A DNA stretch of 63,989 nt, counting the filler, from Stramenopiles sp. TOSAG23-6 (taxonomy: Eukaryota), in NCBI GenBank assembly GCA_900128565.1. It is 3 parts of 3 records of this genome, joined end to end, with 100 filler letters (N's around TTAATTAATTAA, not from the genome) between each part and the next. Parts side by side here need not be neighbours in the genome. Positions count along the whole stretch, not along the records: positions 24,408 to 48,362 come from LT636007.1; 2 more parts are not named here. One strand, 5' to 3'. Positions 1 through 63,989 of the stretch are shown piece after piece. The translations under genes and the position numbers were made by a program. The notes beneath the pieces were generated by a model. That model was given only the letters and a program-made list of their open reading frames with translations. It did no database searches and was not told the origin of the DNA. The number at the start of each line of letters is the position of its first letter. Positions within the stretch are counted from its first letter, which is position 1.

Positions 1-45
1 CAAATTTAAGGTTTTTTTTTTTTCAAATATTTTTCCAAAATACAT
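1..45 (+). mobile_element. 3' end of introner-like intron (acceptor AT), truncated by window start
   Basis: AAATATTTTTCCAAAATACAT family terminus; the next exon starts GAG TTG GAA in the frame of ORF 49. Confidence 0.8.
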
Positions 46-1222
46 GAGTTGGAAGACCAAAGAATAAAACTAGAAAAAGGACTATTAGTCAGAAAAGAAA
101 AGCAACAAAAATTGTCAGAAGGTCAAATGTGTCTTGGTGAAGATGCTGTTGCAGTGCTTGATTCGAAAATTATTACCGCAAAACAAATTCTTGATTCTGG
201 GGAAAAGAAGATTAAAATGCTCCATGAAATTTCAAAGATTCTTCAATCTGGTATTAAAGATTAAAATGCTCCATGAAATTTCAAAGATTCTTCAATCTGG
301 TATTAAAGTCTTATATAATCAATTGTCGCCAGCTGATTACACCAATGATAATAATAAAGTACAAAAAATACCAGAAATTTCAAGACCTAGTACAGGTAGA
401 TCAAGACCTAGTACAGGTAGATCAAGACCTAGTACAAGTAGAAAAAGTGCTATCTCTAATGATATCACCAACGCAATACCATCTAAATCACGAGATCTCC
501 AACAAAATGAGACAAGAAAGGGAACAAAGAAAGATGTACCAAACCCTAATTCTCATTTATTACAAGTTAATCCTCCTTTAGAAATGCTTTCTAAACTTTT
601 AGGAATTATAGAATTTCGCATCAATGTTGTTGTAGGGGAATGCATATATCAGCAACAAGGAGCTGCCGAAAAACAAAGAGAAGAATTGATAATCGAACAA
701 AAACGATTCGAGGCAGAGGAAGCCCGAGAAAATTCAAAATATTCAAAATTAGGGATAGGTTCTAAACAAGCAAAAGTTCATTATAAAAAAAATAGTCATT
801 CATCAATAATAGGCATACGAAGTGATAAGAGTAGGAAAAAAGTAGAGAATTTTTCTACAATGTTTGGTTTCGATGGAGATAAAATGGAAAATATTGAAAA
901 TAAATCTACATTGGCTATGCCTCCGATTGATTTCATGCGAAGAGAAAAGTTTAAAGGAGTTCTGCCCAGACGTGCCGCTGAAATTGTACCCAAAAGATTC
1001 CTAAAACTCGTCACTCGAGGTCCAGATATTGAAAAGCGTGATATACAAGGTATTGCAAAAATTACGTCGAGTAAAATGATAGCTCAGCAAAATCTTTTGA
1101 ATAATTATCTNGATGAGCAAGCTTTGAGTAACTCACTTGTACCATTGTCTTTGAGTCAAATTAGAGAAGTCACAAAATCCTCATANGTAAAAATCAAAAA
1201 AGATATTCAAAATACAAGTTAA
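46..1222 (+). CDS. Terminal exon of an uncharacterised coiled-coil protein (5' part outside window); apparent frameshift at a 49-bp duplication
   Basis: ORFs 49-264 and 134-1222 become one frame if one copy of the 49-bp tandem duplication (211-308) is removed. Confidence 0.55.
382..440 (+). repeat. 21-bp coding tandem repeat (SRPSTGR, ~3 copies)
   Basis: tcaagacctagtacaggtaga repeated. Confidence 0.85.
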
Positions 1223-1363
1223 TGTATGTACGAAATATCCTAAAAGAAGAAAAACTATTGTGATGATAATTACTCGTGCAATCACAAAGCACCTTTATTT
1301 TAATTCCAAGAGTTNAATGATATATATATATAAAATTAGTTGAATATAAGTGTATCTCAAGCA

Positions 1364-1741
1364 TTAATCTTTTCTATTCCATGTCATTGTAGCTAAAATT
1401 TCAGCATCTTTGGGGTCTTGAACCATGACCAAATCCTTCATCTTCTGTTTACGTAAGACATGCAAACCAATCCATTCATCGTTCCAAGATTTCTCACCAT
1501 CTAGGATATATCCAAACACTGAATTCTCGAAATAAACACTTGTTGAAGATTTGTCTACTTTGAATGTGGCGTTGATGACTAATTGTGGGACAGGCTGTTG
1601 CCGTGTAGGTCTTGAGAAAACCACGGAAAATCGAACCTCATCAACAGAAGAAGAGCTTTCTTCAGGAACGCTATATTTATAAGTGGTACCGCTACTTTTC
1701 AAATATTCTTGTACACGCTCCAATGCACTAGATTTCTCCAT
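1364..1741 (-). CDS. AKAP14/AKAP28-like small protein
   Basis: 125-aa ORF; FSVVFSRPTRQQPVPQLVINATF resembles the AKAP28-family (W/F)SxPTRxxPIP motif (recognised from memory). Confidence 0.45.
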   Translation of the reverse strand: MEKSSALERVQEYLKSSGTTYKYSVPEESSSSVDEVRFSVVFSRPTRQQPVPQLVINATFKVDKSSTSVYFENSVFGYILDGEKSWNDEWIGLHVLRKQKMKDLVMVQDPKDAEILATMTWNRKD

Positions 1742-2120
1742 TTGTTTCTAATTTAACTATTTGAAATAGTATTGTAATTTACTCTAACTGCTTGAGCCTT
1801 GAGTAGTATCTTGCAAAGGTCATAAGTCAACTTTGTGACCGCGGCGTAACTGAAAACAAAAAAGGTACCTGGTACCCATCATTTTCACTGCATTTCAATG
1901 AAAATTTGAAATTTCTATGACAAACTTCTCTCGCAATGATTACTCATCAACACTTTGACGGAAAATAAAGTATATAGAAGAAATAAAATGACAAAAATAA
2001 ATATTTCATTCATTTTTTATAAAAAAAAATAAACGTTTAAAAAAGCCGCTTACATATAGCTCTCTAACACATATGAACAAAGCTGCCCACACATCCTCGA
2101 TGAACTCGAATAAAAAACAT

Positions 2121-4333
2121 TTATTCTGCTGATATAAATGGATCTTCCTCGTCATTATTGACATAACTACTAAATGCTCCAGAATCGATTTGATCTTGTA
2201 CTTGTAGTTCTTTCGCTTGATTCAAATCTGCAGTCGTCATTCCTACATTCGCTTTTAAATCAGCTGTGGATTTTTTTGACAGTGTTTGAAATGTATTATC
2301 AATTTTTATTGCATCCATTTTTTTTATACACTCTGAATCAACATTTTGTGGTTGTGTTGCCTTTGATTCTGTTTCACATTCTTTACCTACCTGAATCCAT
2401 AATTTATTAATAACATCATTTTCTACATCGACATCAACACCTTCTCGGCATACAATGTTCATCATTGCATCAATCATAGGTCGATCTGCTTCACGTAACA
2501 CAGGCCCCGCATTAGATTCAAACATCCAAACTTTTTTTTGAGGATCAAGCATAAAATCTAAACCCATTATCATGAAAGAAGATTTTTCAGGTAATGGTTT
2601 CACTTTCGTCCTCACTGTTTTAGCCAAAATATCAAAAATTTCAAGAACTTTCGGACGAGTTTCTTCCCATAGGTCCCATTCGGACAAAAGAAGGGAACGA
2701 TCTCGAGTAATTTGTACATCTCTATCTAAGTTCCAAGGTGAAAATTCAGAAATTGCAGTGACAAAGTAACCATCATTTATTGTGAAAACAAAATGTCAAA
2801 ATTCGAAATTTGTAAAAAAAATTTAATTGTTCGAATGAAAATGTCTCAACGTAGTAAAAAAAAAAAAAAAAAATCAAATTCAAATTCAAATTCAAATTCA
2901 AATTGAAGTGAACGATAAAAACATACGTGATACATATAAAAATCAACTCTTTCACAATTTCGCGGCGAGTGGAGTAATAAATATATACGCAAATGATGTT
3001 TACGATTATTCACTAAATATGGTAAAATCATGTTTTGTGAAAAAATATTTTTTTTTTTTTTTTTTTACAAAAAAATGTTCTATGAAAAAAGATAAATTTG
3101 AAATCAAATGATGATAGCATACATGGGTTGCACAACGTATGCATTCTCCTTTTCTGCAATCTCCATACATTTTGTGGAGTCTTTCAATAAAAATATCCCA
3201 GTCGAGTAATTTCGTAAAGTCTCCATCATGTATTTTGGAAAAATATTTCAAATTTGATTTTTTTTGTTAGGTATGAAATTTTGTACGAAAAAAAAAAATC
3301 CAAATTAAAAAAAAAAGTTTCAAATTGAAATAATGAAACGTACATGAACCAAACTGACTTTTCAGGATCACCGTCAGATCCAGGAGTCAATGCAGAAGGT
3401 GGGTCTCCCACCCATTTATTATCTCTAATATGCCAAGATGGTGGTGTAAATGGAAAATTTAATGTACCTAATTTTCCTTTATCTGTAATCCATTCATGGC
3501 CTGGAATATCAGCTACACATCGAGAATACACATGTATTGTGAAAAAAAAAAAAATTATAAAAAAAATCGTTAGGTACAAAATTTCGTACGAAAAAAAAAT
3601 CAATTTGAAATTCATGATGAAAATATACATGCTGATCACTGAAGTCTACAGAAACATTATGTAAAGGAGTGTATAATTGAGTCCCTTTCTTTGTTATAAA
3701 CCATTTCACAGAAGGATACTCGGACCATTGTTTACGTTTTGCTAATGCTGCACAGTACCATGGAGCGTGGCCTTCTTGTTTACAATACGAATAAAAAAAC
3801 TTTTTTCGATCTTTATCCGCCACAATTGTACTAAAGTTTTTCACCAATGCCAAATTGTCCGTCAAGTCTTTCAAGAGCTCAAATTGTTCCAATTCTATCT
3901 TACGTGCCATTTCTACTTTGCGCAATAGTTCTTCCTCCTTCAATTTAGATATCTTGTTCTCAATTTCTTTGACCTTGAGATCGCACCTGGCCACCTCAAG
4001 CTGGCAAGAGATACGTGATAGAGACGACGGTGGGGATGCGTTTAGCCTTGATAGCTTCAAGCGAGCTGCAGCAGTCTCTAAACGCCACGTTTGTGCCCAT
4101 GTTGATGCAATCTCTAGCTGTCGTTCCAAATTTTGGCGCTCTATTGTTATCTTTAGCTTCGCTCCGCGTCCAGCAGTCGTGTCGAGATCTTCTAATAACT
4201 CAAACTTTGAAGTAAAACCAGAAGTTGACCCACCAAAGCGACTCCGAACTTTTACATTCCCTTTTCTGCGAGCTTCGGAGTCTGCTGGTCCAGTCCTCTT
4301 CGATTCGGGTTTTGTGGCACTTGGGCCTGACAT
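2121..4333 (-). CDS. Tubulin-tyrosine-ligase (TTL/TTLL) family ATP-grasp protein with N-terminal coiled coil; 5 exons
   Basis: Removing 4 family introns joins ...YVVQPMILPYLVNNRKHHLRIYLLL...YMYHDGYF...FMIMGLDFMLD..KVWMFESNAGP, the TTL core motifs. Confidence 0.8.
2775..2926 (-). mobile_element. Introner-like intron GT-AT (152 nt, diverged, internal TTTGAA repeats)
   Basis: CAC|GTATGT...CACAATAAAT|GAT restores YMYH-DGYF. Confidence 0.75.
3030..3122 (-). mobile_element. Introner-like intron GT-AT (93 nt)
   Basis: AT|GTATGC...CACAAAACAT|G restores VVQPM-ILPYL; lacks the CCTAAC core. Confidence 0.8.
3228..3343 (-). mobile_element. Introner-like intron GT-AT (116 nt)
   Basis: AT|GTACGT...CCTAAC...CCAAAATACAT|G restores the frame. 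Confidence 0.85.
3532..3628 (-). mobile_element. Introner-like intron GT-AT (97 nt)
   Basis: CAT|GTATAT...GTACCTAAC...CACAATACAT|GTG restores SDQH-VYSR. Confidence 0.85.
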
Positions 4334-4722
4334 GTTCCTTTAACAGGAAAAGTATAAATTGAAGGAGAAAATTTGAGCAACAACAAATTCTGCAGCGATT
4401 TGATTCGAAATTCGAATTGCGGTTTTTGAGATTGACAGCGGTGCAAAAAAAGGGTACCTAGTAGCTAGGGTTAGGGTCAAAATAATAATAGTATTACATC
4501 TCGAGATCTGATCTGATCAGACAGTTACACTTGTTTGACACTTTACCTCTTCTATTATTATTACCTCTCATTGCTAAAAGATAGCAACAAGTGAATTGGA
4601 GAAGCGCATAAATCCCGTCGCGTTAGATCTTCATGAATACAAAAAAAATATAATAGAAGTAGCCGTTTATTAGTGGCAATGTATTTGTGGGATTTGGTGT
4701 AGCTTGCTGACAAGCACTGAAA

Positions 4723-7700
4723 ATGATTGTTACTGATGGAGTCTCCGCCAAGGCAGCTGCAACTAAACTAAAAGCCGGTATTAAAGATGTAGTGAATGGT
4801 GATGAAATAGTCGATTCTACTAATGATGCTTCGCAGAATGAATCATCAGGTCGTGTTAAGGTAACAATCATGGCAGGTCGTCATTTACCACGAGCTGACA
4901 AAAAATCGTCAGATCCATTTGTGGAGTTGTCACTCGGAAATCAAACTTTCACGACAAGTACAAAAATGAAAAATTTGAATCCTGTTTGGCAAGAAGAATT
5001 TGAATTCATTGTTTCAGACTGGAATACTCTACTTTCAACAGAAGTAAATATCGCCGTATATGATTGGGATTTAGTCGGAGGAAATGATTTGATGTGTACA
5101 ACAACTTTGGGAGACTTTGGTACTTTCAATGGAGATCCAATTCGAATGGAAGGATACAACCCACGACAACCTGTCGTTGGCCGCGAAGAATCACGCACTC
5201 TTCAACTCACTAATCGTACAAATGGTAAAGATAAAAATCAACCGGGGGGCATGTTGAGTGTACGGCTTTGTGTTTTTGGCTTTCCTGTTGAAGCTCCTGA
5301 TGGAACTAGTGGGAGTATCAAATCTATGCACGGTATTGACGAAGAAACTAGAAATAGACAATTAGCAAAATTAGCGAAAAACTTTAGTCCATCTGTTAGT
5401 AGTCTCAGAGGTACTTGCAATTGTTTCCTTGTAGGTGGGAATGATTTACCTCGGGCAGATAAAACGTCATCTGATCCATTTGTAGAATTTAATTTAGTAT
5501 ATACNGGTCAAAATACAGTAAATAAACGTAGAAAACAATGTTTTAAAAGTAGTAAAAAAAAGAAAAAGCTTAATCCCAACTGGGATGAGAATTTTGTTTT
5601 CGAATTTGAAGATTGGGATTCTTTAAGTAACTCGTACATTGAAGTAAAGGTTTATGACTGGGATCGTATTGGTAGAAATAAATTAATGGGGACAGCCTCA
5701 ATTATAGGACTAGATTTTATTGCAGGTAAACAGCTTCGAGCTGGTGGGCCTGAAAGTTTTGACAGAACTGAACCACTAGTTGGCGTAAATGATGTTCGAG
5801 TAATACAATTAGAAAACCATACCACGGGAGTTGACAAAGATGAACCAGGTGGTGAAATTAGTGTGAAACTCCGCGTTGAAGGATTTCCAACCAAGAAGCA
5901 AGTCAGTGAAGCTCTTCGATCAATTAGATTAGCAGAAGCAAAAGAAAGACGAGAAGCAAAGCGTAAAGAAGATGCTGAATTCGCACGAAATCTTATTGCT
6001 TTATCTGAAAAAAGCCAGGGATTTAAGATGCTCCGTAATTTCCGAAAAGAAGTAGAAAAGCGAAAACAAGCTAATATTGATTTAGCATGGGAACTCAAAC
6101 TTGAAACAGAAGGGCAGCAAAAGCAAATTCTCGAAAATGAACGAGCTGTGCGTGATAATTATGGTGATATGATTGAGCGTCTTAATCCTGATAAATTCCA
6201 TTGGTCATTGAAAGATGTTTTAGTTGAGTGTCTCATTGAAAAGAAAGCACCGAGTGTTGAAATGTTAAAACAATATTTTATAGATNGAGAAAGCATTGGT
6301 ATGCGGTATCAAGATATGTATGAGAAAGGACGTACTAGAACTGAACACCTCAAAGTACTGGCGGATCTTGAAAAGGAAAAATTAAATCGGAAGAATAGAA
6401 TCCGATTTTCCAAAGTTGCCGCGGAAGACGGCGAAGATAGTGGTGAAGACTGTGGTGAAGATGATGCTGGGAGAGAACTACATGAAGATAGAAAAGAAGT
6501 TGATGATTTAGAACAGAAATCTGGTGAGGCCGAGGAAGTGGAAGGAGATCCTAAAATTGCCGCAGCAAAAATTGCTTTATTGGAAGCTCAGGAAGCAGAA
6601 GATGAAGAAGCTATTGAAGAAGCAAAAAAGGTATTCGAAACTCTAGGTGTTCCTGTGCCAGGTGAGCTTACGTTAGCGCAGATATATGGAAGAACAGAGG
6701 AAGAACAACTTCGATGGGAAGAAAAAACTGCAATTCGATTTCTTGGTGGCATGAACAAAAATTATTATTGTGTCAAGCAATTAGTATCCCGATCACTTCG
6801 GCGCAAAACAAATATTACAATTAAATGGATGAAGCGAGAAAAGCGCAAGATTGATCGTGAAGAGAGTCGCAAGAAAACTGAAGCGAAACAAAAGGAGAGA
6901 CAAAGACTAAAACTTGTACAGACTGAAAAGAAGCAAAGGCATGAAAAACTTAGACGAGCTCGTAAAAAGTTGATAAGACGTGCACTAGGTGAGACCGAAG
7001 AAGAAGCCGAACAGGACAGTTACGATGAGTACTCTGCATCGGGATCTGATATCGAGGATATACTCGCAGATGCACAAGCAGTTGCCTTATCTGCGAAAGA
7101 TAATTTGATCCAATTATATGAAGAGTTTCATGCTGTTCAACTTTCTTTACATGATACCGTAGAGTCCAAAGAGGGTCCTTCATTGGATGAAGATGTAGTG
7201 ACACTCCAGAATCAAATGAAATCAAAGCTCCTAAAGCATGATATTGAAGCAGCCGAAGGTAATTTAAAAACTGTTGAAACAAAACTGCATAAAATTTGGC
7301 TGGCAAATAAGAAACTTGATTCTAGTGTNGATGAAAGTAAGCGCTTATCCAAAGATGGCGACGAAGATGAAGACAAAAACGATGAAACATATTTGAATTT
7401 GCGATCTGAAAATAATGATGATGATGAAGTAGCTATAGGGCAATCTAAAGAACCACACAATGGAAATGAAAATAAGAGAAATGAAAATGAAGAGAAAATT
7501 GACGCTCAGTTTCATGAAGATCAAAACCAGTCTGATTTATGCAATGATGGAAATGAAAGTATCAAGGATATTGATAAAGTTCCGAAAGATCACAAAAATA
7601 CTCAAGATGTAATACGTAACCTTTCTGGTATTCCAAGCACTGACTATACAAATATGTATATATCAAAACCTCGNGAGAAGAAACGTATTACAAAGCGAAG

Positions 7701-10700
7701 GCGTCGACGTAAGAAACGTGGCCGTTTCGCGAAAATTGCTACTCATGTTGGAGGCACCAAATATGCCCATGTAGAACGTGTTATTGTTGGGCGTCTAAAA
7801 AAAATGAAGGAGAGTGACAAGTATAAGGCCTTATTAGAAAAAGCCGCTGAGGCAAAAGCAAAAGCAAAGCAAAAAGCTATCGAGGTTAATCTCAGAGCAA
7901 AAGCAGCTGCAGCAGAAGCTAAACGGTTAGCAGAGGAGAAGCGCAAGGCAATGCGCGATTCTGAAACATATAAAGCTGCTATAGCAAAAGCTAAGAAAAC
8001 TCGAGCCTTAGCAAAACAAAAAGCCGCCGAAAGAGCACATGCTTCGTATAAGAAATCTAAAGAAGCAAAACATGTTGCCCGTATAAAAAAGATCACTTCT
8101 GCAAAGGACAAAGCATTGAGAAAAGAATCTAAAGCTGATACAAAGAAACTTAAAAATCTGCAAAATGCAATTCAAAACATTGAAAAGAAACGTGAACAGA
8201 CTAGACTTCAATTAAACTTGCTCAATGCTGAACCAACCAAAGAAGAGAAACTTGACGAAGAACTCGAACTAGATGCTATGGAGGAAGAAGATAAAACTGC
8301 ATACATTGAACAAAAACTAATCGAAAAGGCTGAAGAAAATGAAGAGTTGAAAGCCAGAATTGATTCTTTTGATGAGGAAATGATNTCTGCGAAGAAATGT
8401 ATTGATACATTCATTGCTACTTGTACTGCTCGTGATAAAAAGCGCCAGGAAGAAGAAGCTGCGATAGCAGCAAAGAAAGCCGAGGAAGCCGCTTTAAGTG
8501 GCAGGCTAAAACTTGAAATTTTGCGAGTATCTTCACTCCCATCAGTGAATGATAAAATCCTTGCAAATCCTTTTGTGGAAATCAAATACAAACCAAATTT
8601 AAATGAAGAGTCCTTATCAGAGTCCAAAAATAAACCCAAAGATGACATTCGGGATGTTCAAGAATTTCGAACTAAAATATTAACAGATACGACTAATCCA
8701 GAATACAATGAAACATTCGTTTTACATATAAAAGATTGGGATGCTCTATGTGCTGGAAAAATTGAAATACATATTTGGGACTGGGACATGATAAATAAAA
8801 ATAAGCTTCTGTGTACTGCCGTAATAGAAGATTTATCATTTCTTATGTCAGAAGAGAGACTTCCTATTAAGTCGAATGATGCAGATAAAGACGAACCTGT
8901 GTTGGATATATTAGATACGCGAACAATTGAATTTCATAATTCTGAGTCTACTTCATTAGAAATGAATAATAAAAACGCCAATGCAGATTTGAAAATAGGT
9001 GTACCCGAGAATGATACTGATGAAGCCGATAGTGAAAATAATAATATCAGTGATGAAGTCAAAAATGCGGACGAAAAGGCCAAAATGTACGTCAATCTCA
9101 CTGTATTTGGATTCCCAATGTCACAGTATAACAAGGTAATGGGTATAAGNGAAGAAATTCCTGAAGTAGAAACCAAACATGAATCAGATAAACATGTGGT
9201 TGCATTAGATATTGATGAAGCTGATACAAATATGTCTGCTGTAAAAAAATCTACAGAGATACACGATAAACTTTTACTAGAGCTGAATAGTGCTAAACAA
9301 ATGATGGATGCCGCCAATGAGAATTTAGAAGCGCAGAAATGTAAGCGGATTGCGAAGGAATCATTGTTGGAAGAAGCAACTAAACTCCTCGAAACTCNGG
9401 AAGATGAGGAGGAGAGACGTGATCAACAAAATTGCATTGAGGACTTAAAAACTGATCTCTTATCTCAAATAGAGAGTGAGGAAAGTAAAAGTGAAATTGT
9501 AAAACGTATGAAATCAGAATTAGTACTAGCAGAAGCTGCTTTGGCAGCAGAAGTAGACGCTCAGAAATCAACACAATCACTATATACATTAAATACATCA
9601 TTAGCCAAATCAAAAGAATCAAAATCTTCATTGTTCTGGGAAAAAGTCCAAAANAAATTCAAAAATGGACGAAGGCGTGGTGTCACTACAATTAAGTTGA
9701 GAAATGAGACACCATTAATAAAGGCAATACGAGCAAANATGAAGATTGTTAGGGAACACGAGCGTGTAATTAAACTTCAAAAGAAAATGAAAGAAGCTGT
9801 TGCTCAAATGCAAAATAAAGCTATTACAAAATTGCAAAACACCACAGCTGCTCGTCATGCACATACAGCAAAACAAATTACATTAGCTGCACATCAAGCT
9901 TTTATTCAAAGCAATGCCTACAAGTCAACAAAAGAGAAAGCACTTAGAATCAAAAAGCATTTAAATGACCCCGAGAAAAGAGCGGAGATGAAAGCAAAAT
10001 TAGAAGACAAACGAAGGATTCTCAAAGAGAGAACAGCAAAACTTAAACAAATGTTGCAGGAAAAGAAGGAGTTTACGATGGCCAAAGCAGTAGAGTTAAA
10101 GAAACAAATGGAGGATCGTAAACTTCGCTTGGCAGCAATGGGAAAAGAAGAGAGGAAGGCATTTTTAGCAAATGAAAAGGCCGAGAAGAAGGCCAATCGA
10201 TTAAAACGTGAAGTTGAAGATGAAAAATTACTTGAAGAAGAGAAACAAAGGAAAGATGCCGAAGAATGGAAGTTAATGCAAATGACTGAAGAAGAACAAA
10301 TGATTCATAAGGCAACACTTGAAGAAGAGAAAAAAATAAAACTTGAAGCAATGTCTACAAACGAACGCCAATCATACCTTTATGAAGAACAACAAAAAAA
10401 ACAGCGTTTGAGGAAAGCGAAGATGTGGGTTAAAGTAAGGCGCCACCGGCGAAATCTTGAAACCAGGGTATCAAGATTTAAAGAAACAATCCTGTCATTA
10501 AGAGATGCAGAAAAACGAGCACTACTTCTCGANGAAATGAGAGACCGAATGGCGGATGCTGCGGAAAAGAAGAAATTGGACCTCATCATTAAAGCCCGAC
10601 AGGCGAAAGAGCTTGCTACAAACAAAGAGAAGCGGAAGGAGTTGAAATTACTTGCAAAGAAACGAATGCGTGAAGCCAAAGAAAAAGCAATGGACAANGA

Positions 10701-13700
10701 CACACGACAACAAGGTTTTAATGTCTTGGCCAAACTGAAAACGAAGTTGTACAAAAAAGCATCCCAAGCAAAAAAGGCGGCAATGGCAACCAAAGCAGCA
10801 AAGAAAGCAATGGAAAAACTTGAGCAAGCACAGAAATCTGAAACATACCAGAAAGCCCTCGCTGCCGCAGAAGCNGCAAAAAAAAAGGCGATGGAATCGA
10901 GTGTAATGCAAAATGCAATGAACAGTGAAGCAATGCAGGCAGCATTAAAGTACAAGGAAAATGCAAAGCTAGACACCCAATTCAGGAAAAAAGAATCACT
11001 AAGTGTTCGACTGAAAAATATGGCAAAGAATAATATGGCAACTGAAGCCCTTTCCAAGCAAGTGTTCAAAATAAAGAAAAAGGCTGTTTCTTTGAAAGCA
11101 GATATTGATCGTGCCGCTGAAGAGCGCGGTCTAAAAGTTATTGTAGATTGGAAAGAAGATCCAATTGGTGCATCAAAGCATATTACACGACAAACTAGAG
11201 CTATAATTGAGAAAAAGTACGAGTGGTCAAAAAAATATCGCCAGCGTGTTAGCACTCTTCAGTATAAAGTTAGAATACTTCTTGCCATGAGGAAATTAAA
11301 TCTTTTGCGCCGAGATCATCAGAAACGAATGGAGTCTGCTGATTGGATCATTGCTCAATATCGACTTCGATTGACACGTCGTTTGATAGCAAAAAGTAGA
11401 CACCAAAAAAATGTAATGGCCAAGCGAATACAACGTTTAGCAATGATATTTTTGGGGAAACTACTTCATATACGATTATTCAGTATACGAGAAAAGGCAG
11501 TAGTGTGTATTCAAACTAGGGTACGTGTATTTTTAGCACGCCCTTTTCTAATGAGATGGAAGCAACGTAAACAATTTCAAAATTGTGTTTTCCCCGGATC
11601 ACGTATATTCCTACGTTCTTGTGATGGTTGTTACGTTCAACCAGAAGCACTCACTCGACGTATGATTGCAAAGCCGCCTAAAGAACAAAGATCTTTCTTT
11701 TGCCGTTTTTCAGTGGGTACATGCTATCGAAGATATCGACACTCATCTAGCATTGTGCTGAATGGAGATCCAATATCATTCAAGAGTCATCGAAGATCTT
11801 ATATATCATCCGCACCAAAGATATTTGGTCGATCGGGAGTGGAGAGGCGAGGTTGTCCTCGCGGGGGTATATTCGATAAAAGATTTTCTAGTGGTGTGCA
11901 TTTTGATTACAAAACAATGCAGACAACAAAAGTATTGACAGCAGCGAAGTACTTAGAATGGGATCAACCGGGAGATGGNCAATTATGGCGAATATATAAA
12001 GACCCGGCAGAAAGACATTCCCAGCCTCAAATAGTGAGTGGAGATTTGGTACTATTAATCAATGAAGAATCGCGCGAAGCACTTTCATGTGAAAATGGTG
12101 TACTTGGAACTATTCCTCTAACACGAGGAGCAAAATATTGGTGTTACTTCAATATAATTATTGAGGGTTATGAGAAAACAGGTGATGGTCGTATACTCGT
12201 AAGTAAAGCTAATCTTACAGCATCACTAGTAAATGAGATGAAGTTGGCTAAAATGCCCGGTACAACAACTTTCAGAAAGCGCTTATTTCGAATGGAAAGA
12301 AGTTTACAACCATTTGTACGTAGTAAGAGCTTTATCGCGCTAGAAAATGCTAGAACNAATCCTGGAATCCATGATAAAAGGGACGAGGAGGCCCGACGGG
12401 CCTTAAGGGAAGCCATAGATACATTTGATAAAACATTGCCAACTTTATTTCTTGGAGCTAGTCGCACATGTTCTATTTGTATTTTTAGTGATGGCACGGT
12501 TGAANTATGTAGTTTTGGAATTGATACAGAGACACAGAAGCAAGCAAGATTACAGAAAGAATTCCAAGAGTCATTAGAAGTTGTAACAGAAGACACAAAA
12601 AAAGCTAATGAATCCAATGAGTGGATATCTCTTCGTGATGCATGGGAAAAGGCCCGATCAGATGTTGCTAGTCATACTAAAAGCATAAAGAACTCTCGTA
12701 AATACAAAGATTTTATATTCAACCTCTCAGTAGCCCAGACCGACCTAGAAACGTTACACGAAGAAGAAACCAAAGCTAATGCCCGTATATTACACCTAAA
12801 GCGCGCTGTGGGAAATAGTACTAAGAAGAGTCGTTCTGTTTTACGAAAGGAAGCTCGTGAAGACAAGCTAAAATCTGAGCGAGNAACTAAGCGCGCCGAA
12901 CTACAAAAAATTATGAAAGAAAGTAAAGCTGCAATGGTAAATATGGTAGAAGGAGGAAGCGCGGTAAATATTCTTGCTGATAAAGTTCAAACATGCTTTG
13001 AACAAGTAAATGAATATATGTGTGCCCATCTTCTCGGCGTGAATAGGATTATGGATGAGTATTATGACCGGGCAAAAATACATGCTGAATGGCTTGAAAA
13101 ATCCTTAAAACACACAAAGACAATGAAATTTGAAATTGATAGAATTGGAATCAATTATGAGTATGGGTGCAAAGAAATCGCAGAATCAATTGTGTATGCG
13201 GCACCAACTGTTGGCTTCGATGGGGGGTTTTACATTCCAAAAAAATATCAAATATCTGATTCTTCAAGACATGTCATTGCACCACTAGCATCTCAGTGCA
13301 TTTTAGGGAAAATTTTGAGCGACGGTTCACTTCAACTCACAGGAATAAGAGAGCAATGGTCGCAAGAAGTTTTTCTTGATAGCAACAGTGTCAGAAAAGC
13401 AGCTGTGTGCCTGCAATGGAATCCACAGGAAAAGAAAAAAAGAAAAAAGAGACGAAAAAAGAAGCGGAATGGTAGAAATGGTAAAAACAAAAGTCCCAGA
13501 TCAAGGAAGCATTCAACAGATATTTCAACAGTATCTACAACGTCTTCAACACCTGAATCAATCTCACCGATACATAGCCCAGAGATACCTAAAAAATCTG
13601 CAATCATTCCTATTATTCCATCCAAAGAAGAATTAAAATGCTGGAGTCTTATTGAAGGTGCTATTGATGCCCAGAGTAAAGATAAAGATGGCGCTGGCAA

Positions 13701-14568
13701 AAAGCTAACTCTTGACCAATTGCGACGCATACAACTAGCAAAAGTATTTGTCAGTGAGGGCTGGTGGGAGACATATGCTATATTGGCTCTTGAACGCATG
13801 GGTGATAATATCGAGAGTGCCCGAGAGTATTTGCTCAACGGGCATGCCAAGGATTATTACATAGCAACAGAGGCGATCCGCTGGGGAATGTCAAGAATTA
13901 ATTCCCGTTCTTTTGAAGATCGATGGCGAGATCCTCACTTGGAAGCTTGGAAAAATAAGTCTCCTTGGGATCAGAGACATGTTGCATGGTTACAGCGAAC
14001 AGCACGTTTGCGACCCGTTCAACTTCCAAAATGGGTATGGCGATTACATCCTGAGTGGAACTGGCTTCGTTATGGTTGGTCAGAAAATCTTTTGACACAG
14101 AGCGCTTATGCAGCAACAGAGGAACGAAGAAATCATCTAGTAGCCGAAGCAGCAGCTGCGGAGGCAGCCAAAAATGCACCAAAAGTACCTGGTTTGGACA
14201 TGTCATCTGTTGGAAGATACGATGAAAATGGCAACTGGGTTGAGGGTGGCGAAGAACTTGGATATTACGACGAATATGGAAATTTCATTGAAATCAATAC
14301 TGAAGGCCAGCTTGATTCTGTTCCCGATGGAGAAGGTGGGGAATATTTTGTAAATATGACCGTGGACGGATTTTGGGAGAGTGAAAATATGTGGTATGAA
14401 GCTGATATTGTAAGACTTTTCGAGGATCGATGTAGTATAAAGTGGCACATCGACGATTCTGTCAGTGATGATATTCCTTATTCATTTATAAGACCTTTTA
14501 AAGAGGGTAGTAAAGAACAACGCCAGACGGATGCACTGACAGAATTAGGACAGCGCTACTCTTGGTGA
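4723..14568 (+). CDS. Giant intronless 3281-aa protein: three C2 domains, long coiled coil, IQ-like motifs, possible beta-trefoil, UBA-like and C-terminal Tudor-like domains
   Basis: C2 motifs SDPFV..LNPVW.EEF..VYDWD three times; IQxRVR motifs; ALERMGDNIESAREYLL (UBA-like); VDGFW....WYEADI (Tudor/Agenet-like). Confidence 0.85.
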   Translation: MIVTDGVSAKAAATKLKAGIKDVVNGDEIVDSTNDASQNESSGRVKVTIMAGRHLPRADKKSSDPFVELSLGNQTFTTSTKMKNLNPVWQEEFEFIVSDWNTLLSTEVNIAVYDWDLVGGNDLMCTTTLGDFGTFNGDPIRMEGYNPRQPVVGREESRTLQLTNRTNGKDKNQPGGMLSVRLCVFGFPVEAPDGTSGSIKSMHGIDEETRNRQLAKLAKNFSPSVSSLRGTCNCFLVGGNDLPRADKTSSDPFVEFNLVYXGQNTVNKRRKQCFKSSKKKKKLNPNWDENFVFEFEDWDSLSNSYIEVKVYDWDRIGRNKLMGTASIIGLDFIAGKQLRAGGPESFDRTEPLVGVNDVRVIQLENHTTGVDKDEPGGEISVKLRVEGFPTKKQVSEALRSIRLAEAKERREAKRKEDAEFARNLIALSEKSQGFKMLRNFRKEVEKRKQANIDLAWELKLETEGQQKQILENERAVRDNYGDMIERLNPDKFHWSLKDVLVECLIEKKAPSVEMLKQYFIDXESIGMRYQDMYEKGRTRTEHLKVLADLEKEKLNRKNRIRFSKVAAEDGEDSGEDCGEDDAGRELHEDRKEVDDLEQKSGEAEEVEGDPKIAAAKIALLEAQEAEDEEAIEEAKKVFETLGVPVPGELTLAQIYGRTEEEQLRWEEKTAIRFLGGMNKNYYCVKQLVSRSLRRKTNITIKWMKREKRKIDREESRKKTEAKQKERQRLKLVQTEKKQRHEKLRRARKKLIRRALGETEEEAEQDSYDEYSASGSDIEDILADAQAVALSAKDNLIQLYEEFHAVQLSLHDTVESKEGPSLDEDVVTLQNQMKSKLLKHDIEAAEGNLKTVETKLHKIWLANKKLDSSXDESKRLSKDGDEDEDKNDETYLNLRSENNDDDEVAIGQSKEPHNGNENKRNENEEKIDAQFHEDQNQSDLCNDGNESIKDIDKVPKDHKNTQDVIRNLSGIPSTDYTNMYISKPXEKKRITKRRRRRKKRGRFAKIATHVGGTKYAHVERVIVGRLKKMKESDKYKALLEKAAEAKAKAKQKAIEVNLRAKAAAAEAKRLAEEKRKAMRDSETYKAAIAKAKKTRALAKQKAAERAHASYKKSKEAKHVARIKKITSAKDKALRKESKADTKKLKNLQNAIQNIEKKREQTRLQLNLLNAEPTKEEKLDEELELDAMEEEDKTAYIEQKLIEKAEENEELKARIDSFDEEMXSAKKCIDTFIATCTARDKKRQEEEAAIAAKKAEEAALSGRLKLEILRVSSLPSVNDKILANPFVEIKYKPNLNEESLSESKNKPKDDIRDVQEFRTKILTDTTNPEYNETFVLHIKDWDALCAGKIEIHIWDWDMINKNKLLCTAVIEDLSFLMSEERLPIKSNDADKDEPVLDILDTRTIEFHNSESTSLEMNNKNANADLKIGVPENDTDEADSENNNISDEVKNADEKAKMYVNLTVFGFPMSQYNKVMGIXEEIPEVETKHESDKHVVALDIDEADTNMSAVKKSTEIHDKLLLELNSAKQMMDAANENLEAQKCKRIAKESLLEEATKLLETXEDEEERRDQQNCIEDLKTDLLSQIESEESKSEIVKRMKSELVLAEAALAAEVDAQKSTQSLYTLNTSLAKSKESKSSLFWEKVQXKFKNGRRRGVTTIKLRNETPLIKAIRAXMKIVREHERVIKLQKKMKEAVAQMQNKAITKLQNTTAARHAHTAKQITLAAHQAFIQSNAYKSTKEKALRIKKHLNDPEKRAEMKAKLEDKRRILKERTAKLKQMLQEKKEFTMAKAVELKKQMEDRKLRLAAMGKEERKAFLANEKAEKKANRLKREVEDEKLLEEEKQRKDAEEWKLMQMTEEEQMIHKATLEEEKKIKLEAMSTNERQSYLYEEQQKKQRLRKAKMWVKVRRHRRNLETRVSRFKETILSLRDAEKRALLLXEMRDRMADAAEKKKLDLIIKARQAKELATNKEKRKELKLLAKKRMREAKEKAMDXDTRQQGFNVLAKLKTKLYKKASQAKKAAMATKAAKKAMEKLEQAQKSETYQKALAAAEXAKKKAMESSVMQNAMNSEAMQAALKYKENAKLDTQFRKKESLSVRLKNMAKNNMATEALSKQVFKIKKKAVSLKADIDRAAEERGLKVIVDWKEDPIGASKHITRQTRAIIEKKYEWSKKYRQRVSTLQYKVRILLAMRKLNLLRRDHQKRMESADWIIAQYRLRLTRRLIAKSRHQKNVMAKRIQRLAMIFLGKLLHIRLFSIREKAVVCIQTRVRVFLARPFLMRWKQRKQFQNCVFPGSRIFLRSCDGCYVQPEALTRRMIAKPPKEQRSFFCRFSVGTCYRRYRHSSSIVLNGDPISFKSHRRSYISSAPKIFGRSGVERRGCPRGGIFDKRFSSGVHFDYKTMQTTKVLTAAKYLEWDQPGDXQLWRIYKDPAERHSQPQIVSGDLVLLINEESREALSCENGVLGTIPLTRGAKYWCYFNIIIEGYEKTGDGRILVSKANLTASLVNEMKLAKMPGTTTFRKRLFRMERSLQPFVRSKSFIALENARXNPGIHDKRDEEARRALREAIDTFDKTLPTLFLGASRTCSICIFSDGTVEXCSFGIDTETQKQARLQKEFQESLEVVTEDTKKANESNEWISLRDAWEKARSDVASHTKSIKNSRKYKDFIFNLSVAQTDLETLHEEETKANARILHLKRAVGNSTKKSRSVLRKEAREDKLKSERXTKRAELQKIMKESKAAMVNMVEGGSAVNILADKVQTCFEQVNEYMCAHLLGVNRIMDEYYDRAKIHAEWLEKSLKHTKTMKFEIDRIGINYEYGCKEIAESIVYAAPTVGFDGGFYIPKKYQISDSSRHVIAPLASQCILGKILSDGSLQLTGIREQWSQEVFLDSNSVRKAAVCLQWNPQEKKKRKKRRKKKRNGRNGKNKSPRSRKHSTDISTVSTTSSTPESISPIHSPEIPKKSAIIPIIPSKEELKCWSLIEGAIDAQSKDKDGAGKKLTLDQLRRIQLAKVFVSEGWWETYAILALERMGDNIESAREYLLNGHAKDYYIATEAIRWGMSRINSRSFEDRWRDPHLEAWKNKSPWDQRHVAWLQRTARLRPVQLPKWVWRLHPEWNWLRYGWSENLLTQSAYAATEERRNHLVAEAAAAEAAKNAPKVPGLDMSSVGRYDENGNWVEGGEELGYYDEYGNFIEINTEGQLDSVPDGEGGEYFVNMTVDGFWESENMWYEADIVRLFEDRCSIKWHIDDSVSDDIPYSFIRPFKEGSKEQRQTDALTELGQRYSW

Positions 14569-14613
14569 TGCTGCCTTGTGAACATTATATTCAAAATAAA
14601 TACAATCTAAAAA

Positions 14614-16376
14614 TTATTTCAAATCAGATTTTATTTTTTTCATTAATATCATAAATTCTTCTACAACTACTTTCTCGGCATAAATCATTGATTTCACATG
14701 TGACCATATACCAACATCATTTTTACTATTCATTTCATTTTTAGCAACATCAAAAACATCAAATCTTTTTTTTGCTTTTTTTGTCTTCTCAATCAAAAAC
14801 TTCCCAACCTGAAAGAGACATCTGAATAATGTATTTTGGAAAAATATTTCAAAAAAAAATCGTTAGGTACGAAATTTCGTACGAAAATAAATTCGATTTT
14901 TTTGTTAAAAAAAAAATAAAACATACACGCTGCTTCATTCTGTGGACTAATACCAATACTACTATTTTGATCTATCCTATTACCATAAGCAAGTTGGATA
15001 CTATTTTCATCTTCAAACTCAAGGGTTGACATTAGAATAACACGCAACGCACCTGTATTGTAGGAAAATATTTCAAATTTGTTTTGTTAGGTAAAAAATT
15101 TTTATAAAAAAATAAATTCGATTTTTTTGTTGAAAAAAAAATAAGACATACCTAGTGTAGTTGGCATCGCACCAAGTGACGTCACTATTAAAGGAGTTTC
15201 AGTACCAATATCAATGCCGCTTTTATAAGCTTTGAAACATCGTTGATGAAACTGAATCATATTTTGATTCTCAGAGTTATTTTTTATCTTTATTTTCTTT
15301 TCTTTTGTTTCATATACATCCAATACACGACATTTTGGTAAACGTTTTACAGCATCACCTAAACTCATTTGTAAAGAAGCTTGTGGCTGAACTATAATTT
15401 TATTCCCAATAAAGTAAGACGCAGTAAATCCATACTGAGCCAACAATTTATCATCTCCAAGCCATGATCCATAGCTAATGTAAATTTGTTCACCAACCGA
15501 AATATCAGAAATTAACTTTACTTCATAATGAGTAGTATCATTATTCGATACAATTGCATTTGGCGTATGACTGTGATTCAATAAATCAAACAAAGGAATC
15601 ATCACTCTTTCTTGATAATTGTTTTTGGTACCCAATTTCCTACCTAATTCTGAATATGTATCGAATGTACCGTCATGAAAATCAAATGATCGAGATAAAA
15701 CTAATGATAATACATATTCAAAATCATGATGAGCAGTAAAACCAATACCACTTACACCAACATCAACAGAAGTAGCCGGATTTATATAAAGTTCAAATGC
15801 CCGTTTTTCGTGTTCTTTCCTCTTCTGCAGTAGAGTATGCAAAGTAGTGCCTTTAATAACATTTAGCATCTCTAAAGACCACTTATACATATCTGACGAT
15901 TGCGGTAGACTCTGAATGTAAGTAGACAACCAATCGTGTTTTTCTTTACATAAATTCGAATTTGTATTTTTTAGTTGTTTCTTTAGGTAAAGCAAAAATC
16001 GTGCAAATGCTATAGTTTGCCTATCAAGATCACAACCCTGACTTGTATCTTCTTGGAATAATATATCACTATATACACCATCTTCATCAAAGTACGAGAG
16101 AAGAAAATCTTTCCGTATTGCAAGCTTCTTAGGAACTTTGAAAATGGAAGTACCCTTTTTAATTATTTTTGAGCTAAATACACCACGGCCCTGACCAGGA
16201 GCTTCTCTGATTTCTAAAGACTCTTCAATTACACCACCCCTTTTTAAAACTTCGTCATACATTGAAGGGAATACATTCTTAATATTGTATATATCATTAA
16301 TAACAAATGAAAACACAAAGTTCCTCAAAAGGAGAAACAAGAAAAGACCCACTTTCAACTTACTTTCGGGGTTCAT
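14614..16376 (-). CDS. SET-domain lysine methyltransferase, SETD3/Rubisco-LSMT type; 3 exons
   Basis: GQGRGVF, SRSF, MIPLFDLLNHS, GEQIYISYG, LLAQYGF motifs; spliced C-terminus ISPQNEAALFRCL. Confidence 0.88.
14829..14926 (-). mobile_element. Introner-like intron GT-AT (98 nt)
   Basis: T|GTATGT...GTACGAAATTTCGTACCTAAC...AAAATACAT|TA joins NEAA-LFRCL into ORF 14614. Confidence 0.85.
15053..15151 (-). mobile_element. Introner-like intron, canonical GT-AG member (99 nt)
   Basis: AG|GTATGT...CCTAAC...CAATACAG|GT restores TTLG-ALRV. Confidence 0.9.
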
Positions 16377-16645
16377 GTGATTTTACGGACTTGTTTTTTC
16401 TGGTACCTGGACTCTATCCACAGTAAAAATATAGCGACTAACACACCCACGAAAATTGACAATACTATTAATGTAAGCGAAGGCATTGAGATCTTAATGC
16501 GTTGTATACTGGCAAGAATGATCTACTTCGGTACCTATCTTAAATATTTGTGTTCTTTCCGATTTATTTCGATTTCGAGATTTTTTTGAGTCGAAGTCAG
16601 CCGTCAGCTTCAAAATATCACCCTATCCCTATAACCCTAACCCTA

Positions 16646-17691
16646 TTAACTCATTCGGACTCGTTCTTGACACACTGCAATATACCTCAAATTCATTCCA
16701 GATCCAGAGGACGAATTAGACCAAAATTTTATACATTGACGCAACGCATCTAGCCCTTCTAATTTTCTATCTTGAATACTATCGCGACTAAGTTCAATCA
16801 TATTTTTTGGACTTTTTTCTAAAGTTGCGATACCTGCAACAAGCAATACATCAATTAAGTGTGTATTTTGGAAAAATATTTCAAAAAAAAAAAAACTAAA
16901 ATTTGTTAGGTACAAAATTTCGTACGAAAAAAAAATCAAATTTGAAAAAAAATAAAACATACGTTTCTTTCGAGTTGATTCCGTGTAATGCATATTAATA
17001 ATCTCATCGACCCACTCCATATAATCTGAGACAGATATCGGATGCTCTATTGTACGTGTGGTTTGGTCTTCAAAATTCAATGATGTTACGCATTGCGATA
17101 CTTCATTCTCCATATCGATTGCAATATGGATTGTGAAAAAATATTTTTTTTTTACAAAAAACTAAAAAATTCGTTAGGTACAAAATTTACTATGAAAAAA
17201 ATCTAGCTAAAAATTAAATTCTGAAAACGTACATCTTGAAGATGTTTTGTAAGAGTTTTGATAGCTTTCATGTTTTTCTCTAGTAACACTCGATGTTTAT
17301 ATAGTAGGCGTTCCTTAAGACCATCAAAAAAATGCAGTGGTGTTGAAATCCCGTTCTCTTTGGTAAATGTATCATAGATACAAGGAACCCGACTTGCAAC
17401 ATTTATCAGAGATGATATAGCGTTTTCACACCGATGCTCCGTATTTAACCATTCTTCATGGAATTTCATGATGCGTACGAATATACGATTCCAGAATTTT
17501 AGAGCAGATATAATACTGCGAGAAGCTTTTGTGGGGCTAATCTGATTTTCTATATTTATTAGAGATAAATTATTGTCTTTGGTTTTTGCCGCATCACGTC
17601 TCTCTTTTTCTAAAACTCTAGCCTTTTCTCGAGCTTCCCTATTTCGTAGGAGCTTACGTTGGTTTGCAGTATATCCATGATTTCCTTCCAT
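16646..17691 (-). CDS. C1orf109/AIRIM-like protein; 3 exons
   Basis: FDGLKERLLYK and SVSDYMEWVDEI..HYTESTRKKHLI resemble C1orf109 motifs FPDLKERLRRK and SVADMLEWLQDI (recognised from memory). Confidence 0.65.
16861..16962 (-). mobile_element. Introner-like intron GT-AC (102 nt, in frame, no stop)
   Basis: AC|GTATGT...GTACCTAAC...AAAATACAC|AC. Confidence 0.8.
17126..17232 (-). mobile_element. Introner-like intron GT-AT (107 nt)
   Basis: GAT|GTACGT...GTACCTAAC...CACAATCCAT|ATT restores HLQD-IAIDME. Confidence 0.85.
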
Positions 17692-17987
17692 GGAACTTCA
17701 AACAATATTTAAGGCAATTCTTCTATAACAATCACGGGCGCCTATACAATATATTGAAAATAACCTTTTAATATCCTCAAGTCGTGTGTGGAATGAGTGA
17801 GAATAAAAAAGGTATAGCGCTTCGAACGGCTTCGTTTCTGTCAGGATTTTTTGATGTCCGAGGATTTCGTGTTTTGCTACCGGACCGACGGTTACCCAGT
17901 GAGCGTAAAGAAGATGACATAATTCTTTTACAAAAAAGAAAAGATGAAAAAAGGCCATCTTAATGGCATGTCGATTCCAGCGAATCA

Positions 17988-20900
17988 ATGAAAAAGAACA
18001 AAGGTGGGAATCGCCCCAGGGGGTTCATCTCATATGATCCTTTTGCTGATATGGCTGGCAGAAGCGGCTCTACAAAAGTAAAAGAGGTTCAAGGAGAAAT
18101 TTCTGATCATGTGAAAGCTTTGACCGATCCAGTTATTGAAGTTGGAACACCTCCAGAACCTCCGACAAAAGGTTCAGAAATTCAATCGAATCCCAATTCG
18201 AAACCTGAATCAAATCAGGAAGACATTACTCCTAACCAAAATAGTCAAACAAGTCAAAAAGTGCCTCAGTATAATATAGAAACTGTAGGTGAAGAAGACT
18301 TTGAAGATGTCTTTGACTCGGATGATTCAACAAGGTCAATGACACCCAGAGGATCACCAATCCCACGAGGCAGACGAAATAGAAAACTGTTTTATGAAGG
18401 CCGAGAACTTGTACAATTAGAACTAAAAGCTGCAGAACAGACACAAGTTTTGAAAGAGAAACGGCGAATTTATGAAGAAAAACAAAAAAACAATTCTCTT
18501 GCGCTTGTACGTTTTATATGAATTTCTAATTTAATTATTTTTTTCATACGAAATTTCGTACCTAACAATTTTTTTAAGATTTTTGTTGAAATATTTTTTC
18601 ACAATACTTCATCGTCGATACGTGCAACGCTTAAAAGAAATTGACCAAGAGGATAAAGAATCCATTAGAGCCCAAATAGAAAATACAAAACTACTTACTC
18701 AAAAAAGGGAACTCCAATTAGCTCAAAGAAAAGTCGATTTATTACACGAAGAAAATCTTCGTAAGCATGTACGTTTTCGAAGTTGAATTTCGAATTTATT
18801 TTTTTTTCGTAAATTGTTTTTGTATCTAACGATTTTTTTTCTTTACTAAAAAACAATTTCACAATGCATGACCGTGATATTGAGCTCGAGAGGGTAGTTG
18901 CAAGAAAACTTCAATTAGAAGAAATTCAGGAACGGAAAAGGCAAATGTATGCTTTATTTTTTTTCAATTTCGATTTGTTTTCGTACTAAATTTTGTACCT
19001 AACGATTTTTCTTTTGAAATATTTTTTCAAAGTACATATCGGAGCAAGTTCGATTACGCAAGCTACTTTTAGAAGAAGTTCAAGAAGAGAGAGGTCGAAG
19101 GGCAAATGCGAAAGCAAACCGTTTGCAGGAAGTTCTTGCAAAAGCAGAATATGTGCGTTTCCTTCATGCATTTTAAATTGTTTTTTCGTACTACATTTTG
19201 TACCTAACGAATTGTTTTAAACCAAACAAAAAAAAATATTTTTTCGCAATACATCTTCAAAAGGAAATTAACTCTGGCGCTTTTGATGCCAAAGACAGAG
19301 AAACCTTCGCTGCTGAGTTTCTGAAAGAAGATACAGATAATGATAATGTGTTTCATTTAACCGAAGAAATTTCTGGAGCACGACATAAAGAGTTTATGAA
19401 GCGGCAAAGACAGAATGAGGAAGAAATGACCCAGCTAACAAATAAACGTGAAATTTTAGATGTTGAACGTGCAAAGTTATTGGATAAAAAACAAAAATTA
19501 GTATCAATACAAAACAAAGGAATTGAGTTTATGGCAGATATTGAAAGAGGGCTGAAATCAGAGTCTGATTTATCTCCAAGACCATTGAATGATCCCAAAT
19601 CAATCGATGAAGTTGAGATGAAAGATAACAAAACTGTGAAAGAATTTGCTGAAGACCTGAGAACAAATCGACCTTATAGACAAAAGAAAATACAATCTTT
19701 GAAAGCAGACCTTTTTGTTTTAGAAGCTGAACGTATTCGAGCAAAACCGAAGTTGCATATGCTTCCAGAATACGATGGAAGACTCGGAATTTCTTCTTAT
19801 CCACCAGAAAGTCAAGAAATGGTAAAATGGCTTCGTGAGATAACTGTGGAGCTTTGTGATGAGATAATGAATGCATTTTATCTTCGAGAAATAACATTTG
19901 AAAATGTTGAAAAAGAGCGAATCCTTTATGAAGAAAGTAAAGCTCTATTAGTAAAGCGTTATTCGGCACGAGCTACTGATCGTGCTATTGATGAAATCAC
20001 CGCGACTGCGGTTTTGGATGTTGTCCAACAGCAAATTCGAGAAGTGCATAAAGAATTTTCGTATTTGTATGAAGTTGCAACACAGATGAGTAATCAGCTT
20101 CTTCTGAACACAGTACTGGAACGGCGATCTGTCACGAGCATACTACATATAGAAAATACAAAGGACAACACAAAAATGTCAGATTTTACTAAAGCATGGA
20201 AAGCTAGAATATTAGAATTCTGTAGAAAACAACAAGTAAAGAATCGTGATAAGCGTGATCAATCAGGAGAAAAAGTTCGCCTTGATCCTCCTTACCAAAA
20301 TTCTCCTCTAATTCCGTCAAATAAAGGAAAAGCTGTTGTGCTTCTTGTTGCAGAAAAGGGTAAAAAGGCTCTTGAAAAAGAAGAGAAACCAGAGAAAAAA
20401 GGTAGAAGTTTCTTTATGAAACGAACTGGAGATTCAGATTCTTCTGAAGATTCTGACGATGAGAACAATGCATTAATTAAGGAGAAAGATGTCACTTACT
20501 CGAAACTCCACGACTCGGATACCATAAAAGTTTGGGTTCCTAATTATGAATCTGAAAAGGGCTTAAATAATACCAGTAAAGAAGCTGCACACAAAGAAGA
20601 AAAAAAATTCTTCAAGAATGTGCATTACACGTCAGCTTCATTTTCAACACCTAAGGAATATGGTGCTGTAACATGTTGCTCATTAGGATATCACAGACAG
20701 ACCCTTCTTGCTGTTGGTACCGCATCTGGTGTTGTTCTTATATATCGCGTTAGTTTGCCACCTGCAAGACTGCTACATGTTCTCGAACATAAAAGAGTTA
20801 TTCCTAAAAAGAAGACATTAGATATGAAAACTTTTGATCCATCGATGGTTCACCGCAAGAAGAAGAAAAAAGCAAAAAAGTGTGCAGCGGATAGTATAAG

Positions 20901-22426
20901 TTGGAGTTTCGATAGTATGCAATTATCAGTAGTACATGTTGATGGGCAAGTGAGAGTATGGTCACTGGCCCATCACTCTACAGAGAAAGCTGAAACAAAA
21001 GAAGAGATGCAAAATGCTCATGGTGTAGTGGATGATGCTGAGGATGTCAAACCCCAGATACACTCGTACCCATCGATAGAATTATCAAATATTGACTTTC
21101 AACGCTGCGCGGTAAATAATAATATCGGTTTAAATAAAAAAGGCAAAAAGACTAAAAAGTCAAAACAAAAAGAGAAAGAGGAACTCGTATCTTTAGAGCC
21201 GATATTATCATGTTTTCACCCTGCAGCGACTTTTCTAGGTTTCCAGACGTCAATAATGTGTGCGGTACGACATGGACATGTAATAAAATGGAATGGTTTA
21301 GATGAAACTGAAACTACGCCTCTTTTATTCAATAATATCTCACCATATGAGCCACTCTACAGAGGTGAAGAAGCGAATGACATTAAAGAACGGCTCGCAC
21401 AGGAAGTCAAACGGGAATTCTTTCAGTGTCATAGGAATACAATTATTTTAATGAATTTTTTGGAAAATACAACATCTACAATGGTCACTGTTGACAAAGC
21501 TGGACTAATTTGTGTATGGAATTATAATACCGATAGCTTTTCTGGATACGGATGGTTTGTACCTTTTAAACAATATCAATTAATTTTACCTATAACAGAT
21601 TTGAATACAGATATTAAAAAAAGCAAGACAAAAAGGAATAAAAAAGGAAAACAAAAGATTGATATTTTATCTGCAAGATTAACAATATCAGGAAATGAAA
21701 TTATTATGATAGCCAAGACTCCACAATCCCATGGAGGCAACAGAATACTTATTTTTGATCCTGTGAAAGGACAATTTTTGAGGTCACAGATAAAGCTTTC
21801 ATCATCCATCAATTCTCATTATTTTACAGTTTCACCAGTGCTTGATGCCACTTGTTCAGACTATGTATATTTATATAACAAGGGCAAATATTTGGTTTAT
21901 TCACTGGCCACAATGAAAAAGGTAAAAGAAGTAACGTTGTTAGCTGATACAGGAAAAGAAAGGCAGACAACACAGCCATATATTACACGAAATCATAGTC
22001 AAATAGTCATTTGTGTAAAAGGTACAACAGACGTCAAAATCAGAACAATTGTCGATACAAATTCATTTGAGAACCCACCAACAATATTTTCTAAATTCGA
22101 GCCCCAGAAAGATAAAAAGGAGGGATATTGTATGTTATCATTTTCCCACACTTTTTTAAAAATTTATTTATTTTGTACCAAATATTGTATCTAACAAATT
22201 TCAAACGTAAAACATATTTCTTCACATTACTTCTAGTTTTGAATCCGATGATGAAGAATATCGTGAAAACTTAAAATTTAGACCGCGCTTTCACTCAGCT
22301 TCTTCCGAATATAGAGTCCGTCGCTTTATGTATGACATCTCAATTTTTAACGTAAAGAAAGAAATTAGAAATATAGTGTCTGATATTGTCGCTGAAGCAA
22401 CAGAGAGAGCAAAAACACTTTGGTAA
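17988..22426 (+). CDS. Large coiled-coil + WD40-repeat protein; 6 exons
   Basis: One continuous frame after removing 5 family introns; WD-like segments LAVGTASGVVLIY, VHVDGQVRVWSL, VTVDKAGLICVWNY. Confidence 0.75.
18507..18609 (+). mobile_element. Introner-like intron GT-TT (103 nt)
   Basis: CTT|GTACGT...GTACCTAAC...CACAATACTT|CAT; an in-frame CAT 3 nt further is an alternative end. Confidence 0.8.
18769..18869 (+). mobile_element. Introner-like intron GT-AT (101 nt)
   Basis: CAT|GTACGT...TCTAAC...CACAATGCAT|GAC. Confidence 0.8.
18947..19037 (+). mobile_element. Introner-like intron GT-AT (91 nt)
   Basis: AT|GTATGC...GTACCTAAC...AAAGTACAT|A. Confidence 0.85.
19153..19254 (+). mobile_element. 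Introner-like intron GT-AT (102 nt)
   Basis: TAT|GTGCGT...GTACCTAAC...GCAATACAT|CTT. Confidence 0.85.
22130..22232 (+). mobile_element. Introner-like intron GT-TT (103 nt)
   Basis: ATT|GTATGT...TCTAAC...CACATTACTT|CT; the nearby AG (22235-22236) gives a frameshift and early stop. Confidence 0.75.
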
Positions 22427-22429
22427 ATC

Positions 22430-22509
22430 ATTCGTTTTTTTTGTTAGGTACAAAGTTTACTACGAAAAACAAATAAATTTGAAATTCATATATTTGCCAA
22501 ATTGTATAC
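22430..22509 (-). mobile_element. Orphan or degenerate family copy between convergent genes
   Basis: Minus strand reads GTATAC...CGTAGTAAACTTTGTACCTAAC; no clear 3' terminus. Confidence 0.55.
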
Positions 22510-22724
22510 TTTGATATTTTTTTATCGAGTTCTCATAAAGTATTTTAATCATATAGTATTTTCTTACAATTTAGCTCAATAGACAAGCACAAGAAGATTC
22601 GAAATGTAGACTGTGGAGTAATCGATTTTTGTGGAAATAAAGTAGAACGAGAACGGAATGAGTAACGAACGAAACCAGATATTAAAAAAAAAAAAATTGT
22701 TAATTTACTCAAAAAAAAATGTTT

Positions 22725-23552
22725 TTATTTCTTACAATTTTTACGTCCGGATGAGTGAACTTTCGTTATGTATGCAGAATGCAAGGCAGCTATAAAATCA
22801 TCATCATTTGCTAATTCTAAAAGAGTAGCTTTAAGCTTTGTCTTACTCAGTACCAACTTTTCCTTATCTATAGAAGAGTCCGGAATATTATCAACTACAT
22901 TTCCGGCAAAATTCGCCACATTTGTCAGGCTCTTCTTCTTTGCCTTCTTCTTCTTTTCTGAAACAACCACATGATCTATTTTAATTGGAGCATTTGCAGC
23001 TGCAACAGCAGCACTTTCTTTTAAGACACGCTCACGTTCTTTTTCAAAAACTTTTAAATCCGCTTTTGTTAATGGCGTCCCCTGTTGCAGCGACGTGACT
23101 AATTTTTGCAATAAAGCTGTAACAACTTGACGTTCACCAGCATCATGAAACCAAAATGCATCTATCGCTGCGTTGTCTTTATTTGGGCGAACCATTAAAA
23201 AATCGCCGTTGGTTTCTAGTTCTAACTCCGCAGTAACGTCTTTACCCATGTCATCCGGATTATTCCGATTCAAAATAACCAACATATATTCAGGATTANN
23301 NNNNNTCACAATATACATGGTTCCTTCTACGTCCATGGAACGCCACTTCATTTCATCTAATTCAAACGCATATGCTGCAACGTAACTTGAATGTCCAAGA
23401 ACAGAAATTATTTTCTTATCAACACGTTGCAGCGCTTTGAGATTCGCGGCTTTCGCTTTTTTCTGGTTATGCTTTAATTTCAAATCTTTTCCTCGTTGGC
23501 TCGCATCAGCTGTAGTATTAGCTGGATCAACTTGTCCACTATTATTAGTCAT
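22725..23552 (-). CDS. DCP1: mRNA decapping enzyme subunit Dcp1 (EVH1 domain + C-terminal trimerisation helix)
   Basis: NLKALQRVD..I..V..HSSYVAAYAF....WRSMDVEGTMYIV...LVILNR...FWFHD; C-terminal LKATLLELANDDDFIAALHSAY. Confidence 0.9.
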   Translation of the reverse strand: MTNNSGQVDPANTTADASQRGKDLKLKHNQKKAKAANLKALQRVDKKIISVLGHSSYVAAYAFELDEMKWRSMDVEGTMYIVXXXNPEYMLVILNRNNPDDMGKDVTAELELETNGDFLMVRPNKDNAAIDAFWFHDAGERQVVTALLQKLVTSLQQGTPLTKADLKVFEKERERVLKESAAVAAANAPIKIDHVVVSEKKKKAKKKSLTNVANFAGNVVDNIPDSSIDKEKLVLSKTKLKATLLELANDDDFIAALHSAYITKVHSSGRKNCKK

Positions 23553-24037
23553 GGCTATTCTATATCGTTGTGATCAGACTTGCCAATTGACGCGCCGCAC
23601 GTTTTGGAGTAGCGCGTATTCTATTCGAATTTACAAGTATGTAGTTGTAAAGAAGTACACATGCATCCATCTCTAGTCTAGATCTCATATTATTGATTAT
23701 CAAGCTCGAGAGAACTCAGCTGGTTCCGGGTAACGAATAAAATAAAGAATTTTGCTCGTGCTGCGCATCGCTAATTAGGTAGCAAATTTTCAAATTTTTG
23801 CCGAAATTTTGTTTTTTCAGCCAGTCGCTGGACATCCTGTCCCCTACGCGTATGACACACGACACAAAGAGGTACTTCCTTTAGCTACACTCTTTTTCTG
23901 ATTTGCGAAGTTATCAGACACCACTTTAGCTCATCATTCAGGAAAGTTGAGCACATTGCGCACATTGTTCTTTCCAGAAAAACTTTGTAATAGAATCAAG
24001 GAAGGAACGGAAAGGAATCAAGAACGTAATACTTTAA

Positions 24038-24307
24038 ATGTCCTCTCCTTATGACACAGCGCAACTACTGAGTGTCTCTTCCAGGTATGCGCAAGTTGCA
24101 AAAGTAGTTCAAGAAAAAAAGAAAGCCTTACATTTAAAGAGAAACTATACAGAAATTCGAAACTCGCATGTGGATAATGAGGAGAGTAAAGCACACAAAA
24201 AGCATCGTGGAGTAAATACAAGATTGGTTACGCCCCAACCAATTGAAAAGTTGTATAACAAGCAGTGTAGTTTGCTGAATATAACTCCTACGAAGAGCCA
24301 AAGACAG
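24038..24307 (+). CDS. Hypothetical protein, truncated at contig end
   Basis: Open frame running into the N linker; no recognisable motif. Confidence 0.35.
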
Positions 24308-24407
24308 NNNNNNNNNNNNNNNNNNNNNNNNNNNNNNNNNNNNNNNNNNNNTTAATTAATTAANNNNNNNNNNNNNNNNNNNNNNNNNNNNNNNNNNNNN
24401 NNNNNNN
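24308..24407. other. Artificial contig linker N-TTAATTAATTAA-N
   Basis: 100-nt N run containing a six-frame stop cassette. Confidence 0.95.
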
Positions 24408-24462
24408 CGTACGAAATTTCGTACCTAACGATTTTTTTTTGAAATATTTTTCCAAAATACAT
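24408..24462 (+). mobile_element. 3' half of introner-like intron (acceptor AT) at contig start
   Basis: CGTACGAAATTTCGTACCTAAC...GAAATATTTTTCCAAAATACAT|CAT. Confidence 0.85.
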
Positions 24463-27400
24463 CATATACAAAGGTGGAAAGCTTTGCGATTAACAAATCT
24501 AAAGTCATCTATTGAGTCTCACGCACGTGCACAGATCTCATACCATCAAAGTTTAAAGAAACAATTTGAATGTTTATTAAATGATATGGAAAATAAAAAT
24601 TTTGGAGGATCCAAAAATGACCAAGCTAAACCTTTGATGCAAAATTCAATAGCTCATTGTAAGCAATATACTTCTACTGATACTGTATTCTCTGAAACTG
24701 TTACAGAGAAAGACATACCACAAAAATGTATGTCAAATGATAGGCTCAACCAAAAATTGGAACTGTCATATAACCCTAACCCTAACCCTATAGAACACAT
24801 TTCATCGAATGACAATGGACAAAATCCATCGAATCCATCGAATTCGATTACTAATAAATCTAGTGATTTTGTTGCTGTTTTTGCCATTTGTGTGGTCGAA
24901 GTGAGGCATATTTTTCGTGAAATAAGGAACCCATATATTGTTATTTCAATGGGTGGAATTGAGCATCGCGCATCATGTACAAGAATGTATGTTTTTATGA
25001 TTCAATTCATTTTTTTTTAAATTTAGTATGAAATTTTGTACCTAACAAAAAGTTAATTGTTTTTGAAATATGTTTTATCAATATATGTTTAATGATCGAG
25101 CAGAATTTGGAGAAACATTTTGTTTTACTATTTATTCAGATACTGAGATGTGTAGAGTTGCGTTACATGTATGTTCTATTTTTTTTTCAAATTCGATTTT
25201 TTTGCGTACGAAATTTTGTACCTAACGATTTTTTTTTTTTGTGAAATATTTTTCCAAAAGATATGATGAAAGCAAAGGATCAATAGGTTCAATTCTTATT
25301 AGTCAAAAAGATTTGAATAATCACAAAACGACATGTGGCGAATGGTGGTGGATTTTCCATGGTTTATATAGTGGTGAAGTTAGAATACGTTCTCATATGA
25401 ACTTTGGTAGAGCTACGCTAAATAAAAAAGATGGTCATTTATCATTACATGATTTTGGTAAATTGTCAGTAGAAGGAAATGATCGAAATTCGGGTGCACG
25501 AAATCTGAGAAACAAAGTCAGTAGTGATAGTAGTAGACGATACACTGGTATAAATTCTTTACATGTTTATAATCAACAAAATGCAGGGTTATTACCAGCT
25601 AATGGAACTTTTCTCCATTCTCCTTCGTATTTAAAGAATAATAGAAATGTTATTTCAGGATGGATGGATAATAATAATATTGATGATAATATCGATAGAA
25701 GTAGTGAAAGTTCAAGTAATAGAAAATCAAATATTGATAGAATAGAAGAGAACCATAACCCTCATATTATCATAGGCAGTCCATATAATAGAAAATTAAC
25801 TGAAGGGAACTGTGATAAAAATGACTCTATATATGATAATTTAGGATTTCAAATTCCTCCCCACTGTCTCGGACTTGCTCATTTTATAGGCCTTGAGCAA
25901 TGTAGAGAAATTCAACAATGTTCCCGATGGATTCAATTGAGCGGTGGCTATGAAAATGGCGTTTTTTCTATGCTCGAGCAACACGCAACACCTGTTGATG
26001 CATCTCAATTCGCATCACCTGTAGATGTATCCCGACCTTGCCGTGTACTCATGTATGTTTTTTTTTTTTTCAATTTCTAAATGTTTTTTTTTTGGTTTTC
26101 GTACGAAATTTCGTACCTAACAAAAAAATCAAAAAAAAAATATTTTTTATACTACATATCGTCGGAATTAGGAGCTTTATTGTTTGGTGGAATTCCAACT
26201 ACATTTCGATCGGAGGCCTATATGTGTCTTAGTGGCGCTGCTGCCATGAAATTACGACAACCAAAAGGTTATTATCAACAGCTTTATGACGGATCGATTG
26301 ATCCAATCGTTCGCAGGCAAATAGAGGACGATCTTGTGAGAACATTTGCTAAACAGCAAACTCGTATTAATGTGGTGAAAATCGATACAACTATAAAAAG
26401 AGTATCGAGTGAAAGCATTTTACCTATTACAAAAAACGATAGTACTGTTCATTTGAATATTTCAGATGAAACCACAACTAAACAGGAACCAGAGGCTTTA
26501 GCTGCCCTTCGTCGTATTTTATTGGCACATTCATTCAGGAATTCTGTTGTTGGATACTGTCAAAGTTTGAATCATGTTGCGGGTTTTTTACTTTGTCTTG
26601 GTACTATTCATGAAGAATGTGTTTTCTGGATACTTTGCGCTGTGACAGAACGTTTATGTTGTGATTATTACGTACCTTCAATGTCTGGTTTACATCGGGA
26701 TCTTCGAGTTCTTCGCGATTTAATGCAGAAACGGCAACCAGAATTAATGAGACATATGGATAGATTAGGTGTACCACTTGAAATGTTAGCATCTGGTTCA
26801 TTACTGAGTCACTTTGTGTTACATCTTCCGACCCATACTGTGCTTCGTATGTTGGACATAGTTTTATGGCGTGGATCTCCCATGCTTCTTTTGACGGTTT
26901 TGGCGTTGATGCAAATGTCGCGTATGGATCTGCTTTCTGCACGTACTGCTGGGGAAGTCGCAACACGATGGAAATCATGCCAGGAGCGTTGTTACGATGC
27001 AGAAGGTTTAGTATCTCGCATTCGAGCAGAATGGATTGAACTTGGTGAAGGGACAATAGAAGAATTGCAAGCGAAACATGCAGCCGCGGCAAGATCTGAA
27101 GCTGAAGCATCACTACATAGTGCAGCTTTACGCCGTTTTGTTGGTGATGACACAACTTCAGGTGATGGCTTACGACAGAGTGTGCTTGACCAAGCGCATT
27201 TCACACAATTATATGGACGTTTTGTTGAAGCTGCCGCAGCACCCGCAGGAAGATCTGCTGATCATCGTAGGTTAGATACATCTAGCTTTCGCGCATTGAT
27301 GTTGCGAACTTTCTTTGGTCTTCCTGTGAATAGCAGCCGGAGAACACTTGATGCTCTTTTTGAAGCTTTTGATGCCAATGGCGATGGAGAGTTGGATTTA

Positions 27401-28026
27401 CAAGAATTTATTACTGGAATGGGTATGATCAGTCCAACTGCAACAATTGAAGAAAAACTTCGTTTTTGTTTTAATTGTTATGACGCAGAGAAATCAGGGC
27501 AAATAGAAAAGCAATCACTGGCTGGTCTGTTACATACTATTGTTGCTGTTGCTATGCTTATGCTTGGACATCAAAATACACTATCAAAAGATGTAGTTGC
27601 AACGTTACTTGATCATGTATGTTTTATTTTTTTTCAAATTCGATTTTTTTTCATACGAAATTTTGTACCTAACGATTTGTTTTGAAATATTTTTCCAAAA
27701 TACATTGTCCGAGTTCTTCGCTGTCTTTTGTAGAGTTCTGTGAATATTTATACGCACAACCTCTTGTATCTGAGTGGTTGAATCTTCAGCAGCGTTTGAA
27801 TGACTCAGGCATTATTATTAATTCTGGTATGAAAGAGATGAAAAATATGTCTGGGACAATATCCAGTAATACGACGAATAATCCAATTGACGAATATGAG
27901 CAAATAGAATATAATAATTATGGAAATACTGAAATAAATGAAAATGAACATCATAAATTTGGGGATTCGTATGCTGAAAAAATGTGGATAGACTGGCCAC
28001 ATCATGATGGACGAAGTGGGCATTAA
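24463..28026 (+). CDS. Rab-GAP (TBC domain) protein with a C2-like domain and EF-hands; 5'-partial, at least 5 exons
   Basis: GGIPTTFRSEAY, QIEDDLVRTF, VGYCQSLN (TBC fingers); DANGDGELDLQEF EF-hand; C2-like NPYIVI..EFGETF..VALHD built across family introns. Confidence 0.88.
24987..25086 (+). mobile_element. Introner-like intron GT-AT (100 nt)
   Basis: AT|GTATGT...GTACCTAAC...TCAATATAT|G. Confidence 0.85.
25169..25264 (+). mobile_element. Introner-like intron GT-AT (96 nt)
   Basis: CAT|GTATGT...GTACCTAAC...CAAAAGATAT|GAT; the AG 4 nt upstream is out of frame. Confidence 0.85.
26053..26157 (+). mobile_element. Introner-like intron GT-AT (105 nt)
   Basis: AT|GTATGT...GTACGAAATTTCGTACCTAAC...ACTACAT|A. 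Confidence 0.85.
27617..27705 (+). mobile_element. Introner-like intron GT-AT (89 nt)
   Basis: CAT|GTATGT...GTACCTAAC...CCAAAATACAT|TGT. Confidence 0.88.
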
Positions 28027-28153
28027 TTGAGGATTTATAAAATGAGGTTTGATTTGGAATGTTTCGAATTTTTTGATGGTAATGAATTGAATTTGTTTTT
28101 GATTGACAAAATTTTTTATGACTTTTTAATTTTAAATGTAGATAAAACTTTTA

Positions 28154-29358
28154 TTATTTAGCTTGGTCTAATTGTTTTTGAGAAGGTAGCTTCGGTACCG
28201 GGGGAATTGGTCTATTTCCCATCAAGAATGATGGACGTCTTGGAACAGGAGGTGAAAGGCATGTATAGTGTTTTTTTATTAGAAGAAAACCCGTTAGGTA
28301 CAAAATTTCGTACGAAAAAAAATTTCAATTTGAAAGAAAAATCAATTTTGAAAACGTACGAAATGGTGGGTTACGAATTGTTGCAGGAAAAGCACAATTT
28401 TTAAGATCTATTCGAGAAACCTTTATCGCTCCAACGAGTCGTTCCGGCAACTCTTCCATACTTTGTGATTCTATCAAATATCCAAGTTCTAATTCCAATT
28501 TTTTCGCACAACCGGATTTGTCTTGTGAAAAAATATTGTTTTTTTGGTTAAAAAAAATGTAAGGTACAAAATTTTCATACAAAAAAAAAGAAATGTCTAA
28601 TGTAAGTGGACAACATACACGAGTCCTAAAATTTTTCTAGCAATCTGAGAGGAACAAACATCACAATCCACTTCAAAATAATTAGGACCACGAAAATATG
28701 CACATTTTAATTTTTTACCAATAATTGCAGGACGTTGGACACCCAGACTTTGAAGCGTTTTTTTCATTAACATTGGTGCTGAAATGACTTTACAAACAAA
28801 TTTCATACGGTTATTACGATATTCATTTGTTCCATTTAAAATGGAATCCAACAACTTTTCGAATTGAGGATCAGAATCCTTATCTAGCGTTTTTTCAAAT
28901 AGGTTAACAACATTTACATGCTTCTTGCCAAAATTGATTTGCCAACAAAAGACAAAAAAGAATGACTCGGCGTGACTTTTGATAAAATCATGAAGTTCAA
29001 GAATTCTATGAGACACATGCTGTAGAGATTTATCACCCACATCAAGCACAGAAAACCCACATGGGCGAAACGCACAAGGTTCAGGCTCTACTTTCCTTTT
29101 ATCTATAAGATATGTAGGACCTCGTAATAACCAGCCGCCACCAGCTCTTCCAGGTGTGATTGGTGCAGCTGGAGACATTGTGTTTTTACGAATACAGTCG
29201 GTTCCGATTTCCTCAGCATCTGGATTAAATGTAGTAATATTTCCAGGTAACCAAACATCATAAGCAGTCTTTCGTACTGGTGCTGTACGTAAGGGACCTG
29301 CAACTGGTGTTTTCATTCCACTGGAATTAGTAAATGAGTTTGTAAAGGATTTGAACAT
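28154..29358 (-). CDS. EDR2 C-terminal (DUF1336) domain protein; 3 exons
   Basis: LRGPTYLIDKRK, YRNNRMKF, YFRGPNYFEVDCDV.SS..AR, LIESQ..EELPERLVGA motifs. Confidence 0.85.
28261..28359 (-). mobile_element. Introner-like intron GT-AT (99 nt)
   Basis: C|GTACGT...GTACCTAAC...ACTATACAT|GC. Confidence 0.75.
28518..28618 (-). mobile_element. Introner-like intron GT-AA (101 nt)
   Basis: GT|GTATGT...GTACCTTAC...CACAAGACAA|A restores LGLV-SGCAKKL. Confidence 0.7.
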
Positions 29359-29624
29359 GTCAGTGGTGTATACTTCCGTGGTGTGAAACTAAATACTCTA
29401 TTCAATCAAGTATATCGTAAAAATATATTACAATAGACCTAAAATGCAACGAGTGTATAATTAATTACAGTATTTTAGTTATATAATGTCGTGATTTAGC
29501 TTTCTTTTGGTGATTGACATCTGGAATTGTAGTAGCTACGTATCCAAAATCTCTCGAAAACCGAAACCAAACGAACGAATTTGCTACTTGTAATGACACT
29601 CTTCTTCTATCTACAATCATCAAT

Positions 29625-29685
29625 TTTTTTTTTTAAGTACAAAATTTCGTACAAAAAAAAAACACGAAATAAAAAAATATTTCAA
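29625..29685 (-). mobile_element. Orphan remnant of the family core in an intergenic region
   Basis: Minus strand reads TTTTGTACGAAATTTTGTACTTAA. Confidence 0.5.
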
Positions 29686-29769
29686 TAGTTAGTGTTTCCT
29701 TTCTTCGAATCAAATCTTCATCTCAAAGGAAGATCCTAATCTAGGTACCTAAAAAAAGAGACTCGAACA

Positions 29770-31358
29770 ATGTTACGTACTACATTAGCAGTATCCAAAT
29801 CGACACATATCTTGTCTCGTATAGCATTTAGATTTCCCCAACCTTGTATAGGTCTTCCATTTCAACGTCATTTTCATTCCACAACTTCAGTGAACAAGCA
29901 AGTTGCGTTTACTCTACCCGACGTCGGTGAAGGCATCGCAGAAGTTGAAGTTTTACAGTGGTATATCAAGGAAGGCGACGAAATTTCCCAATTTGACAAA
30001 ATATGTGAAGTGCAGAGTGATAAAGCTACGTTAGATATAACGAGTCGTTTTGATGGTACGGTTGCCAGTCTTTCATATGGTGTTGGTGACATGGCACAAA
30101 CCGGAAGTACATTGTTCATGATTGACGTTGAGGGGGGTTCAGACGATATTGAATCAGACGATATTGAATCTACGCCGCCCCCACCTAAAGATAGTTCACC
30201 AAACTCTTCTTCTACACCTAATGATACATCAATACATCGTGAGAAATCACTTCCTTACAACAATTCCGATGGAAAAGTTCTGGCGACACCTGCAGTACGC
30301 AGGCTTACTAAAGAAAATGAATTAGACATAAGTCAAATAGTAGGTACAGGTAAAGATGGTCGTATTTTAAAAAGTGATGTTCTTGAGTATATGAATAGTT
30401 CAAATAGTGATTCACAAATGTATGTGTCGTCACCGCCTGTGTTTTTAACAAATCAAGAGGATAAAGTAGTTCTAATTAAAGGCGTACAACGTGCTATGCT
30501 TGCAAAAATGAATGAAGCTCTTAAAATTCCACATTTTGGTTACAACGACGAATTTTCAATGACGGCACTTTCTACTGTGAGAAATGATTTACAAAAAAGT
30601 GTTGGAGATAATCGTGGTATCAAAATTACTTCAATGCCTATTCTCATGAAAGCAGCATCTCTCGCGTTACATCAGTTTCCTGTCATAAATGCCAGTATAA
30701 GTGATGATGAAACGTCAATCAAGCATCATGCAGCACATAATATAGCTTTTGCAATGGATGGACCATCAGGTTTGATTGTGCCTGTGATTTCACACGTGAA
30801 TCAAATGTCAATTGTGGAAATTGCTGAGGAAATGACACGTATCATGTACGTCATTTTCATCATTTTTCAATTTTTTTTTTGGGTAGGAAATTTCGTAATT
30901 AACAAAAATTTTAAATTGTTTTGAAATATTTTCACAAAATACATAGCAATCGGTCAAAAAGGAAAATTGAGTAATGCTGAACTTACAGGAGGAACTTTTA
31001 CACTTTCGAATATTGGTAGTATTGGTGGAACATATGCATCGCCTATTATATTACCTCCTCAAGTTGCTATAGGTGCACTTGGAAAAGTTCAAAAACTTCC
31101 TCGATTTGGAGAAGATGGTACGTGCATATGAATTTCTAATTTAATTTTTTTTCATACTAAATTTTGTACTTAACGATTTTTTTTACGGAAAAAAAATATA
31201 TGTTTCATAATACATGTGAAGTCGAGGCAGTAGAAATTATGAATGTTAGCTGGTCGGCTGATCACAGGGTTATTGATGGGGCTACAATGGCAAGGTTTTC
31301 TAATGCAATGAAGAGTCATGTGGAACATCCAATGTCAATGCTTTCAAACTTACGATAA
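29770..31358 (+). CDS. DBT: Branched-chain 2-oxoacid dehydrogenase E2 (dihydrolipoyl transacylase), mitochondrial; 3 exons
   Basis: Lipoyl domain EVQSDKA, E3-binding [18 protein letters not shown], catalytic [10 protein letters not shown] and [12 protein letters not shown]. Confidence 0.93.
30846..30944 (+). mobile_element. Introner-like intron GT-AT (99 nt)
   Basis: AT|GTACGT...CACAAAATACAT|A; the AG 2 nt downstream causes a frameshift. Confidence 0.9.
31118..31215 (+). mobile_element. Introner-like intron GT-AT (98 nt)
   Basis: G|GTACGT...GTACTTAAC...TAATACAT|GT restores [20 protein letters not shown]. Confidence 0.9.
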
Positions 31359-31407
31359 CTGTACAATTTTATTTTGAAATTAAAAATTATTTTGTGTTGT
31401 CATATTT

Positions 31408-34400
31408 CTACTTTTTATTTGCTAATATTCCTTTAAGCATGCCACCTTTAACAATACCACGAAGTTTTCTTGAAGGCTTTTTCTCTTGTGATGAAATTTC
31501 ACTGAGCTTTTGAAAAGCTGCGAACCAAAGTTTTGATATTTCCAGAGAAGTTGCTTCTAAATCTAGAGTTCTCAGAGGAGTATGTAGAGATAAACAATTC
31601 GCACTATCTGTCTCTTTACCATGACTACGTGTAAATACCTTTGAAGCATGACCATCAGTAATATCCGAGATGTGAGATAATTTGATTCCACTATCTGATT
31701 TAAGCTGAGAAGCAGTTTTTGCACGCATTTTTGTTACTTTTCCGACTTTACACCATCGAACAAAACCATCACTTTCATCTTTTGTAAAATCAACCCAAAC
31801 AAATCTTTGATTAGGAGCACCTCGACGTCCATGTTTCCTAAATTCCGCACCTTGAATAAGCATCATTTTCATTTCTTCCAAGTTTTGTTCTTTTATTTGT
31901 TTGTGGCGATGTTCACTAAATTCTTTTTGATTGGTGTTATCGGTAACTGACTCTTTTATTTCTTCTTCCGTTTTTTCTTCAGAATATTTTTCTGTTTCAA
32001 TGCCCATTTTGTTTTCTTCAAGACTTTCAGTTTTATTATCTACATTAAAAACAGATGATTCTCGAAAGTTTTCTATTTCAGCATCTTTAGTGTGCAGAGC
32101 TACAAATTCTTTGAATAATTGCGACTCTTTATTTCCCCAAATACCATCTACTTTTAAATTTGCTCCATGCGCGTTGAGCATTTTCTGAAGAGCTTGAATG
32201 ACAGAGTTATCTAATTCATTGCCATTTATTGGTAGTGGAGAATGTTCAGCGCTATTCTTATTTAAATACTGTTTTAGTTTAATTATGGTTTCCGCGCCTA
32301 CTATACCATCTACCTTGAGGGATTTATGTCCGACAATCTCTTTATTCAAAAATTCTTGGAGGCTTTTCCGTGATACAATATTTCCAAAATCAATTTTTGA
32401 TATGAAATTTGCTGCATTCTTTGAATGTTTTCTTTTTGACAAATCTACAAATGATGATTGTTCAGATGATTCATCTGTTATATTTGTACTTCCAAGTTCT
32501 CCACTATTAACATTGTCTTTGTCTTCGAGAGAATAATCATCGGAAGTATTACTTGCATTTTTATCAGTAATTGATTTTGATTGTGATTTATTATTACTAT
32601 TGTTATGTTGTTCATTCCTCTTGTCGTTTGAGTAATTGTTACCTTTTTCACTCCTCTTATCGTTTGAGGGGTGATGTAATTCAGACAACGTTTTCCCTTG
32701 AGATTGAGTGTTAGGTTGCTCTCGACTAGCAAAAAGTTTTCGTTTTGATGGTGATGTGTCAGAAATACTACGATAATGACCTCTTTCTCTTCGCGAGATA
32801 TTAGACTCTTTACTAGATGTACCAGACAACTCACTAGGTAGACTTCTTCTATGTGAACGTTTTTTGTTTCCAAGTAAATGATCATATTCAAATTCTTTAA
32901 GATGTCTATGACTACGTGGAAATAATGCTAATTGCCGCTGCAACTCCATCAAAATATTTGCACCCATACCTGCACATTCATGTTTAGTAAAAAAATATGG
33001 TTTGAATTTGAAATTTGTTAGGTACATAATTTTCTATGAAAAAAAAATAATTTTGAAATTCATGATGAAAACATACATGAGCCTTTTGAAATGAACCATT
33101 ATATGACCTAAATGGTGTCTCATGAAACGGTTTAGACTTTCTCGTCATATTTTTAGTATGACTTTTAGTATGACGTTTATCAGATGTCGTACTTTTTTGT
33201 TTTCTTTTTGTTTTTTTTTCAACACTTTTTCCGACACTTGAAATTACTAATTTACTTGGACTTACAGTGTAATCTATGTAATGCTTATGGCCATGCAATC
33301 GATCAGAATGATTACTTTGATCGTGAATATGACTTGTTTCTTTCATAAAGATATAAGTACCCGTCAAAGGATCGCGTCCATGTTTTATAAAGAAATATTT
33401 TAGAAAAAAAATTGTTAGGTACAATTTTTTTTTCTGAAAAAAACAATTAATTTGAAATGCATTATGAAAACGTACACTATCTTCTCGCCATATTTTCATA
33501 AGTTCTAATCCAAATTTTTTAGCTGCTCGAAGTAATACAGCCGGGTTTGTCGCAGCAGCATACCTCGTTCTAAATCCAGCAACGTCTTCAGGGCGAGCTA
33601 AAACTCTACCTATATGTTGTAGCAAACCTTTAAGCATATCTACTGGGCGAGCTTGATTAAAAGAATCAGCGAATGCGCCAAGAGCAAATCGAGCAATCGC
33701 ATCTAAGAAATGACTGAAATGCATATGGGAGTTGTAACTTACACGAACTTCACTATTTTCGAAAGAACTTGTTTTAAATTGCTTTTGTTGCGCATCATCA
33801 TTTTGACCAATTTTGTTTATATTATTCGATGTTTGTTCCTCACTTGTTTGATTTTCACATGCACGTGTTGGTTTTTGCATTCCACCACAACAACAAGCAG
33901 CTAAATAACAATCTCCATGTGGTGTGAAGATATATGCCAGATTCGAAATTCGTTAAGTACAACAAACTAAATAATTTGAATGAAGCAAAAAGAAAATTAA
34001 TTTTAAATTAATAATGAAAACAAACGTATTCAATCATTGGAATTTGTAAATTAGAAAAATCCAAATCTTGAGTAAGTTGAAGGAAATCTTGATAGCTAAA
34101 TATACCAAGATTTTGTCTATTTGAAGATCTTTGATTTCCATGATCATTTTTAGATCGTTTAGAATGCCAAACTTCGGTGCCTAAACCCGAATTCCAAGAA
34201 GACCAACCACCCTTGTATGAATTAACAGTCCGGTCTCTTTTTGGTCCTATATTTCGATCTCTATGTAATTGTTGTTGCTTTGTTGGTGCATAAAAATTAA
34301 AAATTTGCCATAAAGGATCTCGAAATCGATGCATGAGAGCCAAAACAGCTGGATCTCTCAACTGGGTAGTTTGAGTCGCCCATTTTGCAACATTCCAACG

Positions 34401-35915
34401 TTGAGCTCGGGGAAGTATTCTGTCAACTAAAAGTTCAAGAACAATTTGTTGAGGTCCATTTGGCAATTGAACTCTTTTTGGTAGCATGCCTAAAGAAACC
34501 CTAACAAGAGCATTTACAAAATCATCAAAGGAGAGCCTTCGACTACCTTTACCTTTTGTGATTCCACCTACTATGCGTCTTCGACCTCGACCATCACCTG
34601 AGTCTTTGTGTCTTCCTCGTGATTCTGCATAAAATACAACATTTGCTTCAGCTTCTTCAATTAATCCTCGATTTCGTGCATCATCTGGATGACAATTTCT
34701 ACCTAGTAAGCCACAGTCAAATAAAAGTTTACGCCAACATCGACTATGAAGTCGTTGTAATGATAGTGGATCACCAGTTACACAATAATATGTGAATACC
34801 AACCATATATTGTGAAAAAATATTTTACATTCAAATGTTTTGTTAGGTACAAAATTTGGTACGAAATATTTTTTACATTCAATTTTGAAAACGTACATAA
34901 TTCTCCTTCAAGGTTTAGTTGCTGTTTAGAATTTGGTGTGTGAATACTTAAAGATGGTGGTGAAACAGATTCTGAATAATTCTCATCCCAATTTTGAAGC
35001 GGGTGTGATGGAGGTGGAGACATCTGAGGAGAGCTTATACGTGTACTATTTTTACTCAAAGATTTCGGAGATTTTCTCTTCACTTTTGTTTTTGTATCTC
35101 CATCGTCTATTACACTATTATCAGCACGTTTCTTTTTCAATTCTTTGATAATTACCTTCTGATTTTCTTCATCCTCTGTACTGTATAAAGATGAAATGTC
35201 TTTTTCCGGTGATGATTGCGTATCTACATGTAAAAGAGACGTTTTAATTCCTCTCGGTGTTAGGATAAGTAAAGAGTTATCGTGTCTGGGTTGTGAAAGT
35301 ATTGTGAAAAATATTTTACATTCGAAATTCGTTAGGTACAAAGTTTGGTTCAAAAAAATAAATTTGGAATTCATTACGAAAACATACAAGAACTCGAATC
35401 ACAAAAGCGCTTTCAGGCCAAACGCAGTTATCTTGGTCTAGAAGGACGTAAGTTGTTGCCTGCGAGGGAGAATGTGGATCATTACTAACAGTAACGCCAT
35501 CTTTAACACACCAGTATCGCATAGCGTCGCGTCGAAGATCACTGAAAGTATACGAGCTCGGAATCCAACTAGAAAACTCAGTTCGAGTTACAGCATGTAT
35601 TACCGTGACTTTTGATGTTTCTGTAGTACTACCTAACGGCCGAAGACGTATACATGGCAGAAAAGCATATGCTTTCATACTGTCTTCTTGTTTGCGTGAT
35701 ACAGGCACGCCATCATCTAATAAAAAGGAATAATGCCTCGGAAGGCCGTCTAAGTCCCGGTGTAAAAGACGTCGAATTTCAGAAAGACGAGTATCATCGT
35801 ACGTTGTCACAAAACCTATATAACCCATATTTTCTATTGCTACTCGAAGGGTTGCCGCCATAGATGGTGCACTACTAGAACCAAATAGTCCCGAGGCTGG
35901 AATTGACTCCTGCAT
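31408..35915 (-). CDS. Multidomain protein: ubiquitin-like N-terminus, EF-hand-like helical region, two peptidoglycan-binding-like repeats, C-terminal PLC-type PH domain; 6 exons
   Basis: One continuous frame after removing 5 family introns; LKVDGIVG and LKVDGIWG motifs; GAEFRKHGRRGAP..RFVW...CLSL..PLRTLDLEA......WF (PH). Confidence 0.75.
32980..33076 (-). mobile_element. Introner-like intron GT-AT (97 nt)
   Basis: CAT|GTATGT...GTACCTAAC...ACTAAACAT|GAA. Confidence 0.85.
33380..33475 (-). mobile_element. Introner-like intron GT-AT (96 nt, in frame, no stop)
   Basis: AGT|GTACGT...GTACCTAAC...ATAAAACAT|GGA. Confidence 0.8.
33917..34025 (-). mobile_element. Diverged introner-like intron GT-AT (~109 nt)
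   Basis: TAC|GTTTGT...GTACTTAAC...CACCACAT|GGA. Confidence 0.65.
34805..34896 (-). mobile_element. Introner-like intron GT-AT (92 nt)
   Basis: AT|GTACGT...GTACCTAAC...CACAATATAT|GG restores EGEL-WLVFTYYC. Confidence 0.85.
35297..35387 (-). mobile_element. Introner-like intron GT-TT (91 nt)
   Basis: CTT|GTATGT...GTACCTAAC...CACAATACTT|TCA. Confidence 0.85.
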
Positions 35916-36141
35916 TATGAAAAGTTACCTCGAGCAAGATAAGCTTTTAGGAATTCAATTCAAAAACTGAAGTCTGAAGAGGAACGGGATCGAGGTACCG
36001 GACGTATCCGGGATCCGGGTTTGCTTTTTGTAACTGTCGGCGTTTGCGAGTCTTTGTTTGAACGTCCAACATAAATTTTTACCTTATAGTCATTATGATA
36101 ATGTGCATAATATAATGCTAAAAACAAAATAGAATAAAGGT

Positions 36142-39100
36142 ATGAGACAGTGGACCCCCCCCCAAACACCTCGAGAAAAAGAGTCTCTTCCAGCTATACA
36201 AGAGTCTTTGGATACCTGCACTAATTCTTTGAAAAGGAATAGCCCAACAGAATCTACAGACTGGGAGATATGCGATTGGTACGGCGATACTTCAAGACTG
36301 AATAACTTTCATAGCAGTTCTATTTATTCAAAAAAAAAAAAAATGAGCGAGAATTTAAAAATACACACGACACCACTGAGACGTTCATTTACATCTAGAC
36401 CTCAAACAGCACTACCAAATCGGTCAAAGTATATTTCATCTTCTGGTGGTCGACAATTATTTAGACAACCAAAAATACAATCATTATCAAAACCAAAAAT
36501 GAACAAGAAAAAACATTCTAAAGATGCTTTGATGTATCAAAATAATTCAATGGTAGTTAAAGATTTTCGCCTTCGACAATCTGCTATGCGACAATATGAA
36601 AAAAACATGAAAAGTATTGAAAAAAAAATGTCGGTCTTTTTTACAAGGTTATACACACAGCGACCTCACATTGAAGTAGAAGCAATGCAATTAATGATTG
36701 ACTGCATTATTGAACCCTTTGTTACAAAGTTAAAAGATTCTACAACAAAAGAACTGGCGTCAATTAAACTTCACTTGGGTAGAATAGAAAAAGAACGAAT
36801 AAATCTTTTACACACTGAATGTAAAGAAAAGTTTGATGCTATAAAATTGATAGAATTAAATACGTTAAAGGCAGATTTATTGGATAAAATGAAAAATAAA
36901 GAAGCAATTGCCACGAAACGAGGTGTTCGGATAGGTAAAAAGCACATGCGCCGTAAGCTATCCAGAGCAAGAAAACTTCTAAGGAAAACAAGAGCTAAAT
37001 TACGAAGAAAACGTCANAAGTTACGTAAAGAATTTCGCTATAAAGAAGAATGTATAGTTGATGAATCTTCATTATCGTCCTCCGAATTATCTCAAGACAC
37101 ATCAGGGGATAATAGTAATACATCTATGTTTTCGTGTTCTTCGTCAGAACTTTCAAACTCAGATAGCAGAAGTAGCAATAGTGAAGAGGCAGAAGAAACA
37201 GCATACACGTTTTTGGAGATTGAAATGCTGGCTCATAGATTATTCTTAAATATGGATATTAACGGAAGTAAATGTTTGAAACATTTTGAAATTAAAATGT
37301 TGATTGAAAAATTATTACAAAGTGTACACACGAATTCGAAATTACAGCATTCTTTGTCAGGAAAAGAATTTGAAATGATTGTTCAGAAATTACAAGATTT
37401 CCTTTCACTATATATGAGAAGTAATTATCCAGCTACATCAAATAGCAATAGTATAGACAATGATAAAATGTCATTTATTCAGTTTATTCAATGGTTCAAG
37501 CTTGCTTGGACTAATGTCATATTGGGAGAAATAAAAGATGAAAAAAGAAGTCGACGAAATCGAAGGCGAAAGTGTAGAAGAAAACGACGAAAACAACAAA
37601 AGCAACATCGATGGAAACAACGTGTATACCGTGGAGAAGCCATTATGAATATGCGACATAACATCCAAGGGAAAAAAAAACAAACTGTAGTAAATGATTC
37701 TGAAACTTCTAACAATTATTTGAGTAAATTAAACCCAGGTGCACCTCTATTAAAAAATGATGAAAACTGGATAGGAAATCTTGTTCGAGTAGCACCACTA
37801 AAGCGTTTCTTTGACTTACCAATGCAACGATGGGAAGAAATTGCTGCATCAGATGACACGTTGCAAATACGAAATAATAAAAGCGAATATGTAGAAAACA
37901 ATAAGATGGATACAGAACTAATTATGAAAGTTTTAAACATTACGCCAGGTGATAAGTCTCGGAAAAAAATTCAACTAGCGATGCCATATCTTAAGTATGC
38001 TAGTTGCCTTGGTCAAATTGGTAAAGACAGAACCAATTCAAAAGTTGTAAACAATTGCTGGAACAATGCTAAAAAGCAGGTTGATACAATAGTAAACAAT
38101 GGAAATATCGAATGCAATGTAAAGCCTAAAAACCTACTACAAAATTCTGTAATGATTGGAAATTTAAGTAATTTAAACAAACTCTCTTTGGGAGACGAAA
38201 TGAAACATATTTCAGAATCTGATAGATTACTATGTAGTGGTAATTCATATTCTGCATGGCCTTGCGAACTCATAGAACACATAAATTCTTCTGATATAAT
38301 CCGTAATAATACTGATAAAGATATAATACCCCCATGTATTTCTATACTAGGTCCTCCAGCATCAGGGAAATCATATTGTTGTAAGCTTTTGGCTCGCTCC
38401 GGCTGGAAGATTATAAATGTACACAATCTAATAAATGAAACTAAGAATCCTGCTTTTAGCAATCTTGACGCGCTTGAGTGTTTGCCTTCGGAAATGAATC
38501 AACTTTTACGAAAAAAAATAAATCAAATTATGGAACTTGGTGATACGAAAAAAGGTATAATTATAGAAGGATACCCAACAAATATGCGCCAATGCTTTGC
38601 ATTTGAGAATTACGTGACTCCAATTTCATTGATAATTTCACTCCAGATACCTGAGAAAGTTGCACAAGAAAGACTAAAAGATCCGAACTATATTGATCTA
38701 TGTAACGAATACAATACGGGTACAAGTGTGCGTATAAATTATTTTCAAAAACTTACGTCACCACTGATAAAAAAATTTCAACATTATAGATTAGTTTCAG
38801 AAATCAACACAGATTGCACATCCACTGAACTTCAAGCTTTGCTTGCTAAGGTTGTAAAACCCGTAGTTAGCAAGTGGACCCAACAAAGGGTATTATTATA
38901 TGGAGATGATGATCATATTGATTTTTTAGCAACATCTTATTTGAGACTAGAACCTCAATCAATTAAAGAGCAGTCGAATATTGCACTTGAAGAAGCCGGA
39001 TTCGGAAGATCTAACCAGCGTTTGCTCCACTGGACAAAAGAAGATGTCTTCATCTGGTTAGAAAAACAAGGACTATTTGGTGTTGCTGATGTGTTTTATA

Positions 39101-39546
39101 GGAAAGGTGTTGATGGTATTGAAATGACTAATATTGCAAATAATGGGGAAATAGAACAATTTGAAAAATTTGGGTTTTCGAATGAAATTAAAGAAGAATT
39201 GACTACACTAATACAAAAACTTGTAATTGGATCTGACCAACAATGGGGATCAACAAAACTACAGTCTTTATACAGAGGTAGATTAGAGCGCAAAAATATA
39301 AATGACAAAAAAGAAGCCGCGGTAAAGGTACAAGCGATCATAAGAGGGAGAGTGCAACGCAATAGTAAAAAGCGTACTGCATGCTCTACAATACAGAAAT
39401 TTCTCAGAGAAAAAATGTCCTTAATTTTTGATGAAACAAGTACAAGTGAAATTTATATTCCTAGTGAAACGAATTCAATTCGAGACAGTGTAGGAGTAGA
39501 AATCCGCCCTGAAATACAACAAGGAAGTCCCATGCCTTCGAGGTAG
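36142..39546 (+). CDS. Intronless multidomain protein: EF-hand, adenylate-kinase-like P-loop domain, SAM-like domain, IQ motifs
   Basis: DINGSKCLKHFE; ILGPPASGKS...IIEGYP; WTKEDVFIWL (SAM-like); LQSLYRG and VQAIIRG (IQ). Confidence 0.8.
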   Translation: MRQWTPPQTPREKESLPAIQESLDTCTNSLKRNSPTESTDWEICDWYGDTSRLNNFHSSSIYSKKKKMSENLKIHTTPLRRSFTSRPQTALPNRSKYISSSGGRQLFRQPKIQSLSKPKMNKKKHSKDALMYQNNSMVVKDFRLRQSAMRQYEKNMKSIEKKMSVFFTRLYTQRPHIEVEAMQLMIDCIIEPFVTKLKDSTTKELASIKLHLGRIEKERINLLHTECKEKFDAIKLIELNTLKADLLDKMKNKEAIATKRGVRIGKKHMRRKLSRARKLLRKTRAKLRRKRXKLRKEFRYKEECIVDESSLSSSELSQDTSGDNSNTSMFSCSSSELSNSDSRSSNSEEAEETAYTFLEIEMLAHRLFLNMDINGSKCLKHFEIKMLIEKLLQSVHTNSKLQHSLSGKEFEMIVQKLQDFLSLYMRSNYPATSNSNSIDNDKMSFIQFIQWFKLAWTNVILGEIKDEKRSRRNRRRKCRRKRRKQQKQHRWKQRVYRGEAIMNMRHNIQGKKKQTVVNDSETSNNYLSKLNPGAPLLKNDENWIGNLVRVAPLKRFFDLPMQRWEEIAASDDTLQIRNNKSEYVENNKMDTELIMKVLNITPGDKSRKKIQLAMPYLKYASCLGQIGKDRTNSKVVNNCWNNAKKQVDTIVNNGNIECNVKPKNLLQNSVMIGNLSNLNKLSLGDEMKHISESDRLLCSGNSYSAWPCELIEHINSSDIIRNNTDKDIIPPCISILGPPASGKSYCCKLLARSGWKIINVHNLINETKNPAFSNLDALECLPSEMNQLLRKKINQIMELGDTKKGIIIEGYPTNMRQCFAFENYVTPISLIISLQIPEKVAQERLKDPNYIDLCNEYNTGTSVRINYFQKLTSPLIKKFQHYRLVSEINTDCTSTELQALLAKVVKPVVSKWTQQRVLLYGDDDHIDFLATSYLRLEPQSIKEQSNIALEEAGFGRSNQRLLHWTKEDVFIWLEKQGLFGVADVFYRKGVDGIEMTNIANNGEIEQFEKFGFSNEIKEELTTLIQKLVIGSDQQWGSTKLQSLYRGRLERKNINDKKEAAVKVQAIIRGRVQRNSKKRTACSTIQKFLREKMSLIFDETSTSEIYIPSETNSIRDSVGVEIRPEIQQGSPMPSR

Positions 39547-39647
39547 AAGATTTATCTCTTCAGCTGAAAAAAGTAAATATATTATTCAGTTTTTGTTTAT
39601 CTTTTGTATAGTTTAAAACTTATAAAGTGATTTGTTTCTATGTTTTT

Positions 39648-39890
39648 CTAGTGATGCGACCCTCCGCCACCATCAGGTGTTTTTCTTGCTACCTCTAATC
39701 GCCGTTGCCGTTCCATTTCAATAGCGTTCATACGGGTGTAGTACTTGCGGTGATGTAAACACTCCATGTAGTCTTCTTTCATATCTACACACTCTGATGG
39801 CGTTGACGCATCAGCCATACATTTCGAGAACTCTTGCCAGTATGGAAAGCATCTACCCACGTTGCCCCTACAACCGTATGAACTAGCCAT
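39648..39890 (-). CDS. NDUFS5: Mitochondrial complex I 15-kDa subunit (twin CX9C-type)
   Basis: MASSYG..G.VGRCFPYWQEFSKC......EC....EDYMECLHH. Confidence 0.88.
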   Translation of the reverse strand: MASSYGCRGNVGRCFPYWQEFSKCMADASTPSECVDMKEDYMECLHHRKYYTRMNAIEMERQRRLEVARKTPDGGGGSHH

Positions 39891-40143
39891 CTCTTATGCA
39901 ATATTAAAATACCGATATGATTAAATTGACTAAAGTCGTGTCTTCTTCTGTGTTTATGAAAAAAAAATACTTTGTTTGACTGACATCGACATGTGGCGCA
40001 AAAACCAGTTGATGACGTGTCATTTTTTTTTTTTTTTGGCCACATGTGTCGAAAGAAGTCATAAATTGTCGTCAAAGTCGACTCTACGTAATACGCACGA
40101 AGTTTTTTATTCTATATAGCCCGTTTTTGTACTAGTTAGTAAC

Positions 40144-40839
40144 ATGAGACGTTTTACCAGTGAACTTGGCCGTTGCTTGCGCGAGACTGGCCAGGCTTTG
40201 GATCGTGTTGGAATGCGTGCTCAGAATAATGAGCGTTTCAGGGAACAGTTCAGTCGTCACCGCAAAATAATGGGCATTTTTGATAAGACTCCAGACATAG
40301 CCAACGATTGTTGGATTGCTCCAAGTGCATCAATAGTTGGGGAGGTCGATATATGTACTCAGTCTTCTGTATGGTACAATTGCGTTCTTCGTGGAGATGT
40401 AAATGAAATCAGTATCGGAGGATGTACGAATATTCAAGATGGTACAGTCATCAACGTTTCAAAATCAAATCCTTTGGGTTTTCCAGCGTCTACTTTTATT
40501 GGACATATGGTTTCCATTGGCCCAGGATGTAGTCTTTCATCTTGTACTATTGAGGACAATGTTGTTATTGGAAGTGGAAGTATTATTTGTGATGGAGCTC
40601 TAGTCGAAAAGAACTCAATTTTATCGCCAGGAACTGTACTCAATGCAGGGCACAGAATCCCATCTGGACAACTCTGGGAAGGAAATCCAGCAACTTATGT
40701 ACGGGATTTAACTGGAGATGAGATTGAAGGGATTGAGAAACAAGCTGAAGCAGCCAAAAATCTTGGTGCGGAGCATAAACACGAATTCCTTCCATTTGGA
40801 ACTGCACACCTGGAAGCTGAAAAACTGGAGAAGCAATAA
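40144..40839 (+). CDS. Mitochondrial gamma-carbonic anhydrase (complex I CA-domain subunit)
   Basis: LRETGQALDRVG, SRHR, IAPSAS..G.V, VWYNCVLRGDVN, NIQDG hexapeptide repeats, WEGNPA. Confidence 0.9.
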   Translation: MRRFTSELGRCLRETGQALDRVGMRAQNNERFREQFSRHRKIMGIFDKTPDIANDCWIAPSASIVGEVDICTQSSVWYNCVLRGDVNEISIGGCTNIQDGTVINVSKSNPLGFPASTFIGHMVSIGPGCSLSSCTIEDNVVIGSGSIICDGALVEKNSILSPGTVLNAGHRIPSGQLWEGNPATYVRDLTGDEIEGIEKQAEAAKNLGAEHKHEFLPFGTAHLEAEKLEKQ

Positions 40840-40870
40840 TTTCTTTATTTTCTTTCTACTTTTATAACCA

Positions 40871-40902
40871 TATTTTTTTTCATACGAAATTTCGTACCTA
40901 AT
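40871..40902 (+). mobile_element. Truncated orphan family core downstream of the gamma-CA stop
   Basis: TTTTTTCATACGAAATTTCGTACCTAA without family termini. Confidence 0.6.
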
Positions 40903-41036
40903 ATATATAGATAGATAGGGTTAGGTTAGCGTTGGTGGAAACACATTTTACCATGTCCATTTATTTTTTAAATAAATTACATTTTTAAATCTCAAACTTG
41001 TTTTGTTATATTTCAATACGCGAACGTCTTCATCAT

Positions 41037-42050
41037 CTACCCAGTAGGTAATTTCAAATACCCAGTAGGTAATTTCAAATGAACGTTTTCTTTGACTTCT
41101 TTTTGTTTGTTTTCTTTGACTTCTACTTCTTTTTCTTCGACTTCTTCAACTACTTTTTGTTCTGGCACACATGTTTGAGTGAAAGAATCAATTTGTTTGG
41201 TTAAAAATTTGTTATGACATCTATGAAAATGTTCAGCGGCTTCAATATGTTCAAGCATCTTTTCATGCATGATACACTTATGTTGAATCAAAAATTTTAG
41301 GGTTGCCTCGTTAGTTCGTAAGAGCACTGCTTCTCTGGCTTTAATATGTTCAGAAGCCTTTGTGATTGAATCATGGGTCATTTTAATGAAATCTCCATAC
41401 ATTCCTTGCATCTTTTCATCCATGATACACTTATGTTGAATCAAAAATTTTAGGGTTGCCTCGTTAGTTCGTAAGAGCACTGCTTCTATAATCTCAAAAT
41501 AGTGTTCGGGAGGCGGAAGCTTTGGAATATCGATAGTGGGCCGCTTCGCTTGGTCGTCAAAACGTCTTACTTGTACTCCACCTAATGCATATGGTAAGGC
41601 TATGAAATCCTCACACTCAGCAGGACTCATAGGCCCGCCTTGGAGTACTAGGCTGCGCTTCGAGTCGGTCAGGAGTTTATCGTAGTATGTCTTGTCACTA
41701 CCACAAAGATATCGTTTGGCTGGTACATGCAAACGTATTGAATCTGTGACAATTGGTGGAAAACCTTGCTTTTTCAGGTACTCATAACCCACACGACCGT
41801 GACCCTGGTCACTCTTGAGTCTCGTTTCATCATCTTCTTTTAGTAAAAGGTGACCAATATCGTGCAAGAATGCAGCGGCGATGAGCCCCTGTGAACAACC
41901 CTGCAACTCTGCAAGGTATCCAGCCTGTCTAGCGTGGTCCAAGCTAGATGCATCAACCTCCACAACGTAACGAAGGTGGCCCCACTCGGTATATACATTG
42001 CGAATATCTTTCATGGTTTTCTTTATGTTTATTCGTTTACTATCAGACAT
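41037..42050 (-). CDS. PhnZ/TmpB-like HD-domain di-iron oxygenase with a duplicated C-terminal extension
   Basis: LDHARQA..LA, AAFLHDIGHLL, H...G...L, IRLHVPAKRYL, YYDKL...SKRSLVLQGGPMS, RRFDDQAK. Confidence 0.85.
   Translation of the reverse strand: MSDSKRINIKKTMKDIRNVYTEWGHLRYVVEVDASSLDHARQAGYLAELQGCSQGLIAAAFLHDIGHLLLKEDDETRLKSDQGHGRVGYEYLKKQGFPPIVTDSIRLHVPAKRYLCGSDKTYYDKLLTDSKRSLVLQGGPMSPAECEDFIALPYALGGVQVRRFDDQAKRPTIDIPKLPPPEHYFEIIEAVLLRTNEATLKFLIQHKCIMDEKMQGMYGDFIKMTHDSITKASEHIKAREAVLLRTNEATLKFLIQHKCIMHEKMLEHIEAAEHFHRCHNKFLTKQIDSFTQTCVPEQKVVEEVEEKEVEVKENKQKEVKENVHLKLPTGYLKLPTG
41255..41487 (-). repeat. 80-bp near-perfect direct repeat (41255-41334 and 41408-41487)
   Basis: Encodes EAVLLRTNEATLKFLIQHKCIM twice; one mismatch. 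Confidence 0.9.
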
Positions 42051-42573
42051 GTTAAGAAGAAAAAAGGGTTAAGATTTTCTTTTAAAGTAAAAAAACGTGT
42101 ACTGTGTTTGTATCAATAGGTATCTCTATGATAAGATCTATATCAATTATGACATTATGGAGAATAAATTATCCTTATGTATGGCTTATATTTAATATTT
42201 AATAATAGCTTGAAGATTCATGACAAAGGACAATGGAACAACGTTTTTTGTGAATTTCGAAATTCAATTCGGCAAAAAAAAACTGTCAAATTTTGAAGTT
42301 TGAAAAAAAAAAAATGAAAGTCAACAAGATGAAGAAAGAACAGTCAAGTCATAATCCTATAATATGTAAACAACAGCGAGCGAGTTCTAACTTCTAATAG
42401 AGCCAATGGTCTGATAGTTGATTTTTTTTGCCGCACCAACTTTTTTTTCTCGCCGACTGTCTCATTGAATTGAACTATTATCCAACAACATAAATTGAAG
42501 TTTTACGACACTAAATTTCTGACCTCTGTATATTTCAAGTTACGATAAATTATTGTTTTGAAGCGTCTACAAA

Positions 42574-43830
42574 ATGGACTTTAATGAAGCTCCACTTGAT
42601 ACAAAAAAAATAGTTTCCCGCACACCACGGTGGTTTCCTTGTTTCATGATTTTAATTATGATATACACTATGATCAATATAATTATTTCGTTTGGTTTAC
42701 ATCGCTTCGCTTTTACCATACGTGATCATTCTTCTACAGCGTTTGTTGACCCATTACGGTGTAAGTTGGAAGCCTTGCAGTGGAGTCCAATTTCAGGATA
42801 CTATCTAGAGACACGAAAATGTAAATGGTTACAACTAGGTGCAAAGTTACGAGGTATAGATGATGCAGAGAATCTTGCCTCAGCAATGAGAAAAGTTCCC
42901 TCCACAACAGTCCGTAAAATTGAATTATGGGCAAATAAATTTGGAGACGTGGGTATACAGGCGGTTGTGGAAGCTATCCGTCAAAATAAAGCTTGGGAGA
43001 AGCTTGAAGAGCTCGATCTTACTCGTAACAAGCTATCACATGAGAGTGCAGAGCACATTGCTTCTCTCATACGAGAAAGCACATCACTCCGTCAAATGAT
43101 CTTATATGAGAATCAACTAGGCGAAGTTGGGGCTCAAACTATAGCAGAATCTCTCGTTTATAACACGCGAAAGGGCTCTGGGATTGAGAAATTATTCTTA
43201 GAATACAATAATATTGGATCAAAAGGTGCTACAGCTTTTGCGAATGCACTGCACAAGAACCAGTCCTTACAACATCTTGATTTAGATCATAACCAAATTG
43301 GTGCTTTTGGCGCTTCACAAATAGCAAAGGCTCTCAGTATCAATGCAAGGAATGGGGAAGGGTTTGGTTTGCGACATCTTGATCTTGAAGCAAATAATAT
43401 TGGAAATGAGGGCGCAATTGCACTCGCTAATGCTCTTGGAAATAATAAAGACAGTAAAAATATTGTCCACACTAAAATAACACGCGCTGGAGATTGGGGT
43501 GGAGTTCTGATTGATCATTTAGATATTGCAGACAATAACATCACAGATTCAGGTTTAATTGCTTTAGCCAATATGCTACATCAAAATCGAGCTTTACTAC
43601 AACTTAACTTAAAAGGATCTAATGTGTTTAGTGACTCAGGTATAATTGCACTGGAAAATAGTTTACGTTGGAACGGTACAATTGAACGGATTTCTTTTCC
43701 TAAATTGACAAATGAGAATTTAATGTCAACGGCCGGAAAAAGTGCGTTCAAAAAAATAAAAGGATATCTGTTGCGTAATCAAAATTTGCGACAAGAAGAG
43801 GACACACGATTAGAGAAAACTGAATTTTAG
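42574..43830 (+). CDS. RNI-like leucine-rich-repeat protein with an N-terminal membrane anchor
   Basis: Repeated LxxLxLxxNxIGxxGAxxLAxAL; hydrophobic segment near aa 20-45. Confidence 0.88.
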   Translation: MDFNEAPLDTKKIVSRTPRWFPCFMILIMIYTMINIIISFGLHRFAFTIRDHSSTAFVDPLRCKLEALQWSPISGYYLETRKCKWLQLGAKLRGIDDAENLASAMRKVPSTTVRKIELWANKFGDVGIQAVVEAIRQNKAWEKLEELDLTRNKLSHESAEHIASLIRESTSLRQMILYENQLGEVGAQTIAESLVYNTRKGSGIEKLFLEYNNIGSKGATAFANALHKNQSLQHLDLDHNQIGAFGASQIAKALSINARNGEGFGLRHLDLEANNIGNEGAIALANALGNNKDSKNIVHTKITRAGDWGGVLIDHLDIADNNITDSGLIALANMLHQNRALLQLNLKGSNVFSDSGIIALENSLRWNGTIERISFPKLTNENLMSTAGKSAFKKIKGYLLRNQNLRQEEDTRLEKTEF

Positions 43831-44009
43831 GTGTTTGATTGATATTTTTACCTTGTTGCAAATAAAACACACACTAGTAAAACGAGCAATTTGATCTTTA
43901 TTTCTAAAGAAAGCACTTCCACATGCTTCATAAAGTCCATTGATTTCTAAAGAAAGCGATTACGCATTTTTTTTATTATAAAGTTCATTCAGATTCCAAT
44001 ACAAGTCTA

Positions 44010-44375
44010 TTACTTTGCTGACGCTTTCTTCTCAGCCTTGACTTCCAACTCCTTGACTTTTTCAGTCACTTCATCAATTGCTTTAGCTCCTGCCTTTGCT
44101 GCTTTGTCCACTTGGGCTTCAACTTTTTCTGATAATTCTTCCGCTTTATCTGCAACTTTTTCCGCGGCAGCTAACGCTTTAGCTTCAACACCATCGGGAT
44201 TTTTTGCTGCATCTTTCTTGACCTTATCTTTCAATTGTTTCTCCTCACTTTCGATCGCTTTCTTAACATCTGCCTCCAACAAGTTTGCCTCTTTAGTTAC
44301 CTCTTTAGCTATTTTTTTTACTGATTCTTCAGCTTCTTCAACAGCGTGTTCCATTTTTTTAACAAGTGATGCCAT
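44010..44375 (-). CDS. Small K/E/A-rich amphipathic helical protein (LEA-like)
   Basis: 121-aa ORF with strong composition bias. Confidence 0.65.
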   Translation of the reverse strand: MASLVKKMEHAVEEAEESVKKIAKEVTKEANLLEADVKKAIESEEKQLKDKVKKDAAKNPDGVEAKALAAAEKVADKAEELSEKVEAQVDKAAKAGAKAIDEVTEKVKELEVKAEKKASAK

Positions 44376-44879
44376 GTTGATGTGTTTTGTTTCGATGTTT
44401 TTATAACCAGTAAAGACTTATGATATATTATCTTAAGGGGATACGAAGGACATACGGTAGTATACTGTAACGGTAAATCTTGACCGGCAAAGCAAAGATC
44501 GTTCTTGATTTCGTGTATTGATTTTACCAAAGACTCTTGAATAGCTGAAAAAAATCACTCATATGTTGGATTTTAAAATAATTTAGTACTATTATATATA
44601 TATATGCTTAGATTGCTGTGAAAAAACAAATGTTACTTTAAAACAGAGTATTTAGTAGTGCTTGAAGTAAAAATATTTAATATTTGTATGTGTTGACATC
44701 ACATATCATTTGTGATATATATACAAACAAAGGATTCTCAATTTCAAAAGGATTTTTATAAATAAATCCTTACTTTTCTCTGTTAAATATATATGTAACA
44801 AAGTACAGAAAGTACATTGAATATTCAACCTTGATATTCAACCTTGAATAAATCCTCCAAATTTTTTTCTGGTAGTGGT

Positions 44880-46184
44880 TTACCTTAAAAATTTTGATAG
44901 TTCTTCTGATGGAGTCTGTTCAACATTTGGTTCCAGTTTTGTTGCTTCTGATGTCGATTCTGACGGGGTCAGATCTATTGTTGTTTTCGTAGTTTTGGGA
45001 CAGTCACAAAGTTTTGGACATTTGCAAGGTTGTTCAGCTTTTGGTTCCACAAACCGAGGTTCCAATACTGGTGTTTTTTGAACTTCTGATGCCGGTTTTT
45101 CATCTTCTGCAGGTTCTGTTACCTCCTTGTGTAAGTTGTACATTTTTGTTTCCGTAGTTTTGGGACAGTCACAAAGTTTTGGACATTTGCAAGGTTGTTC
45201 AGCTTTTGATGCCGGTTCTTCTGCTGCAGGTTTTGTTGGTTTTGTTGCCTCTGACGATTTCCCTTTACAATCCCCACACCCGTTCTTGACAGCATCTTCG
45301 AGTTCTTGGGCTTGGTTCAAATGAACGTTAATCTCCAAGTCCGCGGCCTCCTCAGTTGAGCAATCTGGAGTTTTCTGTTGACATTTTTTTTCTGTATCGT
45401 TGGAATCGTTTTGTTTTTTTGTTGGACATTGTATTGCCCTTTCAAATCTTTTTTCGAAGTTACATACTTTGTGTTTGCACTGCATCAATACATCACGATT
45501 TGAAAAAATAATTTTGCCATTTGCATCAGCATATGGAGGTTCTCGCGCTGCTACTTTTTGTAATAGTTCCTCACAAAATGCAGCCGTAATTGGATTTTCT
45601 TCGAGTTCCCGTTCGCTAGGCTTTGGATCAATAAATTGTGTGTTGTTTGTCGTCTCTGTTGTAGATGCTGTAGGATCAGGGAAAGCAATAAATTTTCCTG
45701 GTGTTGTTGCTGCTGCGTCTGTTGCTTCATCATCATCATCATTTGCTGATGAATCAGTATCATCATCTGTTACTGCCGCCGCTGTCGCCGCTGCGCCTGG
45801 TGCTGCTTCTCCATCATCATCATCATTTGCTGATGAATCAGTATCATCTGCTGCCGCTGCTGCATCTTCATCATCATCATTTGATGATGAAGCAGCATCA
45901 GCAGTATCAGTAGTATCCTCTGTTACTGGTGTTGCGTCTGCTGCGTCTGGTGTCAGACCCTCAGCAATCTTTTCCATTGTATTTTGGCCTTCTTCATCAA
46001 TTTTGCCGTTTGTTGTTGGCACAAGTGGTTCATTCGACTGATCTGATTTTCGGAACATTCCTTTCAACCTGTTCATATCCCAGTATCTTGAGTATGGCCA
46101 TGCTAGAACGTGAGTCGCAAAAATAGTCACAAATGCAAAAAGCAGAAGTATTGGAGAACGCATCGTGGATTGTTTAGAATTCAA
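44880..46184 (-). CDS. Secreted acidic low-complexity protein with Cys-rich repeats
   Basis: Signal peptide MRSPILLLFAFVTIFATHVLA; D/A/T repeats; PCKCPKLCDCPKTT twice. Confidence 0.75.
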   Translation of the reverse strand: MNSKQSTMRSPILLLFAFVTIFATHVLAWPYSRYWDMNRLKGMFRKSDQSNEPLVPTTNGKIDEEGQNTMEKIAEGLTPDAADATPVTEDTTDTADAASSSNDDDEDAAAAADDTDSSANDDDDGEAAPGAAATAAAVTDDDTDSSANDDDDEATDAAATTPGKFIAFPDPTASTTETTNNTQFIDPKPSERELEENPITAAFCEELLQKVAAREPPYADANGKIIFSNRDVLMQCKHKVCNFEKRFERAIQCPTKKQNDSNDTEKKCQQKTPDCSTEEAADLEINVHLNQAQELEDAVKNGCGDCKGKSSEATKPTKPAAEEPASKAEQPCKCPKLCDCPKTTETKMYNLHKEVTEPAEDEKPASEVQKTPVLEPRFVEPKAEQPCKCPKLCDCPKTTKTTIDLTPSESTSEATKLEPNVEQTPSEELSKFLR

Positions 46185-46504
46185 TATTTAGATTAATGTT
46201 GGAGATGTGTGTAATACAATCTCAGATCTATATCTAAATCAGAGAAAGAGCAACAAATTTTGCTTCAGAGGTACTTATTCTATTTAGAAGATTTAGATTC
46301 GTTTCGTTGTTCTATCCAGTGCGCAGTGTGTTTCCCAGACGAAACAATTTTTTAACGTACTTCTTCGATCGACAACTATAATCGTACAAACCTGCTCAAA
46401 AATTCCGGGGATTTTCATATCGATCAGATCATGAATCATGATTTGCATTCTCACACCTGTATAGTGTCAAAAACATAAAACGCTATATTAAAAAACGATT
46501 AATT

Positions 46505-48301
46505 ATGGCAAGTAATACCAATGAGATGCCAAATTTTCGTTGCAGTGAGTTATATGAGGAACACAGAGACCATACTGCTGATAATATAAATCTTTCATGT
46601 GAACAAACAAGTCAGAGTTCTTTTCGAAACACGACATATACGACAACAAGAACTGATCAGCTATTAGAGTGTGAAGAATATTCGCCTGAAAGTTGCACTG
46701 ATGATAAGTTAGTTGGAATAATGTTTGACCTTTATACTATTCAAGATGATAATACAAAGAATTCCATAAAGAAACAGTTTCAAAAGGAACAAGCAAGACA
46801 AAAAACAGAGACATTGGAAGAATTTAACTTTAGAGTATTTGCTTTGACCTGGTTTTCAAAAATAAAAAATATAAGAAACAAAACCCTCAAGAAACTTAAT
46901 GAGCATAAAAGGAAGAAACAACAAAAAAAGGCAAAGAATGCAAACAAACGAACAAAAAAGAAAAAACGACAGAAAAAAACAAGTACACTATAACACACCA
47001 TGCATTTTAATTTATTTTTTTTGCTATGAAAATTTTCATAGTAAATTTTGTACCTAACAAAAAAAAACGTTTAAATATTTTTTCTTTATACAGCTGAGTT
47101 AAATTCATTTAGACTTCAACTCGGTTTAACAGTTCACACTAGTAGCTCTGATGATGATGATGATCAATTTAGTAGTAGTGGTTATGGAAATGAGAGTATT
47201 TCAAATGAATGTGATTTTAGTTACAGTTTGAAAGAAATAGAAATACACGAAATGAAGGATTTTGACAAAGAGTGTTGCGAGTCATTTGTATGTAATAAAA
47301 TTGTGCGGGAGATACCAACGGAGTCAAAAATAGAGTATACCGAGAAGAATGACATTCAACAAATTCAAGATTCATCAAATACAATCTTTGGTACGGATTC
47401 AATTTCGAATTTGTCAAATGCCACACCTCTGGAATATCTATTAGAACACGAAATCGACGTAGGTCCAAAAGTACTAAACTATATCCCGGAATTTCGATAC
47501 AAAAACGATAATTGTGAAAGATATAATGAGTTAAATAATAATGAAGTAATCAATAAGTTAAATGATAATGAAGTAATCAATAAGTTAAATGATTATGCTT
47601 CACTCGCTATAATTAATAACGTAAATGATACTGATACATCTAGTAGTACTATATTTGATGATATTACTGATACATATAATACTACTATAATTGATGATAC
47701 TACTGATACATCTAGTAGTACTATATTTGATGATACTACTGATACATCTAGTAGTACTATAATTGATGATACTACTGAGCTAATTTTACATGAAAAGGCA
47801 TTAAATCTTGCAAATCTCACAAATTTCTCATTAGAGTATTGTAAAATTGCTTTGAAACAAAATATAAATAGTTCTATACAAGATATTGCATCTTGGCTCT
47901 CACATGGGACAAAAACAAAAAATCGTTTTTCTACTAAACCAATGAAAACAAAAAATCGTTTTTCTACTAAACCAATCGAACTATCCATGCAATATAAAAG
48001 TAAGAGATGCGACACTCAACAAATTCGAAATTCATTAGGTACAAAATTTGGTACGGATTTTACTTTGTCTGAATTCTCTACATTTTCACAAAAGCACCAA
48101 TCCAATCTAAATCATAGTACTTGTACTCCATCCACAAACAAACCTGTTTCTACTTTTCCGAAATATACTCAATTGGCGAAAATAACAAAATGTAAAAAAA
48201 TACATAGTAGTAGTGATGATGAAATAAAAATAACAAAATGTAAAAAAATACATAGTCAATGTAGTAGTGATGGTTTTATTGACTACGAAACGCTTTGGCA
48301 T
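46505..48301 (+). CDS. Low-complexity hypothetical protein with a UBA-like segment; 3'-partial
   Basis: ORFs 46505 and 47228 are joined in frame by intron 46983-47093; LTNFSLEYCKIALKQ...IASWL. Confidence 0.6.
46983..47093 (+). mobile_element. Introner-like intron, GT-AG member (111 nt)
   Basis: A|GTACAC...GTACCTAAC...AAATATTTTTTCTTTATACAG|CT. Confidence 0.8.
47627..47778 (+). repeat. 33-bp coding tandem repeat (TDTSSSTIFDD)
   Basis: actgatacatctagtagtactatatttgatgat, ~4.5 copies. Confidence 0.85.
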
Positions 48302-48362
48302 GTATCTTTTATTTTTTTTCAAATTCGATTTTTTTTTCGTACGAAATTTTGTACCTAACGAA
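48302..48362 (+). mobile_element. 5' half of introner-like intron at contig end
   Basis: CAT|GTATCT...CGTACGAAATTTTGTACCTAAC followed by Ns. Confidence 0.85.
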
Positions 48363-48462
48363 NNNNNNNNNNNNNNNNNNNNNNNNNNNNNNNNNNNNNN
48401 NNNNNNTTAATTAATTAANNNNNNNNNNNNNNNNNNNNNNNNNNNNNNNNNNNNNNNNNNNN
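48363..48462. other. Artificial contig linker N-TTAATTAATTAA-N
   Basis: Same 100-nt cassette as at 24308. Confidence 0.95.
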
Positions 48463-48530
48463 TTTTTTTTTCGTACGAAATTTCGTACCTAACGATTGTT
48501 TTTGTAATTTCGTGTTTTTTCACAATACAT
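48463..48530 (+). mobile_element. 3' half of introner-like intron (acceptor AT) at contig start
   Basis: CGTACGAAATTTCGTACCTAAC...CACAATACAT|GT. Confidence 0.85.
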
Positions 48531-49300
48531 GTAATCAATTATGGTCTTGTGTATTAGAAAATAATAATCAAGGATTAAGACAAGGATTTGGTGAAATTCT
48601 TGTACAATATGGACCTAGTGATGGTGAATTTAGTAGTCGAATGCTCTGGTATGATTTATTGAATTTTTATTTAATTACTATTGTTATCCTAAGTGTTGTT
48701 TCTGGTCTAATTATTGATACATTTAGTGATTTACGTGGCCAAAGAGAAGCCAAATATGAAGATATGGCAAATCTATGTACAATTTGTAATATTAATAGAA
48801 ATGTTTTTGAAAGAGCTGGAATTCCAATGCAAATGCATATAAAAAAACAACATAATATTTGGTCATATTTTAAGTATTATATTTATATATGGCAAAGTGA
48901 TCCGGATAATTTTAATGGTCTTGAAGATTTCGTGTATGCAAATATTAAACAAGGTAATTTTCAGTGGTTTCCCGTGAACTCATCTGCTGCATTAAACAAG
49001 TGTAAGTTAAGTAATACTATTGATAATGATGTCAATAATGATAATACAAATGATGAAAATGATGAAAATAGTATCGATAGTTCTACTGCTCTAACAGATG
49101 ATAATACTAGTATAGAAGATGATATATTTCATTGCAACATTCAAAAAACGTCAAATTCTTTGCAACATTTAATGAATAAAACAACAATACTGAAAGATAA
49201 AGTATGTCAATATACAAATAATATAGAATCTATGAAACGAAATGTAATAGTATTAAGAGATGATTTTGGTGATGTGGCAGATATATTACAATCAAAATAA
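48531..49300 (+). CDS. Last exon of an IP3-receptor/ryanodine-receptor-type Ca2+ channel
   Basis: Pore GLRQGFGEIL, last TM YDLLNFYLITIVILSVVSGLIIDTFSDLR, zinc finger CTICNI...H...QHNIWSY, WFP. Confidence 0.88.
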
Positions 49301-49780
49301 ATCCTAACTTTATTATTTAAATTACGTTTCCAACATTCTCATAAAATTACACTTTGATTCCTCTGTTCGTCTATTGGTGTACTTTGTGAATGTTGAGTAG
49401 ATTTTCAGCTATGTACACGAAATATATAGTATAATTTTGACTACACGAAATACCGAAAATGAAACCCAAAATTTCCCAGTCAGTCTTTCCAAAATGAATA
49501 GACGTGTGTGTGTGATAGACATTTTCTTTGGAGTGGAGTCGTCAAGTTGTCGTCGCACTCGCACACAGCTACTAAAATAATACGACGACACCAAAGTATT
49601 TGTAAAGTTCAAACAAGGGCATATTAATAGTACGAATTACAATGGTAGATTCACCAGCAACTAGCTAGATCAGAGATCAATCGCAGAAATATCCTTTGTC
49701 GTGTCAACTTTTGCTTCCTCTGAAAAACAAGCATTTCTAGGCGGTGTTTTTCTGTGTTTTATACAAAAAAACATACCTAA

Positions 49781-50810
49781 ATGGAAGCAGATGATGGTAA
49801 AGCAATAGTGCAGGTGCTTGCAGATGTGTTACAAAAACTGGTTGCAGCCAATGATAATGTACGTGTATCTCTCGATATTAATAAATCCACACACTTTTCT
49901 TTTCGTCAATTTGTTTTTCCCCTTTTATTTATTAAAACTCTTTTCACAACTTATTATACAATATATAACAAACAAAATTATTCTTAAAGTACAAGACCAT
50001 TTTATATACTTTTTATATCAGCAAGGAGATACGGGGAAAGTCACAAAGTTCCATGCTCTACGCCTTCCAAGTATTAATATTTCAGACTATTTACGCCGAA
50101 TTGCTAAATATGCATCGTGTAGCGCCGAGTGTTTCGTATTAGCGTTGGTCTATATTGATCGATTAATTCAACGCAATAACTTCATTATTTGTTCCTTAAA
50201 CATACATCGTGTAATTATCACAAGTGTTATGTTGGCCGCAAAATTTTTTGATGACCATTATTATAACAACGCATATTATGCAAAAATTGGCGGAGTGCCG
50301 TGTGATGAGATGAATTCATTAGAAATTGAATATTTGTTTCTGATTAATTTTTCATTATTTGTATCTCCTTCAAGCTACTCCAAGTACTTTAATGAATTAT
50401 GTAGTCATGCCAATATATCAGCTTCGCCAAAACCAAATGAATGGCAATTAGCTGGATTAAATACGAATAATACGAAGAAAATAACTCAGGTAAGGAATAA
50501 TGGTACGAATGCTACTCAGGTCGCGATTGATTCAAATAATTCAAATGGTTTATTTGTAAAAGGTTCAAATTGTACTAATAATTCAACTAGTAATAATCAG
50601 AACCCACATTATTTATCATACAATGAAAATTCACAGAGTTATGAACCAAATAATGAGAACAAAAATCAGCGTTGGAATGAAAAAAATGAATTTTCAACGT
50701 CGAATTTTTCTTCTGACTCTAACCCAAACCCTAGATCAAACCAGTTTAATAATGTTTGTCATATGCCTGTAGCGATGTCAAGCAATATGAATAACGCTGA
50801 ATTTATGTGA
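49781..50810 (+). CDS. PHO80-like cyclin (cyclin P/U); 2 exons
   Basis: [57 protein letters not shown]. Confidence 0.92.
49859..50021 (+). other. Conventional GT-AG spliceosomal intron (163 nt), not of the repeat family
   Basis: AAT|GTACGT...TTTTTATATCAG|CAA, phase 0; lacks the palindromic core. Confidence 0.85.
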
Positions 50811-51111
50811 CATACTCGATTTGATGTAGAGTATAGAAAAATATAATATTTGAAAATAAACAAAAAAAAATCTATGACCTGTGTCAGTTACGTACAAAAT
50901 CACTTTTTTTTTTCTTGATTGCTACTGTACGTGAGGTACCAATACATCTACTAGCTAGTTATAGGTAGTACTCTTTCTACTTTTAAATAGTGCATTACTC
51001 AGAAGGACAAGTAAATTACATAGGTTAAAGAAATCTTTGTGTGTATTATATGAGTAAATTAGTAGATGCAAAACTCTTAAATTAATATACTATATTTAAT
51101 ATACACCCGCG

Positions 51112-51738
51112 TTGAGTATGTCAAATTGGAATGATTCTCAGTGGGACATCAGTGAAACTTTTTGGCAACGTCAAATGAACAATCGAAACTATGAACGTAC
51201 GCACAACCACAGACATCCTAATCATAACGTTGGTATGAATCATACACCAGCACAAAAAAGTATGGTATGGTCCAACCTTGCAAAACGTGAACAAATGCTG
51301 TATGGTGATGAGAGACCGGAGCCACCGCCAGTGACTTATAAGAATACACCTTCTATTTGGCATTCATTACCAATTGGTCCACCGCCTGTGAACCCCAGTA
51401 CTACGAAAGATTCAGAATATTTTACAAATAAAAATATTGATACGAAGAACGAACTCGATTCTTCCTCCTCGCAAAGGCGTGAAATTTACACAAGTGATAT
51501 ATTTTTTAGCATGCCAAAAACAAAGAAAAAAAAGGTTAAAAAGAAAAAAAAACATATAATATCAAAGAGAGAAGATCATCCAAATAAAGAGATGGTTTCA
51601 ATGGAAAAACGTATTCAAAAATTACAAAATAACTTATCCAGTGAAATAGAAACACGCCATTTAATTCAAGACCAGATGAAATTATTACATGAGCGGCTCA
51701 AAAGTCAATTTAATATCGAAAAAGACAAGAGGAAATAA
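51112..51738 (+). CDS. Hypothetical protein with a C-terminal coiled coil
   Basis: 208-aa ORF (ATG at 51118). Confidence 0.55.
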   Translation: MSMSNWNDSQWDISETFWQRQMNNRNYERTHNHRHPNHNVGMNHTPAQKSMVWSNLAKREQMLYGDERPEPPPVTYKNTPSIWHSLPIGPPPVNPSTTKDSEYFTNKNIDTKNELDSSSSQRREIYTSDIFFSMPKTKKKKVKKKKKHIISKREDHPNKEMVSMEKRIQKLQNNLSSEIETRHLIQDQMKLLHERLKSQFNIEKDKRK

Positions 51739-52158
51739 AACAGACATTAGAACTCTAGTATTATCAATAGATTTTTAAAAATAAATGTGAATAATGCATA
51801 GGTAATAGCTACAATACACAATACAAAAGATGAAGACATAATAATTTTATATAATTTGAAAAATCAAAAAATAAATTTGAAAAATCATTCGAAAAACGAC
51901 TCTGGTGAATAAAAAACACCTCTCAGTTATAACTATTATATGCTATAGATAGCATGTACAATATCGAAATGTATATATTTATGTTGTAGTATATTGCTGT
52001 TTTTCATTGATGTAGATTCACGCCACTATCAAAGTTGCTCTGAAGTGAACAAAATGTTACCCGGTCCCCCTTTGATGCAGCTCGAGTCAGCATGATTGCA
52101 TTGCATGTGCGCACTATTTACTCACACACAATTAAGTTTCTGTGTATTCATAAACAAA

Positions 52159-54372
52159 ATGTCAACACCACCACCTATTCCTACGATGGAATCCAAATCC
52201 ATTACCACAGCCACTGATACAGAAATTAAGGCTGCTTGTGGTGAGGTTGGGTTTGGTGAAAAGTTTTATATAACAACTGCGATTAACTACACGAATGGGC
52301 CGCCACACATGGGTCATGCATACGAAGGTATCACGACTGACATGATTGCGCGTTATCATCGTGTATATGGTCGCAAAGTATTTTTTCTCACTGGTGCTGA
52401 CGAGCATGGTCAAAAAATTGCAGATTCTGCTGCTAAACATGCAAAAGAAACAGGTGAGACATTCACTCCTCAAATGAATTGCGATAAGTGGGCAGCAGAA
52501 TTTCAAAAACTCAACAAGCGTGTAAACCTCTCCAACGACGCTTACATTCGAACAACTTCAACAAAACATAAAGCTTGTGTTCACAAGATTTTCAAAAAGT
52601 CAATTGATGTAGGTGATATATATATGAAAGAGTATGAAGGATGGTATTCTATCAGAGAAGAACGATACATTACTGATACGGAGGCACAAGAGTGGAATTA
52701 CATGGACCCTACGACAAAAGTTCCTTTATCAAAGTTATCGGAAGAGTCATACTTTTTCAGTATGTCCAAGTATCAAACTCGTCTTGTGGAACACATTAAG
52801 AATCATCCAGAGTTTATTCAACCTCCTAAATTTCGTAATAATATTCTTAGACGCCTTGAGGATGATTTAAGAGACTTATGTGTATCAAGAAAAAAACTAA
52901 AATGGGGCATTCCATTACCAAACGATCCATCACACGTCATGTATGTTTGGTTTGATGCTTTAACAAATTATCTCAGTGGTATTGATCATTTGGATGGACC
53001 TGAAAAGGATAATAAATGGTGGGACGCTGGTGCATGTCATATCATTGGTAAAGATATAATCTGGTTTCATACTGTGATTTGGCCATGTATTTTAATGTCT
53101 GTTGGCATCGATTTGCCTAGAACAATTTATTCTCATGGTTTTGTACAAGATCAAAATGGTCAGAAAATGTCTAAATCAATTGGTAATGTGGTGGATCCAA
53201 ATGAACAACTCGATAAATACCCATCAGATGCTTTCCGTTGGTTTTTATTACGGACTTGCGTCTACGGTTGTGATCTCCCATTCAGTGAAAACAGTTTAGT
53301 TGATATTTGTAACGCTGATTTAGCTGATACTTTAGGCAATCTTGTATGTCGTGGTATTGCATTGACGATTAAAAATTGTGATGGAGTTGTTCCAGATGTT
53401 CCTGTTGATTTTGATAAATTTACAGTGCAAAAATTACGTAACCAATGTGAATTTGCTATGCGTACATTTGAAGTTCATACTGTTTGTGACATTGCTATTT
53501 CAGCAGTGAAAGAAATTAATAAATTCGTGACTGAAAAAGAGCCATGGAAATTAAAAGGTGAAGACACGTTACGTGAAAGACAAATTATATGTAGATCAGT
53601 TTTGGAGTCTTTATATGTTGTTGCACATTTTTTACAACCTGCTTTGCCTGAAATTTGTGAAAAAATATTTATTGCTCTTGGTACAAAAATGTCAACAATT
53701 CGTGATTTAAATGATGAATTTCTTAATTTAATTCCTGGTACTGTTTTACCGAAAGAAAAGTTAATTTTATTTAACAAAATTGAGACTACTTCTAAAGCAA
53801 AAAAGAAAAACACTAAAAACATAAAAGTTGTTAAAAAAACAGTTACTCCTATTGAAATGATTGATTTTCGTGTAGGACAAATTACGAAAATATGGAAGCA
53901 TCCTGATAGTGAAAATTTATATTGTGAAGAAGTAGATTTGGGTGAGACAACAGGTATAAGAACAATTGCTAGTGGTCTCCGAAAGCACTATCCAGATGAA
54001 TCAGTTTTATTGGGTAAAAAGGTTATTGTAGTTGCAAATCTTAAACCTCGTTCACTTGTTGGTTTCATGTCAAAAGGAATGATTTTATGTGCATATAATG
54101 AAGATAAAACCATATGTGAAGTTATTAATGTTCCTGAAAATACTCCAATTGGTGAAAGAATTACATTTCCTGCATTTCCATTGAGTAATGAAACGAAGGA
54201 TGAAGTACCGAAAGAGTTAAGCTCTGGGCAGATGAAAAAAACATGGACGAAAAAAGTTTTAAAAAAATTGACCTGTGATGAATTAGGAATTTGTCATTAT
54301 GATGATTCACCTTTTACTACAAGTTTTGGTCAATGTTCGCTTAACACTGTTACTAATGGTACATTAGCATAA
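52159..54372 (+). CDS. MARS: Methionyl-tRNA synthetase (bacterial/organellar-type core) with a C-terminal EMAPII-like tRNA-binding domain
   Basis: YITTAINYTNGPPHMGHAYE, TGADEHGQKI, YVWFDAL, GKDI, KMSKS; IDFRVGQI..HPDSENLY...IASGL..NLKPR. Confidence 0.93.
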   Translation: MSTPPPIPTMESKSITTATDTEIKAACGEVGFGEKFYITTAINYTNGPPHMGHAYEGITTDMIARYHRVYGRKVFFLTGADEHGQKIADSAAKHAKETGETFTPQMNCDKWAAEFQKLNKRVNLSNDAYIRTTSTKHKACVHKIFKKSIDVGDIYMKEYEGWYSIREERYITDTEAQEWNYMDPTTKVPLSKLSEESYFFSMSKYQTRLVEHIKNHPEFIQPPKFRNNILRRLEDDLRDLCVSRKKLKWGIPLPNDPSHVMYVWFDALTNYLSGIDHLDGPEKDNKWWDAGACHIIGKDIIWFHTVIWPCILMSVGIDLPRTIYSHGFVQDQNGQKMSKSIGNVVDPNEQLDKYPSDAFRWFLLRTCVYGCDLPFSENSLVDICNADLADTLGNLVCRGIALTIKNCDGVVPDVPVDFDKFTVQKLRNQCEFAMRTFEVHTVCDIAISAVKEINKFVTEKEPWKLKGEDTLRERQIICRSVLESLYVVAHFLQPALPEICEKIFIALGTKMSTIRDLNDEFLNLIPGTVLPKEKLILFNKIETTSKAKKKNTKNIKVVKKTVTPIEMIDFRVGQITKIWKHPDSENLYCEEVDLGETTGIRTIASGLRKHYPDESVLLGKKVIVVANLKPRSLVGFMSKGMILCAYNEDKTICEVINVPENTPIGERITFPAFPLSNETKDEVPKELSSGQMKKTWTKKVLKKLTCDELGICHYDDSPFTTSFGQCSLNTVTNGTLA

Positions 54373-54519
54373 ATACGATCATGTTCAAAAGTATTGAATA
54401 TCTTTTTTAAGAATGGTATATTAGCATGAATACGATCATGTTCAAAAGTATTGAATATCTTTTTTAAGAATGGTACATTAGCATGAATACGATCATGTTC
54501 AAAAGTATTGAATATCTTT
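54355..54519 (+). repeat. 57-bp tandem repeat (~3 copies) spanning the MetRS stop codon and 3' region
   Basis: aatggtacattagcat(a/g)aatacgatcatgttcaaaagtattgaatatcttttttaag at 54355, 54412 and 54469. Confidence 0.9.
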
Positions 54520-54560
54520 AATGTTTTCTATTGTGTTGATTATTATTTTTATTTTTATTA

Positions 54561-56162
54561 TTAGAAATTTGAAAATAAATCAAGTTTTGCATTTCTACTC
54601 GTAGTTGTATACTTCTTACTACCTTTATGATAATGATTCCGTCTAGATTGAATTATATCTCCCTGTAAACGAAATTTTCTTCTTGAAGATTTTTGAGCTG
54701 CAGAAAGTGTTATATTTGTTTTGTTTTGAATAAAATCAGTCGGTTTTTTCATACTATAATCTATACTATTTTGAGTATTCATATTTTTATCTATTGATAA
54801 AGTATTTTGACTATCAATATTTTTACCCATTGATAAAGCATTATGTAAACGTTCAAATGATTTTCCACCTGGCTTTGTTATTGTTTGTTTTATTGGTTCA
54901 AATGAATTTTCACCTGGTTTTGTTATTGCTTGTTTTATTGGTTTCATTGTTTGTACTACCGGTACCATTGGCGTTGACTTATTTATTGTAATTGATGTTT
55001 CTTTGGCTTTATTTTGATGAAGATTTTTTTTTCTTTTCTGTTCATATTCGCGTAGTAATGCCAAAGTGTTTATTTCATTATCATTTGTTTTTTTTTTATT
55101 ATTTTCTATTGTACTTTTATTTTCCATTCTACTTTTTTCAGTGCTCGTGTACGTTTTACCATCTGCACTATTTTGTTTATCGTTTATTGCACGTTTTTTA
55201 CGTTGTTTTTCTTTTCTTTCTCTTTTTTCTTTTCTATCAAATCCAAACCTAATTTTTTCAATAACTTTTCGAGCTAATTCATTCGCATCTTTATCAATAA
55301 TTGTATTATGCAACATGGTTTCTCTCGAAAATAACGTTTTGTGTAATTCTTTCTTTTGCCTATCAAAAGTAGAATTCACATCTATTTTTGATTTGTCTAA
55401 TATAGATGTTGTACCTTTTTTTGAGTTTTGTACAAAAATTTTCTTTGTATCTTTTAATGTTGAAGTCCACTGTGACGTCACTCGATGACCACAATTTGAA
55501 CAAAACTCATTATATTTTGCATTTATTCCACATGTATTGCATACACGTCTTAGTACGTATTCAGATTCCACGGGATCAGACATCAATCCATTTTTTTCAT
55601 CCGTTGGTATTATAATACCTCCAAATGGGTTTGGACCTAAATTTTTCAATGGGACAAAATTGAGCCAAGTTCCTCTCTTTACTCGTAGATTTGGATTAAT
55701 TAGCATTCCTTTGATATGCCAGTTTTTCATTTTATCATTACTAAATGGACCATACTGTATGTTATCGTTGTCTAAATAATACCATGTTGTAAGCAAAGTA
55801 TCAAAGTAGTAACCTAAGCCAAAAGACCCACAAGAAAAATAGTAATTTTTAATGCTTTTGACGAAAAAAGTACAGGGTGTAAATGTAAGGTTTAGTGTGC
55901 GAAGAAACACAATTGAAATCGGCCGAGCTGTATGATTTTTAATCATTTCGAAAATGTTAGAGTCATTAAAGTTTATTCCATAAATATCGGATAACTCTAT
56001 CTCACCAATACCGACAACGTAATCACCAACAAAAACACCAACTTGTTTCGCTCCACTTGTGGTGTAATCAACCACACCATTACAAAAACTAAAACCCAGT
56101 TTTTGTGTGGTAAATGATAACGGTATTCTAATTTGATTGGTCGACATCTGTGATTTATTCAT
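54561..56162 (-). CDS. GYF-domain protein with a PDZ-like N-terminus and zinc ribbon
   Basis: WYYLD....QYGPFS...MKNW...G; CNTCG......FCSNCG. Confidence 0.75.
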   Translation of the reverse strand: MNKSQMSTNQIRIPLSFTTQKLGFSFCNGVVDYTTSGAKQVGVFVGDYVVGIGEIELSDIYGINFNDSNIFEMIKNHTARPISIVFLRTLNLTFTPCTFFVKSIKNYYFSCGSFGLGYYFDTLLTTWYYLDNDNIQYGPFSNDKMKNWHIKGMLINPNLRVKRGTWLNFVPLKNLGPNPFGGIIIPTDEKNGLMSDPVESEYVLRRVCNTCGINAKYNEFCSNCGHRVTSQWTSTLKDTKKIFVQNSKKGTTSILDKSKIDVNSTFDRQKKELHKTLFSRETMLHNTIIDKDANELARKVIEKIRFGFDRKEKRERKEKQRKKRAINDKQNSADGKTYTSTEKSRMENKSTIENNKKKTNDNEINTLALLREYEQKRKKNLHQNKAKETSITINKSTPMVPVVQTMKPIKQAITKPGENSFEPIKQTITKPGGKSFERLHNALSMGKNIDSQNTLSIDKNMNTQNSIDYSMKKPTDFIQNKTNITLSAAQKSSRRKFRLQGDIIQSRRNHYHKGSKKYTTTSRNAKLDLFSNF

Positions 56163-56400
56163 TATTTATATAAACAACATTGATATCACATTTCTTTTCA
56201 TTGACTCTGTTTAGTTTTGTTCGATACTTAGTATAGTTAGTACACCACATTTTAACTTACAGTTTTTTTCAGTTACGAGATGTTACCCGGTACCAACGAA
56301 GTTATATTATTATTCATTATCATTCATTATTATTATCCCACAAAACTTTGAGTTCGATCATCATCAATAATCGAGGCTTACAGTCTTCCAACAAATTTGT

Positions 56401-57477
56401 GTGTACTATTGTTGCACAATTACAAAGTACTATAGCATGATTATGTTTCAATGTCATAAGCCGTGTAGGTATCTCATTAGTAGTAGATCTATTGAACGTT
56501 CCAAGATTTCATTTCACGTATTGTATAGATCACTGTCTATGTATAGATCACTGTCTACAAAAAAAGGACGGGAAGTTCCAGAAGAAACATTTGGCTTAGT
56601 AGGAAATGAAACTAGTGAAAATTGGAAGCTACGAATACGGAACCACGATATGAATATCAACCAAAGTGATTACAACAAACTTCCTAAAACACCAATTTCA
56701 CTTCTATTAGATAATTTACGATCTGCTTTTAATGTTGGATCTATTTTTCGTACTGCTGATACAGCGAGGCTTCGTGAAGTTATTACCACAGGTTTCACTT
56801 GTCACCCTCCACATAATAAATTAGAAAAGACAGCTCTTGGCACTGCCGATGTTGTTCCACACAGACATTTTGATAAGACGTGTACTGCTGTAAAAAAATT
56901 ACAAAGTGAAGGAATATTTTGTATGGCTTTGGAAACTACATCTTCTAGTATAGATTATTGTAGTATTGACTACACAAAATATACTAATAGTAATAGTAGT
57001 GAAGTAGTCCTAGATAAAACGAATTGTTTTGAGAAAGATTCCAACCCTAACCCTAACCCTAACCCTAATTCCACTCAATACAATGGCATTGCTTTAATTG
57101 TAGGCAATGAAGTCAAAGGTGTTGACCCAGACGTTTTGAAAATTTGTGATAAAATAATAGAAATTCCAATGTTAGGATTCAAAAATTCTTTAAACGTTGC
57201 TTCATGTGTAAGTATAGTTACATTTGAGATACTTCGACAATTCCAACACAGTCAAAATTCAAATGAGATAAAGCACGATTTATCACCCGTTGCTCTTGTT
57301 GGAAAATGCGACTCAACAATTGATAGTAAGAATCTTGGAAAAGTAGTAAGTATACCATTTATGATAACTAAAGCAATGCGAGAGAAAATGTTTATTTTAG
57401 GTTATTCATCAAAAGAAATTAGTGCTTTGAAACCTTTAGAAGTTCATGATATTCTAAAAGCAAATGAAAAAAAATAA
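56401..57477 (+). CDS. SpoU/TrmH-family RNA 2'-O-methyltransferase (start probably ATG 56437)
   Basis: LLDNLRSAFNVGSIFRTAD, IVGNEVKGV, IEIPMLGFKNSLNVA. Confidence 0.9.
   Translation: MYYCCTITKYYSMIMFQCHKPCRYLISSRSIERSKISFHVLYRSLSMYRSLSTKKGREVPEETFGLVGNETSENWKLRIRNHDMNINQSDYNKLPKTPISLLLDNLRSAFNVGSIFRTADTARLREVITTGFTCHPPHNKLEKTALGTADVVPHRHFDKTCTAVKKLQSEGIFCMALETTSSSIDYCSIDYTKYTNSNSSEVVLDKTNCFEKDSNPNPNPNPNSTQYNGIALIVGNEVKGVDPDVLKICDKIIEIPMLGFKNSLNVASCVSIVTFEILRQFQHSQNSNEIKHDLSPVALVGKCDSTIDSKNLGKVVSIPFMITKAMREKMFILGYSSKEISALKPLEVHDILKANEKK
57043..57068 (+). repeat. Interstitial telomere-like (CCCTAA)4 within CDS, encoding NPNPNPN
   Basis: aaccctaaccctaaccctaaccctaa. Confidence 0.85.
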
Positions 57478-57491
57478 AATAAGATCAAAAA

Positions 57492-57977
57492 TTACTTTTT
57501 AAACATAACTTCACAATCATCCGCTACGTGACCAATAACACCACACTCTACACAGATTGTAACAGCCAGACGTTCTGGTACTTTTGGCTTTAATAGATTC
57601 GATACATACGCAGAAAGAACCCTAGTCTCATAACAAGTTCCAGAATATGGACCATATCTTGCATTTGTTTCAATATCTTGAGGGATCTCGTAGTGCATAC
57701 AGACTAACGAAAAGGCATTAAACTGGCTTGGACTTAATCTACGCACACGTTTGCGTTGATAATTTAGTTCTTTAAATAATGCTAATGTTGGAGCATTGAT
57801 AGAATCAGCTTTACAATCAGTTTTAGAATCTGTTGATTGAAAGCGTTTCTTATCGTTCTTTTTACATCTTTTGTCTTTATTTTCTTTGAAAGGAGTTACA
57901 TATGTGGACGTCGAAAGTTTCGTCGATGTCGACTTGTCTGCTTTCTTTTTCAGACTCCAACGTATTTTGGACGACAT
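57492..57977 (-). CDS. Small protein with a C-terminal CCHC zinc knuckle
   Basis: CVECGVIGHVADDC; YGPYSG..YETR is loosely POLD4-like. Confidence 0.65.
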   Translation of the reverse strand: MSSKIRWSLKKKADKSTSTKLSTSTYVTPFKENKDKRCKKNDKKRFQSTDSKTDCKADSINAPTLALFKELNYQRKRVRRLSPSQFNAFSLVCMHYEIPQDIETNARYGPYSGTCYETRVLSAYVSNLLKPKVPERLAVTICVECGVIGHVADDCEVMFKK

Positions 57978-58327
57978 AATATCTTCAGTCTCGTACTAGT
58001 TAGAGTACTACTAGTTAAGATCTTCACTCTAACTACTGTAGTTAAGATGGTCTGAAGATAAGTTAACTAGTCGTCTTTTTCCTCTTGGAAATATGAACGA
58101 TTCTGTGTGTTTTTTCGATAGAAACGTTCTTTGCGCCGATTGAAACTACTATAAAAGATACATCTTGTTATAATAATGCGTATTGTTATTGTGTTTGATG
58201 ACAAAATGTCCTTCTACTGTACTTAGCTATTGTAATTGTATAGAGAGGGTGAGAGAGCTTCGTTCGTGTGTGTAATAACAACAACGAAAAAAACGGACGT
58301 CAATTATTTAATTTTTGTTTATTTATT

Positions 58328-60592
58328 TTATTGCAATGGTTCCGAAAGAAAAAGTTTTGTTGTAACAACACCAGGTACCCAAGCAACAGATCCACTACTT
58401 AATGTAACAGATACAATCATATTATCAATATCAATATCTTTGATGGAGCACTCTTGTCCAACAGACCGTTGCCGTAAGCGACCACCTTCTGTTTCTTGAC
58501 CCCATGGCATTTCCACATCATAACTGCATTGAGAAATTTTAATACAAGCTTTTCTAAAACTATCAATACTTTTTGTGATCTCTACTATATCTCCTACTTG
58601 TAATTCAACACCTTTTGAATCCTTAACAGTAGCTCTGGTATTTGCATAATTTGTTGAAGGAACTTTTATCATACGAGTAAGACTCTGAAACATATTATTT
58701 TTTGTTTTTACTATTTTTTTTGTTTTTACTATTTTTTTTGTATTTTGTATATTTTTTGTATTTTTTGTACTATCTTCGTCCAATTCGCTCAGAAGGAAAG
58801 CTGTAAATGCATCATTAGGCTTTATCTCATTATCATCAGGGCGTGATTTACTAATTTCAGAAATATTCATTGCATCTTTTTTTGTCGAACTTTCATTTTG
58901 TTTTCTATTTTGCTGCAGCTTTTTTAAAGGAGAATTTACAACATTATTATTTGTACTATCATTATTACTTGTATCATCATTGATATTTGTACCATCATTA
59001 TTATTTGTATTATCATTATTATTTGTATTATCATTCATATTTGTATTATCATTATTACTTGTACCATCATTATTACTTGTACCATCATTATTACTTGTAC
59101 TATCATTGATATTTGTATTATCATTGATATTTGTACTATCATTATTACTTGTAGTACACAATATTGGTTGCCCAAACTCTTTAAATTCTTCATCAATTAA
59201 GTCTTGAATACTTTTTGTACTCCAACTACGAGGTTTTGTACCTTTTCCATCGACAATACTTGTATCGTTAATATTTGAACGGCTCGTGTGTTGCTCTAAT
59301 AAAATAGTACAAAAATCCGTAGGTAATGATGCCTTTGATGTTGATAAAGCCATGTCACGCCATAATGATGATTTTTCATTTTGGTAGATAAAACTATTAT
59401 GACCATTATTCGATACTTCACCACTTGAAGTGTTTTTAGTATTTTCATTATCTTCATTTTCAATATTCCTATCTAATACAGTACTTTTGATATGTTTTTC
59501 TTCCTCCTCTTCAAATGAGACACAAGAATCCATTTTACGTCTCTGTTCATCAGATAACTCACACGCGTTCAAAATCTCGGATGCTGAAATATTTGCCGCT
59601 AATACAGTTTGCGATTTATCTTTGATATTCTTATTAGTATCAGTCATTCTTTCTGTCTTATTAATTTTAGATTTTGTTGAGCTTGGTCGTTGAAAATCAC
59701 GAAATCGAAAAGAACTTGCAGCTGGCAGAGACTTTTTTTTCTTCAATTTACTTTTTTCTTGTATATTTTTATCGACTAATGAAAATATCTCATTTTTATT
59801 CTGTGTATCTTCTAAAATGACACTTTTCTGTATCACGTTATTATCTGAAGAAATATCATCTGAATCACTCATCGAAGTTGAACCGTCTGCAAGCCATGCA
59901 CACTTTTTTACGTGAGCTTCCTCAAAAAGTTTTTTAATCCTATATTGAAAACCATCATTGTTATCGACTTTACTAGCGATATCATACGAGCTTTCACCAT
60001 CATCATTTAGTATTAAATGATCAGCACCGTTATCTAAAAGAAGTTTCACAATATTGGATGATGTACGACGGAGGGCAGCATAATGTAATGCAGTTGTTCC
60101 ATTTTGTCCACGACAATTTACAGAAGCTCCATTTTGTATCAGTAGTTGAAGTATATCAAAATGACCTCGGAAACATGCCAAATGTAAAGGTGTATAATTG
60201 TCCTTATTCGTGACATTTACCGCAGCGTTGGCTTGTAAAAGAAAAGCGACAACTCCTTTGTGTCCATTTCTACTCGCGTAATGAAGACCTGTATTCATTG
60301 CACGTCCAGGTGTATTTACGTCCAAGGTCCATTTCTTTTTTGATGCCTTGCACCCAGTAGAATACTCATGTAATAACACCCTCACTATATCAAGATGACC
60401 ATGATAACATGCAACATGAAGAACCAAATTACTCGCACCACTGGACGACGTCGTTGGGTCTGCACCATTTGTGATGGCTAAACGAACCTTCGCAACATCA
60501 GCTTCATAAGCTCCATCTTCTAGATTCTGTTGCGGATTATTGCGAGGCGCAAGAATATTACCAAGCGTACTCTCATACAATGCTGCAAACAT
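58328..60592 (-). CDS. Ankyrin-repeat protein with an Asn-rich linker and a C-terminal Mib-type SH3-like repeat
   Basis: LHVACYHGH, LHYASRNGH, TPLHLACFRGH, TALHYAA; LQVGDIVEI...W...VGQ...I..ID....VSV.....VAWVP. Confidence 0.85.
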   Translation of the reverse strand: MFAALYESTLGNILAPRNNPQQNLEDGAYEADVAKVRLAITNGADPTTSSSGASNLVLHVACYHGHLDIVRVLLHEYSTGCKASKKKWTLDVNTPGRAMNTGLHYASRNGHKGVVAFLLQANAAVNVTNKDNYTPLHLACFRGHFDILQLLIQNGASVNCRGQNGTTALHYAALRRTSSNIVKLLLDNGADHLILNDDGESSYDIASKVDNNDGFQYRIKKLFEEAHVKKCAWLADGSTSMSDSDDISSDNNVIQKSVILEDTQNKNEIFSLVDKNIQEKSKLKKKKSLPAASSFRFRDFQRPSSTKSKINKTERMTDTNKNIKDKSQTVLAANISASEILNACELSDEQRRKMDSCVSFEEEEEKHIKSTVLDRNIENEDNENTKNTSSGEVSNNGHNSFIYQNEKSSLWRDMALSTSKASLPTDFCTILLEQHTSRSNINDTSIVDGKGTKPRSWSTKSIQDLIDEEFKEFGQPILCTTSNNDSTNINDNTNINDSTSNNDGTSNNDGTSNNDNTNMNDNTNNNDNTNNNDGTNINDDTSNNDSTNNNVVNSPLKKLQQNRKQNESSTKKDAMNISEISKSRPDDNEIKPNDAFTAFLLSELDEDSTKNTKNIQNTKKIVKTKKIVKTKNNMFQSLTRMIKVPSTNYANTRATVKDSKGVELQVGDIVEITKSIDSFRKACIKISQCSYDVEMPWGQETEGGRLRQRSVGQECSIKDIDIDNMIVSVTLSSGSVAWVPGVVTTKLFLSEPLQ
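58945..59152 (-). repeat. 18-bp coding tandem repeat (TNNNDS-type)
   Basis: ttgtactatcattattac variants, ~11 copies. Confidence 0.85.
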
Positions 60593-60779
60593 TTAAATTT
60601 TATAACATCACCATTCAATTTGATGATAAATAATAAGAGAGATTGTTCGATTTTAATATAATTTTTTTATTTTCCAAAACGCGAGACAATATTCCGAAAT
60701 AAGCCCTAACCCTAGTGCAGTGCTACTTATGCGATGATTTAAGCTAAAATATTTCCTATTTTTATTTTCTTTATTTTTT

Positions 60780-61454
60780 TTACTTTCCCACGTTATTCAT
60801 TCTCTTTGATGCAGCAGCATCACCCCACCAAGATAATTGATCAAGCATTGATTTAATAGTTTTTGCAGCTCCATCTTTGTGTTCACCTACCCATTCTCCA
60901 TTTTCAGAAATGCATTTGTTTGCGTCAGCAATTATGACTTGCTTTGAAACTGGGAGACAACCCAACTCACTCAAATACGGCCGAAGAGCAACTGCACACC
61001 TTGCACCACCACCTACAGTTGAAAATCCACTGTAGCAAACGCATCCAGAAACTTTGTTTGCATAGAGACTGCATCCAACTTGATTCATCACTGCCGTTAG
61101 TGCTGGAGGAATCGTATGGTTGTATTCTGGTGTAACAATTAAAAAACAATCTGCTGCTTTAACGAGGGTGACAAGTTTTGCGAGGTCATCTTGACCTGTC
61201 TTTGTTGCATCTTTGGCTGTATAATACGTCGGGTTTCCATTATTTGTATCAAGAGCCATGCAGCTGGGAAAATTAACTGGGTCAACAACTTCAATTTCTA
61301 GTTTTACGGAGGACGAGGAATTATGTTCATTTGTCATTCTCTTTACATACTGAAGTACGCGGTCACCAGTTCTAGATGGTAACATACCAAAGAAAGGTGG
61401 AGAACTTCGGCATGAACCAAGAAATACTACTGTTTTAAGAGTTCGAGTTGCCAT
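60780..61454 (-). CDS. NADPH-dependent FMN reductase (flavodoxin-like)
   Basis: VVFLGSCR, ADCFLIVTPEYNHTIPPAL, GGARC. Confidence 0.9.
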   Translation of the reverse strand: MATRTLKTVVFLGSCRSSPPFFGMLPSRTGDRVLQYVKRMTNEHNSSSSVKLEIEVVDPVNFPSCMALDTNNGNPTYYTAKDATKTGQDDLAKLVTLVKAADCFLIVTPEYNHTIPPALTAVMNQVGCSLYANKVSGCVCYSGFSTVGGGARCAVALRPYLSELGCLPVSKQVIIADANKCISENGEWVGEHKDGAAKTIKSMLDQLSWWGDAAASKRMNNVGK

Positions 61455-61710
61455 CTTGAAGTAGTTTTGAATCTCATGTGAACACAACGATTTTTTTTCC
61501 TGATGATGGATGGATTTGACTGATTTTGATTTAGATTGCGATTGATATATTATTCGAGTTTTGAGCAGTTTTGTGTTCTTAAAGGTTCAAGAAAAAATAT
61601 TCATGACAAAAGTAATTTGATTGGAAATAGGCTTTTTAAAAAGATGCAAATTGAATATATCAAAAAATCTTTTTTTTTTTTCAAAAACAATTTTGAAAAT
61701 TTTGTGTTTT

Positions 61711-62057
61711 TTATTCTGATTGTAAAAAAATGTTATATTGTTGTTGATATATATCATTATAAGCAGATGTGAAGGCTTCTTCAGAATATTCTAAATGTGA
61801 AATTTCAAAAGCTTTGTTTCCCATTTTTTTTGCTATTTTAGGATGAGATATCAACCATAACGTAGCAACCGCTAAATTATGTATAGGTGACAGAGGTTCA
61901 TCATCAACACTTCCACATGGTACTAATATTCCTGATTCTAAATGTCTAATTATATTTGGCATGTTTCCGATATTACAAGCAACAACAGGAATACCTAAAG
62001 ATTGTGCTTCAATTACAGTCATTCCAAATGTTTCACCAAACCTTGAGTTAATATTTA
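61711..62057 (-). CDS. Glycosyltransferase family 4 C-terminal exon (upstream exons unresolved)
   Basis: ETFGMTVIEAQSLGIPVVA...G....I.....GILV; possible TAG acceptor at 62058-62060. Confidence 0.6.
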
Positions 62058-62483
62058 CTATATATATATAAAGCATAAATTTATTTTTTGGTAAAGACGA
62101 CAAGCATAAAGTTTTTACTCAAGCATCATAAGGCAATGGCGAATTTTTTGATAGAGACGGTTTGTCGAGATGTTCTCCAAGTTCATTTACATTCAAACGT
62201 TTTTGTTGTTCTGGTGTGTATACACTCATTACCCATGAGCCCATATTTTTTTCTCCTAGCGGTTTCTCACTATAATGTCAGGATTATTTGGTTACAAAAA
62301 AATGAGAAATATGACATATTACAGTACGATGTATGAGTAGTATGGAATAGTTTTAAACTTACAAATTTTCATTCCATGTCCACTCAGGTCTATAATGTAG
62401 AAGGATTTTTTTGATGTAGTCGATGAGAAATACGAAACATGGAAATGCGAAGTACAAATAGTATGGGATACTCTCAAAACTTA

Positions 62484-62585
62484 CCCAGTCATTCCTATCG
62501 GCTCTTCAACAGTATTTTGTCCAACTCTGGCATCTGCAACACCAAGAACAGCTAAAGACAGCAGTGTAGCGAGTCTAAGTTTCAT
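62484..62585 (-). CDS. Possible first exon encoding a signal peptide
   Basis: MKLRLATLLSLAVLGVADA followed by a GTAAGT donor. Confidence 0.4.
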
Positions 62586-62833
62586 CTTTGTGGATTTCGG
62601 TTTCTTTTTCAGTTTTAGTTGTTGAGCAGTTGTTGTTGGTGAAGGAAGAAAGAAACTTCTTGGAGAAGAAATTTCAGAAATTTCGAGCAAAATTTAAAAA
62701 TGACGTCATCGTCATTTCGAACAGATTCTTCGTTCAAGGATGCTTCGTTCGTGTACTCCAGTAATAGGTAAAGGTTCATCATTTTCAATTTCAAATTACA
62801 TTTATAACCCTAAATGTACAATTGAATAGCAAA

Positions 62834-63989
62834 ATGCTTTTTATACTTGTACTATTTTGTTTATGCAATGCTGCTTTTGCGGACTCATTAGACACTCCCT
62901 CAGTTTCTTGTTCACCCTCTATTCAGTTTGAGAACCCAACAAACGGTGACATTTTTTTTCACGGTAAGGTTGAATTCAGAGTACACTTGACGTGTGACAC
63001 TAACACACGGCTATGTCTACTCATAGATAAGAACCCTGACATTATGAAAACATCTCCAGGTACAGGTGATTATTTTTGTTTAGACACAAAGGATAATTTT
63101 GAATTTTCTGGGTTAAATGTTGGAACGCACATGATTGATGCCATTCTATTACCAACAGAACCAACAGACCCAATAGAATACAGTGAAATAAACTCACCAA
63201 AACCAGTTGCATATGATGTTGTGACTTTTGATATTATACCTTTACCAGGAGGTGACTATTTTGATCCAGATCCTTCCAAAGTACCACCAAGATCTCTTAT
63301 TCAAGACAAACAACTTGATTCTTTGTTACTTATTCAAGACAAACAAAACCCTAACCCTGATTCTGTGTTACTACACGATAAAAAAAACTCAAAAACCTCA
63401 GATACAATTTCAATTGGACTTTTAAGTTTATCTGACTCCTTTGGTGGACAAGAACGGTTATTTCTTAATCAAGCAAAACTACTCCCTCTCATGTACGTTT
63501 TATTTTTTTCAATTTCGGATTTTTTTTTTGTTCGTAGGAAATTTCGTACCTAACAAAAAAATTCAAAAAAAAAATATTTTTTCACAATATCTTCATCAAA
63601 CAGAAGGTAAGAGTGAAAACCCTACTAACCCTCATAATAAAAATAGAAATCGTAAGCCAATATATGAAGTTGTATTCATCACTGCTCCAAAACTGGATGA
63701 AACATTATTAAGCAACTTTTCAACATCTGTACGTTTTTTACAGATGAATTTTAAATTTAAGATTTTTTTTCGTAGTAAATTTTGTACCTAACGATTTTTT
63801 TTTACCGAAAAAAAAAAATAAAATAAAAAAATATTTTTGTACAATGTAGAACGTTTCATGGGAAAAAGCTGTAATGGATCCACTATTTTGGACAGAGGAT
63901 AATTTTTTTTGGAATAATTCACATCATGAGTTACATGTATGTTTTATTTTTTTTCAAATTCGAATTTTTTTTTCGTACGAAATTTTGTA
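62834..63989 (+). CDS. Secreted/lumenal protein, probable GT4 glycosyltransferase N-terminal part; 3'-partial
   Basis: Signal peptide; Ig-like IQFENPTNGD..GLNVGTH; FGGQER motif; frame restored across family introns. Confidence 0.6.
63493..63592 (+). mobile_element. Introner-like intron, apparent GT-CT (100 nt)
   Basis: AT|GTACGT...CGTACCTAAC...CACAATATCT|T; end inferred from frame and the 15-nt spacing. Confidence 0.7.
63729..63849 (+). mobile_element. Introner-like intron, GT-AG member (121 nt)
   Basis: TCT|GTACGT...GTACCTAAC...ACAATGTAG|AAC. Confidence 0.8.
63937..63989 (+). mobile_element. 5' part of introner-like intron, truncated by window end
   Basis: CAT|GTATGT...CGTACGAAATTTTGTA. 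Confidence 0.85.

Follow-up and report, generated by a model that had tools for sequence, protein, structure and literature searches.

The short repeats that interrupt genes throughout this DNA from a marine stramenopile (the window, 63,989 nucleotides in all) are probably miniature, non-autonomous introns derived from a DNA transposon (MITE-type introners), which are spliced out as the element plus one duplicate of its target site; we put the probability of this reading at roughly 80%. The repeat itself is real and far beyond chance: a search of the whole window for the 22-nt core CGTACGAAATTTYGTACCTAAC, allowing up to 3 mismatches, gave 25 matches, against 0.01 expected by chance. A profile built from 16 copies and run on the window (E ≤ 0.01) gave 38 hits. 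These comprise 26 complete copies and one degenerate complete copy (46983-47093), the two parts (48302-48362 and 48463-48530) of a copy that an assembly gap divides, a half copy at another gap (24408-24462), two copies truncated at the ends of the window (1-44 and 63937-63989), four fragments (at 22440, 29630, 40847, and 48027), and two opposite-strand echoes of sense copies, which reflect the partly palindromic nature of the element. A 152-nt copy at 2775-2926 was absent from the profile hits and was recovered by a scan for GTAYGT. In all, about 11 host genes in the window contain 28 complete, ungapped copies, 89-152 nt long, with a median pairwise identity of 70% and a maximum of 94%. These are the many similar copies at unrelated genic positions by which introners are recognized. 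The original prediction counted 29 complete copies, and the extra one is probably the gap-split copy; the consensus in that prediction, with the donor GTAYGTTTT, agrees with ours. The family members are listed below, where "flank" is the two nucleotides before the GT and the last entry is the support for the feature.

1-44, plus: 3' part of a copy truncated at the start of the window (..AATACAT/g); profile
2775-2926, minus: 152-nt intron, TTL-like gene, GT..AT, flank ac; in frame, downstream exon is the TTL domain C-terminus
3030-3122, minus: 93-nt intron, GT..AT, flank at; profile, ORF fusion
3228-3343, minus: 116-nt intron, GT..AT, flank at; profile, ORF fusion
3532-3628, minus: 97-nt intron, GTATAT..AT, flank at; profile, ORF fusion
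14829-14926, minus: 98-nt intron, SET-domain gene, GT..AT, flank gt (mismatch); profile, ORF fusion
15053-15151, minus: 99-nt intron, GT..AG, flank ag; profile, ORF fusion
16861-16962, minus: 102-nt intron, GT..AC, flank ac, AG 10 nt after branch A unused; ORF fusion
17126-17232, minus: 107-nt intron, GT..AT, flank at; ORF fusion
18507-18609, plus: 103-nt intron, GT..TT, flank tt; ORF fusion
18769-18869, plus: 101-nt intron, GT..AT, flank at; ORF fusion, 3' end set by hand
18947-19037, plus: 91-nt intron, GT..AT, flank at, AG 5 nt before end unused; ORF fusion
19153-19254, plus: 102-nt intron, GTGCGT..AT, flank at; ORF fusion
22130-22232, plus: 103-nt intron, GT..TT, flank tt; ORF fusion
22440-22491, minus: fragment, middle part only, outside long ORFs; profile
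24408-24462, plus: 3' half of a copy, preceded by an assembly gap and ending ..ACAT; profile, contigs of other copies diverge just past 24462
24987-25086, plus: 100-nt intron, RabGAP-TBC gene, GT..AT, flank at; ORF fusion
25169-25264, plus: 96-nt intron, GT..AT, flank at, AG 4 nt before end unused; ORF fusion
26053-26157, plus: 105-nt intron, GT..AT, flank at; ORF fusion, RNA contig end
27617-27705, plus: 89-nt intron, GT..AT, flank at; ORF fusion, RNA contig start
28261-28359, minus: 99-nt intron, EDR2_C gene, GT..AT, flank tc (mismatch); RNA contig bridge, 3' end set by hand
28518-28618, minus: 101-nt intron, GT..AA, flank gt, boundary unambiguous, AG 4 nt before end unused; EDR2_C homologs, RNA contig end
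29630-29675, minus: fragment upstream of the EDR2_C gene; profile
30846-30944, plus: 99-nt intron, DBT, GT..AT, unused UAG ending 2 nt downstream; homologs
31118-31215, plus: 98-nt intron, DBT, GT..AT, flank tg (mismatch); homologs
32980-33076, minus: 97-nt intron, GT..AT, flank at; ORF fusion
33380-33475, minus: 96-nt intron, GT..AT, flank gt; ORF fusion, 3' end set by hand
34805-34896, minus: 92-nt intron, GT..AT, flank at; ORF fusion
35297-35387, minus: 91-nt intron, GT..TT, flank tt; ORF fusion, 5' part retained in an RNA-library contig
40847-40901, plus: fragment directly after ORF 40120-40836; profile
46983-47093, plus: 111-nt degenerate copy, GTACAC..AG; profile, its removal links ORFs 46442-46990 and 47075-48355 in frame
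48302-48530, plus: one or more copies interrupted by an assembly gap (GTATC.. / ..ACAT); profile
63493-63592, plus: 100-nt intron, GT..CT, flank at (mismatch); ORF fusion
63729-63849, plus: 121-nt intron, GT..AG, flank ct, boundary unambiguous; ORF fusion
63937-63989, plus: 5' part of a copy truncated at the end of the window (cat/GTATG); profile

All 28 complete copies begin with GT (donor consensus GTAYGT), and a CTAAC branch motif is recognizable in 25 of 27, lying 33-58 nt (median 39) from the 3' end; the donor is canonical, as had been proposed. The yeast-like form of the branch motif, UACCUAAC, overlaps the central palindrome of the element. The 3' terminus is also conserved (...CAMAAUAC), the terminal bases GTA...TAC are inverted repeats of one another, and the intron ends 2 nt beyond ...AATAC. 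The last two nucleotides are AT in 19 copies, TT in 3, AG in 3, and AC, AA, and CT in one each, so that AG is found in just 3 of 28. Published introner surveys filter for canonical GY-AG borders (PMC12130899), which this family does not have at its 3' end. A repeat profile with a table of end dinucleotides had been proposed as a check; built for the window, they reproduced every class of the earlier tally except AT, which had been given as 20. The additional AT is probably the gap-split copy, which would not be in frame if 48302-48530 were read as a single intron.

The minor (U12-type) spliceosome is known to tolerate non-AG ends, including rare GT-AT, but is unlikely to be what splices this family. 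The U12 donor consensus is GTATCCTTT, also written RTATCCTY, and the U12 branch consensus is CCTTAAC, usually 10-20 nt from the 3' end. GTAYGTTTT matches GTATCCTTT at 7 of 9 positions and the family motif CCTAAC is one base off the branch consensus, but the ATCC donor core is absent from all 28 copies, and none of them has a donor of the RTATCCTY form. In the cited sections of Sheth et al. (2006, PMC1557818), 7 U12-type GT-AT introns are listed and experiments are cited in which GT-AT and AT-AN pairs splice through the U12 pathway; the same sections place U12 branch sites near the 3' end, whereas the branch motif of this family is much farther away.

Returning to MITE-type introners, removal of the copies restores the reading frame. 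All 28 are sense to the ORF that they interrupt, and deletion from the GTAYGT through 2 nt after the terminal TAC gives continuous ORFs through 26 of 26 copies, in codon phases 0, 1, and 2 (11, 7, and 8 copies); two further copies are also in frame. Retention would leave an open, in-frame sequence in just 2 of 27 copies. The 3' ends of three of the 26 (18769, 28261, and 33380) were set by hand from the end motif and the frame list and are partly circular as evidence; the other 23 ends come from the motif alone, and every one of them keeps the frame. The original claims that the copies are always sense to the host gene and that precise removal restores one frame thus hold for all 28.

Homologs support three junctions, two in DBT and one in a protein with an EDR2_C domain. 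DBT junction 1 aligns without gaps to 18 of 18 homologs, and junction 2 to 13 of 18 (the remaining 5 have insertions of their own). At junction 2, the resulting glycine suits a G/D/N column, while an NN..AC reading would give cysteine. In the EDR2_C protein, the alignment across the GT..AA junction is gapless for 20 of 22 homologs and places a valine in a hydrophobic column, where shifted readings would give E or K. Conserved domains (the DBT catalytic motif, EDR2_C, and TTL) run on across the junctions.

RNA contigs give a further view of the 3' ends. A contig from a polyA metatranscriptome (X9 rec26) matches 28170-28259 and then 28359-28517, skipping exactly the 99-nt GT..AT intron at 28261-28359, with 90 and 159 nt on either side of the bridge (28259/28359). 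Its match stops at 28517, the predicted AA boundary of intron 28518-28618. Likewise, the match of X6 rec11 begins at 27703 (record position 111) and that of X6 rec9 stops at 26155, which are the limits expected for spliced transcripts. So, one junction is fully bridged and three are partly supported by contig ends at predicted 3' boundaries, in assembled contigs rather than reads, from one study and from a kind of library that can contain DNA. Mapping of RNA reads had been suggested as a check. Among the contigs, X7 rec24 (RNA library, 35331-35499) counts against splicing, as it retains the 5' part of intron 35297-35387. A metagenome contig (L156) carries a 104-nt copy, cat/GT..ACAT/g, whose removal restores a 225-codon ORF. 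Together, ORF logic, homolog alignments, and the RNA contigs uphold the claim that the 3' ends are mostly not AG and indicate that the copies are removed from transcripts with the frame restored.

What, then, sets the 3' dinucleotide? The two nucleotides before the GT are identical to the last two of the intron in 19 of 26 copies; shuffled pairings of flanks and ends gave a mean of 10.9 matches, and 0 of 100,000 reached 19. Five of the eight non-AT ends are repeated directly in the flank (AG, AC, and three TT), while flank and end differ in 7 of the 26, or in 9 of 28 once the two additional copies are counted. The repeat spans 2 nt: a 3-nt model matches 11 of 26 copies, and 12 of the 26 have the G that a 4-nt model predicts after the intron. 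This match, which is a new observation relative to the original prediction, would be the mark of a 2-bp target-site duplication left by transposition. For the copies with AT ends, there may instead have been an insertion preference without duplication, as no empty (pre-insertion) site was seen and AT is its own reverse complement. The family also has the other marks of a transposon, with GTA..TAC inverted ends, partial foldback symmetry, and profile hits on the opposite strand; no transposase was seen in the window. The copies, the ORF logic, and the duplication marks agree with the earlier view of one introner-like, transposon-derived family. The "essentially free acceptor dinucleotide" of that view is not supported in that form. 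The intron end is Y-A-T-like (a pyrimidine at −3 in 27 of 28, A at −2 in 24 of 28, and T at −1 in 23 of 28), its offset from the terminal motif is fixed at 2 nt, and the flank matches it in 19 of 26. Because of this match, the acceptor is not free: the variation reflects where the element landed rather than a spliceosome that accepts anything.

We propose that the element brings its own U2-type donor (GTAYGT), branch motif, and conserved 3' terminus, and that its insertion would have duplicated 2 bp of target, most often AT flanked as C-AT-G. In coding sequence, copies would survive only in the sense orientation. The spliceosome, presumably, would cut just ahead of the GT and again 2 nt beyond the terminal AC, so that the element and one duplicate are lost and the mRNA returns to the exact pre-insertion sequence in any codon phase. 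As the intron would be the element plus one duplicate, its 3' dinucleotide would be whatever was duplicated (AT, TT, AG, AC, and so on).

A second route to the same mRNA is precise excision from DNA, by a domesticated transposase acting in a transcribed nucleus as for the internal eliminated sequences of ciliates, with no need for unusual splicing. Inverted ends with a 2-bp direct repeat, and loss of the element with one repeat, are the anatomy of precise transposon excision, and an RNA contig without two adjacent introns could in principle come from excised DNA. This is nevertheless very unlikely because excision is indifferent to strand, yet all 28 copies are sense, and because the copies conserve two splicing signals, the GTAYGT donor and the CTAAC branch motif. 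Also, an independent DNA run from seawater (X2) has contigs that keep the elements where the window has them, and among the joints listed no empty site was seen. We know of no nuclear dimorphism in stramenopiles.

It is just as improbable that the true boundaries are GT-AG or others, with the frame restoration due to coincidence or to our choice of ends, or that the host genes are pseudogenes: of 27 introns, 2 have their inferred end at the first AG that lies 12 nt or more beyond the branch A, and 5 could use that AG in frame (the 3' ends of three copies were also placed by hand), but it would cause a frameshift in the other 20, the motif-set ends are all in frame, homologs fix the length at three junctions, an RNA contig has a GT..AT junction, and long conserved domains continue through the junctions.

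If the copies are introners spliced with one duplicate, then the 3' cut would be set by position relative to the end of the element and not by the first AG. An AG lies unused 4-5 nt before the intron end in 3 introns, and the frame that homologs support in DBT skips a UAG ending 2 nt past intron 1. There are 7 AGs between the branch site and the 3' end, against about 20 expected from shuffles, so an AG could still be read when one is present; AG is also depleted upstream of the branch site (14 versus 28), and the copies share descent, which makes this a weak test. It is possible, and we suggest it only tentatively, that the second splicing step in this lineage proceeds without a search for AG, with the cut measured from the terminal motif or from pairing of GUA with UAC (...YAC + 2 nt). 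Of 8 copies that were folded, 4 pair GUAU with AUAC so that the final 2 nt stay unpaired; this terminal pairing is just 3-4 bp, without covariation support. RNAalifold gave no consensus structure for the copies, and single-copy folds were mostly no better than shuffles (z of −0.2 to −5.1). If such measuring does occur, the mobile element and the spliceosome would have co-adapted to choose the acceptor as if by a ruler, ignoring even a perfect UAG just 2 nt away. Should families of this kind also account for most of the organism's introns, then the 3'-site factors U2AF, Slu7, Prp18, and Prp8 may have changed to suit; the window itself has no Rfam hit, no snRNA, no splicing-factor gene, and no clear non-family intron. 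A family with a normal donor and branch site that usually ends in AT, where AG is nearly universal, is a natural test of how 3' ends are chosen.

Several known kinds of intron resemble those of this mobile family, whose majority form is GT-AT. In the introners of Micromonas (IE1) and Chrysochromulina, the cited passages describe an element that carries the 5' splice site and a 3' site that comes from the target-site duplication (Gozashti et al., 2022, PMC9860276; reviewed in PMC11282704). Our family shares the short, multi-copy genic element with inverted ends, a duplication, and an element-supplied donor, and also an intron that equals the element plus one duplicate and leaves mRNA length unchanged. 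There, the duplicate supplies the AG; here, it is 2 bp, mostly AT, and is the end regardless of its identity, and nearby AGs are passed over. Another comparison is with Amoebophrya, also a marine protist, with MITE-like introners that have direct repeats over their borders, inverted repeats, and genome-scale non-GT-AG borders (Farhat et al., 2021, PMC7789003). In contrast to what the cited parts of that report describe (no clear signature or conserved dinucleotides at either end, a U1 snRNA that was not found, and direct repeats of 3-5 nt with inverted repeats of 8-20 nt), our family has a strongly canonical donor, conserved throughout, and branch motif, and its direct repeat is 2 nt.

In Fritillaria borealis, MITE-derived introns with terminal inverted repeats and target-site duplications have 3' AC or AT tied to a TAC motif (Henriet et al., 2019, via PMC11282704; bioRxiv 10.1101/2025.08.15.670264). 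As far as those passages go, the repeats, the AC or AT ends with TAC, and a spliceosome that accepts non-AG ends are all shared, but Fritillaria is an animal whose introns start with AG and whose U2AF subunits are duplicated, while the donor here is canonical. Rare animal GT-AT introns (the 7 U12-type cases and a U2-type one in DGCR2, in the cited part of Sheth et al., 2006, PMC1557818) share the terminal dinucleotides but are isolated, conserved single introns. Finally, the nonconventional introns of euglenids have border repeats that resemble target-site duplications and ends that can pair (review, PMC11282704); both have counterparts here, in the flank repeats and in the GUAU/AUAC pairing, but the euglenid introns as described there are without the conserved GT donor and branch motif that our family has.

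The repeat family that was reported to interrupt genes in this stretch is real, and its consensus as we computed it (GTAYGTTTT, a T-rich stretch with TTCAAATT, a T run, CGTACGAAATTTYGTACCTAAC, a variable A/T stretch, (G)AAATATTTTTYCAMAATAC, and any two nucleotides) matches the one originally described. When we scanned the window with the 22-nt core of the repeat, we found 25 matches at up to 3 mismatches (0.01 expected). A profile of the element, built from 16 copies, gave 38 matches in the window at E ≤ 0.01. These include 26 complete copies, one that is complete but degenerate, one interrupted by a gap, half a copy at the other gap, two truncated at the window ends, four fragments, and two opposite-strand echoes. 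(The echoes arise because the halves of the element are loosely symmetrical.) The profile did not pick up a 152-nt copy in the TTL-like gene, which a scan for GTAYGT recovered. In total, the window contains 28 complete ungapped copies of 89–152 nt, with a median pairwise identity of 70% (range 54–94%). The core includes a near-perfect palindrome (GTACGAAATTTCGTAC), and the ends of the element (GTA...TAC) are inverted. The extra length of the 152-nt copy is explained by this feature:

2880–2912, minus strand: (GAATTT)n microsatellite and long T run

A core-only fragment of 29 nt (48027–48055) scored on the minus strand, opposite to an ORF on the plus strand (47075–48355). It is the sole candidate for an antisense piece in coding sequence, and its strand is uncertain because the core is palindromic. 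Also, both linkers between the joined records (24308–24407 and 48363–48462, each 44 N, TTAATTAATTAA, 44 N) fall within copies of the element, so it was at the repeat that the assembly broke. The assembly may under-represent both the number of copies and some exons.

The window has a GC content of 30–39% and is densely filled with long ORFs, among them:

4711–14565, plus strand: 3285-aa C2-domain protein, encoded by one unbroken ORF of 3285 codons that has three C2-domain matches and lacks family introns
MetRS
ankyrin protein
RabGAP-TBC protein with EF-hands
SET-domain protein
EDR2_C protein
DCP1
cyclin
TTL C-terminus

The MetRS is 90% identical to the EukProt protein GSMAST32.ASY1.ANO1.1742.1, and its next matches are to oomycetes and other eukaryotes at 42–50% identity. 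Judging from the name, we take GSMAST32 to be a MAST single-cell assembly. We therefore call the host a marine stramenopile. The stretch occurs in runs from seawater and marine samples, both metagenomes and metatranscriptomes. We also looked for ordinary introns outside the family at breaks between same-strand ORFs (50807–51100 and 61586–61714), which look intergenic; the window as a whole gave no clear example.

To define the introns, we started each one at GTAYG and ended it 2 nt beyond the aligned ...AATAC (23 copies by the motif only and 3 by the motif and the frame list). Deleting 26 copies by this rule left ORFs unbroken through all 26 (for example, 1320 codons with five copies removed and 1090 codons with four removed). 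The 152-nt copy and the degenerate copy (46983–47093) are also in frame on removal. Thus, precise removal restores the frame for all 28 complete copies, and all 28 lie on the coding strand; both properties had been predicted. The intron phases 0/1/2 are represented by 11, 7, and 8 copies. Retention would leave an open, in-frame sequence at only 2 of 27 copies, by an upstream-phase heuristic that misjudges the frame at three copies with short upstream exons (3030, 19153, and 25169), so that the "retained" and downstream-ORF values are unreliable there.

A terminal AG is among the most constant signals of eukaryotic gene expression, and very few lineages are known to depart from it on a large scale. 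The 28 copies end in AT (19), TT (3), AG (3), AC (1), AA (1), or CT (1). The original prediction gave the same counts for every ending except AT, where it had 20. The additional one is probably the gap-split copy, which would be one base out of frame if read as a single intron.

The original prediction did not include another feature of these ends: the end dinucleotide copies the upstream flank. The last two nucleotides of the intron are identical to the two before its GT in 19 of 26 copies, as compared to a mean of 10.9 for shuffled pairings (none of 100,000 reached 19). Including the two extra copies, 19 of 28 match; the non-matching flanks may be later substitutions. Five of the eight non-AT ends match their flank (AG/AG, AC/AC, and TT/TT three times), all as direct repeats and not inverted ones. 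This points to a 2-bp target-site duplication and rules out a model in which the AT prolongs the inverted repeat. From the sequences, the 2-bp duplication appears to be the best-fitting model of insertion, with C-AT-G preferred around the insertion site. A 4-bp (CATG) duplication predicts a G after every intron, which is present in only 12 of 26; a 3-bp duplication fits 11 of 26 copies; and a TA duplication was rejected.

We propose that the family is a MITE-type introner and that splicing would take out the element plus one copy of the 2-bp duplication, so that most acceptors would be AT (we put the probability of this explanation at about 0.8). Three other readings each fail a tested feature. 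The first of these, that the family is spliced by the minor (U12-type) spliceosome, seems improbable.

If the family is spliced as a MITE-type introner, how is the 3' site set? It had been suggested that the acceptor dinucleotide is essentially free, and we find instead that the end is constrained: pyrimidines occupy position −3 of the intron in 27 of 28 copies, with A at −2 in 24 of 28 and T at −1 in 23 of 28, and the end is always 2 nt past the terminal (T)AC of the element. A CTAAC branch motif is recognisable in 25 of 27 copies, 33–58 nt (median 39) upstream of the end, and given this range, the spacing between branch and cut is not fixed. Nor does it follow the first AG at least 12 nt past the branch A: among 27 introns, this AG is the inferred end in 2, offers an alternative that keeps the frame in 5, and would cause a frameshift in 20. 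(These counts are independent of the upstream-phase heuristic.) In three introns, an AG 4–5 nt ahead of the end is passed over. AGs are depleted relative to shuffles on both sides of the branch (7 versus 20 after it, 14 versus 28 before it). The comparison is confounded by this two-sided depletion and by the shared descent of the copies; an AG may still be read by splicing when it is present.

We found no consensus structure with RNAalifold. Four of eight folds of single copies pair the 5'-terminal GUAU with AUAC and keep the final dinucleotide unpaired; the fold energies are mostly no better than those of shuffles. Given these energies and the lack of an RNAalifold consensus, we do not claim a structural mechanism. 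Our hypothesis is that a ruler, given by the terminal motif or by pairing of the ends, may position the 3' cut. The host may, as had been suggested, have altered 3'-site machinery.

Protein homologs bear on the individual borders. With the DBT introns removed as GT..AT, junction 1 is gapless against 18 of 18 homologs and junction 2 against 13 of 18 (the other five have insertions of their own). At junction 2, the nearest in-frame AG would cost two residues relative to the gapless homologs, and at junction 1, use of the UAG that ends 2 nt past the junction would shift the frame out of a conserved block. The border of the intron at 28518–28618 (GT..AA) is free of ambiguity. Its removal gives ..ARKILGL|VSGCAKKLELELGYLIESQSMEELPER.., which aligns with no gap to 20 of 22 EDR2_C homologs; the residue at the junction is a V in a hydrophobic column, and borders moved by 1 or 2 nt would yield E or K. 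It is very unlikely that the family is spliced at canonical AGs or that the interrupted genes are pseudogenes. Protein searches with the DBT and EDR2_C exons gave no near-identical spliced protein, only distant homologs and one 98% match, which seems to derive from a DNA contig.

We also compared contigs from three metatranscriptome runs and one DNA run with positions 24408–36900. A contig of 276 nt from a polyA library (X9 rec26) lies on 28170–28259 and then on 28359–28517, and by its listed joints it skips exactly the 99 nt of the intron at 28261–28359. (The one-base offset is due to a G that is common to the start of the intron and the next exon.) As the flanks of this intron do not match (tc/at), the join fixes GT..AT and rules out NN..AC. 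The match ends at 28517, which is the predicted ..AA| border, and the remaining 27 letters are too few to place. Two contigs from a second RNA run break where expected given a shared CAT: X6 rec11 at 27703, if spliced at 27617–27705, and X6 rec9 at 26155, if spliced at 26053–26157. As a counter-case, an RNA-library contig (X7 rec24) keeps the 5' part of the intron at 35297–35387. This RNA support consists of assembled contigs, not reads, and the bridging and breaking contigs are all from one study. Parts of the region that lack RNA cover, and the very high depth over the repeat bins, carry no information. Contigs from the DNA run (X2) enter the elements at the same places, and excision of the elements at the DNA level is very improbable. 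At position 25204, in the intron at 25169–25264, all four runs have T and the window has G. The mismatch may come from the family consensus and not from this locus, as the contigs sum many copies.

Gozashti et al. 2022 (PMC9860276) and a review (PMC11282704) describe introners that resemble this family in that the element brings the donor and a target-site duplication provides the acceptor; there, the duplicate supplies the AG. Genome-scale sets of non-canonical, transposon-derived introns are described for Amoebophrya (PMC7789003), for Fritillaria and euglenids (PMC11282704), and again for Fritillaria in a 2025 preprint. The donors of these introns are abnormal or undefined, whereas the donor and branch site of our family are textbook-like. 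Single GT-AT introns exist in animals (Sheth et al. 2006, PMC1557818). Full-text searches of the literature (main articles) turned up neither this family nor GT-AT introners, and a word search inside MAST single-cell genomics papers gave none. A 2025 survey of introners checked families against the expected borders GT/GC/GA/AT...AG/AC, inspected the junctions of mostly noncanonical families against transcript data, and discarded those that failed (PMC12130899). Thus, a family like this one could be missed or dropped.

As only the acceptor departs from the norm, within one well-defined element, the family isolates the question of how a 3' site is chosen. If splicing can absorb a 2-bp target-site duplication whatever its sequence, then transposons could turn into introns in a wider range of settings. 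Introner surveys and gene-finding programs that accept only AG or AC at the 3' end (PMC12130899) would overlook such introns, which would leave many genes truncated or frameshifted in an abundant, uncultured group of marine protists.

Outside the window, a metagenome contig (L156; 3221 nt, 35% GC) has one copy of the family, cat|GT...ACAT|g, whose removal restores a lysine-rich ORF of 225 codons. The contig is not similar to the window outside of the element, and it is either from elsewhere in the genome of the same organism or from a relative. A 16-nt pattern had 35 single matches in viral contigs and at least 120 in genome contigs; re-scoring with the element profile left five weak ones (E ≥ 1.8e-4), and we take all of the matches to be due to chance. 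A 21-nt pattern had no match in viral contigs, and a search of metagenome contigs with the 486-aa TBC exon found no relative.

There are 20 isolated single Ns in the window, 19 of them within 1111–12884 and the other at 37017. Most lie inside the 3285-codon ORF, and they look like low-confidence base calls. Finally, there are two telomere-like sequences: AACCCTAACCCTAACCCTA, at about 24775–24795 inside the ORF of the TBC gene, encodes NPNPNP, and TAGGGTTAGGTTAG, at about 40905–40925, lies directly after a truncated copy of the element (40847–40901).

Follow-up and report, generated by a model that had tools for sequence, protein, structure and literature searches.

Introners are the best documented route of bulk intron gain in eukaryotic genes. 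To our knowledge, published introner families get a canonical AG from either the element or the target. Here we describe repeated introns in a stretch of 63,989 nucleotides, filler included (the window), in which the target duplicate would serve as the acceptor whatever its sequence, unlike in the published AG-using families.

An element that carries a donor and co-opts an acceptor is a principle already known from algae. The introners of Micromonas pusilla and Aureococcus make 3-bp and 8-bp duplications (Huff, Zilberman and Roy 2016, as summarised in PMC11282704 and PMC9860276). By these summaries they share with the present family short, non-autonomous repeated introns, a target-site duplication, an unchanged message length, and one splice site from the element with the other from the duplication. 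They have clear inverted repeats and AG acceptors, whereas the present family has a 2-bp duplication, termini that match over 4–7 nt and, in 26 of 28 copies, an acceptor other than AG. In Chrysochromulina sp., a haptophyte, introners make a 4-bp duplication (Gozashti et al. 2022, PMC9860276). As outlined in that paper, they too carry the 5′ splice site, take the 3′ site from the duplication and have no clear inverted repeats. Its passages on this family mention no unusual 3′ ends, whereas the present copies have a 2-bp duplication and non-AG ends.

In Fritillaria borealis, AG-AC and AG-AT are the commonest ends of MITE-derived introns (Henriet et al. 2019, as summarised in PMC11282704), and the tunicate adaptation includes duplicated U2AF subunits and a spliceosome of widened 3′ specificity (Soo et al. 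2026, PMC13326754). As these accounts describe them, the Fritillaria introns are likewise transposon-derived, take their ends from duplication plus inverted repeat, and break the AG rule. Both of their ends are non-canonical, whereas our copies have a strict GTAYGT donor and vary in the acceptor alone. The introner elements of Amoebophrya have direct repeats of 3–5 nt and inverted repeats of 8–20 nt; both termini vary widely, and no U1 snRNA was detected (Farhat et al. 2021, PMC7789003). From that description, repeated introns, direct repeats over the exon-intron borders, inverted repeats and non-canonical termini are held in common. In the present family, by contrast, the direct repeat is always 2 nt long and the donor is canonical. 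The nonconventional introns of euglenids are released in circular form and have neither a polypyrimidine tract nor the signals of spliceosomal introns (PMC11282704). According to the same review, their variable borders, duplication-like junction repeats and ends able to pair resemble what is seen here, but donor and branch signals are present in our copies and T-tracts are abundant.

Three features seem to be new: an acceptor other than AG, a duplication of 2 bp and a host that is MAST-3-like. A literature search found no paper joining introners and MAST-3, and nothing relevant on introns in MAST-3 or Incisomonas or on non-canonical introns in stramenopiles. The single-cell genome paper has introns in its methods only, and they are absent from its three text-readable supplements. 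PMC8163842 does not mention introns.

Extent and anatomy of the repeat family

An earlier sequence-only reading of this DNA had noticed repeated introns, and this observation was confirmed. We mapped 28 complete copies of 89–152 nt, spread over nine genes (Table 1). The family profile (an nhmmer model) has 35 matches with E<0.01 on the element strand of the window. Weak matches also appear on the opposite strand, because the element contains an internal palindrome. The coordinate table used for counting held 27 complete copies, and the diverged 28th (2775-2926, minus strand) was added by eye; some counts below therefore rest on n=27 and others on n=28. Rfam and tRNA scans over the window gave no matches. 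A scan of the window for other, conventional introns gave false candidates only, many of them from single N bases.

Table 1. Complete copies and fragments of the family in the window. Exon: last two nucleotides of the upstream exon. Ends: first and last two nucleotides of the putative intron.
Feature	Position	Strand	Exon	Ends	Remarks
Diverged full copy/intron, 152 nt	2775..2926	-	AC	GT..AT	mismatch, synonymous; in frame by coordinates
Copy/intron	3030..3122	-	AT	GT..AT	profile match, frame
Copy/intron	3228..3343	-	AT	GT..AT	profile match, frame
Copy/intron	3532..3628	-	AT	GT..AT	profile match, frame
Copy/intron	14829..14926	-	GT	GT..AT	mismatch, synonymous
Copy/intron, SET-domain gene	15053..15151	-	AG	GT..AG	frame
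Copy/intron	16861..16962	-	AC	GT..AC	frame
Copy/intron	17126..17232	-	AT	GT..AT	frame
Copy/intron	18507..18609	+	TT	GT..TT	frame
Copy/intron	18769..18869	+	AT	GT..AT	frame
Copy/intron	18947..19037	+	AT	GT..AT	frame; AG 6 nt before 3′ end passed over
Copy/intron	19153..19254	+	AT	GT..AT	frame
Copy/intron	22130..22232	+	TT	GT..TT	frame
Copy/intron, RabGAP-TBC gene	24987..25086	+	AT	GT..AT	frame
Copy/intron	25169..25264	+	AT	GT..AT	frame
Copy/intron	26053..26157	+	AT	GT..AT	frame
Copy/intron	27617..27705	+	AT	GT..AT	frame
Copy/intron	28261..28359	-	TC	GT..AT	mismatch; frame
Copy/intron, EDR2_C gene	28518..28618	-	GT	GT..AA	mismatch; junction backed by homology
Copy/intron, 2-oxoacid dehydrogenase E2 gene	30846..30944	+	AT	GT..AT	junction backed by homology
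Copy/intron, E2 gene	31118..31215	+	TG	GT..AT	mismatch; homology prefers cut before GT
Copy/intron	32980..33076	-	AT	GT..AT	frame
Copy/intron	33380..33475	-	GT	GT..AT	mismatch; frame
Copy/intron	33917..34025	-	AC	GT..AT	mismatch, synonymous; frame
Copy/intron	34805..34896	-	AT	GT..AT	frame
Copy/intron	35297..35387	-	TT	GT..TT	frame
Copy/intron	63493..63592	+	AT	GT..CT	mismatch; frame
Copy/intron	63729..63849	+	CT	GT..AG	mismatch; shifted boundary gives stop
3′ portion	24408..24462	+			5′ portion lost in assembly gap 24308-24407
5′ portion	48301..48362	+	AT	GT..	cut by assembly gap 48363-48462
3′ portion	48463..48530	+		..AC+AT	directly past gap 48363-48462
5′ portion	63937..63989	+	AT	GT..	cut by window end
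Degenerate copy	47012..47093	+		..ATAC+AG	no clear donor; between ORFs 46442-46993 and 47075-48358
Fragment, non-coding	22419..22495	-			between convergent genes; profile match
Core fragment	29613..29689	-			upstream of EDR2_C gene; profile match
5′-truncated fragment	40846..40925	+			downstream of ORF 40120-40839; profile match
Core fragment	48013..48077	-			antisense within + ORF 47075-48358; profile match

Introns at unrelated positions are alike over their entire length. Pairwise identity among the copies is about 0.68, whereas their 38-nt flanks are unrelated (mean identity 0.37–0.38), so the insertions were independent of each other. The best pair reaches only 0.89 and the mean identity to the family consensus is about 0.75–0.77, which indicates that the copies are not young. 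Neighbours are no more alike than random pairs (0.687 versus 0.681, P = 0.40), and local hopping or gene conversion was rejected on this ground.

The plan of each copy is a GTAYGT start, a branch-like TACCTAAC box in a palindrome, and an ...ACAATAC end followed by two nucleotides. The donor hexamer is GTATGT in 12 copies, GTACGT in 11 and another in 5 (n=28). By hand count, the exact TACCTAAC box is present in 18/28 copies; it overlaps a palindrome of the CGTACGAAATTTCGTAC type. T-rich tracts and a 3′ box, ...TTTTYCAMAATAC, are also found in the element. AC stands directly before the duplicate in 21/28 copies (hand count), with exact ATAC in 12. The distance from the branch-like box to the 3′ end, read from the listing for copies with the box correctly located, is 33–58 nt. 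U12-type introns begin with [AG]TATCCTT and have a branch box near the 3′ end. The donors GTATGT and GTACGT, the distance of the box from the 3′ end and the start of the informative copies at GT led us to reject this class.

Predicted splice junctions and putative non-AG acceptors

To place the junctions, we relied on reading frame and homology. Excision from the GT to two nucleotides past the terminal AC keeps the frame open at every junction tested (27/27), and for the 28th copy the coordinates of the flanking exons agree with an open frame. The joined exons form uninterrupted frames, one of 3960 nt with 5 introns removed, one of 3225 nt with 4 and one of 4029 nt with 5. Three junctions agree with protein homologues and with the continuity of Pfam profiles. 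At the 30846 junction, the product aligns without gaps to its closest homologue, P0121 (50% identical). Over the three E2 exons, the Pfam 2-oxoacid_dh profile is matched at 2-131, then 136-186, then 191-231. The EDR2_C profile is matched at 9-176 and then 178-213, with the junction codon in between. Very short exons were less informative for Pfam: the C1orf109-like gene gave no usable matches, and the TTL gene gave weak, non-contiguous TTL matches. The one close relative found, P0241 (98% identical protein), has the same intron, and neither an intron-free site nor a presence/absence polymorphism was seen. A search for orthologues with the exon 33476-33916 gave no match.

The 28618 junction, which belongs to a GT..AA intron, gives V in the proposed model and K in a shifted model. 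In 60 homologues this residue is V (26), I (19), A (7), M (3), C (3), L (1) or F (1), and never K, and the proposed model outscores the shifted one against 143 of 149 homologues. At 31118 the proposed model gives G and the shifted model gives C, while homologues have mainly G or D. At 63729 the shifted boundary gives a stop. For the informative copies, this stop and the homologues at 28618 and 31118 exclude an intron lying 2 nt further left (AT..AC, TT..AC and the like). Shifting by 1 nt would place E at 28618 and C at 31118 (codons read by eye), both absent from the homologues. Use of the AG located 2 nt downstream of the 30846 intron end would break both frame and alignment. In the 18947 intron, cutting at the AG that precedes the 3′ end by 6 nt would put the exons out of frame.

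In the mismatched cases the homologues indicate that the upstream copy is retained in the message, and thus the intron begins at GT. Since mismatched copies keep the upstream dinucleotide in coding sequence, the acceptor would be the downstream duplicate, as had been suggested. The frames and homology give strong indirect support to removal of the copies from the message as introns with the junctions proposed. The 27 open frames and three homology-supported junctions also favor the earlier suggestion that splicing would take out the element plus one copy of the duplicate, leaving no scar.

The putative introns end in AT, TT, AC, AA or CT, and in AG in only 2/28 copies. CAT is the usual acceptor trinucleotide; CTT, CAC, CAA and CCT also occur, and CAG is rare. 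An unused AG lies between the box and the 3′ end in 7/28 copies. An evenly balanced proposition is that the major spliceosome of a MAST-3-like host works free of AG and cuts two bases past ...ACAATAC, with insertion being scarless, most introns being of this kind and the gene models being wrong. If this is true, the cut would be set by the ...ACAATAC box with a pyrimidine at -3 plus any two bases, and upstream AGs would be skipped. An element with nothing but a donor, a branch box and a 3′ box could then insert scarlessly at nearly any coding site, and such elements may make up all or most introns of the genome. Gene models based on GT-AG for uncultured marine grazers would truncate or distort each gene with such introns, and the current models of these protists would be systematically wrong. 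If RNA data agree, a free-living stramenopile would combine AG-independent choice of the 3′ splice site with a fully canonical donor. Compared with Amoebophrya and the tunicate, this would be a simpler case and a cleaner system for studying how 3′ splice sites are defined.

The two-nucleotide duplication

In 19/27 tabulated copies, or 19/28 with the diverged copy, the dinucleotide that closes the upstream exon is identical to the one following the terminal ...AC. The sequence-only reading had counted 19 of 29, and the cases it named were correct (TT/TT in the copies starting at 18507, 22130 and 35297, AG/AG at 15053, AC/AC at 16861). The matching dinucleotide is AT in 14 copies, TT in 3, AG in 1 and AC in 1 (n=27). 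To compare this match rate with an independent preference for AT at both positions, the 3′ dinucleotides were shuffled among copies 200,000 times. The mean was 11.07 matches versus 19 observed, with P(≥19) = 5e-6, so independent AT preference does not explain the excess. The 3′ dinucleotide is other than AT in 8 copies, and in 5 of these 8 it equals that of the upstream exon (n=27). In a grid of registers, other registers gave 0–7 matches. A target-site duplication of fixed length, such as cut-and-paste transposons make, is therefore seen here as 2 bp in one register only.

The flanks of the target also show a preference. C is found at -3 in 15/28 copies (P = 1.5e-5) and G past the duplicate in 14/28 (P = 8e-5). 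A 3-bp duplication was rejected: the 3-mers are equal in 11/27 copies only, which by our reading of the termini reflects the C preference at -3, and no covariation was seen. The duplication made by Tc1/mariner elements is TA. The duplicates here are AT, TT, AG and AC, with TA among none of them, and this family was rejected.

Mismatches occur in 8/27 tabulated copies (9/28 with the diverged copy). The relation of the match to copy divergence, proposed earlier as a check, was marginal: identity to the consensus is 0.77 in matched and 0.75 in mismatched copies, in the expected direction but with a one-sided P of 0.07. The 3′ dinucleotide is still AT in 6/9 mismatched copies (n=28), so the element or splicing, rather than the target, may cause part of the AT excess. 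A share of this excess could thus be a property of either.

Probable mode of spread and removal

We consider it likely that the copies are introners, i.e., non-autonomous elements that make a 2-bp duplication, bring their own donor and co-opt their acceptor. Short non-coding mobile elements would turn into spliceosomal introns where they land. Insertion would duplicate 2 bp of the target, with AT preferred and often within C-AT-G. Judging from frame and homology, splicing would cut just before the GT of the element and just after the downstream duplicate, so that the message retains one copy and the insertion is scarless. The pyrimidine at acceptor position -3 would be the last C of the element, and the target would supply -2 and -1. 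The 3′ cut would then have to be placed by distance from the 3′ box of the element or by another AG-independent cue.

The earlier reading of the elements as MITEs is borne out in part. The 2-bp duplication, the fixed register and the AT preference agree with it; the window has no transposase or long copy, the termini are only 4–7 nt and all full copies are in the sense orientation. The termini were seen as described, GTAT/GTAC...ATAC, and their inverted match is short, either GTAT/ATAC or 6/7 positions with one indel between GTATGT and ACA(A)TAC. It reaches CATGTA/TACATG only via the host flanks. In cut-and-paste transposons and MITEs the terminal inverted repeats are usually 10 bp or more. 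As had been stated, no transposase is visible in the window: a Pfam scan of 35 ORFs of at least 150 aa (50 listed) gave no transposase family. An autonomous or long copy of the element was likewise not found in the window.

Every full copy (28/28) has the same orientation as the coding sequence of its host gene. Transposons insert in either orientation, but the only antisense sequence within an ORF is one fragment of 34–45 nt. The bias could result from selection, since antisense copies would not be spliced, and sense-only orientation is in itself no sign of DNA transposition. The copies are strongly concentrated in some genes, and other long ORFs, 23.1 kb in all, have none (Poisson P = 2e-7). 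Such sense-strand clustering within genes, together with the absent transposase and very short inverted termini, would fit a spread via RNA like that proposed for the introner-like elements of fungi, in which excised introns reverse-splice into transcripts that are then reverse-transcribed and recombine with the genome. We regard this as improbable, since reverse splicing predicts no flanking duplication, contrary to the 2-nt match, and since a dinucleotide that varies among close copies and the symmetric C...G flanks are signatures of a staggered DNA cut.

The dinucleotide might instead be a 2-nt homology needed between the target and the element end or a circular junction, as in a recombinase crossover or microhomology capture. 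In that case the acceptor would belong to the element and only coincide in sequence with the host dinucleotide. The AT retained at the 3′ end of mismatched copies would fit this, as would the relative likeness of the TT/TT copies 22130 and 35387. In the comparison of copy identity, however, the nearest relatives of 18507 (TT/TT), 16962 (AC/AC) and 35387 (TT/TT) bear other dinucleotides. The dinucleotide therefore tracks the insertion site and is not passed on with the subfamily. A fixed length of 2 nt is also ill-suited to microhomology repair, and we find this explanation quite improbable.

All introns recognised in the window share one architecture, and the donor and the branch-like box are its most conserved parts. 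This would also be expected of ordinary, immobile introns with strict extended splice signals, where likeness is convergent constraint and the 2-nt identity is a need of splicing. We know of no splicing mechanism in which an intron must end with the same two bases as the exon before it, and the 8/27 copies without the identity are still in frame. The likeness also covers the full element, including subfamily-specific segments and stretches with no known role in splicing, and fragments of the family occur in non-coding DNA, with one antisense in an ORF. Immobile introns are thus very improbable.

Least probable of all is non-spliceosomal removal, by precise ciliate-like DNA excision or by a structure-guided RNA nuclease and ligase with a 2-nt 3′ overhang: the non-AG ends, the scarless excision and CATGTA...TACATG termini able to pair would suit it (the terminal G1:C pair has a mean predicted probability of 0.36, and more than 0.75 in 10/27 copies), but the best conserved parts are a donor and a branch-like box of spliceosomal type, DNA excision would not need every copy to be on the transcribed strand, as is seen, and most copies have a weak terminal helix or none, with no covariation. 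Eliminated DNA of ciliates is TA-bounded, orientation-independent and missing from expressed DNA. This class was rejected because the copies have no TA boundary and every one is on the transcribed strand. RNA structure as such was also rejected, as folding z-scores are weak (mean -0.76) and a terminal helix is predicted in part of the copies. No covariation was found in the terminal helix or the core palindrome (77.5% paired versus 77.9% in shuffles).

Two observations illustrate the effect on gene models that assume GT-AG. One database protein terminates after running on into such an intron. In one public gene model, an ORF that has no interruption is stripped of GT..AG pieces that are conserved and in frame.

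Repeat family and intron boundaries

The window is AT-rich (~35% G+C) and gene-dense, and standard stop codons fit it, with a longest ORF of 3285 aa. It carries a ~100-nt repeat on both strands. A profile made from 18 seed copies gave 35 matches with E<0.01 in the element orientation across the window; weak matches on the opposite strand also appeared because the element contains an internal palindrome. For 27 complete copies the ends were set from coordinates; a 28th, more diverged, was spotted by eye (Table). Additional partial copies are interrupted at the two joins or where the window stops. Five fragments sit outside clear exons. Each copy starts with GTAYGT, which a T-rich stretch separates from a palindrome of CGTACGAAATTTCGTAC type; a TACCTAAC box overlaps this palindrome, and further T/A-rich sequence comes next. 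The copy ends with ...TTTTYCAMAATAC, then two bases, then the next exon.

Removal of GT...AC plus the two following bases left an open frame at 27/27 junctions; for the 28th copy, coordinate arithmetic gives an in-frame junction. The exons fuse into single continuous frames: 3960 nt across five introns, 3225 nt across four and 4029 nt across five. Because the reading frame sets intron length modulo 3 only, exact junctions were checked against homologues. Junction 30846, in the gene for 2-oxoacid dehydrogenase E2, aligned without a gap to the closest homologue, the database protein P0121 (50% identical). In Pfam 2-oxoacid_dh numbering, exon 1 covers 2–131, exon 2 from its residue 4 covers 136–186 and exon 3 covers 191–231, so that the numbering is contiguous at junction 1 and, at junction 2, within one residue of a variable loop. 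The EDR2_C profile covers 9–176 before the junction and 178–213 after it; the split codon supplies position 177. The removed sequence is very probably GT...AC plus two bases.

The flanking dinucleotide and the 3′ end

The two nucleotides before GT equal the two after the terminal AC in 19/27 copies (19/28 with the diverged copy). The sequence-only reading had noticed this match and counted 19/29; its named examples and coordinates are correct. Among the 27 copies, the matched dinucleotides are AT (14), TT (3), AG (1) and AC (1). When 3′ dinucleotides were shuffled among copies 200,000 times, the mean was 11.07 matches, and at least 19 were reached with P = 5e-6. Independent AT preference at both positions, which had been named as the refuting explanation, therefore does not account for the match. 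Eight copies have a 3′ dinucleotide other than AT, and in five of them it equals that of the upstream exon. Other registers gave 0–7 matches. A third base also matched in 11/27 copies, which reflects the C preference at -3; where the element ends in a base other than C (termini read by eye), that base showed no covariation with the upstream one. In three of nine mismatches (14926, 34025 and 2926) the exon copy differs solely by a transition at a third codon position, which is synonymous. Closeness to consensus was 0.77 for matched and 0.75 for mismatched copies, a marginal difference (P = 0.07).

In matched copies the boundary can slide 0–2 nt without changing the message, so an AT-class intron reads equally as AT...AC. 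We used mismatched copies to settle the boundary. At 28618 (GT upstream, AA at the end), a cut before GT yields V and a shifted cut yields K. Sixty homologues carry V (26), I (19), A (7), M (3), C (3), L (1) or F (1) at this junction, and the cut-before-GT model outscored the shifted one against 143/149 homologues. At 31118, the cut before GT yields G, where homologues mostly have G or D, and the shifted cut yields C. Shifting the cut at 63729 introduces a stop codon. The shifted boundary was rejected on these three results, which place the predicted donor at the element's GT. The upstream dinucleotide would be retained in the message and the downstream one would be the intron end. The homology at the first two junctions and the stop at the third thus uphold the earlier proposal that the duplicated host sequence is the acceptor. 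Of the 28 copies, 20 end in AT, three in TT, two in AG and one each in AC, AA and CT.

AGs between box and 3′ end are unused in 7/28 copies, the box-to-end spread is 33–58 nt (copies with the box correctly located, listing read by eye) and intron lengths range over 89–152 nt (n = 28), a pattern that agrees with neither a first-AG scan nor a fixed distance from the branch box. The constant 3′ feature is a 3′ box with a pyrimidine at -3. The termini are able to pair, GUAU with AUAC, lengthened by the palindromic AT and the C/G flanks. The terminal helix was predicted at high probability in only ~10/27 copies, and folding energies were near those of shuffled controls (mean z = -0.76). Covariation sought in the terminal helix and core palindrome was absent (77.5% of cells paired vs 77.9% shuffled). 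We therefore treat a putative RNA-structural ruler as unproven, and the mechanism of 3′ end choice is a step that we infer.

Mobility and relation to known elements

Identity between copies was 0.37–0.38 in the flanks and 0.68 in the elements. The unrelated flanks rule out segment duplication, so the copies are separate insertions. Some stretches are subfamily-specific. The nearest relatives of the TT/TT and AC/AC copies bear other dinucleotides, which would fit a duplicate newly made at each insertion and speaks against inheritance of the end. The insertion target preference is symmetric C-AT-G, with C at -3 in 15/28 copies (P = 1.5e-5); the base following the duplicate is G in 14/28 (P = 8e-5). 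This context includes the AT preference suggested earlier (14/19 matched copies). All 28 full copies are sense to the gene, and neighbouring copies are no more similar than random pairs (P = 0.40). The copies are unevenly spread: 28 lie in nine genes, often 77–190 nt apart, and none in 23.1 kb of other long ORFs (Poisson P = 2e-7; Table). Chromatin, expression or age are possible causes.

The copies are likely to be introner-type elements that duplicate 2 bp of the target, with the downstream copy of the duplicate serving as acceptor. Movement by cut-and-paste DNA transposition is somewhat favoured. Some few superfamilies produce 2-bp duplicates. The sequence-only reading called the elements a non-autonomous DNA transposon (MITE). 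This stands in part: the 2-bp match is confined to one register, but a Pfam scan of 35 ORFs of at least 150 aa (50 listed in the window) found no transposase family, in line with its remark that no transposase is visible there. Tc1/mariner fails for want of a TA duplicate, and the family failed the tests for U12-type introns and ciliate-type eliminated sequences.

The algal introner principle is reportedly that of Huff et al. 2016. In the parts of the papers available, algal introners are short repeats with a target-site duplication that carry one splice site and take the other from the duplicate, leaving message length unchanged (PMC11282704, PMC9860276); in a Chrysochromulina family the element brings the donor, and a 4-bp duplicate provides the acceptor (PMC9860276). 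As described there, the principle is the same; what sets the window family apart is its non-AG acceptors together with a 2-bp duplicate. Non-canonical ends have been described for transposon-derived introns of Fritillaria (PMC11282704, PMC13326754), Amoebophrya (PMC7789003) and euglenids (PMC11282704); compared with these, the window family has a strict canonical donor and a branch box. Our literature search found no paper joining introners with MAST-3, and related searches gave nothing relevant. In the available part of the single-cell genome paper, 'intron' passages are methods text, and its three text-readable supplements (PDF supplements not covered) contain no mention.

Host lineage, gene models and other features

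The MetRS ORF 52096–54372 matches a public protein (EukProt handle GSMAST32...) with full identity in every aligned block; oomycetes are the next best matches (~48%). This identity points to a MAST-3-type heterotrophic stramenopile as host. The public MetRS model P0001 lacks four in-frame pieces of this uninterrupted ORF (75, 69, 36 and 27 nt), three of them GT..AG-bounded. Since three of the four are present in 10/10 homologues, they look like spurious predicted introns. The first EDR2_C exon and the stored protein P0241 share 98% identity over 246 residues, and the last seven residues of P0241 are read-through into intron 28518–28618 to the first stop. The relative behind P0241 has the same intron, missed by its prediction. 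Existing gene predictions thus appear to fail to recognise the family's introns.

Table. Coordinates of further features in the window
Feature	Position	Strand	Remark
Full copy	2775–2926		28th, more diverged
Copy-free long ORFs	4711–14568; 36133–39546; 42562–43830; 44880–46187; 52096–54372; 54561–56165; 56371–57477; 58328–60592		first is 9.9 kb
Core fragment	48013–48077	minus	34–45 nt
ORF around the core fragment	47075–48358	plus	open, repeat-rich, without Pfam match
In-frame tandem repeats within ORFs	47593–47808; 58888–59192; 54350–54520		36 nt; 18 nt; 57 nt
CCCTAA runs	4466; 16621–16645; 24774–24790; 40916; 50723; 57045–57067; 60704; 63349		telomere-like
Single N bases	1111 to 12884; 37017		twenty, mostly in 1–13 kb
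7-N run	23299–23305

Both 100-nt gaps (24308–24407 and 48363–48462) lie inside repeat copies, so the repeats break the assembly. Each gap consists of two 44-N runs around a 12-nt linker that carries stops in all frames. At the second gap, the phases of the two half-copies relative to the adjoining ORFs are incompatible, suggesting either a wrong join or two introns and the loss of an exon. The scattered N bases interrupt ORF scans and gave false intron candidates.

The core fragment is antisense within its ORF, which reads through it. An exonised remnant is one possible explanation, a doubtful ORF another. Twelve CCCTAA runs (one mismatch allowed) were found in the window vs 0.25 expected; several are intergenic when compared with the ORF list, and they may be a promoter motif.

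Follow-up and report, generated by a model that had tools for sequence, protein, structure and literature searches.

What sets the 3' end of an intron that does not end in AG? An AG at this position is near-universal. In a 64 kb stretch of DNA from Stramenopiles sp. TOSAG23-6, a marine protist (63,989 nt, here called the window), however, genes carry a family of short introns with defined boundaries and a direct repeat at their ends, whose removal restores the reading frame at 28/28 complete copies, and most of which end in other dinucleotides. The initial annotation proposed that the acceptor is chosen by its distance from a conserved ATAT box, with a length-constrained transposon end as the alternative. 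We consider it probable that each copy is an introner, a short non-coding mobile element acting as a spliceosomal intron, with a 2-bp duplication and a 3' cut that falls past the end of the element.

A family of short introns in sense orientation

The window contains 28 complete copies of the intron, or element, 89-121 nt in length and typically ~100 nt (Table 1), including three (3030-3122, 3228-3343 and 3532-3628) beyond the range of the initial annotation; a single metagenome copy (L001) was considered alongside them. A profile built from 10 copies (nhmmer) finds the family spread throughout the window, and the core of a 16-nt palindrome, GTACGAAATTTCGTAC, occurs 22 times against an expected 0.02. 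All 28 complete copies lie inside ORFs in sense orientation.

Copies start with GTAYGT from the first base of the element, with diverged starts (GTTTGT and GCATTT) in two; G1 is present in 28/28 and T2 in 27/28. Directly 3' of the palindrome lies CTAAC, and a CTAAC- or TTAAC-type motif is found in 27/28 copies, 3030-3122 having neither. From its similarity to TACTAAC, the yeast-type branch motif, we regard this as a putative branch site. The element further contains an A/T homopolymer stretch that varies in length between copies, and a conserved 3' module, AAATATTTTTYCAMAATAC. The conserved block occupies positions -21 to -1, is free of indels in most copies, and conservation ends at +1. Similarity to contigs of other copies breaks off precisely with the first G (16962) and, at the other boundary, with the final 1-2 bases (16862, 14829/14828). 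For the copy 14829..14926, the loose ends left by other copies fall at 14828/14829.

Terminal inverted repeats measure only 0-4 nt, and neither a transposase partner nor an empty insertion site was found in the 64 kb window or the metagenome copy. The termini are paired in only 3/8 minimum-energy RNA folds, with z-scores of -0.2 to -2.75, and RNA folding leaves the joining of the intron ends unexplained.

Table 1. Copies of the intron family in the window. End, last two intron bases; exon end, last bases of the upstream exon; X8, poly(A) RNA run; X3, independent metagenome.
Feature	Position	Strand	End	Exon end	Frame	Remarks
Copy	3030..3122	-	AT		in frame	ATAT+15; without CTAAC
Copy	3228..3343	-	AT		in frame	ATAT+15; RNA contig X8 record 25 would fit a 116-nt skip
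Copy	3532..3628	-	AT		in frame	without ATAT box; DNA contig X3 record 1 begins inside
Copy	14829..14926	-	AT	GT	in frame	imperfect repeat
Copy	15053..15151	-	AG	AG	in frame	
Copy	16861..16962	-	AC	AC	in frame	cross-copy similarity stops at 16862 and 16962
Copy	17126..17232	-	AT		in frame	
Copy	18507..18609	+	TT	CTT	in frame	gapless P0121 alignment
Copy	18769..18869	+	AT		in frame	without ATAT box; P0121 alignment
Copy	18947..19037	+	AT		in frame	skips AG 5 nt upstream; P0121 alignment
Copy	19153..19254	+	AT			in-frame AG 9 nt downstream unused
Copy	22130..22232	+	TT	TT	in frame	DNA contig X3 record 8 covers whole copy
Partial copy, 3' part	24408..24462	+	AT			adjoins scaffold gap; ATAT+15
Copy	24987..25086	+	AT		in frame	
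Copy	25169..25264	+	AT		in frame	
Copy	26053..26157	+	AT		in frame (terminal rule)	spacer 14 nt, 1-nt deletion
Copy	27617..27705	+	AT		in frame	
Copy	28261..28359	-	AT	TC	in frame	without ATAT box
Copy	28518..28618	-	AA	GT	in frame	
Copy	30846..30944	+	AT		in frame	AG 2 nt downstream unused; PDB 2ihw_A match
Copy	31118..31215	+	AT		in frame	spacer 16 nt, 1-nt insertion; PDB 2ihw_A match
Copy	32980..33076	-	AT		in frame	
Copy	33380..33475	-	AT	GT	in frame	
Diverged copy, GTTTGT start	33917..34025	-	AT		in frame	
Copy	34805..34896	-	AT		in frame	
Copy	35297..35387	-	TT		in frame	spacer 14 nt, 1-nt deletion in T run
Diverged copy, GCATTT start	47002..47093	+	AG	AT	in frame	
Partial copy, 5' part	48302..48362	+				cut by scaffold gap
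Partial copy, 3' part	48463..48530	+				after gap; box-less subtype (..TTTCGTGTTTTTTCACAATACAT)
Copy	63493..63592	+	CT	AT	in frame	
Copy	63729..63849	+	AG	CT	in frame	branch-to-end 58, longest
Partial copy, 5' part	63937..63989	+				cut by window end

Reading frame and homologues place the junctions

The terminal motif served to set the junctions, which were checked by reading frame, as a long ORF running across the junction. When placed 2 nt after the terminal A[C/T] (typically ..AATAC), the junction is in frame in 28/28 copies. The last two intron bases are AT in 19/28 and TT, AG, AC, AA or CT in the others, with non-AG ends in 25/28. An AG further upstream is bypassed in 7 copies, and the first AG within 30 nt downstream is out of frame or absent in 20/25 of the non-AG copies. 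Common to all 28 are a pyrimidine at -3 and either A at -2 or T at -1.

Alignment to homologues fixes the exact junction at six copies. Four of these junctions (18609, 18869, 19037 and 19254) are crossed by a gapless alignment to the homologue P0121 (47% identity, residues 154-393); at 19153..19254 the homologue retains LQKEINSGAFD, and the in-frame AG 9 nt downstream is not used. The other two lie in an E2 acyltransferase gene, three exons of which map onto PDB 2ihw_A, with the numbering of the structure running 157, 158 (split codon), 159 across 30846-30944 and 215, 216, 217 across 31118-31215, where the gapless match fixes the exact junction. At 63493..63592 the phase chain to the next intron is compatible with this junction only. 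The non-AG ends are backed by reading frame in 28/28 copies, by the gapless homologue alignments at six junctions and by partial RNA-contig evidence, set against DNA contigs in which the introns are retained.

If both cuts were moved 2 nt to the left, the introns would read NN+GTAYGT...ATAC, mostly AT-AC and of U2- or U12-type, with the right copy of the repeat kept in the mRNA. Where the repeat is perfect this gives the same mRNA, 16/28 copies would start with AT and 21/28 would end with AC, so that most could be written AT...AC like U12-type AT-AC introns, and CCTAAC comes close to the branch motif of U12 introns, TCCTTAAC. We nevertheless judge the shift unlikely, as it would leave a variable 5' end (AT, GT, TT, AC, AG, TC, TG, CT) and an invariant GTAYGT 2 nt inside the intron. 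The U12-type 5' motif, [AG]TATCCTT, is absent from the copies, and the 30-58 nt that separate their branch motif from the end exceed the roughly 10-26 nt of U12 introns. The shift also fails at imperfect repeats: at 31118 the GT start alone would make the split codon encode Gly, as expected from a presumably conserved KGEV at chain position 216 in the E2 homologue.

The terminal dinucleotide repeats the end of the exon

The variable terminal dinucleotide of the intron duplicates the two bases that end the exon. Exon and intron agree at (-2,-1) in 19/28 copies, a number reached by 0/20,000 pairing shuffles, and among the non-AT ends 5/9 match the exon (AG/AG, AC/AC and TT/TT three times). The repeat is 2 nt long, since intron -3 remains C where exon -3 differs, and resembles a target-site duplication of 2 bp, in most cases of AT. 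In the 9/28 copies with an imperfect repeat the intron nonetheless ends in AT in 5, and the element itself could account for some of the AT signal.

These five copies, together with the AT end in 19/28, the near absence of terminal inverted repeats and the genic, sense-oriented placement of all complete copies, would suit a model with no duplication at all, in which the intron spreads by reverse splicing with a fixed ..ACAT end and the matches reflect a preference for insertion after AT. This is distinctly improbable: ends other than AT vary together with the exon, unlike a fixed end subject to random mutation, and the shuffling result also counts against it. In addition, element fragments lie outside ORFs (22435-22490, 29627-29664 and 40854-40901), and selection against unspliceable antisense copies predicts the sense bias equally.

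The 15-nt spacing is a property of the element

The junction coordinates of the initial annotation all reproduce as the last intron base, for ends in AT (27705, 30944, 19254), TT (18609, 22232), AG (15053, 47093, 63849), AC (16861), AA (28518) and CT (63592) as well as for the two 14-nt copies (26157, 35297). The constant spacing that it described also holds, with 15 nt between ATAT and the junction in 22/28 copies and few exceptions, as claimed (14 nt in 2/28, 16 nt in 1/28, and 3/28 without the box: 3532-3628, 18769-18869 and 28261-28359). Likewise upheld are the variable distance from CTAAC to the junction (30-58 nt from the branch-type A in the 27 copies with CTAAC/TTAAC) and the independence of the junction from both CTAAC distance and AG scanning. 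In 31118-31215 the 16-nt spacer becomes 14 nt if measured from an overlapping second ATAT.

The further claim, that distance from the ATAT box selects the acceptor, did not survive. A true ruler would involve a protein or snRNP that binds the AAATATTT box, with the second splicing step cutting 15 nt downstream in any sequence; the spacing is exactly 15 nt in 22/25 copies with the box, which itself (-19 to -16) is one of the most strongly conserved parts. The check that the initial annotation proposed goes against it, however: three copies have spacer indels (14, 14 and 16 nt in 26053-26157, 35297-35387 and 31118-31215), and in all of them ATAT+15 is out of frame and the in-frame junction follows the terminal ..TAC+2. 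At 26053-26157 the values are 54/1776 nt against 1448/1777 nt with the terminal rule, at 35297-35387 they are 537/33 nt against 537/3492 nt, and the junction of 31118-31215 is exact by PDB numbering. The three box-less complete copies still have their junction 2 nt past ..A(T/C)(A/G)C, and share their ..CACAATACAT end with a box-less subtype (48463-48530 and L001). Nor does the box stand out, since conservation is equal all the way from -21 to -1, and we regard a ruler as very improbable.

The alternative of a length-constrained transposon end fits better. The position of the junction is fixed relative to the 3' end of the element, and the 15 nt counted from ATAT are made up of the 3' module, which is conserved and normally without indels, and the two duplicated bases, with no measuring device. 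The constancy of the spacing far exceeds chance, yet the copies are related: because the spacing is inherited within the 21-nt conserved block, the 22 copies do not represent 22 independent events.

Introns kept in DNA and probably missing from RNA

Independent metagenome DNA contigs (X3) retain the introns, with records 1, 4, 5 and 8 entering or crossing 3532-3628, 18507-18609, 19153-19254 and 22130-22232, and record 4 extending into 18507..18609. Removal from RNA is supported more weakly, by three poly(A) RNA contigs, as opposed to reads, from a single run (X8). The pieces of record 25 sum to a 116-nt skip of 3228-3343, as reconstructed from piece lengths, its second piece lying outside the listing; record 28 ends 2 nt into intron 15053..15151, as expected if spliced; and record 30 is listed from its position 47 onward, which falls at 18607. 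Excision at the DNA level, as in ciliate internal eliminated sequences, where excision is precise and short direct repeats flank the excised piece, is extremely unlikely even though the contigs used show neither strand nor level, given that four introns are kept in the independent DNA contigs and one is absent from a poly(A) RNA contig, that the copies have a spliceosomal-type GTAYGT, a CTAAC-type motif in nearly all and sense orientation only, that the standard code reads all ORFs of the window, and that nuclear dimorphism is not known from stramenopiles.

A model for insertion and splicing

As an introner, the element would come with a 5' splice site of its own, the GTAYGT with which it opens. 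Its origin is probably transposon-like, with DNA transposition as the candidate route. Insertion would duplicate two target bases, with the AT of a C-AT-G context as the preferred target, and the second copy of the duplication would come to lie directly after the terminal AC of the element. Removal of the element plus one duplication copy restores the original frame, and for that reason the 3' cut would fall 2 nt past the element end, whatever the two bases there. Excision would be spliceosomal, with U1 and U6 reading GTAYGT and U2 reading CTAAC. The 3' site would be chosen without AG, exon ligation being positioned instead by the 3' module (U tract + CAMAAUAC), and the requirement on the last bases may be relaxed within the pattern at -3 to -1 common to all 28 copies.

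Relation to known introners and unusual introns

The elements belong among the known transposon-derived introns, as a variant with a mostly non-AG acceptor. Henriet et al. (2019) is reportedly the source study for the MITE-derived AG-AC and AG-AT introns of Fritillaria borealis. According to a review (PMC11282704), these have border duplications and are removed by the spliceosome; they resemble the present copies in their transposon derivation, border duplications and non-GT-AG ends, but occur in an animal and start with AG, whereas here, in a protist, the 5' end is canonical and only the 3' end deviates.

In the introners described in PMC9860276 (2022), a multi-copy short element forms the intron and brings the 5' splice site, the 3' boundary is the end of the second duplication copy, and the element is removed with one copy so that mRNA length is unchanged. 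The copies here share the element-supplied 5' splice site and this mode of removal. There, however, a 4-bp duplication supplies a canonical AG; here the duplication is 2 bp and AT in most copies, and the acceptor is therefore non-AG in 25/28. The introners of Aureococcus and Pelagomonas (10.1101/2021.10.25.465678; PMC11282704) likewise are short intron-forming repeats in an otherwise intron-poor, compact stramenopile genome, but are described as ~210 bp long and as bearing clear inverted repeats at their termini, with AG as the acceptor "in all cases" in Pelagomonas (10.1101/2021.10.25.465678), in contrast to the ~100 nt, 0-4 nt inverted repeats and non-AG acceptors found here.

Amoebophrya introner elements, as reported in PMC7789003, have inverted repeats of 8-20 nt that form a hairpin, 3-5 nt direct repeats and no consistent terminal dinucleotides at either end, in a host where that account found no U1 snRNA. 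Common to both are a transposon-like spread, boundaries that are non-canonical, and direct repeats that overlap the borders between exon and intron, but the present copies have a textbook GTAYGT and, in nearly all, a CTAAC-type motif, and only the 3' dinucleotide is free. In the nonconventional introns of Euglena, as presented in PMC12501133, the junction is also set by position and not by AG, at a short, constant distance from a motif inside the intron (..CH'G N5-6 / R), with a CAG/CTG-type pairing motif needed at +4..+6 and near the 3' end; here +4..+6 is YGT, with no conserved end-pairing and spliceosomal-looking signals. The genes of this protist are peppered with near-identical transposon-like introns that have a normal 5' signal and end two bases beyond the tip of the element.

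Architecture and distribution of the element

The open reading frames between 14500 and 19500 are broken by near-alike stretches of ~100 nt that start GTAYGTTTT, and a profile built from ten copies detected this family all over the window. The element runs from GTAYGTTTT through a 16-nt palindrome (GTACGAAATTTCGTAC), a CTAAC that follows at once, and an A/T homopolymer stretch to an end in ...AAATATTTTTYCAMAATAC and then two further bases. The palindrome core by itself occurs 22 times in the window against 0.02 expected. The catalogue holds 28 complete copies of 89 to 121 nt, with 4 more cut by scaffold gaps or by the window end. All 28 complete copies are sense-oriented inside ORF chains, use all three codon phases (12, 8, and 8 copies), and are spread over 10 chains with differing or no Pfam domains, so that, as for introners, the copies lie in unrelated genes.

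Truncated or rearranged fragments of the element also lie outside ORFs (Table), so the element inserts beyond coding sequence as well. Insertion density is uneven, since one unbroken ORF of 3285 aa (4711-14568, + strand) has zero copies and neighbouring genes carry 2 to 5 each. A 30-nt piece of the palindrome region, antisense within the + strand ORF 47075-48358, is read through as ..IRNSLGTKFGTDF.. and may be the leftover of an antisense insertion preserved in frame. Both scaffold gaps adjoin element copies, and the repeat evidently breaks the assembly; the half-copies on either side of the second gap need not come from one intron.

The element is highly repeated in both DNA and RNA runs, where its depth is hundred- to thousand-fold over its flanks, a ratio that gives no copy number. 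Between 3000 and 22999, the summed contig depth of element bins reaches hundreds to thousands in the deeper RNA runs X6 and X7, against 0-3 on exons, and ~1,000-14,000 in a DNA run, against ~8 on single-copy sequence. The abundant element sequence in RNA libraries has three possible sources: precursor not yet spliced, excised introns that persist, or contaminating DNA.

Host and gene setting

The window is AT-rich (GC 0.28-0.40) and densely filled on both strands with long ORFs, 27 of them of at least 250 aa. Eukaryotic domains in these ORFs include SET, RabGAP-TBC with EF hands, ankyrin, and a class I Met-tRNA synthetase; the best match of the synthetase ORF, at 90% identity, is a EukProt protein with the label GSMAST32.ASY1.ANO1.1742.1, followed at 44-49% by oomycetes and unnamed marine sequences. 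The host is probably a heterotrophic stramenopile of the MAST-3 group or close to it, the group being taken from the EukProt label. Neither Rfam families nor tRNA genes were found anywhere in the window.

Several other features of the window lie outside the element family. Two close stretches within ORF 41037-42068 share a long identical segment (..AGAAGCAGTGCTCTTACGAACTAACGAGGCAACCCTAAAATTTTTGATTCAACATAAGTGTATCATG..), an internal tandem duplication. A candidate ordinary short intron lies upstream of ORF 54561-56165, and if real it would place conventional GT-AG introns alongside the non-AG family. The telomere-like motif AACCCTAACCCTA has 10 occurrences (at most 1 mismatch) against 0.02 expected, some intergenic (e.g., at ~16.6 kb, between divergent genes) and others within ORFs, coding NPNPNP. 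Motifs of the AAACCCTAA type follow the gene at metagenome locus L001. The telomere-like motif may be a telobox-type promoter or terminator box.

Table. Element fragments, spacer-indel copies, and other features by position in the window (ORF extents are paired values in nt)
Feature	Position	Strand	Description	ORF extents at ATAT+15	ORF extents at terminal rule
Spacer-indel copy	35297-35387		T run one T shorter	537/33	537/3492
Spacer-indel copy	26053-26157		7-nt ATACTAC replaces 8-nt CACAATAC	54/1776	1448/1777
Spacer-indel copy	31118-31215		one base extra	45/141	1279/140
Element fragment outside ORFs	22435-22490	-	truncated or rearranged
Element fragment outside ORFs	29627-29664	-	truncated or rearranged
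Element fragment outside ORFs	40854-40901	+	truncated or rearranged
Antisense palindrome-region piece	48027-48056	-	30 nt
Scaffold gap	24308-24407		two runs of 44 N around TTAATTAATTAA linker
Scaffold gap	48363-48462		two runs of 44 N around TTAATTAATTAA linker
Half-copy	48302-48362
Half-copy	48463-48530		box-less subtype
Tandem duplication	41300-41480	-
Candidate short intron	~56204-56260	-	GTAAGT..TACTAAC..AAACAG
Telomere-like AACCCTAACCCTA	4466-4478
Telomere-like AACCCTAACCCTA	16633-16645
Telomere-like AACCCTAACCCTA	24772-24790
Telomere-like AACCCTAACCCTA	50721-50733
Telomere-like AACCCTAACCCTA	57043-57067
Telomere-like AACCCTAACCCTA	60702-60714
Telomere-like AACCCTAACCCTA	63347-63359
Telomere-like AACCCTAACCCTA			also in L001 intergenic region

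Junctions and the two-nucleotide direct repeat

Junctions, defined as the last intron base, were placed from the terminal motif, 2 nt past the element's own ..AC/..TAC end (the terminal rule), and then frame-tested after all copies had been spliced out. Removal at these positions is frame-exact: a long ORF crosses the junction in 28/28 copies (at 31215 for the copy that starts at 31118), and shifting a junction by 1 or 2 nt loses the frame or, in a few short exons, leaves a second, shorter frame open. The precise removal expected of introners is thus seen in every copy by frame and, for six junctions, exactly by gapless homology. All thirteen junctions listed in the initial annotation are indeed last intron bases with the dinucleotides it assigned to them. 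Positions -21 to -1, anchored on the junction, form a single conserved block, and conservation drops abruptly at +1; contigs from other family copies lose their likeness at 16962 and 16862, and at 14829/14828. Because these boundaries coincide, the intron is the repeated unit itself, whose 3' end simply includes the ATAT box.

In 19/28 copies the intron closes with the same dinucleotide as the exon upstream of it, a number that 0 of 20,000 pairing shuffles reached. The match extends to ends other than AT, 5 of 9 of which agree with their exon (AG/AG, AC/AC, and TT/TT three times). Where exon -3 differs, intron position -3 remains C, which limits the repeat to 2 nt and makes ..AC the end of the element proper. 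Sixteen of the 28 exons end in AT, for which the background is ~10%, and C at exon -3 (15/28) together with G at exon +1 (13/28) suggests a target preference for palindromic C-AT-G. Read from the sequence, the repeat is the putative signature of a 2-bp target-site duplication, a feature by which MITEs are also recognized, and the secondary suggestion in the initial annotation of a length-constrained transposon end is supported and can be sharpened to an element end plus this duplication. One cut at the GT of the element and another behind the second repeat copy remove exactly the inserted sequence.

The nine imperfect repeats tend toward the more diverged copies as judged by E-values (biased, given that the profile was seeded with ten copies), and at 14926 the mismatch is a synonymous exon change; both fit decay after insertion. 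No empty site was seen in the 64-kb window or at the one metagenome copy, and no autonomous transposase-coding partner with the same ends was seen in the 64 kb. Terminal inverted repeats are limited to GTA(T)...(A)TAC, with a perfect run of 0-4 nt.

Where the repeat is perfect, moving both cuts 2 nt to the left would give an identical mRNA, and most copies would then become AT-AC introns. We regard this placement as improbable: it makes the 5' end variable, strands the invariant GT inside the intron, and fits less well the split codon at 31118, given the residue that we take to stand there. It would also do so without U12 motifs. U12-type introns have the donor [AG]TATCCTT and a branch site TCCTTAAC 10-26 nt from the 3' end, whereas the element has the donor GTAYGT and a branch-type motif 30-58 nt from its end. 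Reverse splicing without any duplication is slightly less probable again, since it leaves the co-varying non-AT ends unexplained.

Homology evidence for non-AG ends

Only 3/28 copies end in AG, and the other 25 end without it. Because the frame fixes a junction only modulo 3, exact evidence is needed, and it comes from two genes. The sole database relative of the 19255-22128 exon, the protein P0121 (47% identity), aligns with the spliced translation with zero gaps over residues 154-393, which cover the junctions 18609 (TT), 18869, 19037, and 19254 (AT). At 19254, an in-frame AG lies 9 nt downstream, and its use would cost the conserved LQKEINSGAFD its first three residues, LQK.

The branched-chain E2 acyltransferase gene was compared exon by exon with solved structures. 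On the numbering of PDB chain 2ihw_A, exon 1 extends to residue 157, exon 2 covers 159-215, and exon 3 begins at 217, with 158 and 216 as the split codons. From this continuous numbering, exactly 99 nt and 98 nt are removed, both introns ending in ..ACAT. Junction 31215 is exact by the same PDB numbering, and at 30944 an AG lies 2 nt downstream, unused.

Five RabGAP homologues, selected from the 150 listed of 8,021 proteins (E <= 0.001) because their match starts within the first 11 exon residues, do not cross the 26053-26157 junction; four start at or 1-3 residues past the split codon and the fifth ~11 residues on, so that they are uninformative about it. No homologues of the 34026-34802 exon were found.

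The ATAT spacing and the element end

The initial annotation had proposed that the acceptor is chosen by a 15-nt distance from the conserved ATAT box. The spacing itself is real: 15 nt in 22 of the 28 copies, 14 nt in 2, and no box in 3, the exceptions having been recognized from the start, while the one remaining copy measures 16 nt, or 14 nt if a second, overlapping ATAT is taken as the start. In the 27 copies with a CTAAC/TTAAC motif, the spacing between its A and the junction likewise varies as described, between 30 and 58 nt.

A measurement of the acceptor from the box is nevertheless not supported. In the three copies with an indel in the spacer, the position ATAT+15 is out of frame in 3/3 and the terminal TAC+2 is in frame in 3/3 (Table). 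The three box-less copies, and the box-less subtype at the second scaffold gap and in L001, share the same ..CACAATACAT end or a one-base variant of it. The L001 copy was the single copy at the single locus recovered when a metagenome was scanned with the 20-nt palindrome/CTAAC core; it follows an exon ending in CAT, and with two frames open it is consistent with the terminal rule without being decisive. Together, the indel copies and the box-less copies contradict a ruler anchored on ATAT and support a rule set by the element's end.

Simple scanning models do not place the junction either. As the initial annotation had inferred, the acceptor is not found by taking the first AG after the branch site, which 7 copies bypass, and taking the first Y-A-T fails because a TAT is present in the box itself. 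Pairing of the RNA end to end was likewise rejected as too weak for a positioning device: the inverted run is 0-4 nt, and the termini are paired in 3/8 minimum-energy folds, whose z-scores run from -0.2 to -2.75.

RNA and DNA contigs

RNA contigs give partial evidence for removal. In three metatranscriptomes, 8-9% of sampled words were present. The RNA contigs yield thousands of cross-matches from other copies, and their joint table consists mostly of copy-to-copy chimeras and is unusable; the evidence therefore consists of individual poly(A) RNA contigs (set X8), one of which fits a 116-nt skip and two of which stop at junctions. The listed piece of record 25 (164 nt) is 3130-3226, its own letters 1-97, and by the 'from_end' figures a single X8 contig ends at 3409. 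The remaining 67 letters fit 3343-3409, a reconstruction with an inferred second piece, and the resulting 116-nt skip equals intron 3228-3343 in length; one shared G makes the exact cut ambiguous. Record 30 starts at 18607 with its own letter 47; the 3 nt before the junction are CTT, common to exon end and intron end, and the record agrees with a junction at 18609 or 3 nt upstream of it, but not with one 3 nt downstream. The upstream alternative would bring in an additional codon and is unlikely given the gapless homologue alignment. Record 28 stops 2 nt inside intron 15053-15151, an overrun that is expected because exon 2 also begins GT.

In an independent seawater DNA metagenome (X3), records 1, 4, 5, and 8 run into or across four introns. 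On contigs, then, the introns are retained in DNA, and some RNA at least seems to lack them. This retention speaks against excision at the DNA level, as for ciliate-type internal eliminated sequences, with the DNA and RNA coming from different samples.

Proposed splicing mechanism

The donor is a GTAYGT hexamer (G1 in 28/28 copies, T2 in 27/28) that matches the yeast-type donor, and CTAAC matches the yeast-type branch motif TACTAAC; the major spliceosome would therefore be the machinery that removes the element. The site of ligation would be set by a 3' module made up of a U-rich run from -16 to -11, CAMAAUAC, and two bases. At the cut, a pyrimidine at -3 is constant (28/28), A(-2) occurs in 24/28 and T(-1) in 23/28, and one or the other is present in 28/28, a regularity that resembles a relaxed YAG. 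Cryo-EM structures have A(-2) in contact with the branch adenosine and G(-1) paired to G(+1); we speculate that a U(-1)-G(+1) wobble could take the place of the G-G pairing.

We tentatively propose, at somewhat less than even confidence, that the spliceosome ligates exons at a spot fixed by the intron's own 3' module (U tract, CAMAAUAC, and 2 nt), where AG would no longer be needed and any dinucleotide copied from the target would serve as long as position -3 keeps a pyrimidine and either A(-2) or U(-1) is present. With donor, branch site, and positional acceptor all on the element, almost any coding 2-bp target could become a silent insertion site, which would explain the very high density of the family in the window, ~one copy per 2 kb.

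Comparison with known systems

In the nonconventional introns of Euglena, the signature is 5'-N3CDG .. CH'G N5-6 | R (PMC12501133); positions +4 to +6 of the element are instead TGT or CGT, and the true spacer rule (N5-6) is a feature of Euglena. Amoebophrya introner elements are described with 8-20 nt inverted repeats that join the intron ends and 3-5 nt direct repeats (PMC7789003), whereas the element has an inverted run of 0-4 nt, a 2-nt direct repeat, and weak folds. The non-canonical transposon-derived introns of Amoebophrya, Fritillaria, and euglenids have direct repeats, with both ends or the donor odd, and involve long inverted repeats or a CAG/CTG code. Chrysochromulina-type introners carry their own donor and co-opt an acceptor from the duplication, with AG used, and those of the stramenopile Pelagomonas are said to have an AG acceptor "in all cases" (bioRxiv 10.1101/2021.10.25.465678). 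The present family differs in combining a canonical donor and branch-type motif with an acceptor of arbitrary, target-copied bases.

No description of this family was found in the literature searched, and the supplementary family tables of Gozashti 2022/2025 may list one like it. The accessible text of a single-cell paper on uncultured stramenopiles (PMC5778133) has 0 occurrences of "introns", and that of the Incisomonas paper (PMC12614181) has 0 of "intron" or "splice". Published introner screens check familiar splice sites and would therefore tend to miss the family: against their GY-AG boundary, it has 5' GT in 27/28 copies and 3' AG in 3/28.

Significance

Bursts of intron gain are at present best explained by introners. 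In stramenopiles and green algae, the families known so far obey GT/GC-AG and can yield a functional intron only if an AG is provided by the target or by the element. The putative exon ligation without AG is the interesting part of the system in Stramenopiles sp. TOSAG23-6. In such genomes, gene prediction and introner screening that insist on AG will produce wrong annotations, and the elements also break assemblies, as at the two scaffold gaps in the window. If read-level RNA confirms the junctions, 3' splice-site choice would be isolated as a single relaxed step, a cleaner case than Amoebophrya, Fritillaria, and Euglena, all of which have both ends unusual, and AG-independent exon ligation would become testable with minigenes.

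What the first reader, a model, noticed from the sequence alone, without database searches (positions are those of the whole stretch)
30846..31215. DBT gene: cleanest proof case for GT-AT junctions in a conserved enzyme
Seen: removing 30846-30944 gives [34 protein letters not shown], and removing 31118-31215 gives [25 protein letters not shown]. Both are colinear with BCKDH E2 as I recall it (EIAx[19 protein letters not shown]; LPRFNxKGEV...[11 protein letters not shown]). The AG 2 nt past the first junction frameshifts. In the second intron an AT-AC reading also frameshifts, so GT..CAT is the parsimonious boundary. Both introns carry in-frame stops, so retention would destroy the catalytic domain.
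Basis: partly seen in the sequence, partly recalled or inferred. Interest (0 to 1): 0.85.

Follow-up and report, generated by a model that had tools for sequence, protein, structure and literature searches.

The report
AG-less transposon-derived introns splitting DBT
A marine protist's branched-chain ketoacid dehydrogenase E2 gene is interrupted by two copies of a highly repeated, transposon-like intron that starts with a normal GT but ends wherever the insertion duplicated its target (usually AT, not AG), so intron ends here seem to be set by position rather than by the usual AG signal.

Summary
Removing 30846-30944 and 31118-31215 gives an open 463-aa BCKDH-E2 (DBT). It matches ortholog spacing exactly at both junctions: 39 residues in 110 of 118 orthologs and 21 in 88 of 118. 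They give spacings of 36 and 19, seen in none of the measured orthologs, and score 9-12 bits lower.

Both introns belong to one 89-121-nt family: GTAYGT, then TACCTAAC, then ATATTTTTYCAMAATAC plus 2 nt. The window holds 22 full copies and 35 nhmmer hits. A 3' boundary set from that motif keeps the reading frame in 21 of 22 copies, against 1-2 of 22 for shifts of one or two bases. The first AG after the branch motif is in phase in only 6 of 22. The last dinucleotide is AT in 14, TT in 3, AG in 2, and CT, AA, AC in one each. It repeats the last two exon bases in 15 of 22 (0 of 100,000 permutations), which looks like a 2-nt target-site duplication.

RNA contig pieces from poly(A) metatranscriptomes stop exactly at four predicted boundaries of other copies, including a GT..AA intron. 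No RNA contig across the DBT junctions was visible. Best reading: spliceosomal introners with a position-defined, AG-independent 3' site, in an uncultured marine stramenopile.

The parts
29770..30845 (+). DBT exon 1 (ATG at 29770; 358 codons + 2 nt): presequence-like N-terminus, lipoyl domain, E3-binding domain, first half of the catalytic domain
   Evidence: RNA-library contigs lie on it (X6 records 20 and 21, X7 record 28, X10 records 3 and 4)
30846..30944 (+). DBT intron 1, 99 nt, family copy; GTACGT...ATACAT. The same mRNA results if read as 30844-30942 (AT..AC), 30845-30943 (TG..CA) or 30843-30941 (CA..TA)
   Evidence: (nhmmer E 6e-11)
30894..30903 (+). branch-site-like motif CGTAATTAAC of intron 1 (family consensus TGTACCTAAC)
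30926..30942 (+). conserved 3' block of intron 1 (ATATTTTCACAAAATAC, 15 of 17 to consensus); the intron ends 2 nt after it
30945..31117 (+). DBT exon 2 (173 nt): [10 protein letters not shown] region of the catalytic domain
31118..31215 (+). DBT intron 2, 98 nt, family copy; GTACGT...ATACAT. Equivalent readings are only TA..TG (+1) and AC..GT (+2)
   Evidence: (nhmmer E 8e-12)
31165..31174 (+). branch-site-like motif TGTACTTAAC of intron 2
31216..31358 (+). DBT exon 3 with the SADHRVIDG catalytic motif; stop TAA at 31356-31358
29630..29664 (-). partial copy of the family core, upstream of the DBT start
   Evidence: (E 0.001)
28518..28618 (-). family intron GT..AA in an EDR2_C-domain gene. It is backed by an RNA contig piece end, Pfam profile continuity and reading frame
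   Evidence: (X10 record 2, piece 28359-28517)
28261..28359 (-). family intron GT..AT in the same gene, exon end TC (no direct repeat). Its 5' boundary matches the RNA contig piece end
27617..27705 (+). family intron GT..AT (CAT repeated at both ends). The RNA contig piece starts at 27703 as predicted
   Evidence: (X6 record 19)
26053..26157 (+). family intron GT..AT. The RNA contig piece starts at 26155 as predicted
   Evidence: (X6 record 17)
14829..14926 (-). family intron GT..AT
15053..15151 (-). family intron GT..AG (exon end AG)
16861..16962 (-). family intron GT..AC (exon end AC)
17126..17232 (-). family intron GT..AT
18507..18609 (+). family intron GT..TT (exon end TT)
18769..18869 (+). 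family intron GT..AT
18947..19037 (+). family intron GT..AT (short flanking exon; frame test ambiguous)
22130..22232 (+). family intron GT..TT (exon end TT)
24987..25086 (+). family intron GT..AT (frame test ambiguous)
25169..25264 (+). family intron GT..AT (frame test ambiguous; an AG 4 nt upstream is out of phase)
32980..33076 (-). family intron GT..AT
33380..33475 (-). family intron GT..AT (exon end GT)
34805..34896 (-). family intron GT..AT
35297..35387 (-). family intron GT..TT (exon end TT)
63493..63592 (+). family intron GT..CT
63729..63849 (+). family intron GT..AG, longest copy (121 nt)

Best explanation
The locus is an intact, expressed nuclear gene for the mitochondrial branched-chain 2-oxoacid dehydrogenase E2 (DBT). 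Its host is an uncultured marine stramenopile. Two sense-oriented copies of one short 'introner' interrupt the catalytic domain. An introner is a MITE-like mobile element that works as an intron. The element carries its own strong 5' splice site (GTAYGT), a yeast-like branch site (TACCTAAC) about 47-59 nt downstream, and a conserved T-rich 3' block ending in ..CAMAATAC. It appears to insert with a 2-nt target-site duplication, preferring C|AT|G. RNA-level excision runs from the element's first G to the end of the downstream duplicate, 2 nt past ..ATAC and 33-58 nt after the branch motif. That restores the pre-insertion coding sequence exactly, whatever the last two bases are: AT in both DBT introns and most copies, also TT, AC, AA, CT and AG. 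What is shown: the exact excised segments at protein level for DBT; the family; the phase rule; the direct repeats; and RNA contig ends at four boundaries of other copies. What is inferred: that the spliceosome does the cutting, with branching at the TAAC adenosine; that the 3' site is chosen by position relative to the conserved 3' block rather than by AG; and that the element spread as DNA.
For: DBT itself:
- The model aligns without gaps to orthologs at both junctions.
- Anchor spacing across junction 1 is 39 in the model and in 110 of 118 orthologs. Across junction 2 it is 21 in the model and in 88 of 118, with none shorter.
- The ortholog-HMM score is 607.2 bits, against 595.5, 598.2 and 586.5 for the GT-AG alternatives.
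- The Pfam 2-oxoacid_dh profile runs on across exon 1 to exon 2 without a gap.

The family:
- There are 35 nhmmer hits and 22 full copies in 64 kb.
- 21 of 22 start GTAYGT, and 17 of 22 carry TACCTAAC.
- With the 3' boundary set only from the conserved 17-mer plus 2 nt, a frame stays open across the junction in 21 of 22. For shifts of plus or minus 1 or 2 nt it does so in 1-2 of 22.
- The first AG after the branch motif is in phase in 6 of 22, and two of those lie at the motif-defined boundary.
- The exon's last 2 nt equal the intron's last 2 nt in 15 of 22. The permutation mean is 7.6, and 0 of 100,000 permutations reach 15. This includes TT/TT three times, AC/AC and AG/AG.

RNA:
- X10 record 2 is laid only on 28359-28517. 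That is the exon between two family introns plus the one ambiguous G. 90 and 27 further letters of the record lie elsewhere.
- X6 record 19 starts at 27703 and X6 record 17 at 26155. Each is the predicted exon start minus the 3-nt CAT repeat.
- DNA contigs of X2 run into the same introns instead (records 10, 11, 12).
- The GT..AA intron is also exactly colinear with the Pfam EDR2_C profile: positions 174 and 178 flank the junction with 3 residues between.
Against: - No RNA contig spanning either DBT junction was visible.
- ORF phase alone cannot tell the proposed boundary from shifts of 3 or 6 nt.
- In-frame canonical alternatives exist for both DBT introns.
- At junction 2 the model has one residue more than the general Pfam profile.
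- In the laid runs the intron repeats are about as over-represented relative to exons in the RNA libraries as in the DNA run (table 2). DNA or pre-mRNA in those libraries is therefore not excluded.
- Intron-less alleles in the population could in principle give the 'spliced' contigs.
- Predicted RNA structure is weak (mean z -0.76), so no structural ruler for the 3' cut is demonstrated.
- No spliceosome components could be examined, because no genome is held.
Confidence: 0.75

Rival explanations
1. Ordinary GT-AG splicing. Intron 1 would be 30839-30946 (donor GTATCA) and intron 2 would be 31118-31221. The DBT protein would be 3 and 2 residues shorter, and the apparent non-AG ends would come from over-trusting homology.
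For: Both alternatives are in frame and free of stops. The AG at 30946 is the first AG after the branch motif. Loops can tolerate small deletions. The general Pfam profile is as far from the +1 model as from the -1 alternative at junction 2.
Against: Spacings of 36 and 19 occur in 0 of 112 and 0 of 104 measured orthologs. These models score 9-12 bits lower per junction. Family-wide, the first AG is in phase in only 6 of 22 copies, while the motif-defined end is in phase in 21 of 22. RNA contig ends and Pfam continuity support a GT..AA intron of the same family. The 30839 donor is not the family's GTAYGT.
Confidence: 0.05
2. Non-spliceosomal, structure-guided RNA excision. Pairing of the element's ends (..AU GUAU / AUAC AU..) and the interrupted hairpin would bring the exons together, as proposed for euglenid nonconventional introns and for Amoebophrya introner elements. 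GTAYGT and TACCTAAC would then be relics or transposase sites.
For: The 3' ends are variable and short direct repeats overlap the boundaries, as described for Amoebophrya elements (PMC7789003, passages read). GTAT/ATAC termini and a central palindrome GTACGAAATTTCGTAC are present. In about 8 of 22 minimum-energy folds the two ends pair (my count from the structures).
Against: The 5' GTAYGT (21 of 22) and TACCTAAC-type motif (17 of 22 exact) sit at spliceosome-typical spacing and are the best-conserved blocks. Folding energies hardly differ from shuffles (mean z -0.76). End pairing is lost in the TT, AC and AA copies, which still keep the frame.
Confidence: 0.12
3. Intron 1, and every copy flanked by AT, is cut as an AT-AC intron two bases upstream (ATGTAYGT...ATAC). 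The 3' AC would be the fixed signal and the 5' end the variable one.
For: For intron 1 the mRNA is identical. C at position -3 is conserved in 17 of 22 and A at -4 in 19 of 22.
Against: In copies whose flanking dinucleotides differ, the -2 reading fails. For DBT intron 2 it gives GEECEV instead of the conserved GEDGEV and scores 2.7 bits lower. The X10 record 2 piece ends at 28359 and 28517 fit only the GT-start reading. The U12 consensus ATATCCTT and a branch site 10-15 nt from the 3' end (consensus recalled) are both absent; the distance here is 33-58 nt.
Confidence: 0.05
4. DNA-level explanation, or a dead gene. The elements would be excised or polymorphic in DNA, with intron-free alleles giving the joined contigs. 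Alternatively this DBT copy is an unexpressed pseudogene with an intact paralogue elsewhere.
For: RNA libraries may contain DNA (note). Introners are often polymorphic (recalled). The rest of the genome could not be searched.
Against: All three DBT exons are open and conserved, including the DHR catalytic motif. Contigs from three RNA-library runs lie on exon 1. The independent DNA run X2 holds these loci with contigs running into the introns (records 9-16). 21 of 22 copies keep host ORFs intact.
Confidence: 0.03

Closest known systems
[quoted passage not shown] 2 legend read)
   Same: It is a short non-autonomous element present in many unrelated genes. It is sense-oriented and carries a GT donor. 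The intron's 3' end lies in the duplicated target, so splicing leaves mRNA length unchanged.
   Different: In the passages read, the co-opted 3' site is a normal splice site, and a later survey (PMC12130899, passages read) lists only AG and AC as accepted 3' ends. Here the duplicated dinucleotide is AT, TT, AC, AA or CT in 20 of 22 copies, and AG is not required. The duplication is 2 nt, not the 4 nt of the cited examples. Surveys built on annotated introns would probably miss this family.
Amoebophrya introner elements / non-canonical introns (Farhat et al. 2021, PMC7789003; abstract and passages read)
   Same: A marine protist with repeated introns, short direct repeats overlapping the exon/intron boundaries, non-canonical ends confirmed there by RNA-seq, and MITE-like features.
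   Different: Amoebophrya elements lack a conserved dinucleotide at either end, are defined by 8-20-nt terminal inverted repeats forming hairpins, and the authors doubt ordinary spliceosomal removal. Here the 5' GTAYGT and a TACCTAAC branch motif are nearly invariant and only the 3' end varies. The host is a stramenopile, not an alveolate.
Fritillaria borealis non-canonical introns and divergent U2AF paralogs (Soo et al. 2026, PMC13326754; abstract read)
   Same: Lineage-wide escape from the AG rule at the 3' end, with a conserved core spliceosome.
   Different: In Fritillaria the 5' GT is also lost and U2AF duplication is implicated. Here GT is kept, and no spliceosomal protein could be examined.
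Euglenid nonconventional and 'intermediate' introns (Milanowski et al. 2016, PMC4770533; abstract read) and hemistasiid diplonemid introns (Thakur et al. 2025, PMC12621601; abstract and one Results section read)
   Same: Non-AG ends, proposed pairing of intron ends, and direct repeats at a recently gained intron.
   Different: Those introns have the +4..+6 / -8..-6 CAG/CTG pairing or C/G-rich ends and no conserved branch motif. This family is AT-rich with yeast-like 5' and branch signals.
U12-type introns with variant termini (AT-AC, rare GT-AT subtypes; recalled, not read here)
   Same: The 3' terminal dinucleotide can vary and is chosen largely by distance from the branch site.
   Different: The U12 5' consensus (A/G)TATCCTT is absent. 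The branch motif lies 33-58 nt from the 3' end, not 10-15 nt.

Membership tests
BCKDH E2 / DBT (2-oxoacid dehydrogenase acyltransferase) | N-terminal lipoyl domain | tested here: met
   PF00364, E 7e-19, residues 47-118
BCKDH E2 / DBT (2-oxoacid dehydrogenase acyltransferase) | Peripheral subunit (E3/E1) binding domain | tested here: met
   PF02817, E 6e-15, residues 170-205
BCKDH E2 / DBT (2-oxoacid dehydrogenase acyltransferase) | Complete catalytic domain with the DHRxxDG motif | tested here: met
   PF00198 profile positions 2-130, 136-186 and 191-231 over exons 1-3. SADHRVIDG in exon 3 aligns with orthologs. The domain is complete only after both introns are removed.
BCKDH E2 / DBT (2-oxoacid dehydrogenase acyltransferase) | Branched-chain specificity rather than PDH or OGDH E2 | tested here: inconclusive
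   The best named hits are DBT / 2-oxoisovalerate dehydrogenase E2 at 40-50% identity. This rests on source names only; no tree or assay was made.
U2-type spliceosomal intron | 5' GT with an extended donor consensus | tested here: met
   GTACGT in both DBT introns; GTAYGT in 21 of 22 copies
U2-type spliceosomal intron | Branch-site motif upstream of the 3' end | tested here: met
   TAATTAAC and TACTTAAC in the DBT introns; TACCTAAC in 17 of 22 copies; 33-58 nt from the 3' end. Use as a branch point is not shown.
U2-type spliceosomal intron | 3' terminal AG | tested here: not met
   AT in both DBT introns; AG in only 2 of 22 copies
U2-type spliceosomal intron | Removal as a lariat by the spliceosome | not testable with these tools
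   No raw reads, lariat data or genome were available
U12-type (AT-AC) intron | 5' (A/G)TATCCTT, and a TCCTTAAC branch site 10-15 nt from the 3' end | tested here: not met
   The 5' end is GTAYGT and the branch-to-end distance is 33-58 nt. The consensus itself is recalled.
Introner (transposon-derived intron family) | Many similar copies at unrelated intron positions | tested here: met
   35 nhmmer hits and 22 full copies in 64 kb, across many different ORFs
Introner (transposon-derived intron family) | Target-site duplication | tested here: met
   A 2-nt match in 15 of 22 copies; 0 of 100,000 permutations reach it; the duplicated bases covary (TT, AC, AG)
Introner (transposon-derived intron family) | Terminal inverted repeats | tested here: inconclusive
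   Only GTAT/ATAC plus interrupted inner blocks and a central palindrome
Introner (transposon-derived intron family) | Presence/absence polymorphism or an autonomous partner element | not tested
   No genome is held. The only related locus, L001, is a distant GC-rich ortholog without an intron at junction 1.
Euglenid nonconventional introns | +4..+6 / -8..-6 CAG/CTG pairing, variable 5' end, stable end-to-end structure | tested here: not met
   The 5' end is fixed as GTAYGT, positions -8 to -6 are C/A-A-A, and mean fold z is -0.76

The most novel reading that the evidence does not exclude
In this uncultured marine stramenopile, a single introner family supplies almost every intron seen in 64 kb. 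Exon ligation does not need AG. The spliceosome keeps a yeast-like GTAYGT donor and TACCTAAC branch site, but cuts at a fixed position 2 nt past a conserved ..CAMAATAC block, so the last two intron bases are just the transposon's target-site duplicate. That would be a natural, lineage-wide uncoupling of 3' splice-site choice from the AG dinucleotide. It would let a mobile element insert at non-AG sites and still be removed scarlessly.
Probability: 0.45. Interest if true: 0.85.

Novelty: new variant of a known kind. Interest (0 to 1): 0.72.

Why it matters
- Splicing chemistry: it would give a natural system for asking how the second catalytic step can choose a site without AG while the donor and branch signals stay canonical.
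- Intron gain: it would widen the known ways a transposon can become an intron. Any 2-nt target would do, not only sites that supply a splice signal.
- Annotation: GT-AG-bound gene predictors will mis-model this genome. The public model of the methionyl-tRNA synthetase encoded here lacks four stretches of an uninterrupted ORF. No near-identical DBT protein turned up in the two length ranges searched in the large protein collection. Functional inventories of this abundant group of ocean grazers may therefore be systematically wrong.
- Assembly: the repeat also breaks assemblies, since both scaffold gaps and the DNA contig ends lie at copies.

Tried and rejected
- Read laying: reads were laid on 24420-36900 with three RNA runs and one DNA run. 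The joints table was dominated by cross-joins between intron repeats; 15 rows were shown and 337 were not. The DBT junctions could not be read, and the cap (1) is used, so nothing is claimed from the missing cover.
- Protein collection, exon 1 and exon 2 as queries: I looked for transcript-derived fragments that cross the junctions. None was near-identical; the best hits were 50% and 71-72% identical. Proteins of 101-195 residues were not searched.
- Metagenome-contig scan with exon 1: one distant GC-rich ortholog came back (L001, 44% identity). It has other introns and none at junction 1, so it only adds to the colinearity evidence.
- Own genome and earlier findings: not available.
- Rfam on the window: no hit, so no snRNA or other RNA gene could be examined.
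- Viral-contig scan with a 27-nt core of the element: 0 matches.
- RNA folding of the 22 copies: no consistent stable structure, so a structural ruler is left as speculation.
- U12-type reading and uniform AT-AC reading: rejected on sequence and on the mismatched copies.
- Diplonemid or Amoebophrya origin: considered because of the literature on their non-canonical introns. Rejected because the methionyl-tRNA synthetase's best named hits are oomycetes, and the top hit carries a marine-stramenopile label.
- Literature searches: none found a report of AG-less introners in marine stramenopiles. Supplementary tables, such as lists of introner-bearing genomes, could not be opened and might bear on this.
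Full report
**Observation.** One search shows the two segments exactly as described.
- Segment 30846-30944 reads atcat|GTACGTC...AAAATACAT|agcaatc.
- Segment 31118-31215 reads gatg|GTACGTGC...ATAATACAT|gtgaag.
- Exon 1 alone holds a lipoyl domain, an E3-binding domain and the first 130 positions of the Pfam 2-oxoacid_dh profile. Exons 2 and 3 continue that profile at 136-186 and 191-231.
- The nearest named homologs are DBT / 2-oxoisovalerate dehydrogenase E2 at 40-50% identity.
- Read-through of either segment meets a stop: TGA at 30922-30924 and TGA at 31129-31131. The DHR catalytic motif lies in exon 3.

**How tightly homology fixes the boundaries.**
- Which boundary pairs are possible:
  - CAT precedes intron 1 and also ends it. 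The same mRNA therefore results from GT..AT, TG..CA, AT..AC or CA..TA.
- Intron 2 allows only GT..AT, TA..TG or AC..GT.
GT30839-AG30946 makes the protein 3 residues shorter. GT31118-AG31221 makes it 2 residues shorter.
- I tested these alternatives against 118 orthologs of 400-620 residues, taken from the 120 hits:
- Spacing between conserved anchors across junction 1 is 39 in 110 of 118 orthologs, 40 in two, and unmeasured in six.
  - Across junction 2 the spacing is 21 in 88 of 118, longer in 16, shorter in none, and unmeasured in 14. The model gives 21 and the alternative 19.
The single-junction alternatives score 595.5 and 598.2, both together 586.5, and intron 2 cut two bases upstream 604.5.

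**What the two introns are.** Both are copies of one stereotyped element.
- Its parts in order are: GTAYGT; about 40 variable T-rich bases; a core (..CGTACGAAATTTYGTACCTAAC) that overlaps a perfect palindrome GTACGAAATTTCGTAC in some copies; about 20 variable bases; then a conserved block ATATTTTTYCAMAATAC followed by two more bases.
- The window holds 22 full copies of 89-121 nt and 35 nhmmer hits, roughly one per 2 kb.
- Of the full copies, 21 of 22 start GTAYGT and 17 of 22 carry TACCTAAC exactly.
- All 22 lie in the sense orientation between ORF pieces.
- Both large scaffold gaps abut copies, and DNA contigs of an independent metagenome break inside copies.

**The 3' end is set by position, not by AG.**
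- I placed each copy's 3' boundary blindly: the best match to the 17-mer, plus 2 nt. I then asked whether any frame stays open across 120 nt on each side.
  - It does in 21 of 22 copies at that boundary. The exception is followed by the gene's stop.
  - It does in only 1-2 of 22 when the boundary is shifted by 1 or 2 nt either way.
  - Shifts of 3 or 6 nt also stay open, so phase alone fixes the site only modulo 3.
- The first AG at least 8 nt after the branch motif is in phase with the GTAYGT donor in 6 of 22, about the chance rate. Two of those six lie at the motif-defined boundary.
- The terminal dinucleotide is AT in 14 copies, TT in 3, AG in 2, and CT, AA and AC in one each.
- Every copy has 2-6 further AT dinucleotides between the branch motif and its end. 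AT by itself cannot be the signal.

**Target-site duplication.**
- The intron's last two bases equal the upstream exon's last two bases in 15 of 22 copies. Random re-pairing gives a mean of 7.6, and 0 of 100,000 permutations reach 15.
- The match holds for the unusual ends: TT/TT three times, AC/AC and AG/AG.
- The flanks suggest a palindromic target C|AT|G. C is at exon position -3 in 11 of 22, and G is the first base of the next exon in 9 of 22.
- This is the signature of a DNA element inserting with a 2-nt duplication. Excision from the element's first G to the end of the downstream duplicate restores the original coding sequence.
- In four of the seven mismatched copies, DBT intron 2 among them (exon TG, intron AT), the intron end is AT. 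That hints that AT is also favoured in its own right. This is inference.

**RNA evidence.** It exists for other family members, not for DBT.
- In one search the joint table was swamped by repeat-to-repeat joins, but the table of contig pieces is informative.
- X10 record 2 is 276 nt, from a poly(A) metatranscriptome. It is laid only on 28359-28517. That is the exon between introns 28518-28618 (GT..AA, exon end GT) and 28261-28359 (GT..AT, exon end TC), plus one G shared by the intron start and the next exon. A further 90 and 27 letters of the record lie elsewhere.
- Reading either intron two bases upstream would predict different piece ends, so the GT-start reading is the one that fits.
- X6 record 19 starts at 27703 and X6 record 17 at 26155. 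Each is the predicted exon start minus the 3-nt CAT repeat.
- DNA contigs of run X2 instead run into the same introns (records 10-12).
- The GT..AA junction is also exactly colinear with the Pfam EDR2_C profile. Position 174 falls at residue 255 of the upstream exon and position 178 at residue 2 of the next exon, with three residues between.
- For DBT, contigs from three RNA libraries lie on exon 1, but none was shown reaching a junction.

**Mechanism.** Splicing most likely begins normally, with a GTAYGT donor and branching at the TAAC adenosine. Exon ligation then occurs 2 nt past the ..AATAC block, 33-58 nt from the branch motif, whatever those two bases are. The spliceosomal nature and the ruler are inferred.
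- Pairing of GUA(U) with (A)UAC at the two ends is possible.
- Fold energies are close to those of shuffled sequences (mean z -0.76), and I count the ends pairing in only about 8 of 22 minimum-energy folds.
- A factor that reads the conserved 3' block is an equally open possibility.

**Host.** The window is eukaryotic, about 34% G+C, and no genome is held for it.
- It is found in seawater metagenomes and metatranscriptomes.
- Its methionyl-tRNA synthetase ORF is 100% identical, block by block, to database protein P0154. Four gaps interrupt that match, where the public model removes stretches of an uninterrupted ORF. The source label of P0154 names a marine stramenopile lineage.
- The next named hits are oomycetes at 46-48% identity.
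- I did not determine the clade any further.

**Comparison with what is known.**
- Introners with target-site duplications that carry one splice site and take the other from the target are described (bioRxiv 10.1101/2022.06.06.494994, passages read). A later survey accepts only AG or AC 3' ends (PMC12130899, passages read).
- Amoebophrya has repeated non-canonical introns with direct and inverted repeats but no conserved ends (PMC7789003, passages read).
- Fritillaria (PMC13326754, abstract), euglenids (PMC4770533, abstract) and hemistasiid diplonemids (PMC12621601, abstract and one section) also escape GT-AG, in other ways.
- I found none with a canonical donor and branch site combined with a duplication-derived, AG-free 3' end. 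Seven literature searches found no such report for marine stramenopiles. Supplements were closed.

**Verdict.** The gene is very probably functional and spliced as proposed. The wider meaning is an introner family with position-defined, non-AG 3' ends. The missing piece is a read across the DBT junctions themselves.

Noticed in passing
window 52159-54369 (+): An uninterrupted 737-aa methionyl-tRNA synthetase ORF. The matching public protein model (P0154, 616 aa) is 100% identical in blocks but lacks four internal stretches and the first 50 residues. The public annotation apparently cut spurious introns out of a single exon.
   Followed up: partly
window 24308-24407 and 48363-48462: Both large scaffold gaps (N44 + TTAATTAATTAA + N44) abut copies of the intron family's core. 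The repeat breaks the assembly, and DNA contigs of run X2 also end inside copies.
   Followed up: partly
window 30139 (DBT linker, [10 protein letters not shown] repeat): A 15-nt in-frame deletion relative to the window appears in one RNA contig (X6) and one DNA contig (X2) from other samples. It is a population length polymorphism in the E2 linker.
   Followed up: no
window 24420-25253, 27339-27755, 28173-28589 (bins): Bins that contain family introns have summed contig depths of about 8,500-11,700 in the DNA run, against about 7 on unique exons, and about 1,000-3,000 in the RNA runs. The element, or relatives of it, is present in very many copies in seawater samples and is also abundant in RNA libraries.
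   Followed up: no
window 4711-14568 (+): One 3,285-codon ORF without any intron, with C2-like repeats and long K/E-rich coiled-coil-like stretches. It contains many single-N positions.
   Followed up: no
window 48027-48057 (-), inside the + strand ORF 47075-48358: A 31-nt match to the palindromic core of the intron family lies inside an open reading frame on the other strand. It could be an exonised remnant or chance (nhmmer E 2.8e-4).
   Followed up: no
window 40860-40902 (+), 22439-22490 (-), 29630-29664 (-): Partial family copies that lie just outside ORFs, downstream of the gamma-carbonic-anhydrase-like gene and upstream of DBT. They may be decayed intergenic insertions.
   Followed up: no
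L001 1-2006: A GC-rich DBT ortholog from a metagenome contig (44% identity). It is interrupted by quite different, longer segments rich in GGGTTA/CCCTAA-like repeats, and has no intron at the position of junction 1.
   Followed up: partly
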